From: an uncultured virus (IMG/VR IMGVR_UViG_3300030330_002209)
Lineage: Duplodnaviria; Heunggongvirae; Uroviricota; Caudoviricetes
Reading direction: 5' to 3' (one strand)
IMG/VR virus record: IMGVR_UViG_3300030330_002209
Coordinates: 1 to 64,000 of that record
Length of the DNA: 64,000 bases
Shown: positions 1 to 64,000 of the stretch, piece after piece
Layout of the letters: each line of letters starts with the position of its first letter
Position numbering within the stretch: the first letter of the stretch is position 1
Notes under the pieces: generated by a model
Database searches by the model: none
What the model was told of the DNA's origin: nothing
The model's input: the letters and a program-made list of their open reading frames with translations, nothing else
Translations under genes and position numbers: made by a program

Positions 1-461
1 AGCTTAAAGTTTTTACGACCATCACGGTATTTAATGTTTATGAGTTGATCACCCATATAATAGTTAAACTGAATGGTATTCTCAGACTTACCTGTTTGTG
101 GCATAAACTCCTGGCCTTCACCTACACGTAGGTCAGCCAGGGTTTGTTTAGTTATGCCGCGTTGTTCAAACCACTCTTCAACTTTTGTACTAGTAGGTTT
201 AAACTCAACCTGTGGTCGAGCATAAATCTTTTCACTAGCGCCTTTACGTTGATACGTATGTAGTTGAAAACTAGTGTGACAGTTGTGACAGGTACCAAGA
301 CCACGTTCCCAGTCATAAGAAGCGCATTTAGCTTTCTTATTTTCGGGCTTCCTAGTATGAGAACACAAAGGACAAATACCTTGTGTCTTCCCAACTTCTA
401 GGCCATGCTGATTGAACTCATCAATCGCAAATCCATTGATCTCTCTGTCTTGTACGTTCAT
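1..461 (-). CDS. Primase-helicase N-terminal part (duplicate of the start of 62257..63969, truncated by the window edge)
   Basis: ATG at 461 corresponds to 63969; encodes MNVQDREINGF...CPLC...CHNC zinc finger. Confidence 0.9.
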   Translation of the reverse strand, partial: MNVQDREINGFAIDEFNQHGLEVGKTQGICPLCSHTRKPENKKAKCASYDWERGLGTCHNCHTSFQLHTYQRKGASEKIYARPQVEFKPTSTKVEEWFEQRGITKQTLADLRVGEGQEFMPQTGKSENTIQFNYYMGDQLINIKYRDGRKNFK

Positions 462-492
462 ACTAGAATGGTAAGTCTTCTTCTACTTGTTG
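1..492. repeat. Terminal direct repeat, copy 1 (circular overlap with 63509-64000)
   Basis: Ungapped alignment to the window end at offset 63508, with about 29 substitutions counted by eye, mostly synonymous in the primase frame. Confidence 0.95.
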
Positions 493-765
493 TGGGGCTG
501 GAGCTGGTCGATCTTCTCTTGGAGCAGTATCAACGTTGTTGCCATTAGTCCATACAACTTTTACATTGCCAAGATATGTTTTAGGAGCCTTAGCGTCTCT
601 CTCCTCTTTTGATTGCTCAACAACAACAGGGCCTTGATTACCAAACTGATCAGGTTCATCGTTGAGCGTAATCGTGATTGGTAAATACTTGCCTTTCTTA
701 CCGACGTAGATTTTATCTTTCGGTATGTCGTTCAAGTTGATACTTGTTTTAATAATACTTGCCAT
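463..765 (-). CDS. Putative single-stranded DNA-binding protein
   Basis: Small beta-rich protein with a Pro-rich linker and acidic C-terminal EEDLPF tail; lies between the recombination genes and the primase. Confidence 0.7.
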   Translation of the reverse strand: MASIIKTSINLNDIPKDKIYVGKKGKYLPITITLNDEPDQFGNQGPVVVEQSKEERDAKAPKTYLGNVKVVWTNGNNVDTAPREDRPAPAPQQVEEDLPF

Positions 766-933
766 TTAGTAATTATTTATTTGGTTAAACATTCTTCTTA
801 ACTGATCTTTGTTGGCACCAGTAACTCTCCGTAAATTATCTACAGCTTTTACATGACTTTGATTCTTGTAAAAATTGTTTTCAGACGTTTTCATTCCTGT
901 TACGTCACATACTCTAGTTCTTGTTCTAGGCAT
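766..933 (-). CDS. Small hypothetical protein (55 aa, MPRTRTRVCDVTG...)
   Basis: Translated by hand; fills the gap between exonuclease and SSB exactly. Confidence 0.7.
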   Translation of the reverse strand: MPRTRTRVCDVTGMKTSENNFYKNQSHVKAVDNLRRVTGANKDQLRRMFNQINNY

Positions 934-937
934 TGGT

Positions 938-1672
938 TTAAAGGGTTTTAGTTAATAAATGTTGCTTATGATCAAAGTTGTCTGTCTGATAAAACAGCTC
1001 GTACGCATCACAAGCTTTACGCACTTTGTCTTCACCACGACTGTAAAAGTCAGGCGAACAATCGAATAAACCTATTTGATGCGTTTCTTTGTCGATTACA
1101 ATGAATAGCATTTCGTATCCAAACAGGGTTGAGTATATGAAAGCTTGACTGTCATAATTGAACTTGCTAGCTGACCATTGAAACCTATCAATATCGCTAG
1201 TTGTCTTTAGGTCAATAACAAGTTTTTCTTCATGGTTAATTATATCAGCTTTACCTTTCCACATTTGACCGTGGATTTTGCCAACACGTGGCTCTTCATA
1301 CTCTACTTCATTTAATACTGGTTTAATTAAGTCTCTACAAACATCATTGTCCATAATAGCTTCAGTCATAAGTACAGTCTTATCAACTTCGTGCTGTAAT
1401 AAACATAGCTCACCGTCTGATATTTCCTTGTATGCTTTAGTATTACGAGTTGTAGCATCTACTACTTTAAACCTATTGAGCTTATCAGGCTCAAGTATTG
1501 CGGTATGAAAGTAACCGCCAACTAAAAACGCTGGACTACTAGGTTTTGGTTTATGCAAGTCTTTAGGATTTTTAAGCAATACACTTATATCCGAGTTGCT
1601 TAGAAACTGTTTACCAAAGTCACCATAGTAGTGTTCGTCGTCTTTTAGTTTAGTATAAATTTCTTTTGTCAT
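938..1672 (-). CDS. PD-(D/E)XK exonuclease, RecE/DUF3799-like
   Basis: LSNSDI, GGYFHTAILEP, KGKADII, IDLKTT and YDSQAFIY motifs; adjacent to ERF. Confidence 0.85.
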   Translation of the reverse strand: MTKEIYTKLKDDEHYYGDFGKQFLSNSDISVLLKNPKDLHKPKPSSPAFLVGGYFHTAILEPDKLNRFKVVDATTRNTKAYKEISDGELCLLQHEVDKTVLMTEAIMDNDVCRDLIKPVLNEVEYEEPRVGKIHGQMWKGKADIINHEEKLVIDLKTTSDIDRFQWSASKFNYDSQAFIYSTLFGYEMLFIVIDKETHQIGLFDCSPDFYSRGEDKVRKACDAYELFYQTDNFDHKQHLLTKTL

Positions 1673-2214
1673 TAAGCTAGTTGTTTAATTTGTGCTGGCG
1701 TTAATTCATATTTCTTTTTAATAGCATCAACTGATCCGCCGCCTTTTACAAACTCAACAGCTTTTGTCATTTGCTCTTTTGTTATTTTAGTTTTAGTTTT
1801 AGCTTTAACTTGTTGAGCTTTACCGTGTGTATTTGTAGCGTCAGCATCTTCAGTATCGTCAATTAAGAATAAATTACCGAGCGCATATTTTTTAGCATAG
1901 GTAGAAGCTGCGCCAAACTGTTGAGCAGTCTGCATACCTTTTTGTTGAAGATCAACACCAACCACAGCTGTAGCGTGTATTGAATCTTTACCGTCACTTA
2001 TTGTAGCGGTTGTCTGTATCATAGGCATAGGCTCTGCAGCTATTAGCTCTTCTGATACTGTAACATAAATGTTGTGTTGTAATAAAAATGGCTTTACGCC
2101 TTCGAGTATGTCTTCAGCTTTTCGGAAGTAGTATTTTCCAAAGCTATTGTATGAAGACTTTTTAGCTTTTAACTTAGTCTGTACATCAGCTAGTTTTTTA
2201 GTTAGTTCTGTCAT
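1672..2214 (-). CDS. ERF-family ssDNA-annealing recombinase
   Basis: QQFGAASTYAKKYALGNLFLIDDTEDAD matches the ERF signature GsaxTYarRYaL...DxD. Confidence 0.85.
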   Translation of the reverse strand: MTELTKKLADVQTKLKAKKSSYNSFGKYYFRKAEDILEGVKPFLLQHNIYVTVSEELIAAEPMPMIQTTATISDGKDSIHATAVVGVDLQQKGMQTAQQFGAASTYAKKYALGNLFLIDDTEDADATNTHGKAQQVKAKTKTKITKEQMTKAVEFVKGGGSVDAIKKKYELTPAQIKQLA

Positions 2215-2272
2215 TGGTATATTGGTTTAGGTATATATAATTACACGTTAATTAAACTATTTAACAAGTAAC

Positions 2273-3025
2273 TTATAGATAATCAATCACTTGCGAGTGA
2301 TCTAACACTTGTTTTAATTTGTTTATAGCCTGCTTCTTTAGCTGCGAAACACGCACGTAAGAACTAACGCCGCTCATGTTTAAATAATGAGCTATTTCTT
2401 TAGCAGACTGTTTATCACAGTTAATACCGTAGCTTAATCTTATTACGTGATATTCTTTCTCAGTTAAATGTTTCATCATTATACTTATAAGCTTGTAACT
2501 TAAATTTTCTTTTTTCATAGGATCATCAGACTCGTCTGGTATTTGCATAAGCATGTTTTCTTCATCACCTACAGTAGCGTCAATGCTTTGAAATATAGAG
2601 TTGAAGTAAAGCTCTGAGTTTTTGTGGTTTTCAAAGTCACTACGTATTTCATTTAACTTATGCTCAGGTATACGCATACCGCTACGATTAGCATCAGTAG
2701 CACGCCTAATAGCACCACGTATGCGTTTAGCTAAATAAGACTTTATTGTACGTTCAGGATCTTTTGATGCAGCTATTTGTTTCCACTGTATTTTGTCAAC
2801 TGCTTTAATTAAACCAATATGGCCAAATTGTATGCGATCAGACAAAGAAACAACACCATTAGCTGCGTCACTATCTTTAAACTTGCGAGCTATGTTTTCT
2901 ACAAGAGGCATAAACTTAATTATAAGTTCATCTCTTTTGTAATCGTGCCAAACTTTCTTTTCTGGTTGAGATGCTTTAACGTCTTTCTTGTATCTACTAA
3001 AATTATTTTGATTATACTTTTTCAT
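2273..3025 (-). CDS. Phage sigma-70 family RNA polymerase sigma factor
   Basis: Region 2 (LVENIARKF...DRIQFGHIGLIKAVDK) and region 4 HTH (LTEKEYHVIRLSYG...AKEIAHYL...RVSQLKKQAINKLK). Confidence 0.85.
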   Translation of the reverse strand: MKKYNQNNFSRYKKDVKASQPEKKVWHDYKRDELIIKFMPLVENIARKFKDSDAANGVVSLSDRIQFGHIGLIKAVDKIQWKQIAASKDPERTIKSYLAKRIRGAIRRATDANRSGMRIPEHKLNEIRSDFENHKNSELYFNSIFQSIDATVGDEENMLMQIPDESDDPMKKENLSYKLISIMMKHLTEKEYHVIRLSYGINCDKQSAKEIAHYLNMSGVSSYVRVSQLKKQAINKLKQVLDHSQVIDYL

Positions 3026-3650
3026 GTATCTTTTTTAATTCAATATTTAGTAATTCTTTTTCTCTACGTAAGTCATCGCACATAACGCGATATACTGTAC
3101 GGCTAGACACGTCTAGAAGCCCTGCGATGCGTCCTATCGTTATCTTTTTCCCCATGTCATGCATATCTATCATACATTCATAAATGTCGTCAGAGCAGAT
3201 CCTAGGACTTTGACCTATTAGTTGACCAACTATAGATAATTTTTGTTCTTTTGTTAGACCTGTAAATGGTTTAAATATTACTTTACGCAACTTGTTTTTT
3301 GGTGGTCTGTCAAGATCAGACATGCTAACCTCATATACAACTTTGTCTAGTAAACGTTCTGATACGTTGAAACTTACAAAGCCATTTGGCTTGTGTACTA
3401 TATATTCTGCTAGAGCTGTAAAGTCGTCAGGCGTAAGGTTAGGATTTAAATACCACAATACAAGCAAATGCCATTTGAGTGATCGATACGTAGTAATCTT
3501 TGCGGACGATCTAAACAACTCATAGCATTGATGAGTACCGTTTTGAAAGTACATAAATTCTTTTGTATCAATATCAGGTTTATCTGTTGTAGGTAAACGC
3601 CTGTATATCATACGCTTGTTATTGAGGTATGTTAGGTTTCTTTGTGACAT
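3012..3650 (-). CDS. Hypothetical protein with C-terminal HTH
   Basis: KITIGRIAGLLDVSSRTVYR is HTH-like. Confidence 0.7.
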   Translation of the reverse strand: MSQRNLTYLNNKRMIYRRLPTTDKPDIDTKEFMYFQNGTHQCYELFRSSAKITTYRSLKWHLLVLWYLNPNLTPDDFTALAEYIVHKPNGFVSFNVSERLLDKVVYEVSMSDLDRPPKNKLRKVIFKPFTGLTKEQKLSIVGQLIGQSPRICSDDIYECMIDMHDMGKKITIGRIAGLLDVSSRTVYRVMCDDLRREKELLNIELKKIHEKV

Positions 3651-3688
3651 AAGCCTGTTACTATTTATTCTTAGGGGCTGTTGTCACA
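3643..3688. promoter_or_regulatory. TGTGACA-N32-TGTCACA inverted repeat overlapping the start codon of the HTH gene
   Basis: Perfect 7-bp arms extended by AGCC/GGCT; a second copy lies at 10970-11017. Confidence 0.55.
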
Positions 3689-3792
3689 GTCCCTACTGGT
3701 TTTAACGATGCTATAATAATTCTATTTGATTTATCATTAGGATATTTAATCTTATTAAATTCCTTAATTCTTTGTTTTAGTTTTTTATTCAT
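3661..3792 (-). CDS. Small hypothetical protein (43 aa)
   Basis: Translated by hand (MNKKLKQRIKEFNKIKYP...); overlaps the ligase stop. Confidence 0.5.
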   Translation of the reverse strand: MNKKLKQRIKEFNKIKYPNDKSNRIIIASLKPVGTVTTAPKNK

Positions 3793-4672
3793 AATCACGT
3801 ATTGCTTTAAATAGTGGATGTCTGTAGCTGCCAGCTTTAGTACGCTCGAAGTATGTGAACGTAGCCTCTAAGCCAACCCATGACTGCATTTCTTTGAACA
3901 TTGTTTGTAACTTTTTGAAATTATCCATAACTGGCATGCCGAACTTATTGCCATCATTATCGACAGCAACAAACTTGCCAATTGTACCTTTACGTTTGCC
4001 TTTACCTTCAACCCAGTCTACTATTACAGCTTCGGCATCGTGAAAGTCTTTGAACTTACGTAAGCTATGTGAACGCTTACACTGATACACATCGTTTAGA
4101 CGTAGTATAGAGCCTTCAAAGCCAGCATCTAAGTTTCTAGCATGATTAACTTTAGCTTGAGACTCTGTAGGCGTTACAATAGTTTCTACAAATCTAACGC
4201 CGTAAGCATCACGTAAGTGAGATTGACCTGGTACTTGAAATAACTTGTTTAGTTTATGTATACGATCTACAAATGGAGCTGTCTCATCTACAATATCGTA
4301 GCAGTGAAACTGTACAAGTTTACGCGACTCAGCTCTATCAATAGCTGTAGGCTTTGTTTTACGTACGCAAGATATAATCTTTTCAAAGTCATCGCGCAAT
4401 ACATGGTTGTATAGCTCGCCATCGAGTATAATATCAGGATTAGCTTGAAAGAAAGGAAGAAGGCTTTGTAGTATGTGGTTAATGTTTTTCCACTCTTTAC
4501 CTGTGCGTGAATATGCAACAACCTGACGGAACTCCAGTTTGGATATACGCCGTCTTTCGTATTGTATAAGACAACGCACGCCATCAAGCTTTGGTTGCAT
4601 GAACACAGGTTTGGTGTAGTCAATTGGTTTGTCGCTAACAGGATATGCTAACATTGGTTTTTTTCTCATCAT
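3785..4672 (-). CDS. ATP-dependent DNA ligase
   Basis: Motif I QPKLDGVR, ILDGELY, FHCYD, FEGSILR, RKFKDFHDAE, C-terminal OB fold ending YRHPLF. Confidence 0.92.
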   Translation of the reverse strand: MMRKKPMLAYPVSDKPIDYTKPVFMQPKLDGVRCLIQYERRRISKLEFRQVVAYSRTGKEWKNINHILQSLLPFFQANPDIILDGELYNHVLRDDFEKIISCVRKTKPTAIDRAESRKLVQFHCYDIVDETAPFVDRIHKLNKLFQVPGQSHLRDAYGVRFVETIVTPTESQAKVNHARNLDAGFEGSILRLNDVYQCKRSHSLRKFKDFHDAEAVIVDWVEGKGKRKGTIGKFVAVDNDGNKFGMPVMDNFKKLQTMFKEMQSWVGLEATFTYFERTKAGSYRHPLFKAIRDYE

Positions 4673-4917
4673 AATTTATCTAGTTTTTCATTTATTTTAT
4701 CAATATGCTTTTTAATAGTAGCACATTTTTCGTATTCTTCTCTTTCTTCATATAGAGCTGATAGTGTCATTAGCCTAGCTAACTCGCCAAGGTTGTGATC
4801 TTCATCCCTGTCAGCGTAGAACGTAGCTTGATTTTGATCTTGACCAAGACCATATATACGTTTTACCATTTGATCTGCAAGACCATCTATTAGCTTTCTT
4901 AACTGTTCATCTGTCAT
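4669..4917 (-). CDS. Hypothetical protein with C-terminal UVR-like helical hairpin
   Basis: LYEEREEYEKCATIKKHI resembles the UvrB/UvrC motif. Confidence 0.55.
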   Translation of the reverse strand: MTDEQLRKLIDGLADQMVKRIYGLGQDQNQATFYADRDEDHNLGELARLMTLSALYEEREEYEKCATIKKHIDKINEKLDKL

Positions 4918-5365
4918 AAGCGAATTTGTCTTTATATTTATCTATAAGATTACTTGGTTGACCTACAAATATACATTCATTTTCTAAATCAAAAATACTT
5001 AACCACACATCATTTGTTTCATCTTTTGTCCATATATAATATGTGTAGTCATAGTAAGTTTTTCCAGAGTACGGTGTTTCTAAATACACACCATACGCAT
5101 CAATATCATCATTACCATAGTGTATACCTAGCTTTAAATATGTTAACACTTGAGCAGCAAGATCGTCTACACCGTTGTAGTGACGGTTTGGATTATCATA
5201 TTTTGACTTCCTTTCATCACTTATAAACTCTGCCAATACCACACCTAAAAATTCAGGGTAACCATCATAGTGATGGTATATTTGGTGTGTAACTTTTTCT
5301 GGATGCTCGTTAAACGATACACCTGATTCGCGTTCAGCAAATCTAATTAATGCTTTCGTACTCAT
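4907..5365 (-). CDS. Conserved phage hypothetical protein (YxHxDGYP type)
   Basis: IYHHYDGYPEFLG motif; start reassigned to MSTKAL at 5365. Confidence 0.7.
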   Translation of the reverse strand: MSTKALIRFAERESGVSFNEHPEKVTHQIYHHYDGYPEFLGVVLAEFISDERKSKYDNPNRHYNGVDDLAAQVLTYLKLGIHYGNDDIDAYGVYLETPYSGKTYYDYTYYIWTKDETNDVWLSIFDLENECIFVGQPSNLIDKYKDKFAYDR

Positions 5366-5603
5366 AATATTTACTTTGTATTCCGTTAATAATTTCTCTA
5401 CCATTAGCTGTATGGAAGCCATAACTATGCGTATGTAGCGCGTCGATAGGTTTATTTTCTAGTAATAACTGCATTAGTCTAAATGCATCAAAATCTATTT
5501 CATCTGCAATATCGTTAATAGCATTAGCTAAAGCTTCGCAATCATGTCTTGGTTCACTACCTAGCTCTTCTATAATGTAATTTTCTACTTGTTTTCCTGT
5601 CAT
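5343..5603 (-). CDS. Hypothetical protein
   Basis: ORF tiles with its neighbours on the coding strand. Confidence 0.7.
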   Translation of the reverse strand: MTGKQVENYIIEELGSEPRHDCEALANAINDIADEIDFDAFRLMQLLLENKPIDALHTHSYGFHTANGREIINGIQSKYYEYESIN

Positions 5604-5675
5604 TTGTATTTGTTTTTAGATATTCTATAACACTCGTATAGAATATAAATTAAAAATAATATTAGTTTCCACATA

Positions 5676-5921
5676 TTAGTCTAGTAATATCATGTATGCT
5701 GATGGGTTATTTTTTCTAAACCAGTCAAGACCTTTTCTAAGATCATTTACTAATTTATTATTATATCTACCCATTTCATACATAGTGCTAGCACCTATAA
5801 CAAAGTCATACATACTAAGCTCTTCTGCATTTAGGTAGCAACTGTCACCACCAAACCTATTTTGTACTTCGGCACCCTCGGTGTAAACTTCACCGTTGAA
5901 CCACTTTGGTAAACTACTCAT
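5676..5921 (-). CDS. Hypothetical protein
   Basis: ORF tiles with neighbours; ends WFRKNNPSAYMILLD. Confidence 0.75.
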   Translation of the reverse strand: MSSLPKWFNGEVYTEGAEVQNRFGGDSCYLNAEELSMYDFVIGASTMYEMGRYNNKLVNDLRKGLDWFRKNNPSAYMILLD

Positions 5922-5922
5922 A

Positions 5923-6150
5923 TTACCACTGCTTTGCTATAGTATACGCATGGCTAAAATTAGCACTCATTGCTGAGTTCAAATCTGAAACCCACGTACC
6001 GAAGTTAAAATGTCTAGTTGTTTTGTACCAGCCGATACCTTTTAAGTGCATTAGCACTTTACCGTTTTGCACAAAGTATCTAGCGTTATCGCTTTCATAT
6101 ACACCGTCTTTCATATTAGTTTTGGTTTTCTTGGTTATTATCTTCGTCAT
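5923..6150 (-). CDS. Hypothetical protein
   Basis: ORF tiles with neighbours. Confidence 0.65.
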   Translation of the reverse strand: MTKIITKKTKTNMKDGVYESDNARYFVQNGKVLMHLKGIGWYKTTRHFNFGTWVSDLNSAMSANFSHAYTIAKQW

Positions 6151-6490
6151 CTATTATTTCAAACAAGTACTCAACACTACAAGTTATATCTTCAACTAAG
6201 TCATCAGCACTGTCAAAGGTAAATGATTCACAAGTTATTCTGTTATCATAGTCAATACCATAGTCAATGCTATAGTTATCAATCTCATCAAGTGGATAGT
6301 TCATAACAGCAGTTTCAATTGCTTTTGCAACTTGACTAAACTGAAGACCAGTAAGTTTTGGTTTGTTTAAGTTATCTAGCTTTTGCTGCAACTCGTTTAT
6401 TTGGTTTTGATAATTTGTTTGTTCTGTTACTTTTTCACCTAGTAACTTTTGTAAAGCTTCAATCTTTACTTCTAATTCTACTTTTGTCAT
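6116..6490 (-). CDS. Hypothetical protein (coiled-coil N-terminus, acidic C-terminus)
   Basis: Lies directly downstream of the promoter motif copy at 6515-6548. Confidence 0.75.
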   Translation of the reverse strand: MTKVELEVKIEALQKLLGEKVTEQTNYQNQINELQQKLDNLNKPKLTGLQFSQVAKAIETAVMNYPLDEIDNYSIDYGIDYDNRITCESFTFDSADDLVEDITCSVEYLFEIIDDEDNNQENQN

Positions 6491-6514
6491 CTTGGTTTAA
6501 TTTATTTGGTTTAT

Positions 6515-6548
6515 TATATTATCCGTTAGTCATTGTATTTTATTTGTA
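6515..6548 (-). promoter_or_regulatory. 34-bp early promoter-like motif, copy 1
   Basis: Minus strand reads TACA-N7-TACAA-N8-GGATAATATA; one of 7 copies with identical spacing. Confidence 0.75.
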
Positions 6549-6683
6549 AAACACAGAATATACTTTAGCGCCGTTTGACTCAGCCACTAATTCTTTTTTA
6601 GCAACATCTTTAGTTGTTGCTTTTATCTGTGCTTTTGTTTTGTACTTTGGATTTTTGCTGTTTAGCTTTCTCTTTTTGCTCAT
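6540..6683 (-). CDS. Small basic protein (47 aa, MSKKRKLNSKNPKYK...)
   Basis: Translated by hand. Confidence 0.55.
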   Translation of the reverse strand: MSKKRKLNSKNPKYKTKAQIKATTKDVAKKELVAESNGAKVYSVFYK

Positions 6684-6742
6684 ATTTTTCTAAATTTTTA
6701 ATTACATTAGGTTCCCATATAAATATGTCTCTAATTATTTGT

Positions 6743-7012
6743 TTAATCTTCTTCATTTATTTTATTTTGAAATTCACTTATGTTTTTAAGTATATGTGGT
6801 AAACACTCCATGTAGTCTTCATAGAACTCATCTGGATTATCTTCATCTTTACCTATTAGCTCGTATAAACTGTCGTCTATAACTTCAATAGCTCTTTCTG
6901 ATACTATTGATATAATTTCTTCTAAAGAGGACAAACTTGTATTATTTCTAGTGTTTTCCCATCTGTAATCTACAGTGCCGTCGTCTTTGTATATTAGTTT
7001 GTTTTTGCTCAT
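6743..7012 (-). CDS. Hypothetical protein
   Basis: ATGA overlap with the upstream gene. Confidence 0.7.
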   Translation of the reverse strand: MSKNKLIYKDDGTVDYRWENTRNNTSLSSLEEIISIVSERAIEVIDDSLYELIGKDEDNPDEFYEDYMECLPHILKNISEFQNKINEED

Positions 7013-7524
7013 GATAAATTGTATCTATGTCCGTTAATAATTACTTTAATGTCGTCTATTGGTGTAGACTCTGGATTAACAAAGTCACCCCATTCACGCG
7101 CGTCATTATTTATTTTACGCTCTTCTTTCAAACACTTAATAACATAGTCGTTAATTAAGTATGTAGGTTTTTGATAATAGTTTTTTAGTATAAAATTAGC
7201 TAAGTATACTAATCGCTCATCGTAATTAGGTATAAGTATACGCTCTACGTGCTCAAAGTGATAGCCATTTGTACCTGCTGGTTGCTTTTTAGTTTTGTTA
7301 ATTTGATAAGCACTTGAGTTATAATCACTTACATTACGCACATAACCTGATCTGTAGCAAGCAAAACGTAAAGGCTTTGGTATTAAGCTTTGATACATTT
7401 GTTGTATAGGTAGCTCATATACTTGTGTACCGTTTTTCTTTTGTCGTCTTGTTGAGACGTTTTTAATACCGAGCATATCAAACACTTGCAATGCTTCAGT
7501 TGCTGTTGTTACTTTATATTTCAT
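7009..7524 (-). CDS. Hypothetical protein
   Basis: 171-aa ORF directly downstream of the tRNA. Confidence 0.75.
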   Translation of the reverse strand: MKYKVTTATEALQVFDMLGIKNVSTRRQKKNGTQVYELPIQQMYQSLIPKPLRFACYRSGYVRNVSDYNSSAYQINKTKKQPAGTNGYHFEHVERILIPNYDERLVYLANFILKNYYQKPTYLINDYVIKCLKEERKINNDAREWGDFVNPESTPIDDIKVIINGHRYNLS

Positions 7525-7540
7525 ATTTATTTAATTTTAG

Positions 7541-7614
7541 TAGTCGAGACAGGATTCGAACCTGCGACCGTCTGCTTAGAAGGCAGATGCTCTATCCAGC
7601 TGAGCTACTCGACT
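7541..7614 (-). tRNA. tRNA-Arg (anticodon TCT)
   Basis: Cloverleaf AGTCGAG-TA-GCTC AGCTGGATA GAGC-A-TCTGC CTTCTAA GCAGA-CGGTC-GCAGG TTCGAAT CCTGT-CTCGACT-A; CCA not encoded (followed by CTA). Confidence 0.95.
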
Positions 7615-7617
7615 ATA

Positions 7618-7814
7618 AAACGAGGTGGCCAAGTGAGTACACACGGTTTGTTCTCCATATATCGGGCCGGTCCACCGCGCAAGATGAAATAACTTGTTCA
7701 CTGTGGGCTCGCTTCTATATGGATTTTATAAACTTCAACGCGGAAGTTCACCATTAACGAAGTTACATCGCCTCCCCAAGTTATTCCTACACGTCTCACG
7801 CGCCACGCTCGTAT
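7618..7814 (-). ncRNA. Candidate structured ncRNA (~195 nt) immediately upstream of tRNA-Arg
   Basis: GC-rich intergenic segment with nested complementary arms 7621-7629/7802-7811, 7633-7640/7793-7799, 7686-7696/7777-7787 and 7731-7736/7743-7748; G-U wobble extensions work on the minus strand. Confidence 0.6.
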
Positions 7815-7815
7815 A

Positions 7816-8028
7816 TTATCTAAGACAAGTACCGTAACCTTTACGTCTACCTGCTTTATGTAATGCTTTTGCTACTTCTTGAGTAACAATTTGTATTGTG
7901 TTACCAGTTTTATGGTTTATGACTGGAGCTGAAGCCACACGCTCTGTATTACTACAGCTAACACAAGTTTTGTACCCGTATTTTTGCCTAACAGGGTGTA
8001 CGGGCTCACCACATTTACAGTAATTCAT
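7816..8028 (-). CDS. Small zinc-finger protein
   Basis: CKCG...TCVSC. Confidence 0.75.
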   Translation of the reverse strand: MNYCKCGEPVHPVRQKYGYKTCVSCSNTERVASAPVINHKTGNTIQIVTQEVAKALHKAGRRKGYGTCLR

Positions 8029-8062
8029 ATAGTTTAATTTTATTTAATTGGCTTTTGTCATA

Positions 8063-8096
8063 TATATTATCCAATAGTGATTGTATTTAATTTGTA
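8063..8096 (-). promoter_or_regulatory. 34-bp early promoter-like motif, copy 2
   Basis: Plus strand tatattatcc-aatagtga-ttgta-tttaatt-tgta. Confidence 0.75.
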
Positions 8097-8200
8097 ATTA
8101 AAAAATACCAAAGTAACCATATCTTGCAACATTAAACATTATAGATGCTATTATTAGGGTAGCACCACCAACCATTGCTAAATCTGTGTGTTCAAATTTT

Positions 8201-8578
8201 CTATTCATTGTAATTAGGGTAATAAAATTTAAGTGTGTCGCCATCGTTTATATTAAAATTGTAAACTCGGCAAACAGAAGGTAGTCTTTCACACTTGTCG
8301 TTAATACATATTTTTCTTTCTGTTTCGCCGTAAGAGCTGTTATCGTCTGCTAGAATAACTACAACTTTGTCAACATTTGTATAAGTAACCCAGTGGTAAC
8401 CTGATTTTCTTATAGTGCTAACTTCTAGATCTTCATCTAGTGGTTTATAGTTATTGCCATAGTACGAAGCAAAACTTATTCGAAACATTTTGTTACTTTT
8501 AAGCTCTACATACTCTGTTTGAGCTTTAGCTGATATACTACCTAGTAATATAGCAACTGATAGTGTTAGTTTCTTCAT
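8201..8578 (-). CDS. Putative exported protein
   Basis: Signal peptide MKKLTLSVAILLGSISAKA followed by Q. Confidence 0.7.
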   Translation of the reverse strand: MKKLTLSVAILLGSISAKAQTEYVELKSNKMFRISFASYYGNNYKPLDEDLEVSTIRKSGYHWVTYTNVDKVVVILADDNSSYGETERKICINDKCERLPSVCRVYNFNINDGDTLKFYYPNYNE

Positions 8579-8796
8579 TTATCTTTCATATATAAATCTT
8601 TTTAACGCTGTGAAGAAATACCAAAACAATAGATACACTGCTAAATCAATTGGCGTCATACTCATCGGTTTTCAGGTACATAGTTCTCCATACAACTTTA
8701 CCTGCATTATTATATACTGTATGCACGTAGCGTTCTCGATCGCTAGTGAGCTCTATTGTTTTAAGGTAATTTCCTACAATTTTTACTTTAAACATA

Positions 8797-9069
8797 TTAT
8801 TCTTCGTTGTAAACAGTTATTAATTTATTGTACATTAAGGTTAACCAGTAGTTACTACCGTAACCATCTTCATATCTACCACACCTTGGATCTTCACCGT
8901 TAGCCATAGCATCTTCAATATCATAATGCTGCCACTCTAATATATCATCAAGGTCTATTAGTATACTTTGTAAGTCTTCTTTACTTATTTTAACTGAGTC
9001 TTGTGATGCTTGACCATAACTCGACCCTGCAATTAGTAGCGCTGCTACACTTAATTTAATTTTCTTCAT
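8797..9069 (-). CDS. Putative exported protein
   Basis: Signal peptide MKKIKLSVAALLIAGSSYG followed by Q. Confidence 0.7.
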   Translation of the reverse strand: MKKIKLSVAALLIAGSSYGQASQDSVKISKEDLQSILIDLDDILEWQHYDIEDAMANGEDPRCGRYEDGYGSNYWLTLMYNKLITVYNEE

Positions 9070-9072
9070 AAT

Positions 9073-9255
9073 TTAATAGTATTTATCTGCTTTATATTCA
9101 TTATATTTCTTTTCTAGTTTAGCAAACCACTTGTCAAACTCGGCAAATTTATCATGCTCGAATTTTACTTTAACTGTAACTTTATTGTTTTCGTCTACAG
9201 TATATGTAGTAGTTTCTGTACCATCTAGTGTTATATGTTTGTAAGTATATTTCAT
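9073..9255 (-). CDS. Hypothetical protein
   Basis: Tiles with neighbours. Confidence 0.65.
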   Translation of the reverse strand: MKYTYKHITLDGTETTTYTVDENNKVTVKVKFEHDKFAEFDKWFAKLEKKYNEYKADKYY

Positions 9256-9256
9256 A

Positions 9257-9490
9257 TTAATTTCCTTCTGCTTTTAATTCATCAATGTAACTTTGTATGT
9301 AACCTACACCATCAGGTGTATTTTCGTTGTAAAACTCAAGTGCTTCAGACTTCTTGTCAAACAACTCGTCCATCATTTTTAGTATAAATTCTTTTTTAAT
9401 AATACCTTGCTTAACAACACTGTAATCATCTGAGTACTGAGTGTAGTGGTCAAGTTTTTGTAGCATTTCTGCAAGTTCTTGTTTATTCAT
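9257..9490 (-). CDS. Hypothetical protein
   Basis: Tiles with neighbours. Confidence 0.7.
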   Translation of the reverse strand: MNKQELAEMLQKLDHYTQYSDDYSVVKQGIIKKEFILKMMDELFDKKSEALEFYNENTPDGVGYIQSYIDELKAEGN

Positions 9491-9505
9491 AATTGTATTT
9501 TTTAG

Positions 9506-9545
9506 TAGTGTGGGTGGAATCGAACCACCATTAACCGTTCACACT
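9506..9545 (-). ncRNA. tRNA-like minihelix (acceptor stem plus T-arm only)
   Basis: AGTGTG-AACGGTTAAT-GGTGG-TTCGATT-CCACC-CACACT-A, followed by CTA as in the tRNA-Arg. Confidence 0.65.
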
Positions 9546-9775
9546 TAGTCTACTTGGAACTCTCTTGCCCAAGTCGGAATGTTATTTGAGCTAGTATAAT
9601 TACCATACTTAGTAAAACACTCCATTGTTTCTAGTTTCTCTTGATTAAAAGAGTAAACCGCATCGTGGTCATATTTAATGACATCACCTTTTTTGTTAGT
9701 AAATTGAACTACTAGTTCTTTACCAATCATACCTTTTGAGACTACAAATCTCTTTTTTTCTACTACGTTTGACAT
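9545..9775 (-). CDS. Hypothetical early protein, paralog of 11022..11246
   Basis: Shares RFVxSK..IG, FTNKKG, HDAVY..NQEK.ETMECF.KYGNYT.SNN.PT.AREF. Confidence 0.85.
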   Translation of the reverse strand: MSNVVEKKRFVVSKGMIGKELVVQFTNKKGDVIKYDHDAVYSFNQEKLETMECFTKYGNYTSSNNIPTWAREFQVD

Positions 9776-9781
9776 AATAAT

Positions 9782-10000
9782 TTAATTTAAGTTAAAGTTT
9801 TTGTTTAATAATAATTCTTGTGCTTTTACTGATACCCATCTTTTTTCACTTGGGCTACAAGTATCATAGCCGAACTCACCATATATTTCTTGAGCTAACA
9901 AATCTTCTATTTTATTATAGTATGTTAACATAATATCTATATCGCCATATTGTTTAGCATAATAGTAATGGTACTTGTATTTTTTTAATATTTTTTTCAT
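9782..10000 (-). CDS. Hypothetical protein
   Basis: Downstream of promoter copy 3; contains LAQEIYGEFGYDTC. Confidence 0.7.
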   Translation of the reverse strand: MKKILKKYKYHYYYAKQYGDIDIMLTYYNKIEDLLAQEIYGEFGYDTCSPSEKRWVSVKAQELLLNKNFNLN

Positions 10001-10014
10001 GATCTTTATTTATA

Positions 10015-10048
10015 TATATTATCCATTAGTAATTGTATTTTATTTGTA
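10015..10048 (-). promoter_or_regulatory. 34-bp early promoter-like motif, copy 3
   Basis: tatattatcc-attagtaa-ttgta-ttttatt-tgta. Confidence 0.75.
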
Positions 10049-10052
10049 TAAA

Positions 10053-10298
10053 TTATTTTGCTAATTTATATTGTTGAGGTAATTGATTGTTGAAAGTTAA
10101 TGTATCTTTAAATTTTTGAAGATTAAAGTATGGATTATTTTCAAGTATATCTGTTAGTGATATATAGATATAACCTTTATGATTGAAGTAATCAGTTGTT
10201 GATGTATTAAAGTATTTTGGTAACTGATGTAATTGATGAGGTAAATAAGTTTTGTTATTTAGTTTTAAAATTTGAATTGAAGATTTTTTGTAAGACAT
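10053..10298 (-). CDS. Hypothetical protein
   Basis: Downstream of promoter copy 4. Confidence 0.65.
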   Translation of the reverse strand: MSYKKSSIQILKLNNKTYLPHQLHQLPKYFNTSTTDYFNHKGYIYISLTDILENNPYFNLQKFKDTLTFNNQLPQQYKLAK

Positions 10299-10342
10299 AA
10301 TTTTTAATTTTTTAAGTATATTTTATTAAGTTTAAATTCATA

Positions 10343-10376
10343 TATATTATCCAATACTCATTGTATTTAGTCTGTA
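10343..10376 (-). promoter_or_regulatory. 34-bp early promoter-like motif, copy 4
   Basis: tatattatcc-aatactca-ttgta-tttagtc-tgta. Confidence 0.75.
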
Positions 10377-10624
10377 TACTTATCGACTATTATCAAATCA
10401 AAGTCAGGATTTTGAGACACTTTTTTATTCATTAACTCTATTAAGTTTTCAATAGAACCACCTGATGATTTCCAGTGAGTAAATCCATTTGGACCTTCAG
10501 TAGTCACTGTAATCTGTGAGTAATCTAACTCGACAAGTATTGATTTGTCTTCAGGAGTATTTGAGTAGTCATAATTCATTAACTGTTGTTTAAGTAATTC
10601 TCTGTGTAGTCTAGTTATATTCAT
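10367..10624 (-). CDS. Hypothetical protein
   Basis: 85-aa ORF on the coding strand. Confidence 0.65.
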   Translation of the reverse strand: MNITRLHRELLKQQLMNYDYSNTPEDKSILVELDYSQITVTTEGPNGFTHWKSSGGSIENLIELMNKKVSQNPDFDLIIVDKYTD

Positions 10625-10793
10625 AACGGTATTTTTTTAATTGTTTAGTAAATATTTTATATCATCAATAGTCGTTTCCATGTATTTCTCTCGACATTCA
10701 TTCTTATTATATTTGAAAATATTTTTTAATAAGAATTGAAGGATTTTAATTTTTAAGGTCATAATTTATTATTTTTATAAGTTTAAATTCATA

Positions 10794-10827
10794 TATATTA
10801 TCCAACGAGTAATGTATTTTTTTTGTA
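10794..10827 (-). promoter_or_regulatory. 34-bp early promoter-like motif, copy 5
   Basis: tatattatcc-aacgagta-atgta-ttttttt-tgta; shares the flank aagtttaaattcata with copy 4. Confidence 0.75.
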
Positions 10828-10969
10828 ATATAAAAGTAGTTGTTTTGTTTATTGAATGAATTTAGTTATGAGTCATTCCGCCCACTCTCTCGTTTTACAA
10901 TTAAAGTTTCAATATATTGTAATATTATTCCGAGTATAATTAGTATTAGTAAATCATGTATCATAAAAC

Positions 10970-11017
10970 TGTGACATTAGGTTATTAAGTAAAGTATAGT
11001 AGGTGGCAAGTGTCACA
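10970..11017. promoter_or_regulatory. TGTGACA-N34-TGTCACA inverted repeat, copy 2
   Basis: Same arms as 3643-3688; lies just after the stop of 11022..11246. Confidence 0.55.
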
Positions 11018-11021
11018 CTTT

Positions 11022-11246
11022 TTACAGTGTGAACTCGCGAGCGAAAGTTGGTAAGTTATTACTATTTGTATAGTTACCATACTTTTGGAAGCACTCCATA
11101 GTTTCAAACTTTTCTTGATTTGCAGCATAGACAGCATCATGCTCATAAGTAAATGTTTCGCCTTTTTTGTTAGTAAATGTAATTACTGCATTTTGTCCGA
11201 TTAAAGATTTTGAGATAACAAATCTGTTTTTAGTTAATTTTGTCAT
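11022..11246 (-). CDS. Hypothetical early protein, paralog of 9545..9775
   Basis: High similarity along the full length; directly behind promoter copy 6. Confidence 0.85.
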   Translation of the reverse strand: MTKLTKNRFVISKSLIGQNAVITFTNKKGETFTYEHDAVYAANQEKFETMECFQKYGNYTNSNNLPTFAREFTL

Positions 11247-11276
11247 AATAATTTAATTTAATTTAGTTTATTTGTA

Positions 11277-11310
11277 TATATTATCCAGTATTGGTTGTAT
11301 TTTTTTTGTG
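11277..11310 (-). promoter_or_regulatory. 34-bp early promoter-like motif, copy 6
   Basis: tatattatcc-agtattgg-ttgta-ttttttt-tgtg. Confidence 0.7.
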
Positions 11311-11471
11311 TTATTGTCTTAATGCTATTGCACATGCATGACCAATTTGTTCGAGTGTTTTTAATAATTGTTTCATAGTATAAAGAATAAAGTTAGTTGT
11401 ATTGTTATAGTAAGAATTTGTAGTATTATTGTATTTGTTTTATTATATGTATTATTGTTTCTCATAACATA

Positions 11472-11505
11472 TATATTATCCAAATGGTAATGTAAAAAAT
11501 CTGTA
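11472..11505 (-). promoter_or_regulatory. 34-bp early promoter-like motif, copy 7 (first in transcription order)
   Basis: tatattatcc-aaatggta-atgta-aaaaatc-tgta. Confidence 0.7.
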
Positions 11506-11519
11506 GAATAAAAAGCTGA

Positions 11520-11684
11520 GGTGGGGCCAGGGGCGGGTAAGGGGTGGCCCGGGGAGGGGCTAGGGTGGGCCAGGGTAGGGGCCTAGATGAGGTAGGGAAA
11601 AGCAGAAACAAAAGGGGGGCTGGGTAAAACAGAAACGGTTTTGTAGGGGGAGGGGAGGGGAGGGGGGTAGGGGCAACACCCGGG
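11520..11684 (+). other. G-rich non-coding tract with G-quadruplex potential at the divergent strand switch
   Basis: About 19 runs of 3 or more G, e.g. GGGGGAGGGGAGGGGAGGGGGGTAGGGG at 11646-11673. Confidence 0.8.
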
Positions 11685-11768
11685 TCCTATATTTATAACA
11701 ACTTAAAAATAGTGATGCCTATGTGATAATAGTATTATCGATAATAGATTAATCTAACAATACACAAA

Positions 11769-12992
11769 ATGGCATTTAAAATGAATAAGCCCTCCATGGT
11801 TCAGGGCACTAAACGCTACAGAGACGCTATTAAAGCTATCAAGCTTAATAGAGAGGCTAGTAGTAACAAAACAAAAGAAGGTAGAGCAGAGTCTTCTGCT
11901 TTTCAAATGGCTGAAAAATCTTCTATGAGGTCTTACGCTGAGGCTAAAAAAAGAGATCCTAAGTTAGATGAGCACATTAAAGCTCGTAACGCTGCGGAAA
12001 AAGGTAGTCCTGAGTATAATGCTGCTCAAAACAAAATCAACAAAGCATACGGTAAAGGTCCTACTGATAGAAAAACTACAAAAATGACATCGGAAACTGG
12101 TAAAGGTGGCAAAACTATTGAAACGACTACAGATGCTGCTAAACCCGGAGTAGTTAAAACAAATGTTAAAGACGAAGCTAGAGGTGTTGAGAAAAGAACT
12201 ATGACAAAAGATGATGGTTCTGAAAGAAAAGTAAAGATCAAAGGTAGAAACAGAAGAACAGAAAGAGCTGATGAGTCAAAAGGCCCTAGAGAAAAAGGTA
12301 CTAAGACAAAAATCACAGATCGCGACGCAGAAGGCAATGTTGTAAGAAAAGAAAAAATTAGAAAAGATAAAGAAGGTAAAGTTAAAGGCATAAAAGTTAA
12401 AACTAAAGACGCTGTTACTGGTAATGTTACTAAAACTAAAATAGATAGCGAAGGTAAAAAGACTTCTAAAACTAGAAAAGGTTTTAAAGGTAGCGAAGTT
12501 GGTAAGTTCTTAACAGCTAAAGCAGAAGCTAGAAAAGCTAGAAGAGCTGCTAAAAAAGAAGAAAAGTCTTCAATGACTAAGCCTGATAGAAGAACAATGG
12601 AAAAAATTGAAGATAGTTCAATGACTAAGCCTAAAAGTTCAACGAAAAGAACTCGAAATCCAAATGAAGATCCTACTGGCATAAAATCTTCTATGCCTAA
12701 GCCTAATAGTTCAATGCCAAAGCCTAAGTCTTCAATGACAGCCGCAGAGAAATCGTCTATGAGGGCAGCAACTAAATCTTCTATGATGGCAGCTGAAAAA
12801 ACTCCTATGACTTCTCCAGGTAAGACTAAAAAGAAAAAGAAAGCTAAGTCATCTATGAGAGCTGCTGAGAAGTCTTCGATGACTGCAGCAGAAAAATCTT
12901 CTATGGAATTTAACAAAGAATTAAAAGCAGCTGCTAAAGCTGGTAAATTAGATAAGAACCCTAAATTCAAAGCTGCTGTAATGCGTGGCTAA
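11769..12992 (+). CDS. Highly basic low-complexity protein with MAFKM leader and SSM repeats
   Basis: K/R-rich; 11 SSM motifs; first gene of the plus-strand arm. Confidence 0.85.
   Translation: MAFKMNKPSMVQGTKRYRDAIKAIKLNREASSNKTKEGRAESSAFQMAEKSSMRSYAEAKKRDPKLDEHIKARNAAEKGSPEYNAAQNKINKAYGKGPTDRKTTKMTSETGKGGKTIETTTDAAKPGVVKTNVKDEARGVEKRTMTKDDGSERKVKIKGRNRRTERADESKGPREKGTKTKITDRDAEGNVVRKEKIRKDKEGKVKGIKVKTKDAVTGNVTKTKIDSEGKKTSKTRKGFKGSEVGKFLTAKAEARKARRAAKKEEKSSMTKPDRRTMEKIEDSSMTKPKSSTKRTRNPNEDPTGIKSSMPKPNSSMPKPKSSMTAAEKSSMRAATKSSMMAAEKTPMTSPGKTKKKKKAKSSMRAAEKSSMTAAEKSSMEFNKELKAAAKAGKLDKNPKFKAAVMRG
12560..12910 (+). repeat. Degenerate intragenic tandem repeat encoding (AAEK)SSM-type 7-8 aa units
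   Basis: KSSMPKPNSSMPKPKSSMTAAEKSSMRAATKSSMM...KSSMRAAEKSSMTAAEKSSME. Confidence 0.8.
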
Positions 12993-13006
12993 AAAAAAAT
13001 AAAACT

Positions 13007-13750
13007 ATGGCATTTAAAATGAAAGGAAGTTCCATGCATAAAGGAACAAAAGCACACAAAGACGCGTTAAGCGCGTTCAAAGCGGCGGAAGAATCTAGCT
13101 TGAAGAGTACAGGAGTTTACGAAACATATTTTGAAGATGGAGAGGTGAAGAAAAGAAGAATACCTAAAGAGCAGTTTTTAGAACAATACCAAGCTCAAGT
13201 AGCAGCAGGTGAAAACCCAGCTATTAATGTAGGTGGGACAAACCTAAATCAAGAAGGTCGAGTAAATGAATACGTATTAACAGGTGGTGATATAAATCTT
13301 GCAAAGAAACTAGATCTAGAAAGGGCTGACATTCAAGCACCAGGCGGTTTAGTAAAAACAGATACAAAGCAAGAATATTATTATCCTGGAACTGGCTCTC
13401 CTGTAACTCCTACTACAGACATATCAGGAGCTGCTCAAAGAGATAAAGATAGAATGGATAGAACGACAGGACCTCTTGACTTTAACAGAAAAGAAGCTAT
13501 ATTAGAAGGCCAAGGTATTGACAGAGGTGAACTTTTAAATTTTATAGAAAATCTAGACCCAACAATGCGAGCTAGGTTGACTGGAAATAAACAAGGAAAT
13601 CTTGGTGATATAAAAAATATGTCTAAATTAGATAAATTAATCCAAACCTTTGTTAACCAAGGTGGAAAAGTAACTAAAGGTCAAGGTAAACGATCACAAT
13701 CTGCTATGTCTAGTCCTGTAGTAGGTAGAAACCAAGGGACAAGCAACTAA
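13007..13750 (+). CDS. Hypothetical protein with MAFKM leader
   Basis: MAFKMKGSSMHKGTK...SAFKAAEESSLKS parallels the leader of 11769. Confidence 0.85.
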   Translation: MAFKMKGSSMHKGTKAHKDALSAFKAAEESSLKSTGVYETYFEDGEVKKRRIPKEQFLEQYQAQVAAGENPAINVGGTNLNQEGRVNEYVLTGGDINLAKKLDLERADIQAPGGLVKTDTKQEYYYPGTGSPVTPTTDISGAAQRDKDRMDRTTGPLDFNRKEAILEGQGIDRGELLNFIENLDPTMRARLTGNKQGNLGDIKNMSKLDKLIQTFVNQGGKVTKGQGKRSQSAMSSPVVGRNQGTSN

Positions 13751-13781
13751 AAATTAATATTAACCATTAAATAAAACCAAA

Positions 13782-14081
13782 ATGACGTATTTGTATTACA
13801 AACAAAGCAGTACGTGGACCGGTAATCCACAAGTAAATGAGAAAACCAAAGAGCAATGGAGGCATCTTGCAGACAAAAAGAACTGGAGGATCACTCAATT
13901 GCCCAACGGTTACTACCAAACAGAGGTTTCACACCCACAAAAGCCAGAAGACTGGACAGATGTCACTCGTAGAGAGACGCTGGAAGGTGCAGAAAAGGCT
14001 ATTGACGGCAGTTGTGAACACTTTACGCAAAGATTAGAGGCTACAAAAGGGCCTAAGGTAGTAAAAACTTTTGAAAAATAA
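13782..14081 (+). CDS. Hypothetical protein
   Basis: WRITQLPNGYYQTE...TRRETLEGAE; AT-rich leader. Confidence 0.75.
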   Translation: MTYLYYKQSSTWTGNPQVNEKTKEQWRHLADKKNWRITQLPNGYYQTEVSHPQKPEDWTDVTRRETLEGAEKAIDGSCEHFTQRLEATKGPKVVKTFEK

Positions 14082-14108
14082 CCAAATAATTTAATTTAAT
14101 TTAATAAA

Positions 14109-15680
14109 ATGGAATACAATCTCCCTAGCGAGATCGTTAAAGAGTTAAACTTTGGCGATGACGCTAAAAAAAAGGTGATTGCTGGTGTAAATAAGCTAGC
14201 AAAAGCCGTAAAATCAACATTAGGCGCCTCTGGTAAGTGTGTAATCTACGAAGATGCACGCGGAAACCCAGTAATTACTAAAGATGGCGTAACTGTAGCG
14301 CAATCAGTGGTGCTATATGATCCAATAGAGAACATCGGAGCTACTCTTATCAAAGAAGCAGCTCAAAATACAGTAAAGCAAGCTGGTGACGGTACCACAA
14401 CGGCGACCGTCCTAGCTGAAGCTTTACTATCTCACGTCTATAACTCTATGGACAAGACAACAACTAGAGAAATAAAGCAAGGTTTACAGTCAGGAGCTGA
14501 CAAAATCTTAGAATACTTAGATTCTATTAAAATAGAAGTTGATAATGACATGCTAACTAACGTAGCTAGCATATCTTGCAACAATGATAAAGAATTAGGC
14601 GCTATTATAGCAGAGGCTTATACAGCTGTGGGTAAAGACGGTGTAGTATTAATGGAGACTTCTGACACAGAAGAAACTTATGTAGACACTGTAGACGGCG
14701 TACAGCTTAACGAGTGTAGCTTAACATCACCACATTTTGTAACTAATACTGAAAAACAGAAGTGTGAGCTTGATAATCCGCTGATTTTAATATGTACGTC
14801 TGAAATACCTAATATACGTAGAATACAAAATGTACTTGAGCATGTTATCAAGCAAAACCGAGCTTTACTTATAGTAGCGCCAGTATCGCAACAAGTAAAG
14901 TCGGCGCTGTTAATGAATAAGGTAAAAGGTAACATTAAAGTAAATATTATTGATTTACCTGGCTTTGGTCCTACTAAAAAGGATACGTGTGAAGATTTAG
15001 CTATACTAACAGGTGCTACGCTGTTTAATGAAGAGCTTGGTGATGATCTTGACGCTATGAAGCCTGAAGACTTAGGTGAAGCTGAATACGCTGAAACAGA
15101 CGACAACTCTACAGTAATTACTATACAAGACATGCATGAATTAGCTGGCGAGCGTATAGACGAGGTGCATAAGCGTATAGCTGAAGAGAAGAACGGTTTT
15201 ATTAAAAAGAAACTAGAAGATCGACTAGCTATGTTATCTGGCTGCGTCGGTATAATAAATGTAGGTGCTGGATCAAAGGTAGAATTAAAAGAAAAGAAAG
15301 ATCGTGTCGAAGATGCTATATACGCTACTAAAGCAGCGCTAAAAGAAGGTATAGTGCCAGGTGGCGGAGTAGCGCTTCTTAATGCTTTTAAAAAAATCGA
15401 ACCTTCTAACGAAGGTGAAAAGGTTTTACTTAATGCTATTAAGTCTCCTTTTAACACTATCATGCATAATGCCGGCTTTGAAACTATGGGTTATCCAAAG
15501 AAACAAGGTTTTGGAATAAACGTAGTAACAGGCAATGAAGTTAATATGGTAGAAGAAGGTATTATAGATCCGGTTTTGGTTACAAAATCGGCGCTAAAAA
15601 ACGCGGTGAGTGTAGTATCTACTATTATCTCTGCTGATTGTGTAATCTCAAACATTAGACTAGATGAAAGCAGTAAATGA
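14109..15680 (+). CDS. groEL: Phage chaperonin GroEL
   Basis: AVKSTLG, ITKDGVTVA, AGDGTTTATVLA, KEKKDRVEDA, GIVPGGGVAL, GIIDP; no GGM tail. Confidence 0.97.
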   Translation: MEYNLPSEIVKELNFGDDAKKKVIAGVNKLAKAVKSTLGASGKCVIYEDARGNPVITKDGVTVAQSVVLYDPIENIGATLIKEAAQNTVKQAGDGTTTATVLAEALLSHVYNSMDKTTTREIKQGLQSGADKILEYLDSIKIEVDNDMLTNVASISCNNDKELGAIIAEAYTAVGKDGVVLMETSDTEETYVDTVDGVQLNECSLTSPHFVTNTEKQKCELDNPLILICTSEIPNIRRIQNVLEHVIKQNRALLIVAPVSQQVKSALLMNKVKGNIKVNIIDLPGFGPTKKDTCEDLAILTGATLFNEELGDDLDAMKPEDLGEAEYAETDDNSTVITIQDMHELAGERIDEVHKRIAEEKNGFIKKKLEDRLAMLSGCVGIINVGAGSKVELKEKKDRVEDAIYATKAALKEGIVPGGGVALLNAFKKIEPSNEGEKVLLNAIKSPFNTIMHNAGFETMGYPKKQGFGINVVTGNEVNMVEEGIIDPVLVTKSALKNAVSVVSTIISADCVISNIRLDESSK

Positions 15681-15921
15681 TTTTATAATAGTAAGTAAAG
15701 ATAAGGTTACACCTAAAAAAGTAGCAGGTCTAATTATAACAGAAGAGCTAGATGAAGATAACAGATATATTAGAGGTAAAGTTATATCCGCAGGTAATCT
15801 AACGCAAGGTATAAGTGATAATGATACTATACGCTATGACAAACACGCTGGTCACAGCGTAAGCTGGGATAATGAAATGTACGATGTGATAAGACAGCGT
15901 GACGTAATAATTATAGAATAA
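15664..15921 (+). CDS. groES: Co-chaperonin GroES-like
   Basis: 85 aa; AGLII mobile loop, RGKVISAG, DTIRYDKHAG, VIRQRDVII; overlaps the groEL stop. Confidence 0.85.
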   Translation: MKAVNDFIIVSKDKVTPKKVAGLIITEELDEDNRYIRGKVISAGNLTQGISDNDTIRYDKHAGHSVSWDNEMYDVIRQRDVIIIE

Positions 15922-16259
15922 TGGACACTAAATATTTATTTTTTGCAACAGGCGATGGTATGGACGCCGCTACAGACTCGGTTATTTATCCACTATCTTC
16001 TTTTAGAGGTATGGTGCCAACTAGCGCTACACAGATGCGTGTGTTTTTTGATCCTATGAATATAACAGATGTAGCTGCTGGAGATGTAGTAGATGTGGTT
16101 GGAATTACATTTGCTAGTGGAAACTATTTAACAGTGGCTACTGCTATTATAGATTTTATAAATAGTAGCAGCTCGGGCATTGTTAAGATATGCGACGCTG
16201 ATAATTCTGTATTCTGTAGTAATCTAATAACAGATTGCACTATTACATTAGCTGGGTAA
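15921..16259 (+). CDS. Hypothetical beta-rich protein, paralog of 16361..16711
   Basis: Shares YPLSSFxG, DVV, DxxNSV and ITxCxI. Confidence 0.8.
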   Translation: MDTKYLFFATGDGMDAATDSVIYPLSSFRGMVPTSATQMRVFFDPMNITDVAAGDVVDVVGITFASGNYLTVATAIIDFINSSSSGIVKICDADNSVFCSNLITDCTITLAG

Positions 16260-16360
16260 CGTGTAATAACTATTTATAGATTAAACATAAACTATAAACC
16301 AGAATCTTTAAACTTAAAATCTAAAACAAAAATTAATTATTAATCTTAAACTTTAAAATT

Positions 16361-16711
16361 ATGGCAGAAAAGATGTTATATTTTATGGAGCAAACTAACG
16401 GGCAATTTGATCAGGCTCAGGATATGGTAACTTATCCTTTGTCTTCTTTCCAAGGTTTTAGCGCTAGTGGTACAGAGACAACTTTACTACTGCACTTCTC
16501 AGGTGTCTTAGGACAAGATGAAGATGCTTATGATGTTGTTACTCTAACTATCACAAGCAACAAGCACAAGGAAGTTGTTCAAGCGCTTACTAGCGCGTTC
16601 AACGCAGGACCATTATCAGATGGTTTTATAGTTGTTGCTGATGATTCTAACAGCGTTTATGCTGACCCAAGAATCACGGCGTGCTCTATTGCTGCAACAG
16701 CTGTTGACTAA
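16361..16711 (+). CDS. Hypothetical beta-rich protein, paralog of 15921..16259
   Basis: Same shared motifs. Confidence 0.8.
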   Translation: MAEKMLYFMEQTNGQFDQAQDMVTYPLSSFQGFSASGTETTLLLHFSGVLGQDEDAYDVVTLTITSNKHKEVVQALTSAFNAGPLSDGFIVVADDSNSVYADPRITACSIAATAVD

Positions 16712-16717
16712 TAGTCA

Positions 16718-17158
16718 ATGAGACTGACAGCTCACGATTTACGTGAATTAAAAATCCTTAAGTATTACAGGCTCGTTAGAAAATGGGCCTGTAAGACTTA
16801 CGGGTTAAAAGATGCTGATCTTGAACTACTAATTTATTTAGACTGCAAAGATCGGTTTACAAGACAAGAATTTATAGACGGTACATATACATACTCTTGG
16901 GACAAAGAGAGGTGGGAGCGTCTTAGAAAAGAAGGCTGGATAGAAGTTTGGCGACATAGAAATCGTACAACGATAAAGTATAGCGTATTTAAAACTTCGT
17001 TTAAGTGCAGCCAATTAATAAGTAGAATCTATAGAATCTTACTCGGAGAAGAAGATTTACCAGTATCAGATCGAAGTGTATTCTACAATAATGAAACATA
17101 TACTGACAAAGTCTACAACAAGGCTATTGACGATATGATAAAAGATCCAGATAGATAA
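16718..17158 (+). CDS. Putative winged-helix DNA-binding protein
   Basis: LKDADLELLIYLD...FTRQEF...WERLRKEGWIEVW resembles a MarR-like wHTH. Confidence 0.55.
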   Translation: MRLTAHDLRELKILKYYRLVRKWACKTYGLKDADLELLIYLDCKDRFTRQEFIDGTYTYSWDKERWERLRKEGWIEVWRHRNRTTIKYSVFKTSFKCSQLISRIYRILLGEEDLPVSDRSVFYNNETYTDKVYNKAIDDMIKDPDR

Positions 17159-17553
17159 TGGGTAAATTTAAACTAGGTAAACAAACAAGAAAGGTTAATA
17201 CACCAGACAACTCGCCTATAATTAGAAAAAATTTAGGTAGCGGTATATTAGCTGAAGCTAACAAAGACGGTTCTATATTTGTAGACAAGTCTGTTAAGCC
17301 TGGCAGCTCATTAGAGAAAAAAGTTATAGCACACGAAAAGAAACACCTTGACGAAATGAAAAACGGTCAGATAGGTTATACTAAAAAAACAACTTTTGAT
17401 AAAATAGCTGGTGTTAAGTTTAAAAGAGTTGACGGTGATCTTGTAGTAACAGAGTCAAGTAATCCAAAGTACCCAGTTGGTATGAGAGCCCCAGAAGGAT
17501 CTAACAAATGGGCACATGAACAAAGAGCAATTAAAGAAGAAAAAAAAGCATAG
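17158..17553 (+). CDS. Putative zincin metallopeptidase
   Basis: VIAHEKKHLDEM (HExxH) with a downstream WAHEQRA glutamate; N-terminal MGKFKL leader. Confidence 0.7.
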   Translation: MGKFKLGKQTRKVNTPDNSPIIRKNLGSGILAEANKDGSIFVDKSVKPGSSLEKKVIAHEKKHLDEMKNGQIGYTKKTTFDKIAGVKFKRVDGDLVVTESSNPKYPVGMRAPEGSNKWAHEQRAIKEEKKA

Positions 17554-17555
17554 TT

Positions 17556-17735
17556 ATGGCGTTTAAAATGAAAATGAAAGGTTTTCCAAAAGTAACAATT
17601 CCACAAAAGCCTAAAAGTATGATGGAGGCTAAAAAAAAGCCTTATAAAAAACCTGTAGAAGCTGGTTATGATGAGCCTGAAAAAATAGCTTATTCAAGAA
17701 GAGTTTTAAATCCTACAATAAAAAATCCTAGGTAA
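17556..17735 (+). CDS. Small basic protein with MAFKM leader (59 aa; not in the ORF track)
   Basis: Translated by hand: MAFKMKMKGFPKVTIPQKPKSMMEAKKK...NPR; TAATG overlap with the holin. Confidence 0.8.
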   Translation: MAFKMKMKGFPKVTIPQKPKSMMEAKKKPYKKPVEAGYDEPEKIAYSRRVLNPTIKNPR

Positions 17736-18157
17736 TGATAAACAATTTAGTAGGAGGTTTATTTGGTAAAATTGTAGACAATGCAGAAGGTATACTTGAT
17801 AAAGTAATTACCACTGACAAAGAGCGTGACGAAGCTAAGCTTGCTCTTAAAAAACTATTACTAGATGCAGAGCGCGAAGCTTTTGCTAAAGAAGTAGAAG
17901 ATCGTAAATCTGCAAGAGATATGTACAAGGACGATGCTATTATACAAAAAGTATTAGCAACGTTGTTTACAGTAGCATATTTTGGCATTACATTTGTAAT
18001 GTTTAATTATTTTGTAACAAAAACTATAGAGCTAGGTGAATTTGAAATTAGCTTTATATCAACAATATTCGGCGCTATGAGCGCTAAAGTAAACACCATC
18101 ATTGACTTTTTCTTTGGTGGGTCATCAAAGAAAAACGAACAATCAAAAGAAAAATAA
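17735..18157 (+). CDS. Putative holin (GTA 3TM-holin-like)
   Basis: ILDKVITTDKERDEAK, EDRKSARDM, two hydrophobic helices, FFFGGS. Confidence 0.7.
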   Translation: MINNLVGGLFGKIVDNAEGILDKVITTDKERDEAKLALKKLLLDAEREAFAKEVEDRKSARDMYKDDAIIQKVLATLFTVAYFGITFVMFNYFVTKTIELGEFEISFISTIFGAMSAKVNTIIDFFFGGSSKKNEQSKEK

Positions 18158-18158
18158 A

Positions 18159-18956
18159 ATGAATAGTAAGTATTTTACAGTAGAATTAGAGCCAAGGTTT
18201 ACGCCAGGTCAAATAATTCAAAACGACAAATCAGATCTTCCTTTCTCAGCACAAGACTTAGTGTTTGACTGGCAAGAGTTTTCAATACCTAACTGCGGAG
18301 TATTATTAAGAGATATAAACATAGTTGTTAGAGGTGAAGACGGATCACCACAAACAGCTAGAGATTATGTATTTTACTTTGCTAGAACAGTAGACGGCGT
18401 TGCGCCTGGTACCTTAGGAACTCCTAACGCTAGTGCTAGCGGAGTAGGTTATTACAGACATTTAATAGGCTGTGCCTTAATAGACTCAACAGACTATAAA
18501 ATTGGTTTAGATTATATCTCTATGGCTTCAACAGGTCACGGTGCCGCTGCTAATCACACTCCAAATTTAGTATTAGAAGGAGAGCACAGAAGTAGTCATC
18601 ATCTAGACAGCAGAACAAGCGTTGTAGGTTTTGATAAAATATACATGGGGCTTATAGCAGGATCTGCGAACACACACGACTTCTCTACAGGAGTATTATT
18701 AAACGTTGCTGACGGAGTTGCAGCTAAAACTGTAAGAACTGCTTTAACTGTTGACGGTACCGATGCTACCAAAGTGTTTGCTGTAGGTGACATTATTGCA
18801 GCGGCTGGCGGAGGTTCTTTTAAAAACATAGGAACAGTAAAAGAAGTAACTAGCGCTACATCAATAAAAGTTGACAAAGTAGAAGAAGGTATAGCTGATG
18901 ACGACGAAATAATAAACTTAACTCCTTTAAAAATTATATTATCTTTAGAAGTTTAA
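18159..18956 (+). CDS. Hypothetical, possibly structural, protein
   Basis: Start reassigned to ATG 18159; G/A/T/V-rich beta composition. Confidence 0.7.
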   Translation: MNSKYFTVELEPRFTPGQIIQNDKSDLPFSAQDLVFDWQEFSIPNCGVLLRDINIVVRGEDGSPQTARDYVFYFARTVDGVAPGTLGTPNASASGVGYYRHLIGCALIDSTDYKIGLDYISMASTGHGAAANHTPNLVLEGEHRSSHHLDSRTSVVGFDKIYMGLIAGSANTHDFSTGVLLNVADGVAAKTVRTALTVDGTDATKVFAVGDIIAAAGGGSFKNIGTVKEVTSATSIKVDKVEEGIADDDEIINLTPLKIILSLEV

Positions 18957-18983
18957 AAACAATTAATTAAATTAAATAAAATC

Positions 18984-19262
18984 ATGGCAAAAAGAAAAAC
19001 ACCTAAGGCGAAAGATCTTCGCCCAGAAAAGATTCATGCAGATCAGTTAACGGCGATACAAGATATTGTTAAGGTAATTAACAAAGCTCAGTTTGAGCTA
19101 GGAGCTATTGAATCTCAAAAGCACTCTGTGTTGCACGGCATAGTCAATGAACAAGAGAAGCTTTCAATTATAAGAAATGAAATTAAAACTAAGTACGGTA
19201 CTGATAATATTAACTTTGAGGACGGTACTATAATGTACGAACCTAATGAGCAAGTTAATTAG
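18984..19262 (+). CDS. Hypothetical coiled-coil protein
   Basis: Helical; ends KYGTDNINFEDGTI. Confidence 0.75.
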   Translation: MAKRKTPKAKDLRPEKIHADQLTAIQDIVKVINKAQFELGAIESQKHSVLHGIVNEQEKLSIIRNEIKTKYGTDNINFEDGTIMYEPNEQVN

Positions 19263-19467
19263 AAAAATTACTGTAGGTAAAGATTACAAAGAAAACTCAA
19301 TGCACTATGCTGTAGGGCAAGAAGTTTATGGTGGTCATACTATTTGCGATATATTAGAAGAAAAAGAAAAGTACTCTATATATATTAGAAAAAATAAAAA
19401 TGTGCTACCATGGAAAGACTTCAATAAGAATATGGCTATATCAGTTGAGTACAACCTAGAGTATTAA
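19246..19467 (+). CDS. Hypothetical protein
   Basis: IRKITVGKDYKENSMHYAVGQ...PWKDFNKNMAISVEY; overlaps both neighbours. Confidence 0.8.
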   Translation: MSKLIRKITVGKDYKENSMHYAVGQEVYGGHTICDILEEKEKYSIYIRKNKNVLPWKDFNKNMAISVEYNLEY

Positions 19468-20057
19468 TGAAAAGTATAACAGGTTTTATTGTGTCGCCTG
19501 ATGGAGAAAGATACAACAACAAAGTAAAAGTGTGTGATAAAGAGCTAATAGTTAATAGCGAAATACAAAATCACGAATATGTAAATAGATTAGCTGTTGT
19601 TAAGTCTACGCCAATAATAAACAATACAGATATTGAGGTTGGTGATACTGTTGTTGTTCATCATAACGTATTTAGAAGATGGCACAATGTTAAGAAAAAA
19701 GAAAAGAATACTAGATCTTTTTTAAAAGAAGATGAATACATAATACAGCAAGATCAAATATTCTTATATAAAAAGAATGACAGCTGGAAGTGTATTGAAG
19801 GTTTTTGTTTTATACAACCTATAAAATCTCTTTTTGGATTTGACGTTCACTTAGAAGAGCCTTGCGTAGGTATAGTTAAATACACAGACGGTTCTTTTGA
19901 TGAAGATCAGCTAGTAGGTTTTCACCCTAGTTCAATGTACGAGTTTATAATTGAAGGGTGTAGATTATATAGAGTTTATTCTAAATATATTACAATTAAA
20001 TATGAGCGTAAAGGAAACGAAGAAGCGTATAATCCTAGCTGGGCGCAGAGCAGTTGA
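19467..20057 (+). CDS. Tandem GroES-like fold protein
   Basis: Two halves with GroES-like patterns (AVVKSTP...IEVGDTVVVHH; FCFIQPI...GIVKY...LVGF...YEFIIEG.RLYRV). Confidence 0.5.
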   Translation: MKSITGFIVSPDGERYNNKVKVCDKELIVNSEIQNHEYVNRLAVVKSTPIINNTDIEVGDTVVVHHNVFRRWHNVKKKEKNTRSFLKEDEYIIQQDQIFLYKKNDSWKCIEGFCFIQPIKSLFGFDVHLEEPCVGIVKYTDGSFDEDQLVGFHPSSMYEFIIEGCRLYRVYSKYITIKYERKGNEEAYNPSWAQSS

Positions 20058-20280
20058 TGAGCTAATTAAAGTAGCTCAAGAGCAGATTATCACTAATACA
20101 GACGATGATGTATCAGCTGATAGATTAAAAAATGCGGCAGCTACTAAAAAGTTAGCTATATTTGATGCATTCGAAATACTCAACCGCATACAAGAAGAAG
20201 AAAATATTTTGGAAGGAAAGACACCTGAAGAGAAAAAAGACAGAGTATTTAAAGGCTTCGCGGAAGGCAGATCGAAATGA
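20002..20280 (+). CDS. Putative terminase small subunit
   Basis: Helical 92-aa protein with ATGA overlap to TerL; start reassigned to 20002; call is positional. Confidence 0.5.
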   Translation: MSVKETKKRIILAGRRAVDELIKVAQEQIITNTDDDVSADRLKNAAATKKLAIFDAFEILNRIQEEENILEGKTPEEKKDRVFKGFAEGRSK

Positions 20281-22493
20281 GTTACGAGCAAAGCTTATAT
20301 AAAATAGTTGAACCAGTTAAGAAGACAACAATAAGTCGACTTAACAAGAAACGTAAATGGAAATATGGATACAATAAAGAACATGATATTGTGGTTATCT
20401 CTAAAACTGGGCAAATTGGACAAATACTTGAGATTCAAGGTTTGCGAATTGGCTTGCCGTTGGAACCACAAAAACTGTGTGTGCAAAGCAACAGATGGAA
20501 AAAAATAGAATATCCTAAAGAGTTAAGTAAGCTTAAAAATATCTTTGACTGGAGAAATTATCCAGAAGAAAACAAAGATCAATGGTACGACTTCATAGAT
20601 GAAGAGTTTAAACGTAGAGACGAAGGCTTTTGGTTTATGAACAATGGTGATGTAACCTACATAACAGGTAGTCACTACATGTATTTACAATGGAGTAAAA
20701 TTGATGTTGGTGCTCCAGATTTTAGAGAAGCTAACAGGTTGTTCTTTATATTTTGGGAAGCGTGCAAAGCAGACATTAGATGTTATGGCATGTGTTATTT
20801 AAAAAACAGACGTAGTGGTTTTTCGTTTATGTCTAGTGCTGAAACAGTTAATTTAGCTACTATATCGAGTGACTCTAGATATGGAATACTGTCTAAAAGT
20901 GGAGCTGATGCAAAGAAAATGTTTACCGATAAGGTTGTACCAATATCTATTAACTATCCTTTCTTCTTTAAACCCATTCAAGACGGTATGGACAGACCTA
21001 AGTCTGAGCTTGCTTATAGGGTTCCTGCAAGTAAGTTTACGCGTAAAAAAATTACTACCAACGAAAAGCAAGAAGAGCTGGTTGGACTTGACACTACTAT
21101 TGATTGGAAAAATACTGGTGACAACAGCTACGATGGTGAGAAGCTTAACCTGCTAGTGCATGACGAAAGTGGTAAGTGGGAAAGGCCTGACAATATATTG
21201 AACAACTGGAGAGTAACTAAAACTTGTTTAAGACTTGGTGCTCGGGTAGTTGGTAAATGCATGATGGGATCAACATCAAACGCTTTAGATAAAGGTGGAG
21301 ATAACTTTAAAAAGTTATATAACGACAGTGATGTCACAAAAAGAAATAGAAATGGTCAAACACGTTCTGGTTTATATTCTTTGTTTATCCCAATGGAATG
21401 GAACTATGAAGGTTTTATTGATGAGTTTGGACGACCCGTGTTTGATACCCCAACACGAGAGTGTTATGGACCAGACGGCCAACTAATAGATGTTGGTGTT
21501 ATTGATCACTGGCAAAACGAAGCCGATGGCTTACGTGATGATCAAGACGCGCTAAATGAGTTTTATCGACAGTTTCCAAGAACTGAAGAGCACGCGTTTA
21601 GAGATGAAACAAAAAACAGTATATTTAACTTAGTTAAAATATACGAGCAAATAGACTACAACGAAGGAGTTAAAAACTCTAACGCTGTAAACGTTGGAAA
21701 CTTTCAATGGGTTAATGGTGTAAAAGATAGCAACGTTATTTTTTATCCAGATCCAAAAGGTAGATTTAAAGTAAGTTGGTTTCCATCAACACATTTGCAA
21801 AATAAAGTTATAATTAAAAATGGAATTAGATACCCAGGTAATGAGCACGTTGGTGCGTTTGGTTGTGATAGTTACGATATTAGTGGGACTGTGGACGGTC
21901 GTGGATCAAAAGGATCACTACACGGACTAACTAAGTTTAGCATGGAAGATGCTCCGCCAAACCATTTTTTCTTAGAATACCTAGCTAGACCACAAACCGC
22001 AGAAATGTTTTTTGAAGATGTATTAATGGCTTTAGCATTTTACGGTATGCCATTACTAGCAGAGAATAACAAACCAAGGCTGTTGTACTATTTAAGGCGC
22101 AGAGGATATAGAGGTTTCAGTATGAACAGACCAGATAAAGTTTGGAATAAATTGTCGGTTGCAGAAAAAGAGGTTGGTGGTATACCAAACTCTAGCGAGG
22201 ATATAAAGCAAGCTCATGCTGCCGCTATTGAGATGTATATACAATCACACGTAGGTCACTTAGGTGATGGAAACTACGGAAATATATATTTCAATGAAAC
22301 ATTAAACGACTGGTCTAAGTTTGATATAAATAAAAGAACAAAGTTTGATGCAACTATAAGTTCTGGTCTAGCTATAATGGCTTGCAATAGACATTTATAC
22401 CAACCAAACCCTAATAGAGAAAAACAAAAGTTAAACATAAACATAGCAAGATATACTAACAAAGGCAGTATGTCTAAACTTATAAAGCGATAA
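20277..22493 (+). CDS. Terminase large subunit
   Basis: LKNRRSGFS (Walker A-like), LLVHDESGKW (Walker B), GSTSN coupling motif, GCDSYD nuclease, AENNK, KFDATIS. Confidence 0.9.
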   Translation: MSYEQSLYKIVEPVKKTTISRLNKKRKWKYGYNKEHDIVVISKTGQIGQILEIQGLRIGLPLEPQKLCVQSNRWKKIEYPKELSKLKNIFDWRNYPEENKDQWYDFIDEEFKRRDEGFWFMNNGDVTYITGSHYMYLQWSKIDVGAPDFREANRLFFIFWEACKADIRCYGMCYLKNRRSGFSFMSSAETVNLATISSDSRYGILSKSGADAKKMFTDKVVPISINYPFFFKPIQDGMDRPKSELAYRVPASKFTRKKITTNEKQEELVGLDTTIDWKNTGDNSYDGEKLNLLVHDESGKWERPDNILNNWRVTKTCLRLGARVVGKCMMGSTSNALDKGGDNFKKLYNDSDVTKRNRNGQTRSGLYSLFIPMEWNYEGFIDEFGRPVFDTPTRECYGPDGQLIDVGVIDHWQNEADGLRDDQDALNEFYRQFPRTEEHAFRDETKNSIFNLVKIYEQIDYNEGVKNSNAVNVGNFQWVNGVKDSNVIFYPDPKGRFKVSWFPSTHLQNKVIIKNGIRYPGNEHVGAFGCDSYDISGTVDGRGSKGSLHGLTKFSMEDAPPNHFFLEYLARPQTAEMFFEDVLMALAFYGMPLLAENNKPRLLYYLRRRGYRGFSMNRPDKVWNKLSVAEKEVGGIPNSSEDIKQAHAAAIEMYIQSHVGHLGDGNYGNIYFNETLNDWSKFDINKRTKFDATISSGLAIMACNRHLYQPNPNREKQKLNINIARYTNKGSMSKLIKR

Positions 22494-22494
22494 T

Positions 22495-24756
22495 ATGGCA
22501 GAGTCTGTTATAAAAAATTTTCCAAGCCAAGCGGTAAGCGACTTGGAAAAAATGAGTCCTGAGTATGGATTAAAAGTTGCGAAAGCTATACAAGCTGAGT
22601 GGTTTGATAAAGATCACGAGCGAAGATACGATAACAGAAAAAACAACTTTCACAAACTTAGACTATATGCTAGAGGCGAGCAAGGTATACAGAAGTATAA
22701 AGACGAGTTATCTATAAATGGTGACTTGAGCTACTTAAATTTAGACTGGAAGCCTGTGCCTATTATTCCTAAATTTGTTGATATTGTTGTAAATGGTATG
22801 TCTCAAAGGGGTTTTAGCATAAAAGCATACTCGCAAGATCCTTACGGTGTAGCAAAAAGAACTGATTATATGCAGTCTTTAATGAAAGACATGAAGACTA
22901 GAAAGTTAGCTGAATTTGCTAAAGAGCAGTTTGGTGTAGATCTTTATGATACTGATAAAGAAAAACTACCAAACTCTGATGAGGAGTTAAAGCTACACAT
23001 GCAGTTAACTTACAAGCAGTCTGTAGAGTTAGCAGAAGAGCAGGCTTTAAACGTTTTACTAGAAGGCAACAAGTATGATTTAATAAGAAGAAGATTTTTA
23101 TATGATTTAACAGTACTAGGTATTGGCGCTGTAAAAACTTCTTTTAATACTTCTGAAGGTGTTGTCATAGATTACGTTGATCCAGAGCACTTAATATATT
23201 CTTATACAGATTCACCTTATTTTGATGATATATATTATGTTGGTGAAATAAAAGAAATACCTTTAAATGAGCTAGCTAAGCAGTTTCCACATTTAACAGA
23301 GGAAATGCTAGAAGACATAAGCAAAAGCAAGTATAGCAACAGCTATATGTATTATCGTAAAAAAGATATAGATAAAAACAAAGTTCAAGTCTTATATTTT
23401 AACTATAAGACTTACATGAACGAAACTTACAAAGTAAAAGAAACTAGTACTGGTGGCGAAAAAATAATACCTAGAGACGATACGTTTAATCCTCCTTCTG
23501 ATATGCAAGGCAACTTTGGTAAGCTGCAAAGATCTATAGAAACACTATACGAAGGAGTTTATATACTAGGAGCTAATAAACTTCTTAAATGGGAGATGTC
23601 TAAAAACATGATGCGTCCTAAAAGTGATTTTACTAAAGTTAAAATGAATTATGCTATATGTGCTCCTCGTATGTACAATGGTAAGATCGAAAGCTTAGTA
23701 AGTCGTATTACTGGTTTTGCTGACATGATACAGCTTACACATTTAAAGCTACAACAGGTTATGTCAAGGNNNNNNNNNNACATGTATTTTCAAACAGGTA
23801 GTGTTATTGGTAGATCAATGACACAAGATGGCGATCCCAACGCTGGCGCTATGCCTGTTCGAGAGATACAAACTGGAGCAGGTGGTGCTAAGATGCAAAG
23901 CCTCATACAAACGTACAACTATTATCTAAACATGATAAGAGACGTTACCGGATTAAACGAGGCTAGAGATGCATCAACACCTGATAGAAACGCTTTGGTT
24001 GGTATACAAAAGATAGCAGCGGCTAATAGTAATACAGCTACTAGACATATATTACAAGCCGGTATGTTTTTAACGCAAGAAACTTGCGAATGTTTATCGA
24101 TGCGAATATCAGATGTATTAGAGTATTCTCCAACAGCAAATGCTTTTGTTCAAGCTTTAGGAGCACACAACGTTGCTACATTAGAAGAAATGTCAGAATT
24201 ACACTTGTACGATTTTGGTATATTTTTAGAGTTAGCTCCAGACGAAGAAGAAAAACAGTTATTAGAAAATAACATACAAGCTGCTTTAGCTGGTCAAGTT
24301 ATAGATCTTGAAGACGCTATTGATATTAGAGAAATAAAGAATATCAAGCTAGCAAATCAAATGTTAAAGGTTAGAAGAAAAATAAAGAACGAAAGAGAAG
24401 CTAAAAAACAAAGTTTAAATATTAAACAACAAGCAGAAGCTAATGCTAAAGCTCAAAAGGTAGCAGCTCAAGAAGAAGTTAAAAAACAAAAAGAACTTGT
24501 TAAAACTCAAATAGAGTTAGAGCAGGCTAAAGCAGATTTTAGCATCATGAGATTAGAACAAGAAGCTAAGGTTAAAAGAGATCTTATGGCTTTTGAGTTT
24601 GAGTTAAATACTAGAATAAAAGATCAAGAATCTCAAGCTGCTCAAAAACTAGAACAAACTAAAGAACAAGTAAAAGCCGAGCCTAAAAAGTTTGAATCAT
24701 CAGGTAATGATATAGTAGGTGGAGGCATAGGATTAGGTAAGTTCGATCCTAGATAA
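22495..24756 (+). CDS. Portal protein (spans an N gap at 23770-23779)
   Basis: Follows TerL; LNLDWKPVPIIPKFVDIVVNG, IRDVTGLNEARD, C-terminal coiled coil. Confidence 0.85.
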   Translation: MAESVIKNFPSQAVSDLEKMSPEYGLKVAKAIQAEWFDKDHERRYDNRKNNFHKLRLYARGEQGIQKYKDELSINGDLSYLNLDWKPVPIIPKFVDIVVNGMSQRGFSIKAYSQDPYGVAKRTDYMQSLMKDMKTRKLAEFAKEQFGVDLYDTDKEKLPNSDEELKLHMQLTYKQSVELAEEQALNVLLEGNKYDLIRRRFLYDLTVLGIGAVKTSFNTSEGVVIDYVDPEHLIYSYTDSPYFDDIYYVGEIKEIPLNELAKQFPHLTEEMLEDISKSKYSNSYMYYRKKDIDKNKVQVLYFNYKTYMNETYKVKETSTGGEKIIPRDDTFNPPSDMQGNFGKLQRSIETLYEGVYILGANKLLKWEMSKNMMRPKSDFTKVKMNYAICAPRMYNGKIESLVSRITGFADMIQLTHLKLQQVMSRXXXXMYFQTGSVIGRSMTQDGDPNAGAMPVREIQTGAGGAKMQSLIQTYNYYLNMIRDVTGLNEARDASTPDRNALVGIQKIAAANSNTATRHILQAGMFLTQETCECLSMRISDVLEYSPTANAFVQALGAHNVATLEEMSELHLYDFGIFLELAPDEEEKQLLENNIQAALAGQVIDLEDAIDIREIKNIKLANQMLKVRRKIKNEREAKKQSLNIKQQAEANAKAQKVAAQEEVKKQKELVKTQIELEQAKADFSIMRLEQEAKVKRDLMAFEFELNTRIKDQESQAAQKLEQTKEQVKAEPKKFESSGNDIVGGGIGLGKFDPR

Positions 24757-24775
24757 TAATTTTATATTTTATATT

Positions 24776-25969
24776 ATGCAAGAAAACGAAAACATTGAAG
24801 AGGTTCAAGAACAGCCTCAAGAAGAACAAACGCAAGAGCAAGAGTTAGATTTAAGTAAATTTGAAACTGCTGATGATCCTAGCGTTTACAAAGTAGATTT
24901 AAGTAAACCACCGCCAACAGCGGAAACAAATGAACAACCAGAAGAAACTACAGAAAGTACAGCTAACGACACAGGAGTGGTTGCAAGCGTTGAAAACACC
25001 GAGCCCGTACAAGAACAAGAAGAAGTACAGCCGGAAGTTGAAGCACAAGAACAACCAGTCTTAGAAGAAGTAACTGAAGAAGAAGTAGAGCAGGTAGAAG
25101 AAATTGTAGAAGAAGCTATAGTTGAAGCTCAGGCTACTGGAGAGCCTTTACCTGAGAATATTCAAAGCTTGGTTAATTTTGTAAACGAAACTGGTGGTAG
25201 CGTAGAAGACTATGTAAAGCTAAATAGAAATTATGCAGAAATGGATAATCAAGAAGCTTTACAAGAATACTATAGATCTACTAAACCTCATCTAACACCT
25301 GAAGAAAGAGCTTTTTTAATGGAAGAGCAGTTTTCTTATGATGAAGAAATAGATGATGAAAAGAACATTAGAAAAAAGAAAATAGCCTTAAAAGAGCAAG
25401 TTGCAGAGGCTAAAGCCTACTTAGACGGGCAAAAGTCTAAATATTACGAAGAAATTAAAGCTGGAAGCAAGCTCACTGAAGAGCAGCAGAAAGCAATTGA
25501 TTTTTTCAACAGATATAACAAAGAATCAGAAGAGACTCAAGCGGCGCTTGAAAAGAACAAGACGATTTTTAACAACAAGACTAATCAAGTCTTTAACAAA
25601 AATTTCAAAGGTTTTGATTTTAAAGTTGGAGATAAAACTTATAGGTATAATGTTAATAACGTCGATGAGGTAAAGCAAACCCAAAGTGACATAAACAACT
25701 TTGTTGGAAAGTTTCTAAACGAAGATAGTTCTATGGGTGATGCTAAATCATACCACAAGTCTTTATACGCGGCAATGAACCCTGACGCTTTAGCTAGACA
25801 TTTCTATGAGCAAGGTAAAGCAGATGCTATGAAAAATAGTGTTGCTAATGCTAAGAATATAGACATGACGCCAAGACAAGAACAAGGCGCTAATTATAGT
25901 GATGGTCCAAAGTTTAAGGTTGTTCAAGATGATTCTGTTTTTGATTTTAAGTTTAAAAAACGAAAATAA
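24776..25969 (+). CDS. Putative capsid scaffolding protein
   Basis: Very acidic disordered N-terminus, helical C-terminus; lies between portal and capsid genes. Confidence 0.65.
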   Translation: MQENENIEEVQEQPQEEQTQEQELDLSKFETADDPSVYKVDLSKPPPTAETNEQPEETTESTANDTGVVASVENTEPVQEQEEVQPEVEAQEQPVLEEVTEEEVEQVEEIVEEAIVEAQATGEPLPENIQSLVNFVNETGGSVEDYVKLNRNYAEMDNQEALQEYYRSTKPHLTPEERAFLMEEQFSYDEEIDDEKNIRKKKIALKEQVAEAKAYLDGQKSKYYEEIKAGSKLTEEQQKAIDFFNRYNKESEETQAALEKNKTIFNNKTNQVFNKNFKGFDFKVGDKTYRYNVNNVDEVKQTQSDINNFVGKFLNEDSSMGDAKSYHKSLYAAMNPDALARHFYEQGKADAMKNSVANAKNIDMTPRQEQGANYSDGPKFKVVQDDSVFDFKFKKRK

Positions 25970-25996
25970 TTTATTTAACGCTAAAATTTATTTAAA

Positions 25997-27505
25997 ATGG
26001 CATTAACATTAGCTGCAGCTTCTACTTATACAGCGGCTGCTTCAAAACAAACGTTAGCAAGCAATTATATTGACTTTGCTACATTGAGTTCATCTGACGG
26101 TTGGGCTCAACAATACTTGCCTGACTTGATGGAAAAAGAATCTGAGGTATTCGGTAATAGAACTATCTCTGGTTTCTTAGAGCAAGTTGGTGCAGAAGAA
26201 TCTATGACTGCTGATCAAGTTGTTTGGTCTGAGCAAGGTAGATTACACTTATCGTTCGTAGGTACAGTTAAAGATCAAGCACAGCAAGATGATAACAACA
26301 ACGCTGATGGTGGTACTTTAGAAATAGATACTACTATTGACGGTATCTCTACTGGAACTGATGACTCTCACGGTATCAGAATTAACGATATGTTATTAAT
26401 CGCTACTTCTACTAGTACTGCTAGAGTTTTTGTAACGGCTGTCAACGCTGATGCGATTAGTGTTGCTCCTTACGATGCAACTGCTAACACTGGTAGATTA
26501 CAAGATCTTGGTGATGGTACTTTCGTTAACACTGCTGCTATTAGAGTATTAGTTTACGGTTCTGAATTCCAAAAAGGTTCTAATGGTAGAACTGGAGCTA
26601 ACAAGCCTGGTTTCAGATCTTACACTAACAAGCCTATCATCTTAAAAGACAAGTATGAGATCTCTGGATCTGACGCTTCTCAAGTTGGTTGGGTTGAAGT
26701 ATCTGGTGAAGACGGACAGTCAGGTTACATGTGGTATTTAAAAGCTGCTGGTGACACTAGAGCTCGTTTTGCTGATTACTTAGAAATGGCTATGATTGAA
26801 TCTATTCCTGGTGATGCTGCTCAGTCTACTGCTGATACACTTGACTCTACTGGTGGTGGTGCTTTCTTACAAACTAACTTCGGTACTGAAGGTTTATTTA
26901 ATGCTGTAGAAACTAGAGGTAACATTACTGACGGTTTAGACTCTCCTTTCTGGGCTACAAACCTTGGTGAGTTTGATTTAATCTTGGCTGAATTTGATCG
27001 TCAAGGAGCTATTGAAGAGAACATGATGTTCTTGAATAGAGCTACTTCACTTAACATTGACGATATGTTAGCTGGTATCAACGGTGGTTACAATGGTGGT
27101 GCTTCTTTTGGTGTTTTTGAAAATGACGCTGATATGGCACTTAACCTAGGTTTCTCTGGATTTAGAAGAGGTTCTTATGACTTCTATAAGTCTGACTGGA
27201 AATACTTAAACGATTTCGGTACTAGAGGTGGTCTTAACGACTTTACATCAGATGCTGTTAGAGGTTTAATTATTCCTGCTGGAGTATCTTCGGTTTATGA
27301 TCAAGTATTAGGAAAGAACCTTAAGCGTCCTTTCTTACACGTTCGTTACCGTTCATCTCAAACAGATGACAGAAGAATGAAGACATGGACTACTGGTTCT
27401 GTTGGAGCTGTTACATCTGACTTAGATGCGATGGAGATGCACTTCTTATCTGAAAGATGTTTAGTTGTACAAGGTGCAAGAAACTTCATGATGATTAAAG
27501 GATAA
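25997..27505 (+). CDS. Major capsid protein
   Basis: Position, strong codon bias, followed by a terminator; WSEQGRLH, NKPIILKDKYEISGSD, GFRRGSYDFYK motifs. Confidence 0.85.
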   Translation: MALTLAAASTYTAAASKQTLASNYIDFATLSSSDGWAQQYLPDLMEKESEVFGNRTISGFLEQVGAEESMTADQVVWSEQGRLHLSFVGTVKDQAQQDDNNNADGGTLEIDTTIDGISTGTDDSHGIRINDMLLIATSTSTARVFVTAVNADAISVAPYDATANTGRLQDLGDGTFVNTAAIRVLVYGSEFQKGSNGRTGANKPGFRSYTNKPIILKDKYEISGSDASQVGWVEVSGEDGQSGYMWYLKAAGDTRARFADYLEMAMIESIPGDAAQSTADTLDSTGGGAFLQTNFGTEGLFNAVETRGNITDGLDSPFWATNLGEFDLILAEFDRQGAIEENMMFLNRATSLNIDDMLAGINGGYNGGASFGVFENDADMALNLGFSGFRRGSYDFYKSDWKYLNDFGTRGGLNDFTSDAVRGLIIPAGVSSVYDQVLGKNLKRPFLHVRYRSSQTDDRRMKTWTTGSVGAVTSDLDAMEMHFLSERCLVVQGARNFMMIKG

Positions 27506-27516
27506 TACATCTTTTT

Positions 27517-27544
27517 AGGTCGGGGCTTCGGCCCCGATCTTTTT
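27517..27544 (+). terminator. Rho-independent terminator
   Basis: AGGTCGGGGC-TTCG-GCCCCGATCT followed by TTTT. Confidence 0.9.
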
Positions 27545-27565
27545 AATTTTTTATTATATTATATT

Positions 27566-28423
27566 ATGGCAAAGAAACAAACAGCTAAAAAAGTTGAGGT
27601 AGCGCCTCAAGTAGAAAATACGGTTGTAGTAGAGCAACCAGAAATAAAAGCTACAAACAAAATGGTTGAAGCAGTTGTTAAAAAGCCTCAGCCAAAAAAA
27701 CCTAAATGGGAAATAAAAGATAGAGTTTATTATTTAACAGGTGATAACAAACCTATTTCACATACGATTAAAGCATCTGGTCTTTATTATTTTGATGAAG
27801 AAAAAGGTTACGAAAGAGAAATTAAGTATTGTGAAAACCAAACAACGGTATTTGTAGATGAAATGAAAGGTGACCACAGGATGGGTCATATTATATTTAG
27901 AAACGGAGCGTTGTTTGTACCTAGAAATAAAGTTACATTACAACAAATGCTATCTTTGTATCACCCGTTAAGAAACGCTAGGTTTTCTGAGTGGGAGCCA
28001 GAAACTGAAGCTGTTAGCGAAGTTGATAGACTGGAGTTAGAGATAGAGGCTTTGGATATGGCTAGAAGCTTACCTATAGAATATATGGAAGCTATAATGA
28101 GGGTAGAGGTCGGATCTAAAGTATCTACGATGAGTTCTAGCGAGCTTAAACGAGACACTCTATTGTTCGCTAAGAGAAACCCTGTTTTGTTCTTAGAATT
28201 AGCGGCTGATGAAAACGTTATGCTAAGAAACATGGGTATTTTAGCTACTGAAAATGGAATATTAAAATTATCTAGCGATCAAAGAACGTTTACTTGGGGA
28301 TCAACAGGTAGAAAATTATTTACAGTTCCATTTGACGAACACCCTTACTCGGCTCTAGCAGCTTGGTTTAAAACAGACGAAGGTATGGAAGTATATACCA
28401 ACGTTGAAAAAAGATTAAAATAA
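27566..28423 (+). CDS. Hypothetical protein of the head module
   Basis: 285-aa ORF after the capsid gene. Confidence 0.8.
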   Translation: MAKKQTAKKVEVAPQVENTVVVEQPEIKATNKMVEAVVKKPQPKKPKWEIKDRVYYLTGDNKPISHTIKASGLYYFDEEKGYEREIKYCENQTTVFVDEMKGDHRMGHIIFRNGALFVPRNKVTLQQMLSLYHPLRNARFSEWEPETEAVSEVDRLELEIEALDMARSLPIEYMEAIMRVEVGSKVSTMSSSELKRDTLLFAKRNPVLFLELAADENVMLRNMGILATENGILKLSSDQRTFTWGSTGRKLFTVPFDEHPYSALAAWFKTDEGMEVYTNVEKRLK

Positions 28424-28432
28424 TTAATCACC

Positions 28433-28474
28433 TATAGTAGAGCAGCCACTCTTCGGGGTGGTTGCTTAACTATA
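28433..28474 (+). terminator. Stem-loop with UUCG tetraloop (terminator or processing site)
   Basis: AGCAGCCACTC-TTCG-GGGTGGTTGCT extended by TATAGT/ACTATA; no clear U-tract. Confidence 0.6.
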
Positions 28475-28486
28475 AAATAAAACATA

Positions 28487-29197
28487 ATGGCAGTAAACGT
28501 AAATACAGTATATCAAAGAGTTTTAGCATTAGCTAACAAAGAGCAAAGAGGATATATAACACCTCAAGAATTTAACTTACTAGCCAATCAAGCTCAACTT
28601 CAAATATTCGACCAATACTTTTATGATATAGATGTTTCTGGCAGAATGACAGGAAACAGCACAGAGTATTCAGATCGATTAGATATGTTAGAGGAAAAAC
28701 TAGCACCATTTGAAAAATTTAAACAAACAATAGCTATGTCAGGTAACGAAGGTACTTTACCTTCAGACTTGTATAGATTAGGTACTGTCTATTTCGCTGT
28801 TGGTGGTGCTTACGATATTGAAGTTGAACAGATAAATAAAAAAGAATTTACATATATTGAAAGATCACCGTTAGCAGAACCTACTGTTGACTATCCTGTT
28901 TATTTTATTAAAGGCGTAGACAAGATAAAAACATTTCCATCAGCTTCTATAACAGCTAATGTTACATGTGATTATATTAAGAAGCCTGCTCAAGTGAGTT
29001 GGGATTATATAGTTTTAAACGATAAGGCGCTTTACAAATCTGATACATCCGTTAACTTTGAGTTGCATCCATCTGAAGAACATAGGTTAGTAGATGTTAT
29101 ACTTGGACTAGCAGGTATTGTTTTAAACAAGCCAGGTTTAGTAAGCTTAGCTGGAACTAGAGAGGCTGCCACTACTAATCAGCAAAAACAAATATAA
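28487..29197 (+). CDS. Putative tail ring/adaptor protein
   Basis: ANKEQRGYITPQEFNLLANQAQ, YIKKP..V.W.Y, FELHPSEE; position after the capsid genes. Confidence 0.65.
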   Translation: MAVNVNTVYQRVLALANKEQRGYITPQEFNLLANQAQLQIFDQYFYDIDVSGRMTGNSTEYSDRLDMLEEKLAPFEKFKQTIAMSGNEGTLPSDLYRLGTVYFAVGGAYDIEVEQINKKEFTYIERSPLAEPTVDYPVYFIKGVDKIKTFPSASITANVTCDYIKKPAQVSWDYIVLNDKALYKSDTSVNFELHPSEEHRLVDVILGLAGIVLNKPGLVSLAGTREAATTNQQKQI

Positions 29198-30088
29198 ATG
29201 GGTTTAATTAACACAACACAAGTAGCGTACTACGGAGGTAGTAGTTTTGGTGATTATCAATTTACATCACTAGAAACTATTATAAATCAATTTATAGTAG
29301 CATACGTTGGTGAAGAAAAAATAATACCAAAAATAAAAAGAACAGACGTAGCTTTTCATGCTAGAAGAGCTTTACAAGAATTTAGCTTTGATACTTTTAA
29401 ATCAACTAAATCTTTAGAAATAGAACTACCAGGTTCACTAACGATGACTTTACCACAGGATTACGTTAACTACGTAAAGATAACTTACACCGATAGTAAA
29501 GGTATTGAACACGTTTTGTATCCTGCTATTGTTACTAGTAACCCAACAGCTCCACTACAAACAGGCGCTATTGGTAATGAAAACTTTATTGATGGCGATG
29601 GAGATGGCAATATAGACTTACAAACAGAATCTAATACTTGGGAAAACTATAAAGCATCTACGCCAAACGCTAATCAAGCACAAGACTTTGATTATGACGA
29701 TGACATATACGATTTAAACATAGGCGGTAGATATGGCATTGATCCTGCTCATGCTCAAATAAACGGATCTTTTTACATAGATGAAAATGCTGGTAAAATA
29801 CATTTCTCATCAGTACTTTCTGGAAAAATTGTAACATTAAAATATATTAGCGATAGCTTAGGTACTGATGCTGAGATGAAAGTTCATAAACTAGCAGAGG
29901 AAGCTATGTACAAACAAATAGCTTTAGCTATATTATCTGTAAGAGCTAATGTGCCTGAGTATATAATTAATAGATTTAAAAAAGAAGCTAGAGCTACTAA
30001 AAGAAACGCTAAGCTTAGACTATCTAATATTAAAATAGAAGAAATAACACAAATTCTTAGAGGTAAGTCTAAGCATATTAAACACTAA
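29198..30088 (+). CDS. Putative second tail ring protein
   Basis: RALQEFSFD, LPQDYVNYVK, LKYISD, AKLRLSN. Confidence 0.65.
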   Translation: MGLINTTQVAYYGGSSFGDYQFTSLETIINQFIVAYVGEEKIIPKIKRTDVAFHARRALQEFSFDTFKSTKSLEIELPGSLTMTLPQDYVNYVKITYTDSKGIEHVLYPAIVTSNPTAPLQTGAIGNENFIDGDGDGNIDLQTESNTWENYKASTPNANQAQDFDYDDDIYDLNIGGRYGIDPAHAQINGSFYIDENAGKIHFSSVLSGKIVTLKYISDSLGTDAEMKVHKLAEEAMYKQIALAILSVRANVPEYIINRFKKEARATKRNAKLRLSNIKIEEITQILRGKSKHIKH

Positions 30089-30090
30089 GT

Positions 30091-33000
30091 ATGGCTGAGT
30101 TAAAAAGAACTTTTTCCGCTGGGAAAATGAACAAAGACTTAGACGAAAGAATTGTTCCTCCTGGCGAATATAGAGACGCACAAAATATAGAAATAAATAC
30201 TTCTGAAGGATCTAATATAGGCGCTGTTCAAACCACGCTAGGTAATACCGCTATAGACTCTGGTAAAGTTCCTTTCAACAGTCACTGCATGGGTGTTGTA
30301 ACAGACCCTGCTAATGACATGGTGTATTGGTTAGTTAGAGGGCCTAATCAATTCAGCCCATTTGGTTCAGCTGGTCCTAGTAGCGAATTTATAAATAAAA
30401 ACTATTTACTAAGAAAGTATATTGGAGATCTTCCTAGTATAGCTGGAGCTATAGGTACTTTTCAATATGTGTTTGTTGACATATATAACGTTAGAATAAA
30501 ATGCGCTGCTAACGTAACTAACAGTAAAACCTTTGTAGTTAACGCAACTGTTATTACAGATGGTACTAAATGCTTGAGACCTGGTATGAGGGTCATCAAT
30601 CAAACTACATTTGCTTTTTCTCAAATAGATGAAGTTTACGTAGTTTCTGTAGACGACAATACAAATACTGTAACGCTTAATAAAGAAGTAAGTATAAATC
30701 AAGATGACCTTATTGAGTTTGAAGCGCCTTCTGTTTTATTAGGAGATCCTTTATCTAAAGAACCAAACTATACGGTGCAAGGCAATTTTGCTACAGGTAC
30801 TTTTCCAGTAAATTTAAGTATAATAGGTAGCGTTAATAGAAAAACTAGAATACCTGGTGGTTTTTTATTTATATCTGATGATAGAATAGAAGAGCCTAGA
30901 AAATTAAACATAGAAAGATGTGTGGCTGGAACCGGTGGTACTAATAGAATGCCAGGTTTTGTGCAAGGTACATTTAATGGAGATGCAGCAACTTTTCACA
31001 CTAGACTTTACACAGATCCATCTCAAGATCACAATCTTGAAATTGTTAGTAACGGTGGTGGTTATGGCTTAGGTGATAATTATATTGGTGTTGAAAAAGA
31101 GCACGCTACTGTAATAAAGAAAGCACCTACTCTACCACCTAAACTTAAGATGTCTAACACTTTTATAGATGATGGCAGAGTTAATAGTATCACAAATGTA
31201 GCTAATAGTATAGTAACAACTTTAACAACAAATTTTTTCGATAGCTCTAACAATCAATTTTTTCAAGTTGGAGATACTATAGATGATTTAATTTTTGACT
31301 CTACTGTTGATTTTAGAGTAGGAGATATTGTTTATGTAGCTTTAACCGCAGACTTATTTAATCCAAACTCTTTTGGAACTAGCGAAGCATCTATATCTTT
31401 GTTAATAATAGATGTTCCATCAGGACACACACCTCCTAACACGTTAGACGTTGGTGCTAGTGGTGATGGTTTCGATGTAGAAATACTTAGTATAGATGAA
31501 AATATTTTAGATACAACCGATCAAGAGTTTAGTATTATACTAAAAGAACCTGAGCCTATATTTAAAGATAAATTTCCTAGGTTTTGCTATAGATATAAAT
31601 ATACTGACGGCGAATATTCTAACTTTGGACCTTGGTCTGAATTAGCTTTTATACCTAATGAATTTGACTATATTCCTAAAAAAGGTCATAACTTAGGTAT
31701 GATAAACGATTTAAAAAGTTTAGAAATACAAGAATACTTTAGGCCAGATGACGAAAGACCTAGAGACGTAGTAGCAATTGATATACTGTATAAAGAAACA
31801 AATAATCCTACCGTATACGTTGCTAAAACTATAAGTAGAAGAGATGGTGTTGCTGGTCCTTTCAATGCTTTGTGGCCTGATACAAGCGCAAATCCTCAAG
31901 GTAGAGGATCTTTACCTATAACTACAGAAACAGTACATAAAATTCTACCATCTAATCAACTACTTAGACCTTACGATAACGTGCCTAGGTATCCTAGATC
32001 GCAAGAAATCGTAAGCAATAGAGTTGTCTATGGCAACTATTACGAAAACTATGAGCTTATAGATAACTCAAGCCAACCTATAAACATAGACCTAGCCGTA
32101 AGTCTTTCGCAAAAACCATCATCAGATGCTTTTACGCCTCATACTTCTTGTAAATCTATACGAGAATATCAAGTAGGTATTGTTTATGGAGATAAATATG
32201 GTAGAGAAACACCTGTTTTAACTAATGAAAAAGCTACTATATTTATACCACAAGACGACGGTTGTATAAAAAGAAATAAATTAAAAGTAGCAAATCAGCA
32301 TAACGCTCCTTTTTGGGCTTCTTATTATAAATATTATATAAAAGAAACATCAAGAGAGTATTATAATCTAGCTCTTGATAGATGGTATAATGCTGAAGAC
32401 GGCAATATATGGTTAAGCTTTCCTGCGTCTGATAGAAATAAAGTTGATGAAGAGACTTATTTAATAATAAAGAATAAACACGAAAGCAATCAAGCTGTAA
32501 CAGATGCTAATAGATATAAGATATTAGCAATAGAAGGAAGTGCTCCTGATTTTATTAAAATCAATAAAAAAGATTTAGGTACTTTAAATTGTATTACAGC
32601 TGATCAAACTATATTGCCATCTGGGTTTCCACTGCCTGGCGTAAAAGAAATACATATAGACGCTGGTAAAATGTACAAAGCTTTTGGCGGTACAGGTAGA
32701 ACGACAGATGAACCAGGTAGAACAGATTTAAAAGATTTTGAAGAACTATACATTAGGTTTTTTAGTTCTTTTGACAGTAGTAGATATTATAGAATATCTA
32801 AAATATCTAAAGATACTTCAGATTTAAACAATGTAGATTCTTATTTTTATAAAATACTATTAGAAGATGAAGATATTTTAGATGCCGACGTAACTTGGAC
32901 GTCTGCAAACAATAGCTACGCATCTGCTGTACCTTCTTTGAAAATACAAATAAAAGCTCATGAGCCAGAAAATAGGCCAGAGTTTGACGGTAGATTTTTT

Positions 33001-36000
33001 GCTAAAATAGAAAAAGATTTAAACGCTGATCAATACATAGCTGTAGATCCTGGTAGTCTAGATGACGAAGATGGCGGCCCTCAGTTTAGAGTTATAGCAT
33101 CACAACAAGTAAGGTTAATATCTCATAAATGGCCTTTAAAGCAAGGCACTCTTAACTGGTATACTGGTACTACTGGTCAAGGCCCGCACACTTATGATAC
33201 TCACGGCGCTTCTTTTGGTGAGTTTGTTGGTTGGACTTCTTATCCTAGATATATGCACTACACGGTAAAGTCTGGAGAGTTAGAAGACTCTAAAGGAGGA
33301 GGTGGAGAAAACAATTGGGGTAATGGTCATTTAGCAAAAACTTTTTGGCAAGGAGAGTCAATGATAGATGGTCAAGGACTTGATTTCTTTTTTATAGACG
33401 AAGTTGGCGCTGCTAAAGGGTGCGCTGGCTTAGGTATGTTTGATTGTAGAGGTTATTCTACTTCACAAGGATATGTTTTTCCTCAACTTCCTTTTGAATC
33501 TACGAATCCAGTATATCCAAACGGAGTGAGTAATGATTCTTTTTCTACTGGAGGTGATAACTACTGGCACGGCTATTCGCATAGAAACGGAGATGAGTTT
33601 GATGACAGCACCCCACCTAATGGATCGAGCGTGTGTCACACAGTTAAAGGTACTGGAGCAGAGCCTGCAACATACACCCATATAAACTCAATGCACTTGT
33701 CTTATAGTAAAGTTTCATCAGAAGGAGATGAAGATATGTATGGGCCAAGCAATGGTGATAAGGCTTCTTTTGTAGAACAACTGAGTACTCCTGGATCTTT
33801 ATTTAGATTTCAAGAAGAACCAGAGCCTAGACAAATATATAAAATAGCGTACAGCGAGGACGATGGAGCTGGTAGTATATCAGACGATCCAAGTAAGTTT
33901 TACACTGGTATAAGAAACTATCAAGACAATAATACTGATGGAGACAAAGACTCTCCTTCAAACAAAAGACATAGATTTGGTATCACAGTAACACACCCTA
34001 ACAACGATGTTCCTTTGGATCCTCTGCAAGTTTCAGACTTAGGCGCGTTTGGTTTTGGAAGTGAACAAGGCTGGAACCCTATATCTAATACTTTTATAGC
34101 AAACACAGATCCAGCTACGCAAGCTGCTACACCTTATCTATCAATGGGTACTGGAGTAGCTAGTGCTAATGGTATAAACATGGGCAAACAAACTCCAGAC
34201 GACTGGGTTGACAGTTTAAACCTAGGTGGAACTGGTTCTGGAGATGAAGATAAGTGGAGAACATTTCAACCTGATACATACACGGCTACTATGCCAGATG
34301 GTACTGCTAATCCTTCTACTGGCTTAGACTGGTTAGGTAGAAACGCTGTAACAATAGAGTTTATAGAAGATATTAACGTGGCTGACGGAGGATTTGACGA
34401 TTTTAAAAAGCAGTCTAAGTATCCTGCTATATTTGAAACTGAGCCAAAAGAAAACGTAGATATTGATTTATACTACGAGGCTTCTCAAGCTATACCTATA
34501 CATATAAACGAATACAACAACGAGCAGTTTATACCTCTTGGATCTACGTTTTTTATTAATGGTGCTAATACTACTAGTGGCACTGGCTTTACAGCAAAAG
34601 TTGTTGAGTGGACTGGACCTAACGAGTTTAAGTACGAAGAAGTTAACGGCGGTAACATAGATACAATTGCAATAGCGGCAGGTGTTTCTGAGTCTTTTAC
34701 TTTGTTTAACAACCATGTAATACGCGTACGACTAGACGCATCTCCAATAACTAATAACACTGCTACGCAAGGTTTTATAAAAATACAAGGTAGTAATTTT
34801 AATCCTAATCCTAATCATCGACCTCATAATCAACTTCATAATTTAGGTTGGTTTAATTGTTATATGTTTGGAAACGGTGTTGAGTCAGATAGAATACGAG
34901 ATGATTTTAATGAAACACAACTAGACAATGGTGTTAAAGTTTCTAGTGTTGTAGCGGGTAGATATACAGAAGAACACAAGTCAAACTTCTTGATATACTC
35001 AGGAATATATAACTCTATATCTGGAGTAAACGAAACAAACCAATTTATACAAGGTGAGAAAATAACTAAACAATTGTCTCCAAGATTTGGTACTATACAA
35101 AAGTTGTTTACTAGAGATACTGATCTAAATGTTTTTTGTGAAGATAAAGTTATAAAAGTTTTAGCAGATAAAGACGCTTTGTTTAATGCTGATGGTAACA
35201 CTAACGTAACAGCTACATCTAACGTGTTAGGTCAAGCGGTTCCTTATCCTAGTGACTTTGGTATATCTAAAAACCCAGAGTCTTTCGCAGCTGATAACAG
35301 AGTTATGTACTTTGCAGATAAATCTAGAGGAGCCATAGTTCAGCTTAGTGATCGAGGCATGATGGCTATATCTGATATTGGTATGAAAGACTTTTTTGCA
35401 GACGAACTAAATAGCGTTCCAACGTTCTGTCCTATCATAGGTACTTTTGATACTAAAAAAGATTTATATAATATTAGTATGTTAAAGCGAGGTTTTAACT
35501 ATAGTGACGAAGATGGCGTTGTTCAAGACTGGCCGCAGGCAGGTGGCCTCAACAAAGGACCTTCTTTTAACACTGTGTCTTTTAATTCAAAACAAAAAGG
35601 TTGGGTAAGTTTTGCAACTTTCTTCCCTGAAACTGGTATTAGCTTAAATAATAGATATTTTACTTTTAATCAAGGGACTTTGTTTGAGCATCATACTAAT
35701 TCAGTTGTTAATGATTTTTACGAAATAACTTCTACTGTTTATCAAAGAGGCACCTCTCATATAACACCTATATTTAATGATAATCATTCTGCTGTTAAAG
35801 AATACGGTTATATAAATTATGAAGGAACACAAGCTAAAGTTTCTAGTTTTACAACTGGAACATCAACGCTAGACTCGATTGGCGGTGGCACTACTACTTA
35901 CACGTACGCTGATGGAGATGGTGAGTTCTTTAACTTAAACGATTCTAACGGTTGGAAAGTAGAGTCTATAACAACAGATCTACAGTCTGGCTTTGTGCCT

Positions 36001-36162
36001 GAGTTTGTTCAAAAAGAAGGTAAGTGGTTTGGTTATGTTAGAGGTTCTGAAACAGAAGTTACTGCTAAAAACTTTAACGTACAAGGATTAGGCTTGCCAA
36101 GTAATATATCTTTTGATTTAGCTGGTGGAGTAAACAACTTTAATATAAATTTATCGGTATAA
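30091..36162 (+). CDS. Tail nozzle/stabilization protein with large insertions (2023 aa)
   Basis: FSAGKMNKDLDERIVPPGEYRDAQNI N-terminus; FCYRYKYTDGEYS; NRVVYGNY; GNGVESDRIRDDFN; FGISKNPESFA; KEGKWF. Confidence 0.75.
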   Translation: MAELKRTFSAGKMNKDLDERIVPPGEYRDAQNIEINTSEGSNIGAVQTTLGNTAIDSGKVPFNSHCMGVVTDPANDMVYWLVRGPNQFSPFGSAGPSSEFINKNYLLRKYIGDLPSIAGAIGTFQYVFVDIYNVRIKCAANVTNSKTFVVNATVITDGTKCLRPGMRVINQTTFAFSQIDEVYVVSVDDNTNTVTLNKEVSINQDDLIEFEAPSVLLGDPLSKEPNYTVQGNFATGTFPVNLSIIGSVNRKTRIPGGFLFISDDRIEEPRKLNIERCVAGTGGTNRMPGFVQGTFNGDAATFHTRLYTDPSQDHNLEIVSNGGGYGLGDNYIGVEKEHATVIKKAPTLPPKLKMSNTFIDDGRVNSITNVANSIVTTLTTNFFDSSNNQFFQVGDTIDDLIFDSTVDFRVGDIVYVALTADLFNPNSFGTSEASISLLIIDVPSGHTPPNTLDVGASGDGFDVEILSIDENILDTTDQEFSIILKEPEPIFKDKFPRFCYRYKYTDGEYSNFGPWSELAFIPNEFDYIPKKGHNLGMINDLKSLEIQEYFRPDDERPRDVVAIDILYKETNNPTVYVAKTISRRDGVAGPFNALWPDTSANPQGRGSLPITTETVHKILPSNQLLRPYDNVPRYPRSQEIVSNRVVYGNYYENYELIDNSSQPINIDLAVSLSQKPSSDAFTPHTSCKSIREYQVGIVYGDKYGRETPVLTNEKATIFIPQDDGCIKRNKLKVANQHNAPFWASYYKYYIKETSREYYNLALDRWYNAEDGNIWLSFPASDRNKVDEETYLIIKNKHESNQAVTDANRYKILAIEGSAPDFIKINKKDLGTLNCITADQTILPSGFPLPGVKEIHIDAGKMYKAFGGTGRTTDEPGRTDLKDFEELYIRFFSSFDSSRYYRISKISKDTSDLNNVDSYFYKILLEDEDILDADVTWTSANNSYASAVPSLKIQIKAHEPENRPEFDGRFFAKIEKDLNADQYIAVDPGSLDDEDGGPQFRVIASQQVRLISHKWPLKQGTLNWYTGTTGQGPHTYDTHGASFGEFVGWTSYPRYMHYTVKSGELEDSKGGGGENNWGNGHLAKTFWQGESMIDGQGLDFFFIDEVGAAKGCAGLGMFDCRGYSTSQGYVFPQLPFESTNPVYPNGVSNDSFSTGGDNYWHGYSHRNGDEFDDSTPPNGSSVCHTVKGTGAEPATYTHINSMHLSYSKVSSEGDEDMYGPSNGDKASFVEQLSTPGSLFRFQEEPEPRQIYKIAYSEDDGAGSISDDPSKFYTGIRNYQDNNTDGDKDSPSNKRHRFGITVTHPNNDVPLDPLQVSDLGAFGFGSEQGWNPISNTFIANTDPATQAATPYLSMGTGVASANGINMGKQTPDDWVDSLNLGGTGSGDEDKWRTFQPDTYTATMPDGTANPSTGLDWLGRNAVTIEFIEDINVADGGFDDFKKQSKYPAIFETEPKENVDIDLYYEASQAIPIHINEYNNEQFIPLGSTFFINGANTTSGTGFTAKVVEWTGPNEFKYEEVNGGNIDTIAIAAGVSESFTLFNNHVIRVRLDASPITNNTATQGFIKIQGSNFNPNPNHRPHNQLHNLGWFNCYMFGNGVESDRIRDDFNETQLDNGVKVSSVVAGRYTEEHKSNFLIYSGIYNSISGVNETNQFIQGEKITKQLSPRFGTIQKLFTRDTDLNVFCEDKVIKVLADKDALFNADGNTNVTATSNVLGQAVPYPSDFGISKNPESFAADNRVMYFADKSRGAIVQLSDRGMMAISDIGMKDFFADELNSVPTFCPIIGTFDTKKDLYNISMLKRGFNYSDEDGVVQDWPQAGGLNKGPSFNTVSFNSKQKGWVSFATFFPETGISLNNRYFTFNQGTLFEHHTNSVVNDFYEITSTVYQRGTSHITPIFNDNHSAVKEYGYINYEGTQAKVSSFTTGTSTLDSIGGGTTTYTYADGDGEFFNLNDSNGWKVESITTDLQSGFVPEFVQKEGKWFGYVRGSETEVTAKNFNVQGLGLPSNISFDLAGGVNNFNINLSV

Positions 36163-37724
36163 TGGGATTTACAACTACAATACCAACAGTACAAAGAGAA
36201 GAAAACTCTACAGTATCAGATACAGCTATTATAACTATAAGCTCTAATGACGGTTATTTATATACAGCTTCTGACTTTAAAATAACAAACGCTACAGAGC
36301 AAAGTACTAACAAATACGTTGGTGGTGATTTGCCTATTGAAATATCTGATGTTACTTTTACAGATAACACTGACGAAACTGTTAACGCTACTATTACGTT
36401 TTCTGGTTTTCCTATGACAGGAGACAAAGATTTTAGAGTCCCTATAGAGTCTAAACTTAAAGATACAAATTACGTTAGAAAAAATTACGCTTGTATTAAG
36501 GCTAGATATACAACAAGCTCGGATCACACTGTAACAGTAACACCAAGAACAGCGACTGTTAGCGCGTCTACCTCTGGTAGCTTAACAATACAACAAATAC
36601 ACGCTAACGTTTATCACGCTGACCACGCGGCTAAACAAGGCATGCAAACATCTGACAATCTTTTAGCATTAATAACTTTCACAGCTGACTCTGGCAAGTT
36701 TTATAGTATTACACCAGCGCCAGAACTGTTTACTAGAGAATATAATGATTATTGGAATATAGCTATTCAAAGTAGAACTTACGACTCAAGCAAGAGGCTA
36801 ACTCAAATAATATATGAAATAAGATACGATGTTCCTGATCAGTCAGTTTTACAAGACGGGTACACGTCGTCGCTAGCTACTTGCGCTTTAAATCATTTTG
36901 TAAATTTCAACTATGAAATATCTACAGCTGTTACTAGAGAGGATGCTGTAAAGATAAACAGATTGTCTATAGATACTAAAAATATATCTAGCAACGGATG
37001 TAGTAGATTAATATTTTTACAAGGTAATAACGGAGCTGGTGGTAAGCTACATATAAGAAATAAAGATGGAAAATATTTAAGCTATGGTGAAGAAATTCCA
37101 GACGCTGGAACTACTTCTGGTATTATATCTTATAGTCACGAAGTTAATCCAATAAGCTTTTCTTTTACAAGTACTAAAAAAAATTGCGTGTATAGTTTTA
37201 TAGCTCCTAGAACTACTTCAGATGATGATTATCACATATATGTAGAGCCAAATGATGGAACTATATTAGACTCTAGTATACCAACTGTAAATAGTCCTAT
37301 TAGAATATATCAATTTAAACCAGTAACTATAACAACTAAAGTAGCTACAGCTAGTCATGGAGCTAGTTTAACGTTGTCAAACAACTTAGTTTGTATTGGA
37401 AACTCTAACGATGAGCCTTTTTTAAGAAATAGAAAACAATGTTTGTTTACAATAACACCTGCTGCTGAGAAAACTATAAAAATAACTAGAGATATTAGGC
37501 CTTCAGATTATCAAACTACTTTTACTAGTAGGATTGAACCTGGCGATTTTAATCCTATTGATGAAACAACAGGTGTTGGAAGAGGCGATATTAGGTTAAT
37601 AAGATTAGACGCCTATTTAGAAGGCAGGCAGTTAAAGGTTTTAGCTGACGTAAACGTTCGTAATTTTGGTTATGAAGATGTTACATTACAAATTAATTTA
37701 GATAATTTTATAACAGTTAACTAA
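36162..37724 (+). CDS. Putative tail-associated structural protein
   Basis: T/S-rich beta composition; TAATG coupling. Confidence 0.65.
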   Translation: MGFTTTIPTVQREENSTVSDTAIITISSNDGYLYTASDFKITNATEQSTNKYVGGDLPIEISDVTFTDNTDETVNATITFSGFPMTGDKDFRVPIESKLKDTNYVRKNYACIKARYTTSSDHTVTVTPRTATVSASTSGSLTIQQIHANVYHADHAAKQGMQTSDNLLALITFTADSGKFYSITPAPELFTREYNDYWNIAIQSRTYDSSKRLTQIIYEIRYDVPDQSVLQDGYTSSLATCALNHFVNFNYEISTAVTREDAVKINRLSIDTKNISSNGCSRLIFLQGNNGAGGKLHIRNKDGKYLSYGEEIPDAGTTSGIISYSHEVNPISFSFTSTKKNCVYSFIAPRTTSDDDYHIYVEPNDGTILDSSIPTVNSPIRIYQFKPVTITTKVATASHGASLTLSNNLVCIGNSNDEPFLRNRKQCLFTITPAAEKTIKITRDIRPSDYQTTFTSRIEPGDFNPIDETTGVGRGDIRLIRLDAYLEGRQLKVLADVNVRNFGYEDVTLQINLDNFITVN

Positions 37725-38074
37725 TGGCACAATTTACTATAACATTTGCAGAAGATCTTAACTCGTCAGTTCAAGTTGGTGACATAGCGTATTATGCTAC
37801 TGTAACGGCTAACTCTGGTTTTCAAACGTCTAGTACTTCTCATGAAATAGGTACTATTATAAGTGTTGATAGGGTTAACAAACAAATAGTTGTATCGAGC
37901 ACTTTACCAAACAACACTTTCACTACTGCTGATTATATATTTTTTAAAAAGTCTGATAAAGTTAACTTTGGTAGACTACTAGGTTATTACGCAGAAACTA
38001 AATTTAAAAACGACTCTGTTGTTCAAGGAGAAATGTTTGCCGCTAGTATGGGAGTATTTGAAAGTAGTAAATAA
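37724..38074 (+). CDS. Hypothetical tail-module protein
   Basis: LNSSVQVGDIAYY...LLGYYAE...ESSK. Confidence 0.75.
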   Translation: MAQFTITFAEDLNSSVQVGDIAYYATVTANSGFQTSSTSHEIGTIISVDRVNKQIVVSSTLPNNTFTTADYIFFKKSDKVNFGRLLGYYAETKFKNDSVVQGEMFAASMGVFESSK

Positions 38075-38114
38075 AGCGCTCTAAGTGTAACTATATTTAT
38101 ATAAATTTAATTTA

Positions 38115-38585
38115 ATGAAAGATGTAATTAGTATTGACAATCAGTTAGCTAGTAGAAGTAAAATAGTAGATCTTGAAGAGAAGCTGTTATCTATGGCTAA
38201 TGATGAAACTATAATAGCTGGTGATAATAATGGATTAGGTAATCCCTTAACGCCACTAGAACACACGTTTGCAGACGGTATATACGTTAGACAAATGAAA
38301 ATGGACGCTGGTAAAGCTTGCGTTGGTAAAATACATAAGCGTAATCACGTTTGGTTTTTACTAGAAGGCTTGATAGCTGTAGCTACAGAGTTTGGTGTAA
38401 ATTATTACGAGGCGCCTTGTTATATAAAATCTGAAGGCGGGACAAAAAGAGTTATATTAGCTATTGAAGATACTATATTTGTAAACGTACACCCTAATCC
38501 AAACAACACTCAAGACTTAATAGAACTAGAAAAATACAACGTAGTCAACACTTATGAAGACTACGAAAAATTTAAAAATAAATAA
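38115..38585 (+). CDS. Cupin-like protein
   Basis: HTFADGIYVRQM...VGKIHKRNHVWFLLEG...GTKRVI.AIEDT.FVNVH. Confidence 0.7.
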   Translation: MKDVISIDNQLASRSKIVDLEEKLLSMANDETIIAGDNNGLGNPLTPLEHTFADGIYVRQMKMDAGKACVGKIHKRNHVWFLLEGLIAVATEFGVNYYEAPCYIKSEGGTKRVILAIEDTIFVNVHPNPNNTQDLIELEKYNVVNTYEDYEKFKNK

Positions 38586-38586
38586 T

Positions 38587-39195
38587 ATGTCATTTGTAGC
38601 AGTAGCAGTAGTTGCCGGTGTAGCTGGTCTTGCCAAAGTTGGTGTAGGTATGGCTGGCGCGGCAAAAGCTAAAAAAGAACAAGCAGCAGCTGAGCAAAAA
38701 CAAAAAGCTCAAATGATGCAATATGAAAATCTAGATAGATCTAATCCATATCTAAACATGGAAAACGTATACGAAGATCTAACAGTTAATCAAAAAGAAG
38801 CAGAGTTTACTAAACAACAACAAGAACAGCAGAGGGCTAATATTATGGGGCAAATGTCTCAAGCTGCTGGTGGCTCTGGTATTGCGGCATTAGCTCAAGC
38901 AATGGCTAATCAAGGATCGCTTGATGCTCAAAAAGCTTCTATTAGCATTGGTCAACAAGAAAAGGCTAATCAAATGAAAAAGCTTGCTGAAGACTCTAGA
39001 CTACAAGGCCTAGAAAGAGAGGGTGAGTTATACAGAAGAGAGCAGGAAGAAGAGTTAGTTACAACTCAGCTAGGTATGGCGCAAGCAGATGTAGCCGCGG
39101 CCGCTCAACAAAGACAACAAAATAGACAAATGATAGCTTCTGGTATTGGTGATATAGGTGGAGCTGCAATGAAACTAGGCGGAGTAGGCGCTTAA
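38587..39195 (+). CDS. Putative DNA ejection/pilot protein
   Basis: Hydrophobic G/A-rich N-terminus and Q/A-rich coiled coil; start reassigned to 38587. Confidence 0.65.
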   Translation: MSFVAVAVVAGVAGLAKVGVGMAGAAKAKKEQAAAEQKQKAQMMQYENLDRSNPYLNMENVYEDLTVNQKEAEFTKQQQEQQRANIMGQMSQAAGGSGIAALAQAMANQGSLDAQKASISIGQQEKANQMKKLAEDSRLQGLEREGELYRREQEEELVTTQLGMAQADVAAAAQQRQQNRQMIASGIGDIGGAAMKLGGVGA

Positions 39196-39210
39196 TAAAA
39201 AATTAAAATT

Positions 39211-40548
39211 ATGAATACAGCTTTAGTAGAATCATATAGACGAATGCGTCAAGCACAAGCTTCTGTAACTTGGTCAGAACCTGGTTTAATAGACTCTATG
39301 GTACAACCTGCTATAAAAGCTATTGAAGACAATTATGAGCGCAAATACGGCGGTGGAAGTGGTGGAGATAGTGAAGACGATCGAAGAGACAAAGATTTTC
39401 AGCTGTGGAAAAGAAAACAAGATTACTTACATCAACTTCAAGAAGATGGTTTACCTGATGAAAACAGGCAGTTTGGTGAAGATGTTGAAATTGAAGGCGA
39501 AGGAGATAGTACAGTAGACGCAAGCGCTGGCGCTAATATTGGTATATCATCGTCATCATCATTTAATAGACTTGCAAATCCTAACATGCAAGGCCCTGAG
39601 CTTAAGCAACTACCAATGGAAATGATGCCTAGGTTTAAAGCTGAACTTAGAGATAAAAAAGAAGATCAGTTTAAAAAGTACATTGTAGGCAAAGAAATAA
39701 AAGGTTTTGAAAAGTTTTTAGGTGGTAACGCTGCTGCAAGCAGATTTTTAAGAACGTGTAAAGATAAACTTGCTGAAGCAAAATCTATGAAAGATACTCA
39801 AGCAGAATCTAAGGTTGTATCTCTTATAACAAAGCTTAAATCTTCAGTACTTGAGTTAAACGCTGAGCTAAGCGAGTGGATTACTTATTCAGGCGGTGGC
39901 GAAGGTGGTAGTCCTATGTATTCAAAAGGTTCTAACAGAGAAAATATGTTTTTGACAGATCAAATTTTTTCAATGGCCGCGCCGATGGATATAAATGAAG
40001 AAACAGGCGAGGTTGGATTTGTTACTGTTAGCAGTGATGGTATGCAAAAGTTAGTTACATATAAAGCGGCTACTAAAAACTTATTTTTAAAAGCTTTTAA
40101 AGAAGAGCAGGTTGTAGGTGAGTTTAGTAAAGAGTTAAGAGCTCAAGCATTAAAAGATATACCTTTTAACAAGGCTAGAGTTAAAGGTTTTTTTGACAAC
40201 CTAATAGGCGGTACAAACTGGCAAGACGGTAGTAGGGATAATATTATAATGTCTTTTATACATGACGATATAGGTTTAACTGGAACTAGATTTATAGATC
40301 ATTTTAGACAAGCGTATCCTATGATTGATGCTAGCTTATTATTTAATACGTCTATGTGGGAACAGCCTATACAAGGTGTGCCTGCTAGAAAAATGATATA
40401 CGATGAAGTTGTTTCTTACAACGCGATGGTCGCTAGATTATTCCACAATCAAAATAGCCCAATGAGATCTAGACGTATTCAAGAAGTACAAGCTAAAGAT
40501 ATGTCTGCTGAAGAGATATATAACTACTACATGACTCGTAAAAAATAA
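39211..40548 (+). CDS. Putative internal virion/ejection protein
   Basis: Position between the pilot and giant proteins; helical. Confidence 0.55.
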   Translation: MNTALVESYRRMRQAQASVTWSEPGLIDSMVQPAIKAIEDNYERKYGGGSGGDSEDDRRDKDFQLWKRKQDYLHQLQEDGLPDENRQFGEDVEIEGEGDSTVDASAGANIGISSSSSFNRLANPNMQGPELKQLPMEMMPRFKAELRDKKEDQFKKYIVGKEIKGFEKFLGGNAAASRFLRTCKDKLAEAKSMKDTQAESKVVSLITKLKSSVLELNAELSEWITYSGGGEGGSPMYSKGSNRENMFLTDQIFSMAAPMDINEETGEVGFVTVSSDGMQKLVTYKAATKNLFLKAFKEEQVVGEFSKELRAQALKDIPFNKARVKGFFDNLIGGTNWQDGSRDNIIMSFIHDDIGLTGTRFIDHFRQAYPMIDASLLFNTSMWEQPIQGVPARKMIYDEVVSYNAMVARLFHNQNSPMRSRRIQEVQAKDMSAEEIYNYYMTRKK

Positions 40549-40554
40549 TTTATT

Positions 40555-43500
40555 ATGAATGAAGAACTAGCGTTGCTTATCGAGGACATGAAGTCTGACG
40601 GTAGGTCTGTAGAAGAAATTACAGCTTTTATAGAAAAATATGAAGCTGAAAAAGAAGCTGAAAAACAAAAAAATCTTCTTCCTAAAGCAGATGTACTTGA
40701 CCAACCTTTTGGTGGAAAAAAGACACAAGACTCTCAGAAACAGGGTGCGCCTGTAGAGTCTCAAACTGCAGCACCCGAAAGTACGGAGTCCAAATCGGAA
40801 GATACTTCATCGGAATCGTTAGACGATAGTCAATCATATACAAGCCCTATAGGTCTTCCTGAAGATGTTAACGTAGAAGTAAAAACTCAAGCAAACGTTA
40901 TTGTTGGTGGTCAACAAACAACCACTAAAGACTTGCAAAGCTACTATGACACGTATAGGCAAGAAGGCGAAACTAACGCCGATTTAATGGAGCGTATAAC
41001 GCCTAAAGAAATACCTGCCGCAGTGTTTAATCCTCAGTTACTTGAAGATCCAGCTGTTAGCCAGTCTTACATGGGCAGTGATGTTAAAAAGTTTGGAAAT
41101 TTACCTCATATAGAGATTGACGGAGTAATATACAACCCTAATATTTTTCTTGGCCAAGGCGCTTATACGCTTACAGATGGATCTCCAGCTAGTGAAGAAG
41201 ATATACAAAAACACAAAGAGCTTAGTTTACTTTATACTTATCAAGAACAAAATTCTGCTGATGCCGTTAGAGGTCAAGTAATTAAAGACGTTGGTTTAGA
41301 AAAGGCCGCTGAAATGTCTGACATACAGGTGAAAGACGTGTTAAAAAAGCCTTCTGATCTTGACTACATTACAAGCCAAGGGCAAGATGATCTTGAAGCC
41401 GCTGAGAACGAGTTTGACTACAAAGATTATCAAAATTTAAAAATTGAAAAAACAACAAACGATTTTAGTGTATATATAGCTAAAGAAGCATCTAAGCTTG
41501 AAGCTCAAATGCAAGCAGAGTTTGAAAGAAAAGTTGCTAACTTAAACACGCAGGAAGAAGCAGATGCGCTAGCAAAACAAATGCAAGAAGACTATGCTTT
41601 AAAGTTTCAACAATTGCAAGACGAGCAATGGAAAGTTTGGTCTGAATCTTATAAGCCTGAGTACAGTTTATGGAACGGTAAGTTAGAAGAAATCAACGCG
41701 ATGTTAGATGACGCTGGCTTTTACGAGTTAGATAGAGATCAAAAAAGAGTAGCTTTATCTAATATTTTAGAACAGCAAATGAGAACCATGCAAGAAGATG
41801 GTAAAGTTGTACCTAACGAAGAAGACATGCGTAATGAGTTTTATTCGTACTTTTTTGATAATCTTTATACAGACGAAAAAGGTCAGTACACTCAATTTGC
41901 TATGAAAGATATGGCAACAACTATTGGTGATGAAGCTGAAAAAAAGTTACAAGCATATTACAAAGAGCTTAAAGAAAAAGGAACACTTGATGGAAAAGAC
42001 TCAGCTTTAATGCGAATGCCAGACGGCCGACCTGTACCAATATTCTATACTGATGGCGAGCTAGAAAGATATGTTAGGCAAATATATCCAGAGTTAGCCT
42101 TAGCTGTAGAATACAGAGATGACATATTAGACAATCCAGAGACGTTAGGCGAGAGTGGGTTTATAAATTTTTTTAGAGGTTTAGGTGGAAGAAAAGGTTA
42201 CACTTATGTGCCTTTTGGTGGCTCTGTAATTGACATGGGAAATTCTTTTAATGCTTTAATATTAGCTAATAAAGAAGATAGAACTCAAGAAGAAGAAAAC
42301 GCTTTAGTGTTGTATCAGTTAAATCAAATGTCTCAGCAAAAGTCTAATGAACTTTCAACATCTTACAAAGCTGGTAACATGGCTGCTCAATCACTTCCTT
42401 TTATGCTTGAGTTTATAGCAACAGCAGGTTATTTTACTGCAGCTAAAGAGGGTATGGAAAAAGTTATTAAAGAAGTTTCAAATAAATATATTAAAAAACA
42501 AATAAAAAAGAATATTGCAAAAGGAACTCTTGGATCTTCAAAAGTTTTATTTGATAGTACTAAGTTTAAAGTATCTAAAGGTGTTCAAAAAACTGTTGCT
42601 GTTACCGTAGGAGCCTTAACTCAAACAGCTGTAAATCCTAGTAGATACTTAGATCAAACTTTTCAGAATATGACTCCTGAAATGGTTTTTGCTTATTCAG
42701 ATGAAGCCGATGGGTTAATTAATACTATTACAAAGCAAGGTGATAGCTTTCCAAAAGCTTTTGCTAAAGGTTTTGCAACAACCTCTTTAGAAAATTTAAC
42801 AGAGCGAATGGGGTTTTTAGCACCAAGTCTTGTTGGGAAACTTATTACTAAAGCTGGTGCAGACGATTTTTTAAAACGTATATCTTTAGGTAGATATATG
42901 AGAAAACTTAACTTAAATAAAAGCGAAGCTTTTCTTGATGTTATTAAAAAAAGAGCAGGTTGGAACGGTATATTGGGTGAAATATCTGAAGAGATGTATA
43001 ACATACCTTTGTCTAATCTTGTTAATGGTCAAGGTTTTGGTTTTGCAGGTTTTACTATGGACGATTTTAAGGCAATGGCTTTAAGTATCGGTGCAACTGC
43101 TGGTGGATTTTACGGGGCGGGTGTTGGTATAAACGCTATTCGTGGTAGAAAATCACCTACATATATTGTAGACTATCAAAGATTTCAAACAAAACAAGAG
43201 GCACTATCAAGACTGCAGCAGTTACAGCTTGAAGGAAAATTAGACGCTAATACAGATATAGAAATAAAAAATGATTTTGTAGCATTTGATGAAGTTTCAT
43301 CTTTTTTAGAAGAAAATGGATTAAGCAATAAGATTATTAAAACAGATGGGTTAGGTGTTTCAAGTGGACTTATTGCTACAAGTGAGGTTGAAGCGATGGA
43401 GCAAATAGAAAGTAAAGAGTTAAGAAAACAATTAGAAGAAATTAGCGAAGAAATAGGTATTCAAGAGCAAAAGAAAACAGAAATACTTAATAGCAAAACG

Positions 43501-46500
43501 CTAAACGATCAAAATAAAAAAAATCAAATAGCAGCGATAGAGCAAATTGATGCTTACTTAGCTGAATTAGTAAATGCTAAAGAAACAATACTAGCTCCAG
43601 TAAGAGATGCTATAACAGAGTACAAAAAAGAAGAAAGGTATAAAATACAACTAGCTAACGCTAAGAGAGCGCAAGAGCAACTTAACAAGGTAGCGCCTAT
43701 AAAAACTAGGTTTGTAGAAACTAATGACGAAGAAGAGGCGGCTCAGATGATGAGAGAAGAAGTTTTGCTTGCTAGTGGCTTAATTGAAATTAGAGACGGT
43801 GTTTACGTTGACATGAACACTGGTGATGAAGTCGTGTTAACACCACAGCAAGAAGCTGAAATTCAAAGAGAAGTTGATAAAGGAAGAACTAGTCATGGAT
43901 ATGCTAGCAACTTTACTAACGAGGCTACTGGAGAGAGACTGCTTATAATAAACAAACAAGAGGCGTTAAAACAAAAAGGTATGAACGTCGCGGCTCATGA
44001 GTTTTTTCACGAGTTTTTACGTAAGTCGCTTAGAGATAACCCTGCTATGGCTGTTGTTATAGGTCGCGCTTTACGTGATGAGCTATTACTAATAGATCCT
44101 AGGCAAGTTAGAGATACTAATTTTAGAAATAGATTAGTAGCTTATCAAGATCAATCTGCAGAAGTTAGAGCAGAAGAAGTATTAGCGTTATTTTCAGACG
44201 CTCTAGCTAATGGCACTGTGCAGTATAAAGAAACGTTCTTTACTAAGCTAGGTGATATGATTAGAAGAATCATGCTTCACTTTGGCGTGCCAGTTAAATT
44301 TAAGACTGGTAGAGATGTATTTAACTTTATAAGAGATTATAACAAAGCTATTGAGTCTAAAAGAGGTTTAAGTCGAGGTCTTATTACAACAGCTTTAGAA
44401 GGCGCTAAATTAGAGGGCGCTTTAAAAGCTGAAGTAGACATGATCAACGACATGTTAGATGATTTTAATAAAAATTACGAAACATATCTTAGAGAAGCAG
44501 ATCCAAAAGATCTTGATGAAAATCAACTTCAAGCTCTTGAAAGAGTACAGCAAGGAGAAAAAGTACTTAACATTGATAACCTACAGCAAATGGGAGCAGT
44601 TCGTTATTCAAGAGAAGGCATACCAGCTGATAAACTTACTAAAGAAGAGTTGGCAAAAGCTGTTAACGATATGATGGCTCCGCTAGTTAATCTTAAAAAG
44701 AAAAGAAACGACGGAACTATTACAGAACAAGAAGAGCGTATGCTAGAGCGTATGGAGGCTGATATACCTGGTAGAGCTGCTTTCTTCTACATGGGTATGG
44801 CTCAAGATGCTTTTACAAGCGCTCTAAACAATGCGCCAACAGAAGATATTAGAAGAGACTTAATAGATAATAAAGATGATATTATAGCTTTATTACTTTA
44901 CGATCCTGGAACTGAAGGTGCTAAAGGTAGAACTGTTGTAGCGTTATTAAAAGATTTTGACCCAGCAAAACATAAATACGAAAACGCCGCTGCTTACGTT
45001 AATCAATTTTTCAAAAAAAGATCTTTAGAAATATTTGCTAGAAGAGGTGTTGAAGATGTGGCTGCTAAGTCTATAGAGCAAGACGAAGCTACAAAAAAGA
45101 AAGTTGAAGGTATGACAGGGCCTAACTCTGATCAAGTAGAGGCAAAAACAAAAGGTAGGGTTTTAGGAGCTGATCTTGGCTTACATGAGTACGACGAAAA
45201 CGGCAATAGAATTGATGCTCTAAGAAAAGAAGCTGACAGGCAATTAGACATACTGCTAGAGCAAGAATCACCCTCTTTCGCAGATTCACCATCTTTTACG
45301 GCTCCGTTCATATCTGAGTTGTCAGGCGTTCCAGCTAAAAAAATAACAGATAAAGCAGCTAACTTAAATCAACACTTAGGGCCTGCTAGAAGGTTTAATG
45401 CTAAGCATAAAGATATGCTTATAGCTATGAGGCCTAGGCATTACACTGTTAAGATGGTTGAGGTTTCAAAAGATGTTTTTGAGGCTAGACCTGATAGAGC
45501 TATCGGTATACCTAATAAAATTAAAAACTTAGGATACAATAAAGGAACAAGAAAAGCTAACTTAACACCTTGGCATATAAAATCTATAAGTAGCTCAGAG
45601 TTTGATAATTTCATAGCGCCAAGAAATCCTGACGGAACAGTAAATGAAAGCGATAGGAATATTTCTCAAAACAATAAAGCTTGGTTAAATCTACTTGACA
45701 AAGTAATGAGTAATCAAGAGCTACGTATGGCAGCTATAGACAGAGGTTTACCAATGGAGTGGATAGGTAGGATGCGTGATGGTAACTCTAATTATTTGTT
45801 TTCAAAAGAAGTAAGAGCTTTAGGTATTGACAATGAAGCTGTGTTTTACGGTAGGCTTAGCGAGTTTGGCTCTGAACCAATGACAGCTGATGTTAAGTCT
45901 ATACAAGAAGCTTTAATGCGCGTGTATCCAGATATAATGACTAGAGGTACCGCTGGTAAAATAGCTAAAGAATTATCTAAGTTTATAAAACAATACCAAA
46001 ACATAGAAAAAAGCTTTATTGGCTTAGGTAAAATACCACCTAGAAGCTTTGAAGAGTTTTTAGCTGATAATGTTAACCTACCAGAGTTTAATATAACTAG
46101 GCTTCTTGAAGTAAAACAAGACGGTAAGTTCATGAAAAACTCAGAGCTATATGATAATATAGACTTTGTTAGAAATCAAAGAGCATCTGTAGTTGACATG
46201 GGTAACTACATGATACAAGATCTTAAAATGAAACCTGAAGAGGTTATTAGATATATGTTGGCTTATTTAAAACCTATGTATGCTGGCGCTAGTAAAATAG
46301 GTAGAGGAGCTATTGGTGTTAGAGAAGACGGAACTTTATATTATAAAGAAGGTTTTGAAGGTGGCACGCCTAGAGGTATGGTGTTTGAAAGCGTTAGAGA
46401 TTTTATTGAAAACGGTGTAAATAAAATAGACGGTATAAACATTGATCTTTCTAAAGTTACTGATGCAGGAGGAAGTATACAGAATAAAAAAATGATAGAA

Positions 46501-49500
46501 GTATACGGTGCTGACGTAACAGCTTTACCACAAAGCGCTAAAGGCATGATGAACAAGCATAATAAGCTTGGTAAAGAAAAGTTTTTTGAAGCTGTAGATA
46601 AAGAGACAAAAGAAGTAAGACAGCTTATAGACGTAATGATGAGATACTTTGTTGGCCGAGTTAAAGACGGCAGCTTAGGTAGAAACGACCTAGCTATGAT
46701 GATGTTGTCTTTGAACGCTGGGTTAGACACGCCTATGAGAAGAGCTGCTAACTTAGCATATATAGGAAGAGATGTTGAGAACATGGACCCTAGCAAAATG
46801 ACCTCTAGCACCGTAGCTTACGAGCACATGATACCTGCAAACTATATGGCTGTTAAACTGCTTGATCAGTATATGAACAAAGGCGGTGTAGAGGACTTAG
46901 ATGCTTTTTACAAGAATTACAACGTAGCTATTATATCAGCTAAGATGGACGATGTTTTAAAGAAACAAGGTCTACTTTCTATGATGCCTGTAGGCTATGA
47001 TATAAACACACCGGCCTGGGTTAGATATTATAATTTTAGAACTCAAGGTTTTAAAGATATAGTAGGATTAACTGCTTTAGACCTAAGAGCACAAGATGTT
47101 GAGGTTGCTGATGCTTTTACTAAAGCAAACGAGATATTAATTGACAATCCTAACGAACTACAAGTTAAGAAAAACTACGATAAAGCTATAATAAACGCTA
47201 GACTACACTCTAAAGAAACACCTTCAAGAGGCATGTCTACGTTTGACTTTGACGAAACACTAATTGACAAAGGAGAAAACTTTATTATAGCTAGAAAAGA
47301 CGGACAAGAAGTTAAGATTAGTTCTGGTCAATGGCCTATACAAGGGCCTCAATATGCGGCTGACGGTTGGACTTTTGATTTTACAGATTTTGTAAATGTA
47401 AGAGGTGGTATTGAAGGACCGCTATTACAAAAAATGAGAAATCAAATTAAAAAGTATGGACCAGAGAACGTATATGTTTTAACAGCTAGACCTGCTGAGT
47501 CTGCTACAGCTATACACGGTTGGCTAAAAACTAAAGGCATAAACATACCTTTAAAAAATATTACTGGCCTAGGCAATAGTACTGGCGATGCTAAAGCTGC
47601 TTGGTTTTTAGAAAAGTATGCAGAAGGCTATAATGATATGTACTTTGTTGACGACGCTTTACCAAACGTAGAGGCTGTTAAACACGTGTTTGATCAACTA
47701 GATATTAAAGGTAAGTCTGTTATTGTAAGACCTAGATATAGCCTTGACCCAGAGTCAAAGCTTAATGAAATGTTAGAGCGTAGCAAGGGCGTTGATAGAA
47801 ACCAAACTTTCAATAGAGTTCAAGCAAGAAATAAAGGTAAAGGAAATAGAATAAGACAATTATTTATACCACCTAGCGCAGATGACTTTGAAGGTTTAAT
47901 GTACTATAACTATGGTAAAGGAGAGCAAGGTAATGCTGATGCTCAATTTTTCAAAGAAATGTTTTTTGATCCGTATAATAGAGCGGATAGAGAGCTTGAC
48001 ATGTATAAGCAGACGTTAAGAGAAGATGTTATGGCTATTAAAAAGCAATTTCCAAAAGTTGCTAAAAAGCTTAACAAAGACTTTGCTAAAACTGGCTATA
48101 CTAACGAGCAGGCTATGCGTATATACATATACAACAAATACGGATATGAAGTTCCTGGCATGTCTTTTGAAGAGGTTACTGCTATAGCAGAAGCTGTAGC
48201 AGCAGACTCTGAAATGGCTGCGTTTGCTGATCTAATGGACAAAGCAATGAAGATGGACTTTTACGTTCAACCAAGATTAGGTTGGAACGCCAGCTCTTTC
48301 AATGGTGATATGGCTGATGCTGCTAGAGCAAAAAGAGAAATATTCTTACAAGAGTGGGTAGAAAATATAGACGCTACTTTTACTCCTGAAATGCTTAACA
48401 AGCTAGAAGCTATACATGGCTCTGGCTATAGAAGTGCTCTTGAAGACTCGATAGCTCGTATGAAGTCTGGAACTAATAGACCTACAATTAAGAATAAACA
48501 AGTTAATAATTTCTTAGACTGGCTAAACGGTTCTGTTGGTGCTATTATGTTCTTTAATGCTAGATCTGCTGTACTACAGACTTTATCTACAGTTAACTTT
48601 ATTAACTTTGAAGACAACAATGTGTTTGCAGCTGCTAGAGCGTTTGGTAACCAAAAACAATATTGGGCAGACTTTGTGTTTTTGTTTAACTCTCCTATGC
48701 TTAAACAACGACGCGGCGGTATACAGTCTGACCTAAATGCTTCAGAGCTTGCTAGACTAGCAGAGAAAGGTGGTGTTAGGGCTGTTATAGGTAGATTACT
48801 TCAGTTTGGTTTTACTCCTACGCAGATAGCGGATAGCTTTGCTATTGCGGCCGGTGGTTCTACATACTATAGAAACAGAGTTAATAAGTATGTTAAAGAA
48901 GGTATGAGTCAAACAGAGGCTGAAACAAGAGCGTTTGAAGACTTTCAAGAAATAGCAGAAGCTACTCAGCAGTCTAGTAGGCCAGATAAAATATCTCAAG
49001 AGCAAGCTTCGGTATTAGGTCGTTTGATACTAGCGTTTCAAAATACGCCAATGCAGTATAACAGGCTTATAAAGAAAGCAGCGCTAGACTTAATTAACGG
49101 TAGAGGTGATTGGAGAAGTAATGTGTCGAGAATAATTTACTATGGAGCTGCTCAAAATATTATATTCTCAGCCCTTCAAAACGCTTTGTTTGCTGTAATG
49201 TTTGATGATGACGATCAAGATGATGAGTTTTTAGATACTAAAGTACAAAGAATAGGTAATAGTACATTAGACTCACTTCTTAGAGGTTCCGGTATATATG
49301 GCGCTATATTATCTACAGCTAAAAATACCATCATGCGATTTATGTATGAAAGAGAAAAAGGCAAACGAGCGGATCATGGTAGAACTTTAGTTGAAGCTTT
49401 AAATGTATCTCCACCTCTTGGTTCAAAAGCTAGAAAAATGTATTCAGCTATGACTACAGATAAGTGGGATAAAGATATTTACGATAAAATACCTTTGTAC

Positions 49501-50022
49501 AATATTGATAATCCTATATGGGCTGCTGCTGGTAACGTTGTAGAAGCTTTAACAAATATTCCAGCTGGACGTATACAAAGAAAAATATCTAATTTAAAAG
49601 CAGCTTTAGATAATGAGACTGCTACGTGGCAAAGATTAGCTTTATTTTTAGGTTGGGACAAGTGGAGTTTAGGACTTGAAGAGCCAGAAGAAATAAAGCA
49701 AGCTGAAGAAGAAGCTAAAGAAGATAAAAAGAAAAAGAAAAAAGAAGATAAAAAGATAGAAGATAAACAAAAAGAGCAAGAGTTTTTACAAGATCAAAAA
49801 AGAGAAAAAGAAGAAGGAGAAAAGCCTAGATGTGCTGCTGTCACTAGAAGCGGAACAAGATGTAAAGGAACTCCTGTAGACGGAACCTACTGTACTATAC
49901 ATACAAAAACAGAAAAAAGGAGTGATGGTAAAGAAGTACAATGTAAAAAAATAAAATCTAACGGTGATCGCTGTAAGATGAAAACAACAAATAAATCTGG
50001 ATTATGTTATTATCACGACTAA
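40555..50022 (+). CDS. Giant multi-domain internal virion protein (3155 aa)
   Basis: HExxH (AAHEFFHE), YEHMIPA, HAD motifs (FDFDETL / LTARP / YFVDD), two C-terminal C-x9-C...C-x2-H repeats. Confidence 0.8.
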   Translation: MNEELALLIEDMKSDGRSVEEITAFIEKYEAEKEAEKQKNLLPKADVLDQPFGGKKTQDSQKQGAPVESQTAAPESTESKSEDTSSESLDDSQSYTSPIGLPEDVNVEVKTQANVIVGGQQTTTKDLQSYYDTYRQEGETNADLMERITPKEIPAAVFNPQLLEDPAVSQSYMGSDVKKFGNLPHIEIDGVIYNPNIFLGQGAYTLTDGSPASEEDIQKHKELSLLYTYQEQNSADAVRGQVIKDVGLEKAAEMSDIQVKDVLKKPSDLDYITSQGQDDLEAAENEFDYKDYQNLKIEKTTNDFSVYIAKEASKLEAQMQAEFERKVANLNTQEEADALAKQMQEDYALKFQQLQDEQWKVWSESYKPEYSLWNGKLEEINAMLDDAGFYELDRDQKRVALSNILEQQMRTMQEDGKVVPNEEDMRNEFYSYFFDNLYTDEKGQYTQFAMKDMATTIGDEAEKKLQAYYKELKEKGTLDGKDSALMRMPDGRPVPIFYTDGELERYVRQIYPELALAVEYRDDILDNPETLGESGFINFFRGLGGRKGYTYVPFGGSVIDMGNSFNALILANKEDRTQEEENALVLYQLNQMSQQKSNELSTSYKAGNMAAQSLPFMLEFIATAGYFTAAKEGMEKVIKEVSNKYIKKQIKKNIAKGTLGSSKVLFDSTKFKVSKGVQKTVAVTVGALTQTAVNPSRYLDQTFQNMTPEMVFAYSDEADGLINTITKQGDSFPKAFAKGFATTSLENLTERMGFLAPSLVGKLITKAGADDFLKRISLGRYMRKLNLNKSEAFLDVIKKRAGWNGILGEISEEMYNIPLSNLVNGQGFGFAGFTMDDFKAMALSIGATAGGFYGAGVGINAIRGRKSPTYIVDYQRFQTKQEALSRLQQLQLEGKLDANTDIEIKNDFVAFDEVSSFLEENGLSNKIIKTDGLGVSSGLIATSEVEAMEQIESKELRKQLEEISEEIGIQEQKKTEILNSKTLNDQNKKNQIAAIEQIDAYLAELVNAKETILAPVRDAITEYKKEERYKIQLANAKRAQEQLNKVAPIKTRFVETNDEEEAAQMMREEVLLASGLIEIRDGVYVDMNTGDEVVLTPQQEAEIQREVDKGRTSHGYASNFTNEATGERLLIINKQEALKQKGMNVAAHEFFHEFLRKSLRDNPAMAVVIGRALRDELLLIDPRQVRDTNFRNRLVAYQDQSAEVRAEEVLALFSDALANGTVQYKETFFTKLGDMIRRIMLHFGVPVKFKTGRDVFNFIRDYNKAIESKRGLSRGLITTALEGAKLEGALKAEVDMINDMLDDFNKNYETYLREADPKDLDENQLQALERVQQGEKVLNIDNLQQMGAVRYSREGIPADKLTKEELAKAVNDMMAPLVNLKKKRNDGTITEQEERMLERMEADIPGRAAFFYMGMAQDAFTSALNNAPTEDIRRDLIDNKDDIIALLLYDPGTEGAKGRTVVALLKDFDPAKHKYENAAAYVNQFFKKRSLEIFARRGVEDVAAKSIEQDEATKKKVEGMTGPNSDQVEAKTKGRVLGADLGLHEYDENGNRIDALRKEADRQLDILLEQESPSFADSPSFTAPFISELSGVPAKKITDKAANLNQHLGPARRFNAKHKDMLIAMRPRHYTVKMVEVSKDVFEARPDRAIGIPNKIKNLGYNKGTRKANLTPWHIKSISSSEFDNFIAPRNPDGTVNESDRNISQNNKAWLNLLDKVMSNQELRMAAIDRGLPMEWIGRMRDGNSNYLFSKEVRALGIDNEAVFYGRLSEFGSEPMTADVKSIQEALMRVYPDIMTRGTAGKIAKELSKFIKQYQNIEKSFIGLGKIPPRSFEEFLADNVNLPEFNITRLLEVKQDGKFMKNSELYDNIDFVRNQRASVVDMGNYMIQDLKMKPEEVIRYMLAYLKPMYAGASKIGRGAIGVREDGTLYYKEGFEGGTPRGMVFESVRDFIENGVNKIDGINIDLSKVTDAGGSIQNKKMIEVYGADVTALPQSAKGMMNKHNKLGKEKFFEAVDKETKEVRQLIDVMMRYFVGRVKDGSLGRNDLAMMMLSLNAGLDTPMRRAANLAYIGRDVENMDPSKMTSSTVAYEHMIPANYMAVKLLDQYMNKGGVEDLDAFYKNYNVAIISAKMDDVLKKQGLLSMMPVGYDINTPAWVRYYNFRTQGFKDIVGLTALDLRAQDVEVADAFTKANEILIDNPNELQVKKNYDKAIINARLHSKETPSRGMSTFDFDETLIDKGENFIIARKDGQEVKISSGQWPIQGPQYAADGWTFDFTDFVNVRGGIEGPLLQKMRNQIKKYGPENVYVLTARPAESATAIHGWLKTKGINIPLKNITGLGNSTGDAKAAWFLEKYAEGYNDMYFVDDALPNVEAVKHVFDQLDIKGKSVIVRPRYSLDPESKLNEMLERSKGVDRNQTFNRVQARNKGKGNRIRQLFIPPSADDFEGLMYYNYGKGEQGNADAQFFKEMFFDPYNRADRELDMYKQTLREDVMAIKKQFPKVAKKLNKDFAKTGYTNEQAMRIYIYNKYGYEVPGMSFEEVTAIAEAVAADSEMAAFADLMDKAMKMDFYVQPRLGWNASSFNGDMADAARAKREIFLQEWVENIDATFTPEMLNKLEAIHGSGYRSALEDSIARMKSGTNRPTIKNKQVNNFLDWLNGSVGAIMFFNARSAVLQTLSTVNFINFEDNNVFAAARAFGNQKQYWADFVFLFNSPMLKQRRGGIQSDLNASELARLAEKGGVRAVIGRLLQFGFTPTQIADSFAIAAGGSTYYRNRVNKYVKEGMSQTEAETRAFEDFQEIAEATQQSSRPDKISQEQASVLGRLILAFQNTPMQYNRLIKKAALDLINGRGDWRSNVSRIIYYGAAQNIIFSALQNALFAVMFDDDDQDDEFLDTKVQRIGNSTLDSLLRGSGIYGAILSTAKNTIMRFMYEREKGKRADHGRTLVEALNVSPPLGSKARKMYSAMTTDKWDKDIYDKIPLYNIDNPIWAAAGNVVEALTNIPAGRIQRKISNLKAALDNETATWQRLALFLGWDKWSLGLEEPEEIKQAEEEAKEDKKKKKKEDKKIEDKQKEQEFLQDQKREKEEGEKPRCAAVTRSGTRCKGTPVDGTYCTIHTKTEKRSDGKEVQCKKIKSNGDRCKMKTTNKSGLCYYHD

Positions 50023-51038
50023 TAGTTATATTGGTTTTAATATGTAGCACGGCTAGTGCTCAAACGTTAAAAAAAGCTTTTAAGTTTTCTACGTTCTACG
50101 TAGCGGCTAACGGTAACACATCGCTGGCTGATAGAGATATATACTCTGTGCAAGATGGCGCTGTGCTGTATGATACGGTGTTTACTCCATTTGACTATTC
50201 GTTAGTTATGGGTATACGTAAGATAAAACGTTTTCAATACGAAGGCACGTCACCATTTAAAGATGGTACTGAATCTGCTTACGGAGATGCTGCTAGTGTA
50301 GGTTTATCGCCGTTTGAATACTTGTTTGAAATAGATTATAAACGTCAAGAGGGTATAGAATATATAGATCAACAACATTTCATTAGATACGCTAAAAACA
50401 AATGGTTGGCTAAAGTAGAATATGTTAAAGACGGTTTTGCAGATATAGAGTATTTTGAAAGCACACAGAGACTAAGGTTGCGAGGTAAAAAGAAGTTGTC
50501 TTTTAATATAGGCGCAGTACAAAGGTTAGCCGAGCCTTATGGATTTGATCCGTTAGAGCAGTGGCAACTTGAAAACAATTACTTACATTATACATGTCTA
50601 GCTATTGAAGAAGGTTATTCAGTAGACGTATATGAAAACGAATATAAAGATCCTGACGGTAATATAGTAGCAACTAGCGCTGATGTTTGGAAGCAAGTTG
50701 TTATACCTGAAGTCTTAGAAAATTATGTTGAAAAGAAAAGAAACGAACTACCTAATCAATGGCAACAGTCTTTAGTTGTTGGCTTTGATTATTATCATTA
50801 TACTAAAAACTTTTGGTTACATAGCTGGGGTAATTTAATGCCTTATCACTATGATGATGGTAACAGTTATTCATATCATAATTTCGTTGGAGGACAGTGG
50901 TATGATTATTCAGGTGGTTTAATATTTGGAACTAAAATAAATAAACATTTAGGCTTGTTTGTTGAAGGCAAGTATAATAAGTACTGGAATCGTGAGTGGT
51001 ACGATTTTAAGTGCGGTATCAACTATGTAATATTCTAA
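50004..51038 (+). CDS. Putative outer-membrane beta-barrel protein
   Basis: Signal peptide ending ASA followed by Q; aromatic amphipathic strands; C-terminal ...YDFKCGINYVIF. Confidence 0.6.
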   Translation: MLLSRLIVILVLICSTASAQTLKKAFKFSTFYVAANGNTSLADRDIYSVQDGAVLYDTVFTPFDYSLVMGIRKIKRFQYEGTSPFKDGTESAYGDAASVGLSPFEYLFEIDYKRQEGIEYIDQQHFIRYAKNKWLAKVEYVKDGFADIEYFESTQRLRLRGKKKLSFNIGAVQRLAEPYGFDPLEQWQLENNYLHYTCLAIEEGYSVDVYENEYKDPDGNIVATSADVWKQVVIPEVLENYVEKKRNELPNQWQQSLVVGFDYYHYTKNFWLHSWGNLMPYHYDDGNSYSYHNFVGGQWYDYSGGLIFGTKINKHLGLFVEGKYNKYWNREWYDFKCGINYVIF

Positions 51039-51041
51039 GGT

Positions 51042-51320
51042 ATGGCAACTGAAATAGGTAAAGACACAAAAGTAAAATTAAGCTTGGAAACTATCATTTC
51101 TCTAGGAGTTGTGTTAGTAAGTATGACTGGCATGTGGTTCACGCTTCAAGCAGATATTGCTGAAGCTAAAGAACTTCCTGAACCACCAGCTCCAGAAGTT
51201 ACACGTATGGAATTTCAAATGAAAGATGAAATGATACGTAACACTATCATGACAACCCAAGAAGACGTTAAAGAAATTAAAGAGTCTATTGGAAAAATAG
51301 AAGACAAACTCTATCAATAA
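51042..51320 (+). CDS. Membrane-anchored coiled-coil protein
   Basis: One TM helix, then PEPPAP linker and coiled coil. Confidence 0.7.
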   Translation: MATEIGKDTKVKLSLETIISLGVVLVSMTGMWFTLQADIAEAKELPEPPAPEVTRMEFQMKDEMIRNTIMTTQEDVKEIKESIGKIEDKLYQ

Positions 51321-51664
51321 TGAAAGTTTGTATAGCAAAATACTTGTATGCGCTAATCATGATATTAGTGTTTACAGCAGCTACAGCTTTTAGTCAAGTA
51401 AAAGTAATACACTTTAATGCTGGCTGGAACTCAGCAAACGACGTTGAGTGGTTTAATAAACTGTCAGATGCTGGTAAGAAAAGCTTAAGTATAGACGATC
51501 AAAATATACAAAAAAAATATGCTATTGCTATTGTACCTACTATCATTGTGTTTGATGACGGCGAAGAAGTAAAACGTTTTCAAGCAGACCTTAGTTTTAA
51601 GATGGTTGCAACTCGCGAAGAAATACAAGAATATATAGACGAACTTATTATAAGTAAATTCTAA
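51320..51664 (+). CDS. Exported thioredoxin-fold protein lacking CxxC
   Basis: Signal peptide AFS followed by Q; VIHFNAGWN, YAIAIVPTIIVFDDGEEVKRFQ. Confidence 0.75.
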   Translation: MKVCIAKYLYALIMILVFTAATAFSQVKVIHFNAGWNSANDVEWFNKLSDAGKKSLSIDDQNIQKKYAIAIVPTIIVFDDGEEVKRFQADLSFKMVATREEIQEYIDELIISKF

Positions 51665-53661
51665 TGAAGAGATTATTTACATTTTTATTTTTATTTAACA
51701 TTGCTTTTGCTCAGTGTCCTCCAAACACTTGGGGTTTAAATGTTACTATAAACCCTGACCAATATCCACAAGAAACATCTTGGTATATTATGACTTTCTT
51801 TGGTGATACACTTTTAGAAGGCGGGCCATATACTAACATAATAGACTATGAACCACAGTATGCTAGTATTTGTTTACCTGTTGATAGTTTTTACTTTGTA
51901 TTAAACGACACATACGGAGATGGTGTAGCAGGTAGTTTATGGGGTGGTAACGATGGCTCTGTGTACATAGAACAATGTGGTGACACGTTGTGGGAGCTGC
52001 CAGTAGCAGACTTTGGCAATCAAATATGGGACGTAATATATACGTCTGGTTGTCCTCCGCCACCGCCAGTGTTTGGTTGTATGGACTCTAGCTATGTAGA
52101 GTTTGACATAGCAGCTACAGCAGACACAGGTATGTGTTTCACGCCAAAAATATATGGTTGTACAGACTCACTAGCGTATAATTATATAGACTCAGCTAAT
52201 ACAGATATAAATATAGATAGCTGCATGCATGAGTTAGAATTAACAGATTTAGCTGGTAACGGTTGGGCTGGATCTAGTTTAAAGTTAGCGCAAGCTACAA
52301 GTTTAATACCACCGTTTAATTATCAAGACATCGGCACGTACACATTGCTAGATGGTTTTGATACTACGTTTTTCGTAAACTTAGCAGCAGGATATCCTGT
52401 TAGAGCGGTATTTGAAATAACACAGCAGTCAGATTTTACTGCGGTGCAATGCGGTTATAGCTTATACTCTGAAGATTATGTATCTATAGATATTGAAGGA
52501 GGTTTTGTAAATCCTATACCACCATTTTTCCCTATTATAGGTGAACCATATTGTGGTAATACTTGTGTTGAAAGAGTTTATGGCTGCACAGATGTAGCAG
52601 CTTTAAACTACAACGCTTTAGCTAACACTGATGATAGTACTTGTTACTACTTAGTGGGTTGTACAAACCCTATATATTTGGAGTATAATCCTGCAGCTGA
52701 TTATGATGATGGTAGCTGCGCTACGCTAGTTGTTGTTGGTTGCATGGATTCTACTGCTTTTAATTATGATCCAGCCGCCAACGTAGAACTAGCAGGCTCT
52801 TGTATACCTACAGTACTAGGTTGTATGAACGAGTTTGCTTTTAACTATAATCCATTAGCAAACACACCTGATACTTGTATAGCTGTTGTTGAAGGTTGTA
52901 TGGATGCCACGGCAATGAACTATGATTCATTAGCAAATGTAAGCGATAACTCTTGCATTTACTATGCTTATGGCTGTACAGATCCAACGGCATTTAACTA
53001 TGATCCGCTGGCAAACACAGACGATGGTAGTTGTGTAGAAGTAGTTTACGGTTGTATGGACGCAACAATGTTTAATTTTAATCCTGACGCTAACACAGAC
53101 AATGGCAGTTGTATACCTTTTTACTATGGTTGCATGGACAGTACCGCGCTCAATTACGATGACGATGCTAACACTGATAACGGTTCTTGTGTCTATGCTA
53201 TTTATGGTTGCAATGATCCGACTGCTATTAACTACGATCCGCTTGTTAACACACCTGACTCAACATGTGAATATTCTGCTGGTTGCGCTATTGGTGACGT
53301 CTATACTTTACCTAATGATTGTTTTGCTTGGGTTATAGAAGTTGACGAATATTGTTGTGATGTAGCTTGGGACCCTGGTTGTATTAGTTTATACGAATAT
53401 TGTCAAGACGGTTGGTCAGGCCCTACAGATATAATAGAGATTAGATATGGCCTTATTACATATCCAAATCCTACAAGTGATTATATATACATAAATAGTA
53501 GATTAAAAGTTGACATTACAGTCATTAATATGCTGGGGGATATAGTTATATCTAAGAAAAAAGTTAATGTCTTAGATGTCTTTAAATTAACTCCTGGCGT
53601 ATACAATTTAATAATTGAACACGAAAATATAAAAGTTAATAAAAAAATAATAAAAAAGTAA
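51664..53661 (+). CDS. Secreted Cys-repeat protein with T9SS type A C-terminal sorting domain
   Basis: Signal peptide AFA followed by Q; DQYPQETSW domain; 11 GC[TMN][DN]..A.NY...AN.DDGSC repeats; YPNPTSDYIYI...INMLG...GVYNLII...KKIIKK. Confidence 0.85.
   Translation: MKRLFTFLFLFNIAFAQCPPNTWGLNVTINPDQYPQETSWYIMTFFGDTLLEGGPYTNIIDYEPQYASICLPVDSFYFVLNDTYGDGVAGSLWGGNDGSVYIEQCGDTLWELPVADFGNQIWDVIYTSGCPPPPPVFGCMDSSYVEFDIAATADTGMCFTPKIYGCTDSLAYNYIDSANTDINIDSCMHELELTDLAGNGWAGSSLKLAQATSLIPPFNYQDIGTYTLLDGFDTTFFVNLAAGYPVRAVFEITQQSDFTAVQCGYSLYSEDYVSIDIEGGFVNPIPPFFPIIGEPYCGNTCVERVYGCTDVAALNYNALANTDDSTCYYLVGCTNPIYLEYNPAADYDDGSCATLVVVGCMDSTAFNYDPAANVELAGSCIPTVLGCMNEFAFNYNPLANTPDTCIAVVEGCMDATAMNYDSLANVSDNSCIYYAYGCTDPTAFNYDPLANTDDGSCVEVVYGCMDATMFNFNPDANTDNGSCIPFYYGCMDSTALNYDDDANTDNGSCVYAIYGCNDPTAINYDPLVNTPDSTCEYSAGCAIGDVYTLPNDCFAWVIEVDEYCCDVAWDPGCISLYEYCQDGWSGPTDIIEIRYGLITYPNPTSDYIYINSRLKVDITVINMLGDIVISKKKVNVLDVFKLTPGVYNLIIEHENIKVNKKIIKK
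52576..53268 (+). repeat. Nine tandem ~25-27 aa Cys/Asp-rich repeats
   Basis: GCTD/GCMD...NY(D/N)P.AN.DDGSC units. Confidence 0.85.
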
Positions 53662-54011
53662 TGGCAGTACTATCAGTTCAAGATATTACGGAAGCTGGTT
53701 TAACACCTTCGTTTGCAGCTGCTACTAACGGCACTGACAACGTTATAAACACTGGTGTTGAGTTTTTAGTAGTTAAAAACGGGCATGGCTCTGCTACTAG
53801 GACAGTTACCGTTACAGCGCAGACAACAAGTGTTGTTGATGCTACGTTTGGCGTGTTAGCTAAAAGTAATATAGCTAAAACAATAGCGGCTGGTGCTGAA
53901 GCATATATAGGTCCTTTTCCTGTAGCTGCTTTTAACAACGCTAGTAGTCAAATAGTCATTACATACTCAGATTCAGCTGCCGACATAACGATCGGAGCTT
54001 TTAAATTATAA
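53661..54011 (+). CDS. Hypothetical, possibly structural, protein
   Basis: A/T-rich; LVVKNG..ATRTVTV, IGPFP..AFN. Confidence 0.75.
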   Translation: MAVLSVQDITEAGLTPSFAAATNGTDNVINTGVEFLVVKNGHGSATRTVTVTAQTTSVVDATFGVLAKSNIAKTIAAGAEAYIGPFPVAAFNNASSQIVITYSDSAADITIGAFKL

Positions 54012-54030
54012 AGATTAAAACAATAATAAA

Positions 54031-54402
54031 ATGGCAACATTAACACCAACATTAACATTAGCTAGTACAGACGCTACTTCTGACACTGCTTTTACTTTTA
54101 CAGTAACAGATGCTTTAACAGTAGACAACGCTGGTCCTTTTCAAGGCTTATCTAGAAAAACTATAACAACTGCAGATAATCAAGAGCTAGTAGACGAAGC
54201 AACTAGTGGAGTATTTTACTTCTATGCTAAAAACATTGACACAACTAACTTTGTAGTACTTCAAACTACAGCTAGTGTTCAGTATGCTAGACTAAGCCCA
54301 GGAGAATTTTGCTTTTTTCCTATAAACGATGGAGCTGGTTTAGAAGCTAGAGCTGATACTGCTAGTTGTGTTTTAGAATTTGCGTTCTTTAAAAAAGGAT
54401 AA
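54031..54402 (+). CDS. Hypothetical, possibly structural, protein
   Basis: YFYAKNIDTTNFV...LSPGEFCFFP. Confidence 0.75.
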   Translation: MATLTPTLTLASTDATSDTAFTFTVTDALTVDNAGPFQGLSRKTITTADNQELVDEATSGVFYFYAKNIDTTNFVVLQTTASVQYARLSPGEFCFFPINDGAGLEARADTASCVLEFAFFKKG

Positions 54403-54869
54403 TGCAGTTAGAAGTATTAAGATTTAGTTCTCAAGCTGACTCTACATCTGGTTTGTTATTTGAGTTAACAGACTTAGGTAGAAAGTTCATGTGTTACACG
54501 CTTGAAGACGAGCGTAGAGCTTTAAAAGTAAAAGGTGAAACACGTGTACCTGCTGGTACTTATAAAATTGAATTAAGAACTGAAGGTGGTTTTCATGGTA
54601 GATACACTAAGAAATATCCTGGTATACACCGTGGTATGCTTCATATCACTGATGTTCCTAACTTTGAGTATATTCTTATTCATACCGGAAACACCGATGA
54701 GCACACGGCAGGGTGCCTTATTGTCGGTGACGCGCAAGAAAACAATTTACTTTTACCCGATGGTTTTGTTGGTAAGAGTGTTAATGCTTATAAGAGAATA
54801 TATCCGTCTATTGCGAAAGCAATTGCAGACGGAGAAGAAGTAACAATAACATATAAAGACTACGACTAA
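54402..54869 (+). CDS. DUF5675-family protein (L,D-transpeptidase-like His/Cys motif; endolysin candidate)
   Basis: CYTLED, ETRVPAGTY, ILIHTGNTDEHTAGCLIVG. Confidence 0.75.
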   Translation: MQLEVLRFSSQADSTSGLLFELTDLGRKFMCYTLEDERRALKVKGETRVPAGTYKIELRTEGGFHGRYTKKYPGIHRGMLHITDVPNFEYILIHTGNTDEHTAGCLIVGDAQENNLLLPDGFVGKSVNAYKRIYPSIAKAIADGEEVTITYKDYD

Positions 54870-55090
54870 TGGCGTACAAGATGAAATATAAAGGGTACAT
54901 TGGCAAAGGAAAATCACCAATGAGAATTTTAGGGATGAGTAGAGAAGAGCAGCTAGATAAGCAGCATGAAGATAAAATTAAAAAAGATAAACAAGTTCTA
55001 GAAGAACAAAAATTAACAACTGATATAGCTGAACTAGATAAAAGATTTAGAGATGCTATGGTAGTTAATCCTGCTTCTAGAAATAGGTAA
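54869..55090 (+). CDS. Small protein with MAYKM leader
   Basis: MAYKMKYKG...KSPMR. Confidence 0.75.
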   Translation: MAYKMKYKGYIGKGKSPMRILGMSREEQLDKQHEDKIKKDKQVLEEQKLTTDIAELDKRFRDAMVVNPASRNR

Positions 55091-55468
55091 ATGGCTTACA
55101 TACAAAAAAATAATCCATTTCCAGTTACGCCTTGCGGTAGACGTAGAGCTGGTGGTATTGGTAAAGGCTTTAACAGTAGCTTTACTAAGAAGCCTGATGT
55201 ACGTAGAACAATAGGTCCTGGTAAAAACTTTAATAAAGCAAAATCAACTGGCACCGGTGGTGCTGCTGGTGGCGGTATGACACAGAAAGGTGTTGATGAG
55301 TATAAAAGAAAAAACCCAGGTAGCAAACTACAAACAGCTGTTACAACTAAACCATCTAAACTAAAACCAGGTAGCAAAGCTGCTAAGCGTAGAAAAGCTT
55401 TTTGCGCTAGATCTAAAAAATGGAAAAGTAAAAGAGGTTTAGCTGCTAGACGCAGGTGGAACTGTTAA
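55091..55468 (+). CDS. Basic protein, DUF6321-like C-terminal domain
   Basis: GGMTQKGVDEY...NPGSKL...RRKAFCARS...RRRWNC, preceded by SSFTK. Confidence 0.7.
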   Translation: MAYIQKNNPFPVTPCGRRRAGGIGKGFNSSFTKKPDVRRTIGPGKNFNKAKSTGTGGAAGGGMTQKGVDEYKRKNPGSKLQTAVTTKPSKLKPGSKAAKRRKAFCARSKKWKSKRGLAARRRWNC

Positions 55469-55479
55469 AATATATAGAC

Positions 55480-55899
55480 ATGGCTTTTAAAATGAAAAAC
55501 AAAGAACTTAAAAAAATTATTGGCGAACTTAAAAACGCTAGTAAACTACACGCTGGCCAAGCTGAAAAACTAGAAGATATGTCTAGCTCAAGCGGGTCTC
55601 CGTTAAAAAAAATATCTGCTGCTTGTAAAGCTGCTGCAAAACGTAAGTTTAAAGTTTGGCCATCTGCTTACGCTTCTGGTTGGGGTGTTAGATGTACTAA
55701 AGCTGGTGGGCCTGGTAAAATGGGTAAAGGTAAAAAGAAGTCATCATTAAAAGTAGGACCTAGAGGACAAGGAGGTATTTATAATCCTAGAACTCAACTA
55801 GATCTATACAAAAAAGGAATTACTGTAGCGGGAACTAAACCTACTGCAAAAGAAACTTCTACTACAACAGAAACTACAGAAGTCAAAAAAGATGCTTAG
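55480..55899 (+). CDS. Basic protein with MAFKM leader
   Basis: Start reassigned to ATG 55480; SPLKK, then ACKAAAKRKFKVWPSAYASGW, then SSLK. Confidence 0.8.
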   Translation: MAFKMKNKELKKIIGELKNASKLHAGQAEKLEDMSSSSGSPLKKISAACKAAAKRKFKVWPSAYASGWGVRCTKAGGPGKMGKGKKKSSLKVGPRGQGGIYNPRTQLDLYKKGITVAGTKPTAKETSTTTETTEVKKDA

Positions 55900-56161
55900 C
55901 CCTATACAGAAAAAGAAAACAGCTAAGTCTATTACATGGCATGATTCAGACGCGCCTGACGCAAAAGGTAAGTTTAAAAGTTTATCGCCATCAGCTCTCG
56001 CTAGTTGGTTAATTAAAACTAGAAAAGGTAACTTACAAAAAGTAATTAGTAGTTTAAATCAACAGTACGTTTTTAATAGACAAAAAAATCCTAGCTATGC
56101 TCGCAAGATGAGAGCAACCATGAACATAGTGAGGAGAAGATTAAAAAAGAAAGATGAGTAA
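55892..56161 (+). CDS. Basic hypothetical protein
   Basis: MLSPIQK...DSDAPDAKGKFK.LS...LASWLIKTRK. Confidence 0.75.
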   Translation: MLSPIQKKKTAKSITWHDSDAPDAKGKFKSLSPSALASWLIKTRKGNLQKVISSLNQQYVFNRQKNPSYARKMRATMNIVRRRLKKKDE

Positions 56162-57395
56162 AGCTTATAGAGGTGTATTAAAAGCTCGTATATCAAAGCT
56201 GTATGGTGGAGATGTAACTATAGCTAAAGCTAAAGCTTTAAAAAATAGAAAAGATGCTACACCTAGAGATAAGCAATTAGCAAATTGGTTTATTAACATG
56301 CAAACAAACAGGCCTTCATTTAAAAAGTTTAGCTTAAAAGGTTTTGACTACAACATGAAGTCACCGCCTAAAGATCACTCGCCTGAAACTTTAGCTGAAA
56401 TAAAAGAGCTAACTAAAATACCTGACAACGATAAGTTTGTTAAATCAAAAGATAAAGTTAGAGATTCTTTCAAAGAATTATTTGATAAAGAAGGTATTGA
56501 ATATCCTAAACAGCTTGTAGATGATATGATAGACGAAGCAGATCCTATCATCATGAAGTTTAAAAACAAGTTTAAAAGACCAAGACCTAAAAAAATTGCT
56601 GATAAAAAAGGTATCAAGATAAATTACCTTGAACTTAAAACAATGAAAACACCTTCATATCCTTCTGGCCATAGTACAAGTTCTAAACTTATAGCCGAGG
56701 TGTTAGGTAAAAAATATCCCAAGCTTAAATCTAAGCTTAACAAAGTAGCAGAAGATATATCTTATAGTAGAAATGTAGCTAAAGCGCACTACAAATCAGA
56801 TAGTGAAGAAGGTAAAAAACTAGGTAAAGCTATGAGCGATTACGCATCGTCGTTTACAAAACGAAAAGATCCTGTGGTTGGTACAGGTAAAAAGCCAAAA
56901 GGCTCTGATAGACGTTTATACACAGACGAAAATCCCAAAGACACTGTATCTATTAAGTTTGCAACTGTTGCTGATGCTAGAGCTACTATAGCTAAAGTAA
57001 TGAAGATAAACAAACCTTACGCTCGTAAGATACAAATACTAACAGTATTAGAACAACGAGCTGAAGTTATGGGTAAAATGCAACAAGCTAGACTTGCTAA
57101 AGCTGCTAAGAAAAAATTAAAAGCTCAAAAAGAAAAATCACCTATGACAAAACAAAAAGGCGGTGGTACTAAAAAGGTTTGTTTACCAGCTGCTAAAGTT
57201 CGTAGTATGTCTTCTTCAGAGCGAGCTAGTGTTGTAAGAGCTAAAAGAAAAGCCGCTGCTGGCGGTAAGTATAAAAGATCTAGTAAGTCAAACGTCAAAG
57301 GCGCTAGGAAAAAAGGAGCTACACTAAGAGACTGGTTTGAAAAAGAAAACTGGGTACAAGTTGGTAACCCAAGTAAAAAGTGTGGAGAAAAATAA
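56154..57395 (+). CDS. Multi-module basic protein containing a PAP2/haloperoxidase-like phosphatase domain
   Basis: K-x6-RP (KNKFKRPRP), PSYPSGH, SR-x5-H-x3-D (SRNVAKAHYKSD); other modules separated by PSFKK, SSFTK and SPMTK. Confidence 0.8.
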   Translation: MSKAYRGVLKARISKLYGGDVTIAKAKALKNRKDATPRDKQLANWFINMQTNRPSFKKFSLKGFDYNMKSPPKDHSPETLAEIKELTKIPDNDKFVKSKDKVRDSFKELFDKEGIEYPKQLVDDMIDEADPIIMKFKNKFKRPRPKKIADKKGIKINYLELKTMKTPSYPSGHSTSSKLIAEVLGKKYPKLKSKLNKVAEDISYSRNVAKAHYKSDSEEGKKLGKAMSDYASSFTKRKDPVVGTGKKPKGSDRRLYTDENPKDTVSIKFATVADARATIAKVMKINKPYARKIQILTVLEQRAEVMGKMQQARLAKAAKKKLKAQKEKSPMTKQKGGGTKKVCLPAAKVRSMSSSERASVVRAKRKAAAGGKYKRSSKSNVKGARKKGATLRDWFEKENWVQVGNPSKKCGEK

Positions 57396-57414
57396 AGGGG
57401 CCGAAGCCCCTTTT
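57391..57414. terminator. Bidirectional terminator at the convergence of the two arms
   Basis: AAAGGGGC-CGAA-GCCCCTTTT; reads as a UUCG loop plus U-rich tail on the minus strand. Confidence 0.85.
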
Positions 57415-57417
57415 ACT

Positions 57418-57609
57418 TTATGCAGCGACTGCATTTTTAATTTCTTGAACTTCAACCCGAACTTCTTGAGCCATATTTTTAATCTCTTGCATAGCTTTAC
57501 GTATGCGTGTTCCAGCTGATTTATTACCTTGATGAAACTTTTCAACATCAACAGCTGTTGCGATTAGTGTTTTCATCATGTCGTTCATTTTAGAATCTAA
57601 TTCGTTCAT
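57418..57609 (-). CDS. Histone H1-like (Hc1 family, Bacteroidota type) protein
   Basis: KFHQGNKSAGTRIRKAMQEIKNMAQEVR signature. Confidence 0.8.
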   Translation of the reverse strand: MNELDSKMNDMMKTLIATAVDVEKFHQGNKSAGTRIRKAMQEIKNMAQEVRVEVQEIKNAVAA

Positions 57610-57618
57610 AATATTAAA

Positions 57619-59487
57619 TTAAAGATTAGTTACTTCACAGCTACCACCAGCACAAGCAAGCTCGCCTGATAGATCTGTGTTATCGTTCATTTCTACCACA
57701 TTTTCAAGATTAACTATAGATAAATGTTTCATACGCTCATTATACTCTTTTTTAGATATGTCTTCAAACGGAGCTTGAGTATATGTACCACCATCATAAG
57801 GCAACACTGATAAACCGTTGTAGCAGTCACGGTTATTCCACATCCACTCACCAGCTTTATCCCACTCATCTTCTTTTAAAGATATTGTAGCAGATACATT
57901 GTGAGTGTTGCTTCCAGCTCTGTGGCCAGGCTTAACCCACTCATCAGAAACTTGTTTAACTCTTTCGAGTAAATCAAACGCGGACTCAGTTCGGACAATA
58001 GAACCTTTTGGCGCGTGTTGTGGTATTTCAATTACAGCGGTATCGTGTGGTCTGAAATATTCATCTTTGATTAACTCAGGAAGATGAACCGATAGATACG
58101 AATATATCGCTTCGTTTTTTCCTACGCGTAATCTACGAACATAATAATCATTATGCCACGCATGAATACCGGATGAAGTTCCGAGTACCAGAGAAGTCGT
58201 CCCTGCAGGCTTCACGCAGGTTGTACGTGCAGCTTTATTAATGCCAATTAACTTAGCTACTCTTGTGTTTTCACGTTTTACCATCTCTGCGGCTTTCTTC
58301 ATATCAAGCTCTAGCACCTTTTTAGAAGCTATCCCTGTCATTGATACACCAATGAGAGCGTCTTTTTCAGTTGTCTCTCTCCAGACTTCACGTAAATAAT
58401 GAAAGTCTGTGTAACCAGCTTGCAATGTACCTATAAACGCAGCAGCCTTAACTCTTGTGTTAAGATCATCTTGATCTGCTACATCTGATACATTAACTTC
58501 ACATAAGTTACAAAACTGATAAGGACGTAATGCTATTTCACAGCACGGGTTTGTACCCCAGTCTTTATCGTTATTAAGGTAGATACCAGGCTCACCTGAA
58601 CCAGACAGCTCAATACGTTTCCATAAGTCCATAAAGAACTCTTTTGTAATTTTGTGTCTAATAAGTACAGCTGAGTTATTAGCTCTACCACGCTGTGGGT
58701 TTGTTTCCCACCAGCTACCTGACTTACAGGCAATCATTTCTTCATCATAAGCTGAAAACAAAGATATTAAAGCTGCCCTTCTAATGCCGCCAGCAAGTAC
58801 AGCGTCAGCAATGTGGCAAATAATATCATGAGCTTCAAGAGTTGTGAGTTTTGTTCCGTCTTCTTTTGCATCTAATATACCTTGAATTTTAACTAAACAT
58901 TCCTTTAATGGTTGAGGTCCTGGCGCTTTGCCTCCAGAGGTCACAAGTCTAGCCCCCTTTGGTCTAATATCAGAATAATCAAACTTGATCTTAGATGATC
59001 TCTTAGAGCCCAAATAAGACTTAATTAAAACCTTAACTGCATCAGACCAACCTTCAATACTATCGCCAATAACAAAACGTCTTTCACGTTTGGTAAATGG
59101 TTTAATAATTGATGGTAGTTGCTTTACGTGGTGATGTTGTACTGAATAACCAACACCACAGCCAGACAATAATAAGAACATACACTCGTTAAAAGAGTCT
59201 ATAGAGTCAATAGGTAAATATGAACAGTTATACAACCTGTTAGGTGATAACTCAATTGGCTTACCTGAAAACTGAAGGCTACGCATGGAAGGCAAAACCT
59301 TCTTAGCGTAAACCAACTTATATACGTTCTCAATATCGTCAGCTAACTTAGGATATTTTTTTTGATGCATCTCTTTATTACGAGTTACAAGCTCTTCCCA
59401 AGNNNNNNNNNNCTCTCTCCTATTTAATTCAGGAATATATTTAGCGTACTTCATGTGTACGGTAATATCCGACAATATATCTTTCAT
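57619..59487 (-). CDS. nrdJ: Class II (B12-dependent) ribonucleotide reductase, monomeric RTPR type (N gap at 59403-59412)
   Basis: LPSMR, LYNCS, GCGVG, GGIRRAALI, TNPCCEI, FCNLCEV, TTCVKPAGTTS, C-terminal ACAGGSCE; no beta-subunit gene. Confidence 0.9.
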   Translation of the reverse strand: MKDILSDITVHMKYAKYIPELNRREXXXXWEELVTRNKEMHQKKYPKLADDIENVYKLVYAKKVLPSMRSLQFSGKPIELSPNRLYNCSYLPIDSIDSFNECMFLLLSGCGVGYSVQHHHVKQLPSIIKPFTKRERRFVIGDSIEGWSDAVKVLIKSYLGSKRSSKIKFDYSDIRPKGARLVTSGGKAPGPQPLKECLVKIQGILDAKEDGTKLTTLEAHDIICHIADAVLAGGIRRAALISLFSAYDEEMIACKSGSWWETNPQRGRANNSAVLIRHKITKEFFMDLWKRIELSGSGEPGIYLNNDKDWGTNPCCEIALRPYQFCNLCEVNVSDVADQDDLNTRVKAAAFIGTLQAGYTDFHYLREVWRETTEKDALIGVSMTGIASKKVLELDMKKAAEMVKRENTRVAKLIGINKAARTTCVKPAGTTSLVLGTSSGIHAWHNDYYVRRLRVGKNEAIYSYLSVHLPELIKDEYFRPHDTAVIEIPQHAPKGSIVRTESAFDLLERVKQVSDEWVKPGHRAGSNTHNVSATISLKEDEWDKAGEWMWNNRDCYNGLSVLPYDGGTYTQAPFEDISKKEYNERMKHLSIVNLENVVEMNDNTDLSGELACAGGSCEVTNL

Positions 59488-59490
59488 TTA

Positions 59491-59631
59491 TTAGTCTTTA
59501 TAAATTGTTAAACAAATATCTAAGAAACCTAAATAAATTACATGATTGTTTCTTAGCTCTTCTCTGTATGTTCTCATGCCGAACAATAACCCTGGAAACG
59601 TTCCAAAGCTTAATTCCCAATTATCTTTCAT
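59491..59631 (-). CDS. Small hypothetical protein (46 aa)
   Basis: Translated by hand (MKDNWELSFGTFPGLLFGMRTY...); fills the gap. Confidence 0.6.
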   Translation of the reverse strand: MKDNWELSFGTFPGLLFGMRTYREELRNNHVIYLGFLDICLTIYKD

Positions 59632-60079
59632 TTCTTTTTTTTAAAATTAATTCTATTACTTTGTCACACTCCTTTTGGTTCTGAGGTTTATATAAAGTTA
59701 CATGAGGCAGCTTGTCTTTAACTAGATTTTTAAACAATTTCCAACGTATCGGAAACGTATCATTAGCTCGACCTTTACACTCAATTATAAACTCATCTGT
59801 AAGCCCAATAAAATCAGGAGTATACTTAATACCAAGTATTTTTTTACAGCCTCTATTAACAAGATCGCCTTTACCGTTTGCTTGTCGTTCATAACTTTCG
59901 TTATCAAACATAAATCCTGGTAGTACCTCGTATGTAATACCTTCATAAGCGGCTTTGATTTTGTTTTTACGCAAAGCTATATACATATACTTCTCAAGAC
60001 CTGAAGCAAAGGTTATGCCATCGTACACAACCTTTTTTGCTCTTACAGGACCTCGTTTACGTTTAAAACGCTTCTTCAT
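59621..60079 (-). CDS. Endonuclease I-like PD-(D/E)XK nuclease (Holliday junction resolvase candidate)
   Basis: FASGLEK, YE, YTPDF, IIECKG. Confidence 0.8.
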   Translation of the reverse strand: MKKRFKRKRGPVRAKKVVYDGITFASGLEKYMYIALRKNKIKAAYEGITYEVLPGFMFDNESYERQANGKGDLVNRGCKKILGIKYTPDFIGLTDEFIIECKGRANDTFPIRWKLFKNLVKDKLPHVTLYKPQNQKECDKVIELILKKRNER

Positions 60080-60371
60080 CGTCGTTAAACTTTTGTATTA
60101 AAGCTTCTTCAGATAAATCACGCAACTCTTCACGTGCGGTTTGTATATATAATACGGCATCCATTAGCTCTTCTTGTACATCACGTAAATAGTCTTGTAG
60201 TGTTTTCATACGTGTACTACGCTCTGTATCTAATGTTTGTCCATACTTTTTGTAACCTACATCAGATCGTTTAACAAACTCATCACACACGTGTCTAACT
60301 ACTGGATCTCTAAATTTATAACTCTTAGTTTCTACATTATCCATACTGTCATATATTTCTCTACTACTCAT
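60063..60371 (-). CDS. All-alpha NTP pyrophosphohydrolase-like protein
   Basis: RSDVGYKKYGQTL...QEELMDAVLY (EExxD). Confidence 0.6.
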   Translation of the reverse strand: MSSREIYDSMDNVETKSYKFRDPVVRHVCDEFVKRSDVGYKKYGQTLDTERSTRMKTLQDYLRDVQEELMDAVLYIQTAREELRDLSEEALIQKFNDDEEAF

Positions 60372-60372
60372 A

Positions 60373-61203
60373 TTAATTATCTTTTACAAATGTTCCGTTA
60401 ACCATTTTACCTGTACGCTTGTTAATAACGTTGTAAGCTTCTTGAATACAGTCTTCTATAGGTATACCAACAAGCTCAGCTAAATTAGTTAATACAACTA
60501 CAGCATCACCAATACCATCAACTATTTGTTCTGTATCTTTTTTAAGTATAGCTCTACCTATCTCACCAGTCTCTTCCATCAACTTAATGTATTGTGTTTT
60601 AACATCACCTTTATCATATAAGCCTCTTTCGTTAGCCCATATTCTTATACAGTCAAATATATTCTCACCACAATCATCACATTGCGTATCACAGGTTTCA
60701 ACCGTATCTTTATATATGCTAGCGTATGAATCAACCTTGTTGTTATCAAACCATCTAGCAAACGCCTTGTTATAAACATAGCATCTACCAGTGGTATATT
60801 GCGATGACTTAACGTTATTCATTATCCACTTAATAGATTCTTTTGTAATCATTACGCGGCCAGCATCTGTTTCCCATCCCATACCTATGTTATCCATAAG
60901 TTGGCCTTTTAGTTTATTGACTGGACATGGGAATGTCGTAGTCATTTCAGTTATGTTTATATCCATATTTTTTAATTCTATAAAATTGTTATTAAATATA
61001 TCTTTGTATAGTTGTCTATCAACTCTGTAGCCATGACGCTCTTGCAAATACAGCTCGCGCTTAGATATATAATCTATATCATCAGACATTTCTAGTATTT
61101 CATACTCGCCTGGCTCATAACCTTGTTGCTCTTCAACTCTACTTTTAATATTGTTTGTTACACCGATTTTAACACCGGGTATGTGATAAATAGCATACGT
61201 CAT
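60373..61203 (-). CDS. Fusion of an N-terminal GIY-YIG-like domain and a C-terminal MazG-like pyrophosphohydrolase
   Basis: YAIYH...KIGVT...R...E; WANERGL...KLMEETGE...DGIGDAVVVL...RTGKMVNGTFVK. Confidence 0.75.
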   Translation of the reverse strand: MTYAIYHIPGVKIGVTNNIKSRVEEQQGYEPGEYEILEMSDDIDYISKRELYLQERHGYRVDRQLYKDIFNNNFIELKNMDINITEMTTTFPCPVNKLKGQLMDNIGMGWETDAGRVMITKESIKWIMNNVKSSQYTTGRCYVYNKAFARWFDNNKVDSYASIYKDTVETCDTQCDDCGENIFDCIRIWANERGLYDKGDVKTQYIKLMEETGEIGRAILKKDTEQIVDGIGDAVVVLTNLAELVGIPIEDCIQEAYNVINKRTGKMVNGTFVKDN

Positions 61204-61889
61204 AAGTGATACATCATTTCTTTTTGTTCTGGTAATTTATCATTATATAAATGTAAGTTGTGTGCGTAGTGATAATATATACCAACTGGTATATCTAACT
61301 TCTGAGCAACATACATTTGTAAATTTGAAAACTGATACTGATCATTGCAGAAACCATACCAGAGATCATTAGATCGCATTAGAACAGACATATCAAGCTT
61401 ATCATGTAATATCGTAAACTGTACAGCGTAAGTACACGGCGTATCTGTTTTGTAATCTGGATGTTCTTTAGCATCGTATATAGATATTGCTGCTTGTCTA
61501 GTTTCAGGATTATTTTTTAACAAATCAATAACATAATCTAGTTGAGATTTGTGGTTGTAGCCACGTTGCCATTGATAACCATAGTTAGAGTTTACATTAC
61601 CTTGCTCGTCAGCCATACGTTTCCATATAGCTGGCACTTTACCGTACAGCTCGCCAAGCTTTTTAATGTTACGATCGCCAGATAAATACCACTGCCATTC
61701 GGCTTCAGCATATTCTACAGACCAGTTACGTTTAACTTTACTATCATTAATAGTATTTAACGCAGGGTTTTCAATATAAAAACCAGCATTAAACAAAGCT
61801 TTAGTACCAGCAAAAGATACACCGTCACGTACAATACGCCAGTATAAATCATGGAACGCTTCGTTGGCTGTTTTGAAGTTGTTATGCAT
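61200..61889 (-). CDS. Thymidylate-synthase-fold enzyme, dCMP hydroxymethylase-like
   Basis: VNSNYG, TRQA, DTPCT (catalytic Cys), MRSNDLWYGFCND, HNLHLY. Confidence 0.8.
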   Translation of the reverse strand: MHNNFKTANEAFHDLYWRIVRDGVSFAGTKALFNAGFYIENPALNTINDSKVKRNWSVEYAEAEWQWYLSGDRNIKKLGELYGKVPAIWKRMADEQGNVNSNYGYQWQRGYNHKSQLDYVIDLLKNNPETRQAAISIYDAKEHPDYKTDTPCTYAVQFTILHDKLDMSVLMRSNDLWYGFCNDQYQFSNLQMYVAQKLDIPVGIYYHYAHNLHLYNDKLPEQKEMMYHL

Positions 61890-61990
61890 AGTATTTTCCG
61901 TTTATTTTGTACCATACTTTTACTGTATTAGGATTTTTAATTTCACCTAGTATATATGTCTTACCGTTTCTAGTAAGCATAACACTTTTA

Positions 61991-62257
61991 TTATTTAGTA
62001 TTTTTATTGTATTTGTCATAATAGTATTTATAATATTCAAGTTGTTTAATTAATACTTCGTTTTTTCTAAAACTAGGACTAAAGTTTGATTTACCATTAA
62101 TAATTATTTCAACACAGAAGTCGTAACCTCCAGTATCTGCTTTACGAGCAGGTACGACACAGCATGCTATACTGTTATTTATACACCATGAAATAATTTT
62201 GTAATCTTCTTTTGTCCAGTCGTAATAACCAGGTTTGAAAGGCCTACGCTTTGCCAT
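61991..62257 (-). CDS. Hypothetical protein
   Basis: Start reassigned to 62257 (TAATG overlap with the primase stop). Confidence 0.7.
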   Translation of the reverse strand: MAKRRPFKPGYYDWTKEDYKIISWCINNSIACCVVPARKADTGGYDFCVEIIINGKSNFSPSFRKNEVLIKQLEYYKYYYDKYNKNTK

Positions 62258-63969
62258 TATTCCCAAGGCATTGGCTCAGCTTCGGCTTCAGTACCAACGT
62301 GCGGTACAAAGCAGCCAGAGCGTGGCTCCCACGTAAAAAAAGACTCAGCTCCGTTTTCACCGAGGTTTTGAAACTTAACTTTAAGAACTTTAACCTTAGT
62401 CGTTTTAGCTTCATAATCTCTATGAACTAGTAAGCCGTGATAACTAGCATCATACCACTCACCACCACCTTTAATATTATACATTGTTGGCTCTTCCATT
62501 TTACCGTCTTGGCCTTTGTACATTTTAGTTGGGTGTGCTACAATGAAAGTTAAGACGTCATACTTTTTACAGAACGTTTCTATCTTTTGTAGGTAATCCA
62601 TCGTATAACGGTTGACATCATCTGAGTTAGCGTTTGTATCTCTAATCTTGTTAAATGGATCAAGAACTAAACATTTAATACCTTTACGTTTAACGAGCTC
62701 AGCGCCCTTGCGTAATACTGCTTCTAAATTGTATTTGTCCATATCAATAAAAAAGTAGTTGTCATTAACATGTTCAGTAACTTGTTCCCATTTATTACCA
62801 CCAATGTCGCCTACGGCTGGCATGTCTTGCCAATGTTTACGCATTAGTTTGTGCGCGTGTAGATAGACTGGTTGGTTTTCTGGACTAGCATACGCAGTCT
62901 TCCAACCGTAAAGTTGATTATAGCCCACAACCATTTGGTCAACAAAGTCAGACTTCCCGCTACTGGGTACGCCAGTAACAGTAATAAACTGACCGGTGTA
63001 AGTAGAGAAAATAGAATCAAAGTTCTTAAGTCCGATTTGAAAGCCGGGCTTAAACCCATTTTTAACAAAGTCTTTAAGTTCATCTTCAATATCCCTTAAT
63101 GTAGACACGCCTTCAAGAGGTACGGGTCTAACGTTATCAATAACATGTCTGAGAGCAGACTTTCCATACTTAACTAAATAATCGTTTGCGTCTTTACAAT
63201 CATCGAAATCGACTAGATAACAAACCTCAGCACCAAGACGACGAATAAATTCTTGTCGTAATGCTTGACCAGCTTCATCAGCGTCTACCGCTAATATAAC
63301 TTTTTCTTTGTCATCAAAATAGTCTATGCAATTATCTAAATAATCGAGGTTGTTTGAGTTTAACGTAGCACCATTAGGTACTGATATAACGTTTTTAACT
63401 CCCGCTTCGTGCATTGCAAGCACGTCCATCTCACCTTCAACTATGACACAAGTATCATAACCAACAATACTATTTATGTTGTAAAATACTTTTTCAGCTC
63501 CTTTATATAACTTAAAGTTTTTACGACCATCACGGTATTTAATGTTTATGAGTTGATCACCCATGTAATAGTTAAACTGAATGGTATTTTCAGTCTTACC
63601 TGTTTGTGGCATAAACTCTTGGCCTTCACCTATACACAGGTCAGCCAAGGTTTGTTTAGTTATGCCGCGTTGTTTAAACCACTCTTCAACTTTAGTACTA
63701 GTAGGATTAAACTCAACCTGCGGTCGAGCATAAACTTTTTCGCTAGCACCTTTACGTTGATACGTGTGTAGTTGAAAACTAGTATCACAATTATGACAGG
63801 TACCAAGACCACGTTCCCAATCATAAGAAGCGCATTTAGCTTTCTTATTTTCAGGCTTCCTAGTGTGAGAACACAAAGGGCAAATACCCTGTGTCTTCCC
63901 AACTTCTAGGCCATGCTGATTGAACTCGTCAATCGCAAATCCATTGATCTCTCTGTCTTGTACGTTCAT
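62257..63969 (-). CDS. Bifunctional primase-helicase (T7 gp4/Twinkle-like)
   Basis: CPLC/CHNC zinc finger, TOPRIM (VEGEMD, SVPNGA, AVDADEAG, KDAND), Walker A GVPSSGKS, LVLDPFN, VAHPTK. Confidence 0.93.
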   Translation of the reverse strand: MNVQDREINGFAIDEFNQHGLEVGKTQGICPLCSHTRKPENKKAKCASYDWERGLGTCHNCDTSFQLHTYQRKGASEKVYARPQVEFNPTSTKVEEWFKQRGITKQTLADLCIGEGQEFMPQTGKTENTIQFNYYMGDQLINIKYRDGRKNFKLYKGAEKVFYNINSIVGYDTCVIVEGEMDVLAMHEAGVKNVISVPNGATLNSNNLDYLDNCIDYFDDKEKVILAVDADEAGQALRQEFIRRLGAEVCYLVDFDDCKDANDYLVKYGKSALRHVIDNVRPVPLEGVSTLRDIEDELKDFVKNGFKPGFQIGLKNFDSIFSTYTGQFITVTGVPSSGKSDFVDQMVVGYNQLYGWKTAYASPENQPVYLHAHKLMRKHWQDMPAVGDIGGNKWEQVTEHVNDNYFFIDMDKYNLEAVLRKGAELVKRKGIKCLVLDPFNKIRDTNANSDDVNRYTMDYLQKIETFCKKYDVLTFIVAHPTKMYKGQDGKMEEPTMYNIKGGGEWYDASYHGLLVHRDYEAKTTKVKVLKVKFQNLGENGAESFFTWEPRSGCFVPHVGTEAEAEPMPWE

Positions 63970-64000
63970 ACTAGAATGGTAAGTCTTCTTCTACTTGCTG
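63509..64000. repeat. Terminal direct repeat, copy 2
   Basis: About 94% identical to 1-492. Confidence 0.95.

What the first reader, a model, noticed from the sequence alone, without database searches (positions are those of the whole stretch)
7618..7814. ~195-nt structured ncRNA candidate, possibly 6S-like, abutting the tRNA
Seen: a GC-rich, ORF-free (minus strand) island whose ends pair (CGAGcGUGGC/GCCACCUCG, then GUGAGAC/GUaCUCAC with G-U extension). It encloses an 11-bp helix (GGAAUAACUUG/CAAGUUAUUUC), an internal bubble, an irregular rod capped by GUGAACUUC/GAAGUUUAU and a side hairpin (GCGGU/ACCGU). Wobble pairs favour the minus strand. Its 3' end is a few nt from the tRNA 5' end, so RNase P cleavage would release it. 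Inference: size and rod-with-bubble shape recall 6S RNA. A phage with its own sigma could use it to sequester host holoenzyme. Otherwise it is a new phage RNA motif.
Basis: partly seen in the sequence, partly recalled or inferred. Interest (0 to 1): 0.75.

Follow-up and report, generated by a model that had tools for sequence, protein, structure and literature searches.

The report
Phage RNA scaffold with swappable modules
A marine bacterial virus carries a folded non-coding RNA made of a fixed stalk holding small RNA modules that related viruses swap and stack; it is not the 6S RNA mimic first proposed, and what the modules bind is unknown.

Summary
The structure is real, but it is not 6S-like. 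Window 7617-7814 (minus strand) is the longest of 88 distinct members (62-191 nt, median 86) of an RNA family from marine phages related to Flavobacterium and Cellulophaga phages. It has no Rfam match. All members share a stalk: three short helices and two sequence-conserved internal loops. The stalk covaries (10 of 13 pairs change on both sides in 25 sequences). It carries one or two variable modules, in 31 families at slot 1 and 9 at slot 2. The same modules recur almost letter for letter on different carrier stems, in other scaffolds and in tRNA-shaped RNAs of the same arrays, largely independent of the neighbouring gene's tree. The window copy stacks three such modules, each found separately elsewhere. 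The rod and 'bubble' behind the 6S idea are this cargo, and tRNA-Arg adjacency is rare (2 of 88). The outer frame resembles the acceptor and T stems of the phages' own tRNA-Arg. Best reading (about 0.4): a stable early RNA displaying protein-binding decoy motifs, reshuffled by recombination. Expression evidence is weak, and no host RNA matching the modules was found.

The parts
8063..8095 (-). Repeated promoter-like motif (ACAAAnnAAATACRA-N8-GGATAATATA); nearest candidate promoter for the zinc-finger gene, the RNA, tRNA-Arg and the next ORF
   Evidence: Six copies on the minus strand of the window's early region (11302, 10819, 10368, 10040, 8088, 6540); 262 distinct copies in related loci; promoter role inferred
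7816..8028 (-). 70-aa four-cysteine protein directly upstream; usual 5' neighbour of the RNA arrays; possibly TraR/DksA-like
   Evidence: No Pfam or PHROG hit; nearest named ESM-Atlas cluster is zf-dskA_traR at score 0.88, a lead only; 22 of 66 related loci carry the RNA element
7617..7814 (-). Whole RNA element (stalk plus stacked modules), ending in a U tract
   Evidence: ends inferred from family conservation, not mapped
7802..7814 (-). 5' strand of the outer frame: P1 (7812-7808), bulged C/U/A (7807), P2 (7806-7802); resembles tRNA acceptor stem + position 8 + T stem
7788..7801 (-). 5' strand of the core motif: GC loop (7801-7800), P3 (7799-7795), conserved RNGUGUA junction (7794-7788)
   Evidence: Covariation of P2, P3 and P4 with conserved loops
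7686..7787 (-). Slot-1 cargo; carrier helix P4 7787-7777 with 7696-7686
   Evidence: P4 covaries across 31 cargo families; folds alone at z -2.3
7696..7777 (-).
   Evidence: 22 and 21 identical bases in L509 (L508 is the same), on a different carrier stem
7717..7755 (-). Nested inner module (GUGAACUUC/GAAGUUUAU hairpin with AUAAAAU bulge)
   Evidence: A related sequence is the whole slot-1 cargo in L286 and L281; absent from L508/L509 and from a contig of RNA library X6 (joint 7716 to 7756)
7641..7680 (-). Optional slot-2 cargo on helix P5 (7680-7675 with 7646-7641)
   Evidence: Slot 2 filled in 27 of 88 members, 9 families, compensatory changes in P5; the same cargo in L028, L171, L226
7617..7640 (-). 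3' strand of the stalk: P3' (7637-7633), UUG loop, P2' (7629-7625), P1' (7624-7620), U tract
7540..7614 (-). tRNA-Arg(TCT), no encoded CCA; occupies the array position that tRNA-shaped RNAs take in relatives

Best explanation
The element is a display scaffold for small RNA motifs. (1, shown) A fixed stalk closes both ends of the RNA and holds one or two exchangeable modules, which can be nested. (2, shown) The modules are the units kept in sequence, while their carrier helices change freely. (3, inferred) It is transcribed early, from the repeated promoter-like motif, in one message with small early genes and a tRNA or tRNA-shaped RNA. It is cut out or ends at the U tract, and the paired ends protect it from exonucleases. 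(4, inferred) Modules are exchanged between co-infecting phages by recombination in the 20-30 nt constant flanks, by the phage's own RecE-type exonuclease and Erf annealing protein. (5, inferred, least certain) Each module is a protein-binding RNA motif that acts as a decoy or inhibitor of a host RNA-binding protein (defence sensor, toxin, nuclease or regulator). Host diversity would then maintain a library of modules.
For: Covariation: 96.9% of cells paired against 77.7% shuffled and at most 51% for slid controls; 10 of 13 pairs change on both sides (25 sequences). P4 pairs hold in 30, 28 and 28 of 31 cargo families against permuted means of 12.5-14.5. The same cargo sits on different stems in slot 1, slot 2 and scaffolds D, E, F and A2. 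The window's three modules each occur separately. Cargo family changes 49 times on a 69-row tree of the neighbouring gene (shuffled mean 54.8, minimum possible 23). Five pairs of different loci at least 97% identical in that gene have different cargo. Erf and exonuclease VIII genes lie at 938-2214; no integrase or reverse transcriptase was found. The element lies among small genes of unknown function with repeated promoter-like motifs. RNA-library contigs cover the element with structure-preserving variants, with no cover on most flanking coding DNA (weak).
Against: No binding partner is known. No module resembles one Bacteroidota genome's 23S, tmRNA or RNase P RNA, or six 6S-Flavo RNAs, beyond chance (5 of 328 comparisons at the lowest p, about 5.4 expected). 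Three common modules show only background matches in 251 genomes of G013's family. The core model found 0 of 121 such genomes (positive control). So mimicry of a host RNA by sequence is not shown. Expression rests on a few low-depth contigs from runs chosen with this stretch, which may contain DNA. The true host is unknown, so the wrong genomes may have been searched. The structure was derived from these same sequences, which favours it over the slid controls.
Confidence: 0.4

Rival explanations
1. Cis-acting processing or stability punctuation of the early message: the stalk and U tract are RNase III, RNase P or partial termination signals that tune neighbouring genes, and the cargo matters little.
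For: Paired ends with a U tract in nearly all members. The frame resembles a tRNA top half. 38 of 88 are followed by an ORF, promoter or unclassified sequence.
Against: Cargo is kept almost to the base while moved between unrelated stems, which a plain processing stem does not need. Arrays hold many modules with no gene between them, in non-coding stretches up to about 890 nt.
Confidence: 0.17
2. The modules are tertiary-contact or assembly motifs that let the array RNAs build a larger RNA-only particle, as GOLLD and ROOL do.
For: Many modules are A-rich internal loops on variable stems. In OLE and GOLLD, such conserved loops on variable stems make A-minor contacts (bioRxiv 10.1101/2024.12.08.627333, passages).
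Against: Module content differs freely between close relatives, and some members are a 62-nt stalk with a 15-nt cap. A fixed assembly needs fixed partners. No Rfam match to GOLLD or ROOL.
Confidence: 0.12
3. The modules are aptamers that sponge small molecules such as immune signalling nucleotides.
For: Their size (20-45 nt) and internal-loop anatomy resemble small selected aptamers (recalled, not tested).
Against: No riboswitch family hit; no direct evidence.
Confidence: 0.08
4. Y-RNA-like tether: the bulged terminal stem binds Ro60 and the variable part recruits an effector.
For: Paired ends, a single bulge, a U tail and a variable distal domain. The 5' end UACGAGNG resembles GNCGAAN0-1G (PMC4201824, passages). 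Phage Y-like RNAs exist (PMC12135203, passages).
Against: The motif differs at two of its six fixed positions. No TROVE gene in the phage, and 1 of 151 genomes of G013's family has one. The only YrlA hit is weak (E 4.2) and runs into the tRNA.
Confidence: 0.05
5. 6S-like promoter mimic that sequesters host RNA polymerase holoenzyme.
For: Length about 195 nt in this one copy; the phage encodes a sigma-70-type factor.
Against: No 6S or 6S-Flavo hit. Length and bubble are not conserved. The comparative fold is a three-way junction, and the distal loop is largely one-sided.
Confidence: 0.04
6. Single-stranded DNA hairpin or recombination site of the integron attC type, rather than an RNA.
For: Imperfect palindrome with an extrahelical base and a variable tip; the plus strand folds about as well.
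Against: No tyrosine recombinase. Neighbouring modules carry tRNA T-arm loops and real tRNAs. G-U outnumbers A-C only 4 to 1 in P4 (weak).
Confidence: 0.04

Closest known systems
T4 RNAC and RNAD (small RNAs of the T4 tRNA region)
   Same: Small phage RNAs made from a tRNA region, role unknown (PMC3014915 and PMC9697503, passages).
   Different: The passages read describe two fixed RNAs classed as late. Here a scaffold family holds dozens of exchangeable, nestable modules in a region that looks early.
GOLLD and ROOL RNAs
   Same: Phage-encoded structured RNAs often near tRNAs, function unknown; GOLLD has a conserved and a variable part (bioRxiv 10.1101/2024.12.08.627333, passages).
   Different: Those are single folds of 600-800 nt or more that form cages. 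This is 62-191 nt, has no Rfam match to them, and is built from mobile modules.
Bacterial and phage Y RNAs (YrlA, Yrl1/2)
   Same: A paired-end bulged stem plus a variable domain; tRNA mimicry nearby.
   Different: No Ro60 gene nearby, the recognition motif is not met, and the element has no tRNA-like D and T loops.
6S RNA and 6S-Flavo
   Same: Only the length of this one copy and a partly rod-like shape.
   Different: No model hit, branched fold, length and bubble not conserved.
Phage RNA decoys (pseudo-ToxI of phage phiTE, RNA anti-CRISPRs); recalled, not read here
   Same: Proposed way of working: small phage RNAs that occupy a host defence protein.
   Different: Those copy a host RNA sequence and occur as repeats. 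No host copy of these modules was found, and they sit on a shared scaffold.

Membership tests
6S RNA (RF00013) / 6S-Flavo (RF01685) | Match to the family covariance model | tested here: not met
   No hit at E<=1 in the genome; none at E<=10 in 7400-8100
6S RNA (RF00013) / 6S-Flavo (RF01685) | Conserved length and unbranched rod with a two-sided central bubble (feature recalled; model lengths 187 and 108) | tested here: not met
   62-191 nt, 1 of 88 in 170-200 nt; three-way junction; the bubble is exchangeable cargo
6S RNA (RF00013) / 6S-Flavo (RF01685) | Binds sigma-70 holoenzyme and templates product RNA | not testable with these tools
   Needs biochemistry
Y RNA / YrlA | GNCGAAN0-1G near the 5' end (PMC4201824) | tested here: not met
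   The family has UACGAGNG
Y RNA / YrlA | Ro60 (TROVE) gene within about 4 kb on the same strand | tested here: not met
   0 of 1 in the own genome
Y RNA / YrlA | tRNA-like D and T stem-loops inside the RNA | tested here: not met
   Not in the element; T-arm hairpins occur only in neighbouring modules
GOLLD / ROOL | Rfam model match and length of several hundred nt | tested here: not met
tRNA / tRNA-like RNA | Acceptor stem stacked on a T stem | tested here: inconclusive
   The frame is 7 nt + 1 nt + 5 bp. In L264 and L189 a sister frame has the same inner five acceptor pairs and the same T stem as the tRNA-Arg of L045 and L047. Noticed after the fact, no formal null.
tRNA / tRNA-like RNA | T loop, D arm, anticodon | tested here: not met
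   ARAGORN and Rfam call only 7540-7614
Phage RNA decoys of host defence RNAs | Sequence copy of a host RNA | tested here: inconclusive
   No match above background for 3 modules in 251 genomes, or for the core in 121; true host unknown, most modules not searched
Integron attC-type cassette | Linked tyrosine recombinase | tested here: not met

The most novel reading that the evidence does not exclude
These marine phages keep a combinatorial library of natural RNA aptamers. tRNA-derived and other scaffolds display dozens of small motifs that are stacked, nested and exchanged by recombination. Each motif neutralises a host RNA-binding defence or regulatory protein, or a signalling molecule. This would be an RNA-only counterpart of the variable anti-defence protein islands of phages.
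Probability: 0.35. Interest if true: 0.92.

Novelty: categorically new. Interest (0 to 1): 0.77.

Why it matters
The small RNAs beside phage tRNAs (T4 RNAC and RNAD) still have no known role. This family gives natural swap experiments: one constant scaffold with about 40 cargo families whose boundaries are defined to the base. Each module can be synthesised and used as bait, so the question becomes directly testable. If the modules are decoys, they reveal a layer of RNA-based counter-defence and name the host proteins that phages target. The scaffold is also a natural RNA display platform.

Tried and rejected
Rfam searches gave only tRNAs above chance: the window, 7400-8100, 11 related loci, 16 further loci, and L508/L509.

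Cultured-phage BLAST hit only the tRNA, or nothing real.

74 loci came from a 5' pattern; 7 held the element. Of 80 loci listed from a loose core pattern (119 stretches, scan cut off), 2 were clear members, both from contigs already held, and 2 were weak.

Model R1 misses the window copy itself because its cargo is too long, so R1 negatives do not cover long members.

A DNA search of 301 genomes with an array gave mostly AT-rich noise. Its one recurrent hit was the T arm and acceptor end of host tRNA-Leu matching scaffold E.

No antisense target of any cargo stood out in the window (best E 0.03).

The RNA runs had small word shares (0.09-0.12), mostly explained by the tRNA. Runs X9 and X14 covered only the tRNA; 4 of 24 runs were laid. 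No habitat or expression level is claimed.

Literature searches found no description of this family. The sequence-bearing supplements of the IMG/VR candidate-RNA catalogue PMC10690425 could not be read, so parts of these modules may be listed there as unnamed candidates.

The constrained fold had a mis-registered helix and is superseded. An early note calling position 7807 a mismatch was wrong; it is a bulge.

Full report
Setting. The window is most of a 67,243-base virus record. It encodes a sigma-70-type factor, an ATP-dependent ligase, Erf, exonuclease VIII, GroEL, a ribonucleotide reductase, terminase and portal. All 87 cultured-phage records that match its terminase are Flavobacterium, Cellulophaga, Tenacibaculum or Maribacter phages, plus one unclassified phage. 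The only exact hit of the element among bacterial genomes is a 63-kb contig in a Sphingobacteriales assembly (L287) with the same phage gene order. A Bacteroidota host is inferred, not shown.

Observation. Folding energy alone is modest and does not choose the strand. Rfam finds only the tRNA-Arg.

The family. Of 66 loci found through the upstream 70-aa gene, 22 carry both ends of the element. Pattern scans added more. In all, 151 of 286 loci then held carry a full element; many are repeat fetches of the same contig. They give 88 distinct sequences of 62-191 nt, median 86. The window copy is the longest; its two identical copies (L198, L254) are the same phage over 1.3 kb. The ends are almost invariant. 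The 3' invariance is partly forced by the exact patterns, but it also holds in the protein-anchored loci. Position 7807 is a bulge: C in 44, U in 33, A in 10, one undetermined, never G.

Covariation. Between the ends lies slot 1, closed by helix P4. Five rows with altered junctions were dropped, and the 53 remaining cargo sequences fell into 31 families by my similarity threshold. The first three P4 pairs are formed in 30, 28 and 28 of 31 families, with all four Watson-Crick types at each of the three positions; permuted means were 12.5, 14.5 and 12.5. Slot 2 is filled in 27 of 88, with 9 families and compensatory changes in P5. More distant phages keep the core (GC loop, 5-bp P3, RNGUGUA, cargo, AUCUWA, P3', UUG) inside other outer frames, with P3 changed to GAAGG/CCUUC, GCGAG/CUCGC or GAGGG/CCUUC. 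On a 25-sequence alignment, 96.9% of cells pair against 77.7% in shuffles and at most 51% in slid controls, and 10 of 13 pairs change on both sides. These counts ignore relatedness, and the structure came from the same sequences.

Modularity. The same cargo appears nearly letter for letter on different carrier stems: in slot 1, in slot 2, and in other scaffolds of the same arrays, including tRNA-shaped RNAs that keep an acceptor stem and T arm but carry cargo in place of the D and anticodon arms. The window copy is a stack. Its bubble module (22 + 21 identical bases) sits on another stem with a 3-nt cap just before a tRNA-Met in L508 and L509, phages with 73% terminase identity to this one. 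Its inner hairpin is the whole cargo in L286 and L281, and its slot-2 cargo recurs in L028, L171 and L226. Cargo tracks the neighbouring gene poorly. Median gene identity is 0.84 for 136 same-cargo pairs and 0.81 for 2,279 different-cargo pairs. There are 49 changes on a 69-row tree (L208 dropped as misaligned), against 54.8 shuffled (lowest of 300 shuffles 50) and 23 as the minimum possible. So a slight phylogenetic signal remains, and the tree rests on about 200 bases that may themselves recombine.

Origin of the frame. The outer frame is 7 nt, one unpaired base, then 5 pairs. In a sister frame (L264, L189) the inner acceptor pairs, the 5-pair stem and the next two U residues equal those of the tRNA-Arg in related phages (L045, L047). 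I infer descent from a tRNA top half whose T loop was replaced by cargo. This was noticed after the fact and has no formal test.

Expression. Four of 24 listed runs were laid. Two covered only the tRNA. X12 holds two short contigs: one matches 7721-7803 with small indels on both strands of one stem and a different 5' flank; the other matches 7787-7850 and continues into another known cargo. X6 holds a contig that skips 7717-7755. Coding DNA beyond 7866 and below 7543 had no cover. These are low-depth contigs of relatives from runs chosen with this stretch, so they are a weak hint only.

What it is not. It is not 6S and not a Y RNA. It is not generally tied to tRNA-Arg and has no linked integrase or reverse transcriptase. 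The modules are not detectable sequence copies of host RNAs: 5 of 328 comparisons reached the lowest p value with about 5.4 expected. Three modules matched 1, 4 and 23 of 251 genomes with up to two mismatches, at background level, and the core model matched 0 of 121. These genomes are the family of G013, chosen for its 6S-Flavo hit and only inferred to be Flavobacteriaceae.

Mechanism. Shown: a covarying scaffold with sequence-conserved, mobile, nestable modules. Inferred: early transcription from the repeated promoter-like motif, release or termination at the U tract, and shuffling by short-homology recombination. Least certain: the modules act as protein-binding decoys against host factors (0.4). 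Rivals are cis-processing signals (0.17), RNA self-assembly (0.12), small-molecule sponges (0.08), Y-like tether (0.05), 6S mimic (0.04) and DNA hairpin (0.04).

Literature. I read passages of PMC4201824, PMC12135203, PMC3014915, PMC9697503 and bioRxiv 10.1101/2024.12.08.627333, and one part of five of PMC10690425. Its sequence supplements were unreadable and may list parts of these modules. Eight searches found no description of the family; subscription journals are mostly not covered. 6S anatomy and the decoy precedents are recalled. Earlier AI notes describe similar cassette arrays in unrelated phages. I did not check them; they suggest a wider phenomenon but are not evidence.

Verdict. This is a real and apparently undescribed modular phage RNA system. 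The architecture is well supported, and the function is open but directly testable.

Noticed in passing
window 9503-9545 (-): 41-nt tRNA top-half minihelix: 6-bp acceptor stem, 10-nt linker, full T arm, no D or anticodon arm. Related forms occur in several loci.
   Followed up: partly
window 6540, 8088, 10040, 10368, 10819, 11302 (-): Six copies of a conserved bipartite promoter-like motif ahead of small early genes; a candidate target of the phage sigma factor at 2273-3025.
   Followed up: partly
window 7816-8028 (-): Conserved 70-aa four-cysteine protein, usual 5' neighbour of the RNA arrays; weak likeness to TraR/DksA zinc fingers.
   Followed up: partly
L046:3941-4830, L066:3606-4472, L045:3584-4226, L048:3850-4505: Largely non-coding arrays of 640-890 nt in more distant relatives, with many further module types and tRNA-shaped RNAs; none hit Rfam.
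   Followed up: partly
L259:21-215: Scaffold E, a 142-212 nt tRNA-shaped RNA with two cargo slots; its T arm and acceptor end resemble host tRNA-Leu(GAG).
   Followed up: partly
L189 and L264: Two copies of the focal scaffold with different cargo in one array, separated by a sister frame.
   Followed up: no
window 11500-11680: GC-rich island with long C runs on the minus strand, at the divergence point between early and late gene blocks; similar islands in relatives. Possibly an origin or genome-end signal.
   Followed up: no
window 9545-9775 and 11022-11246 (-): Two paralogous small early genes (76 and 74 aa) with no Pfam or PHROG hit; a hairpin or minihelix follows each.
   Followed up: no
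window 51664-53661 (+): 665-aa phage protein with a type IX secretion C-terminal sorting domain, in line with a Bacteroidota host.
   Followed up: no
window 11769-12992 (+): 407-aa lysine-rich protein with short C-terminal repeats and no family hit.
   Followed up: no

Follow-up and report, generated by a model that had tools for sequence, protein, structure and literature searches.

The late region of an approximately 63.5-kb Bacteroidota podophage, kin of Callevirus and Elemovirus, combines a short N-terminal leader common to unrelated proteins, a recurrent motif at the joints of protein modules, and a small predicted zinc protease of the zincin type. Together, these sequence features slightly favor a head-cargo system resembling the T4 CTS, in which the leader would recruit proteins and the protease would cut at the motif. 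We refer to the whole 64,000-nucleotide stretch analyzed as the window and to its genes by their first coordinate. The window shares the order of portal, scaffold, capsid, tail, and three ejection genes with phi40:1 (Pervagoviridae, Callevirus) and Elemovirus. The capsids are 33 to 38% identical, the capsid, portal module, and chaperonin genes are homologous and keep their order, and GroEL/GroES is encoded by all three. We found no zincin and no leader genes in phi40:1 or in the 40 kb of elemo examined; there, a leader-like start is present only on the scaffold-like protein. A search for a prohead protease among 41 late (Pfam and PHROGs) and 33 early (Pfam) window proteins returned no match. 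The tagged late proteins and the candidate processing enzyme are as follows:

11769..12992, + strand: 407-aa basic protein with a MAFKMNK leader and SAF/SSM at residues 43/51
13007..13750, + strand: 247-aa protein with a MAFKMKG leader, SSM/SAF/SSL in its first 33 residues, and SAM near the C-terminus
17158..17553, + strand: 131-aa minigluzincin-like metallopeptidase with the variant leader MGKFKL, candidate processing enzyme
17556..17735, + strand: 59-aa basic protein with a MAFKMKM leader and no S-[PAS]-hydrophobic motif
54869..55090, + strand: 73-aa protein with a MAYKMKY leader and KSPMR at residue 16 (nt 54914)
55091..55468, + strand: 125-aa basic DUF6321 protein with the leader variant MAYIQKN and a conserved module preceded by NSSFTKK (residue 29, nt 55175)
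55480..55899, + strand: 139-aa basic protein of two or three modules with a MAFKMKN leader and joints at SPLKK (residue 40, nt 55597) and SSLKV (residue 88)
55892..56161, + strand: 89-aa basic module starting MLSPIQKK, whose homologs carry the leader plus SPF/SPN
56154..57395, + strand: 413-aa fusion of four modules (an N-module, a PAP2 phosphatase-like domain, and a pair of basic modules) with joints at PSF (nt 56313), SSF (nt 56847), and SPM (nt 57138)

The first-pass annotation had proposed that proteins of separate clusters start with the same leader, and all seven N-termini that it reported are present in the window. Exact MAFKM starts number 4 among 84 window ORFs, compared to 0.0005 expected from the position-specific start frequencies of 823 ORFs in zincin-negative relatives. 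Because the relatedness of 11769 and 13007 extends beyond the leader (50% over 32 residues), these two are not independent cases. The consensus, M-[AG]-[FY]-K-[ML]-K, is common to unrelated accessory late proteins. Across 39 relatives (28 zincin-positive and 11 zincin-negative genomes), it is restricted to late-strand accessory genes: with zincins excluded, it starts 56 of 1158 late-strand ORFs in the zincin-positive genomes, 0 of 434 in the zincin-negative genomes, and 0 of 1257 early-strand ORFs. The leader pattern alone retrieves about 1300 stored IMG/VR stretches, and 106 of the 127 distinct matches examined are ORF starts, some from unrelated phages. A literature search that covered neither supplements nor most subscription papers found no description of a MAFKM/AFKMK leader or an SPLKK motif. 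The proposed order of leader and then motif has exceptions: 17556 has only the leader, and 55892 and 56154 have motifs and no leader.

The motif was originally given as S-[S/P/A]-[M/L/F], and its enrichment is real. The nine named proteins contain 25 matches versus 2.8 expected from composition-preserving shuffles (13 versus 2.1 without 11769), with 12 versus 0.72 in 11769 and 4 versus 0.29 in 13007, so richness in K, S, and M does not explain the excess. The other 33 late proteins contain 30 versus 20.5 expected, and group-wide enrichment of this pattern is weak (126 versus 86). Three of the examples that had been listed, NSPIIRK, MLSPIQK, and PSFKK, fall outside the pattern, and a data-driven motif, [ST]-[PAS]-x-K, fits better; it is mostly S-P-[LAFM]-K, with L, A, F, M, N, or T at x. 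In 11769, the 11 reported copies of SSM are present, ten of them in a tail of 7- to 8-residue repeats that follows a 216-aa basic middle (net +32); this protein has no Pfam or PHROG match and no homolog among the relatives. Two matches in 55892 (residues 34 and 53) are within a conserved domain and probably represent noise. SP[FLMA][KRQ] occurs 57 times versus 4.3 expected in 12 zincin-positive genomes recruited through the capsid gene alone, and once versus 1.8 expected in 11 zincin-negative genomes with equally many small basic ORFs. Among 400 core proteins (capsid, portal, etc.), the motif is not enriched (13 versus 15.2 expected), with single exceptions such as the scaffold of relative G007.

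The motif also marks boundaries within proteins. All three motifs of 56154 sit at module joints, as the annotation had read them, and coincide with the ends of free-standing homologs. Internal modules of fusions keep the motif and usually lose the leader. In a register test, 78 of 107 joints fall at offsets 0 to +7, with 311 bins lacking the motif; the signal is noisy and does not fix the cut position.

The 17158 product had been listed as plain tagged cargo; instead, it is likely a phage minigluzincin, a zinc protease predicted from its sequence. It contains HEKKH at residues 59 to 63 (nt 17332-17346) and a third ligand at E121 (nt 17518-17520), and H59, E60, H63, and E121 are invariant in 37 zincin sequences, with helices at residues 51 to 68 and 119 to 130. 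A profile search matched selecase (E=0.0012). In a fold comparison, the 13 best rows are all zincin-domain proteins, with middling Z scores of 5.1 to 6.5 (rmsd, 2.8 to 4.5; 61 to 86 residues aligned). Foldseek against the PDB gave no match at E<=0.001, no Pfam family reached threshold, and the matching phage-specific clusters carry no annotation. Searching cultured phages by tblastn with 17158, 38587-39195, and 43555-50022 gave no match, and a canonical zincin gave weak matches only, in unrelated phages.

In 38 of the best 150 representatives, the zincin is fused near the C-terminus of long proteins of the 40555 family with HExxH intact; overall, the enzyme is mostly free-standing, as is the window copy. 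The strict motif is present at 19 of 48 N-terminal joints of the zincin (background, 0.8%) and 13 of 54 C-terminal joints (2.6%). A looser motif, chosen afterwards, marks 45 of 52 and 33 of 56, respectively, and 9 of 11 double fusions have it at both ends of the zincin. In 17158 itself, S19-P20 directly precedes strand 1 (I21-K24), and the S/T-P at the N-terminal joint may be partly a structural element of the zincin domain. The leader is absent from about half of the free-standing zincin representatives (roughly 33 of 66), and many zincins carry it with no motif after it.

We evaluated how the tags track the zincin across genomes. Leaders on cargo are present in 18 of 28 zincin-positive and 0 of 11 zincin-negative genomes, counts that overstate independence because the zincin-negatives form only three lineages (3 changes on quick MCP trees of uncultured relatives, giving 2 to 3 independent contrasts) and that include many zincin-positives recruited by the leader pattern itself. 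Out of sample, six new zincin-negatives contain no leaders and one motif in total, and four new zincin-positives contain 3, 3, 1, and 11 motifs. The zincin-negatives carry the same modules untagged, with bare starts such as MSKKDACY, MPKDACY, and MADKSKMKCN. Since these relatives also keep the same head genes, and since core proteins are not enriched in the motif, the leader and motif appear to form an accessory system. The link is one-way: 10 of the 28 zincin-positives lack a cargo leader, G020 and G138 have a zincin and bare modules, and G042 and G123, which lack a zincin, encode a 38- to 40-aa peptide with SSM. A search for gene families that track the tag yielded numerous lineage markers but no evident second component dedicated to it; the zincin family was merged with fused modules in this comparison. 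Genome counts exclude G035 (no capsid-family match); G008, G021-G031, G045, G046, G051-G056, G059, G080, G101, and short records; the near-copies G039, G120, and G123; and G002, G003, G014, G017, and G019, whose fragments do not cover the zincin locus (G014 and G017 contain 5 and 2 leaders and no zincin; G003 contains neither). Coverage is partial for MW202828 (50 of 60.85 kb), for G015, G016, G019, and G020 (40 kb), and for G048 and G050 (60 kb).

Four head and ejection genes bear on where the leader might act:

24776..25969, + strand: scaffold-like acidic protein between the portal and capsid genes, with a C-terminus (DFKFKKRK) like the leader
25997..27505, + strand: major capsid protein of HK97 fold, with the crAss001 capsid among its best matches, no leader, and no motif enrichment
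38554..39195, + strand: first ejection-type protein, homolog of phi40:1 gp099, with no motif
40555..50022, + strand: giant 3155-aa ejection-type protein of a family related to phi40:1 gp101

Judging from its position and composition, 24776 is presumably the scaffold. A phi-K-phi-K pattern is present in the last 20 residues of 41 of 45 scaffolds and the first 40 of 16 of 45; the Elemovirus scaffold starts with MFKMK and phi40:1 gp092 with MAFFKK. In zincin-positive genomes, 9 of 26 homologs of 38554 are extended at the N-terminus by a segment with [ST]-P-x-[KN]. We dropped a reading of 40555 as an RNA polymerase, as it lacks the DFDxD motif. Motif-bearing families include homologs of three phi40:1 virion proteins verified by MS/MS, gp099, gp101, and gp080 (E=6e-6, 2e-14, and 2e-18, respectively). 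The basic gp080 is packaged and carries no leader and, elsewhere in the group, leaderless modules are kept, so packaging across the wider group does not depend on the leader.

In the proposed system, the leader would recruit accessory late proteins into the assembling head, and 17158 would cut at the motif, stripping leaders and splitting fusions. That the predicted zincin cuts at the motif at all seems probable; the simplest cut would precede the hydrophobic residue (S-P|L), and the alternative would follow S-P-x-K. It is marginally favored that the leader docks where the similar phi-K-phi-K scaffold ends do, probably on the inner capsid surface, which makes the 25997 capsid protein a candidate receptor. 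The zincin would enter the head itself, carrying the leader or riding on the giant protein. The products, delivered with the DNA, would comprise basic peptides that associate with DNA or are directed at the host, enzymes (for example, the PAP2 domain), and ejection proteins whose hydrophobic N-terminus has been freed. Capsid protein and portal would be spared as substrates, leaving an optional cargo layer rather than core head maturation. A bolder version, which we hold tentatively and rate somewhat short of even, is a plug-in cargo system independent of T4, in which a six-residue copy of the capsid-binding scaffold end would load any protein and a self-excising 100-residue gluzincin would read S-P-x-K, setting free peptides, enzymes, and ejection proteins.

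The leader might instead serve the protease, as a docking or self-inhibiting segment comparable to a RiPP leader, with cutting in the cytoplasm or after ejection and cargo packaged through DNA binding or not at all. The leader can be aligned with the motif (M-A-F-K-M with S-A-F-Q-M and S-P-L-K-K), it never occurs without a zincin in the covered genomes, phi40:1 packages bare basic proteins, and PMC5512222 considers phage zincins that act ahead of packaging or once injected. However, the retention of the motif and usual loss of the leader inside fusions suggest two separable jobs, leader-like scaffold ends also occur in zincin-negative phages, and the many leader-bearing zincins with no following motif fit poorly, making this reading unlikely overall. 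Less probable still is that leader and motif both stay uncleaved and bind a head protein, with multivalent binding by 11769 and the zincin as one more cargo enzyme. Tandem repeats of 7 to 8 residues would suit avidity, and position x is degenerate, but the motifs are single and precise at joints, bracket the zincin in 9 of the 11 double fusions, precede the hydrophobic N-terminus of an ejection protein, and vanish with the zincin although the head genes remain.

Two further readings have little probability. The annotation had named GroEL as a possible leader partner, and the motif could be a GroEL client tag, an SPKK-type DNA-binding turn, as known from histones, or a phosphorylation site, given that GroEL/GroES is encoded, the proteins are basic, S-P-x-K resembles these motifs, and 56154 contains a PAP2 domain. 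Yet GroEL occurs in five tag-free genomes, which removes it as the expected partner, SP[KR][KR] is not enriched (8 versus 5.2 expected), a Pfam scan of 74 window proteins found no kinase, and the motif is also on acidic or neutral ejection proteins; we consider this group of explanations very unlikely. The least probable is that the leader reflects nucleotide-level causes or history, as an efficient gene-start cassette that recombination spread among accessory genes and that does nothing at the protein level. Leader codons TTT (56 of 61) and AAA (65 of 68) exceed their backgrounds of 81% and 74%, and leader DNA is common to many contigs that then diverge, from 13026 in the case of 13007. The leader is nevertheless conserved at the protein level, since its Ala uses all four codons with a free third base and the swaps M/L (ATG versus TTA/CTA/CTT), F/Y, and A/G preserve chemistry, not bases. 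The cassette also leaves the internal motifs and the zincin link unexplained and is largely refuted.

The preferred reading, a leader-recruited and zincin-processed cargo, partly upholds the analogy to T4 internal proteins drawn in the first-pass annotation: a shared leader on unrelated late proteins stands, but the candidate enzyme is a minigluzincin and not a T4-type prohead protease. As described in a portion of PMC9026906, the T4 CTS is carried by IPI/IPII/IPIII and Alt and removed by the prohead protease gp21, a serine protease that cuts after L/I-X-E and also matures the capsid and core. In both systems, non-essential proteins that are unrelated and often basic begin with a short common peptide, here at the sequence level only; removal by a protease is shown for T4 and proposed here. 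The two leaders have no sequence likeness, and our candidate site is [ST]-[PAS]-x-K rather than L/I-X-E, the enzyme would be a gluzincin of about 105 to 130 aa, the motif is missing from core head proteins, and it also separates the parts of multimodule fusions.

Zincin-like MPTase domains are described in passages of PMC5512222 for phage polyvalent proteins, N4 vRNAP, and P1 DdrB, with autoprocessing proposed, and a zincin-like domain is described in part of the preprint on phi14:2 gp65 (bioRxiv 10.1101/2020.03.07.982082). Like the MPTases of those passages, ours is an HExxH zincin with a C-terminal-helix Glu fused into giant virion-delivered proteins, but it is mostly free-standing. The same passages give no site for the polyvalent MPTases or gp65, whereas here candidate sites flank the domain and also occur across dozens of distinct proteins. 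Gluzincins combine HExxH in one helix with a third ligand, Glu, from a later helix, and both features are present in 17158. Selecase (4QHF), abylysin (4JIU), IrrE/PprI (3DTE and 8SLN), and SPRTN (6MDX) share the catalytic motif and, at the middling Z scores above, may share the core fold; identity to these minigluzincins and relatives is low (8 to 20%), and 17158 differs by having a beta-hairpin inserted between its helices.

These findings bear on the loading of internal and ejection proteins by podophages and on the targets of their zincin domains: protease or cleavage is absent from the main text of the crAss001 structure paper, and activation by proteolysis is left undecided in the corresponding part of the phi14:2 preprint (bioRxiv 10.1101/2020.03.07.982082). 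The system described here names an enzyme, proposes a site for it, comes with natural negative controls, and is approachable with one recombinant 12-kDa protein and peptides. If the proposal is true, it would constitute metalloprotease-driven maturation of head cargo with a readable code, virion cargo would be predictable from genomes alone, and the leader-bearing IMG/VR stretches would mark a large set of uncharacterized proteins as cargo for delivery. Two tools might also follow, a minimal tag for loading capsids and a small protease with site specificity. Contigs of two marine metagenome runs, which may be the samples of origin, match positions 17062-17905 of the window without differences. 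On the bolder version, the cargo system would have evolved independently of T4 in an abundant lineage of marine phages.

Every leader and boundary motif cited in the first-pass annotation was confirmed in the sequence at its coordinates. The leader (M-[AG]-[FY]-K-[ML]-K at the protein start) stands on separate proteins, with four exact MAFKM starts against 0.0005 expected, but two of its carriers, 11769 and 13007 (proteins are named by gene start), share a longer head. The motif exceeds chance: S[SPA][MLF] occurs 25 times against 2.8 expected in the nine proteins originally named; the 33 remaining late proteins have 30 against 20.5. Three of the quoted motifs fall outside that pattern, and 17556 lacks a motif after its leader. 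We define the motif as [ST]-[PAS]-x-K, mostly S-P-[LAFM]-K. A narrower form, SP[FLMA][KRQ], was chosen on the genomes analyzed first and continued to hold in ten added later; it is not enriched in core proteins.

About 1300 stored IMG/VR stretches match a DNA pattern for MAFKM[KN]. Of 127 distinct matches read, 106 are open reading frame (ORF) starts, mostly of unrelated small proteins, and a few chance matches occur in other phages. The 134 leader proteins, dereplicated at 70% and recruited partly by the DNA pattern itself, have a median length of 117 aa, with a clear basic bias in 60%. None of 1257 early-strand ORFs carries the leader, and we found no description of it in the main texts of the literature searched. 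As judged from the sequences, the leader is a group-wide feature at the protein level.

The motif also marks module boundaries, as had been proposed for 56154. Its occurrences there at residues 54, 232 and 329 coincide with the points where free-standing homologs stop or start: those of the PAP2 domain cover residues 56-230, two of them beginning M-F at the F of P-S-F, and further homologs span residues 236-329 and 329-413. The motifs of 55480 behave likewise. In a broader test, bare homologs (those lacking leader and motif) start 0 to 7 residues past the motif serine at 78 of 107 joints, a result that does not single out a cut position. The PAP2 domain of 56154-57395 lies amid basic modules, has apparently intact catalytic motifs (KxxxxxxRP, PSGH and SRxxxxxHxxxD) and is free-standing in at least seven relatives.

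The candidate enzyme is 17158, a predicted protease of the minigluzincin type (hereafter zincin). Residues H59, E60, H63 and E121 are invariant in its family, and selecase variants were the sole matches of its profile among PDB sequences (E=0.0012). The structure model is confident (pLDDT 90) outside a disordered leader, and strand 1 begins at I21, directly after S19-P20. Structure comparison placed it nearest to IrrE/PprI, a mycobacterial regulator, ArdC, abylysin, SPRTN and selecase (Z 5.1-6.5); Foldseek against the PDB gave no match at E<=0.001. The leader begins 37 of 38 non-redundant zincins at the loci gathered, where recruitment was biased, and about half of 66 free-standing zincins among database representatives.

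Tag and enzyme occur together across genomes. Cargo leaders are present in 18 of 28 zincin-positive genomes versus 0 of 11 negatives, which comprise three lineages and so limit the independence of these counts (39 genomes). Counted over the small late accessory proteins, SP[FLMA][KRQ] occurs 57 times against 4.3 expected in 12 positives recruited solely through the capsid gene, and once against 1.8 expected in negatives; small basic ORFs are equally numerous in both groups, and negatives encode the same modules bare. Ten positives have no cargo leader, two genomes (G020 and G138) combine the zincin with bare modules, and two others (G042 and G123) lack the zincin and encode an SSM peptide. On this sequence evidence the dependence is one-way, with no tag without the enzyme, and the tag-and-site code is real, widespread and tied to a phage minigluzincin.

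A zincin profile search returned 802 representatives. The 150 top-ranked of these include 38 proteins longer than 700 aa. Each of the 38 has its closest match in the family of the giant ejection-type protein 40555 and bears, close to its C terminus, the zincin with HExxH intact. A strict motif marks 19 of 48 joints on the N side, where background is 0.8%, and 13 of 54 on the C side (2.6%); a looser motif, picked after the strict result was seen, stands at 45 of 52 and 33 of 56, and on both sides in 9 of 11. A motif-flanked protease is the arrangement that self-excision would need; the N-side S/T-P may have a structural role too. The window's giant protein (40555-50022) has a zincin-like motif of its own, HEFFH, around residue 1148, DUF5763-like Cys/His repeats at its C terminus, and no DFDxD motif.

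Links to the virion run through homologs rather than through the nine named proteins. Phage phi40:1 gp099-gp101 are syntenic and are virion proteins by MS/MS; the family of 38554, the first ejection-type protein, matches gp099, and the giant family matches gp101. In positives, 9 of the 26 homologs of 38554 have a [ST]-P-x-[KN] extension directly before the hydrophobic N terminus; in negatives, 0 of 11 recognizable counterparts do, as read by eye. The 11769 locus also yields a basic family that matches the virion protein gp080, with the motif upstream in 3 of 15 members.

We somewhat favor a mechanism in which the leader would direct both the zincin and accessory proteins to the prohead, where the zincin would cut at the motif, removing leaders and splitting fusions such as 56154. 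Cutting before the hydrophobic residue would leave 11769 as a basic core of 216 aa, its tail reduced to peptides of 7-24 residues, and in some relatives cutting would free the N terminus of the first ejection protein. Processing with no address role is a less likely reading; internal modules retain the motif but in most cases lack the leader, a pattern suggestive of two separate functions. Binding without cutting seems improbable. Still less credible is a GroEL, DNA-binding or phosphorylation motif, and five tag-free genomes also encode GroEL. Least probable is a DNA cassette: TTT and AAA codons exceed background in the leader, so nucleotide preference adds to the pattern without explaining it, but whole genomes use all four Ala codons and Gly at position 2, Phe or Tyr at position 3, and Met (53) or Leu (16, four codons) at position 5. 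The chaperonin genes of the window are as follows.

14109-15921, + strand: GroEL then GroES (reversed order)
19467-20057, + strand: second GroES-like protein

The GroEL-GroES order is a type described from virioplankton (PMC5649160).

Under the favored mechanism of recruitment and cutting, the receptor may be suggested by the scaffold-like protein 24776. Of 45 genomes, 41 encode a family member with a C-terminal phi-K-phi-K and 16 encode one with phi-K-phi-K within the first 40 residues, compared with 0.025 per 20 residues in the middle; the protein starts MFKMK in Elemovirus and MAFFKK in phi40:1. Scaffold proteins often attach to the inside of the capsid by their tails, so the leader may copy such a capsid-binding signal. 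The analogy drawn earlier with the T4 capsid-targeting sequence (CTS) and gp21 holds for the proposed way of working and fails for membership: compared with the available account (PMC9026906), the motif and enzyme class differ, and core head proteins are spared here. Zincins in giant virion proteins are known, with autoprocessing proposed; the accessible portions of those reports state no cleavage site that we found (PMC5512222; bioRxiv 2020.03.07.982082). A term search of the crAss001 structure paper (PMC10172136) turned up neither protease nor cleavage in its main text.

Four distant zincin-negative genomes (G044, G057, G073 and G097) form a clade with [MYFA]xxGG motifs (YAEGG, YEEGG and MKKGG) on ejection proteins and ahead of the same basic modules (10 against 3.8 expected), possibly a parallel code with another, putative protease. 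Examples are as follows.

G073, 30456-31610: [MYFA]xxGG example
G044, 7225-11420: [MYFA]xxGG example

The window takes in almost the whole of its 67,243-nt record. The final 3.7 kb of the record repeat its start (window 3-3734 versus record 63511-67243), which gives a unit genome of about 63.5 kb; at only 91% identity, the repeat likely reflects two joined strains or a divergent circular overlap. The + strand carries genes 11769 to 57395, including GroEL/GroES, terminase and virion proteins. The major capsid protein 25997 (502 aa) has an HK97 fold and matches crAss001 capsid chains at E about 1e-12. Marine metagenomes contain near-identical DNA. From the cultured relatives, Maribacter phage Panino (40%), Elemovirus (38%) and Callevirus phi40:1 (33.5%), and a T9SS sorting domain at 51664, we infer a Bacteroidota host (taxonomy, PMC8776804). 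The sorting domain ends an acidic Cys-repeat protein in a conserved block (50004-53661) that also encodes an aromatic-rich protein with a signal peptide (50004) and a thioredoxin-like-looking protein (51320), putative phage-encoded host-surface proteins. Seven copies of a ~30-bp fixed-spacing element, probably phage promoters, precede small minus-strand genes at 6487-11504, and a sigma-70 region 4 protein is encoded at 2273-3025. N runs fall in the portal gene (23770-23779) and the ribonucleotide reductase gene (59403-59412); the former probably accounts for a portal ORF about 50 aa shorter than its homologs. A histone H1-like Hc1 protein (E=3e-19) is encoded on the minus strand at 57418-57609.
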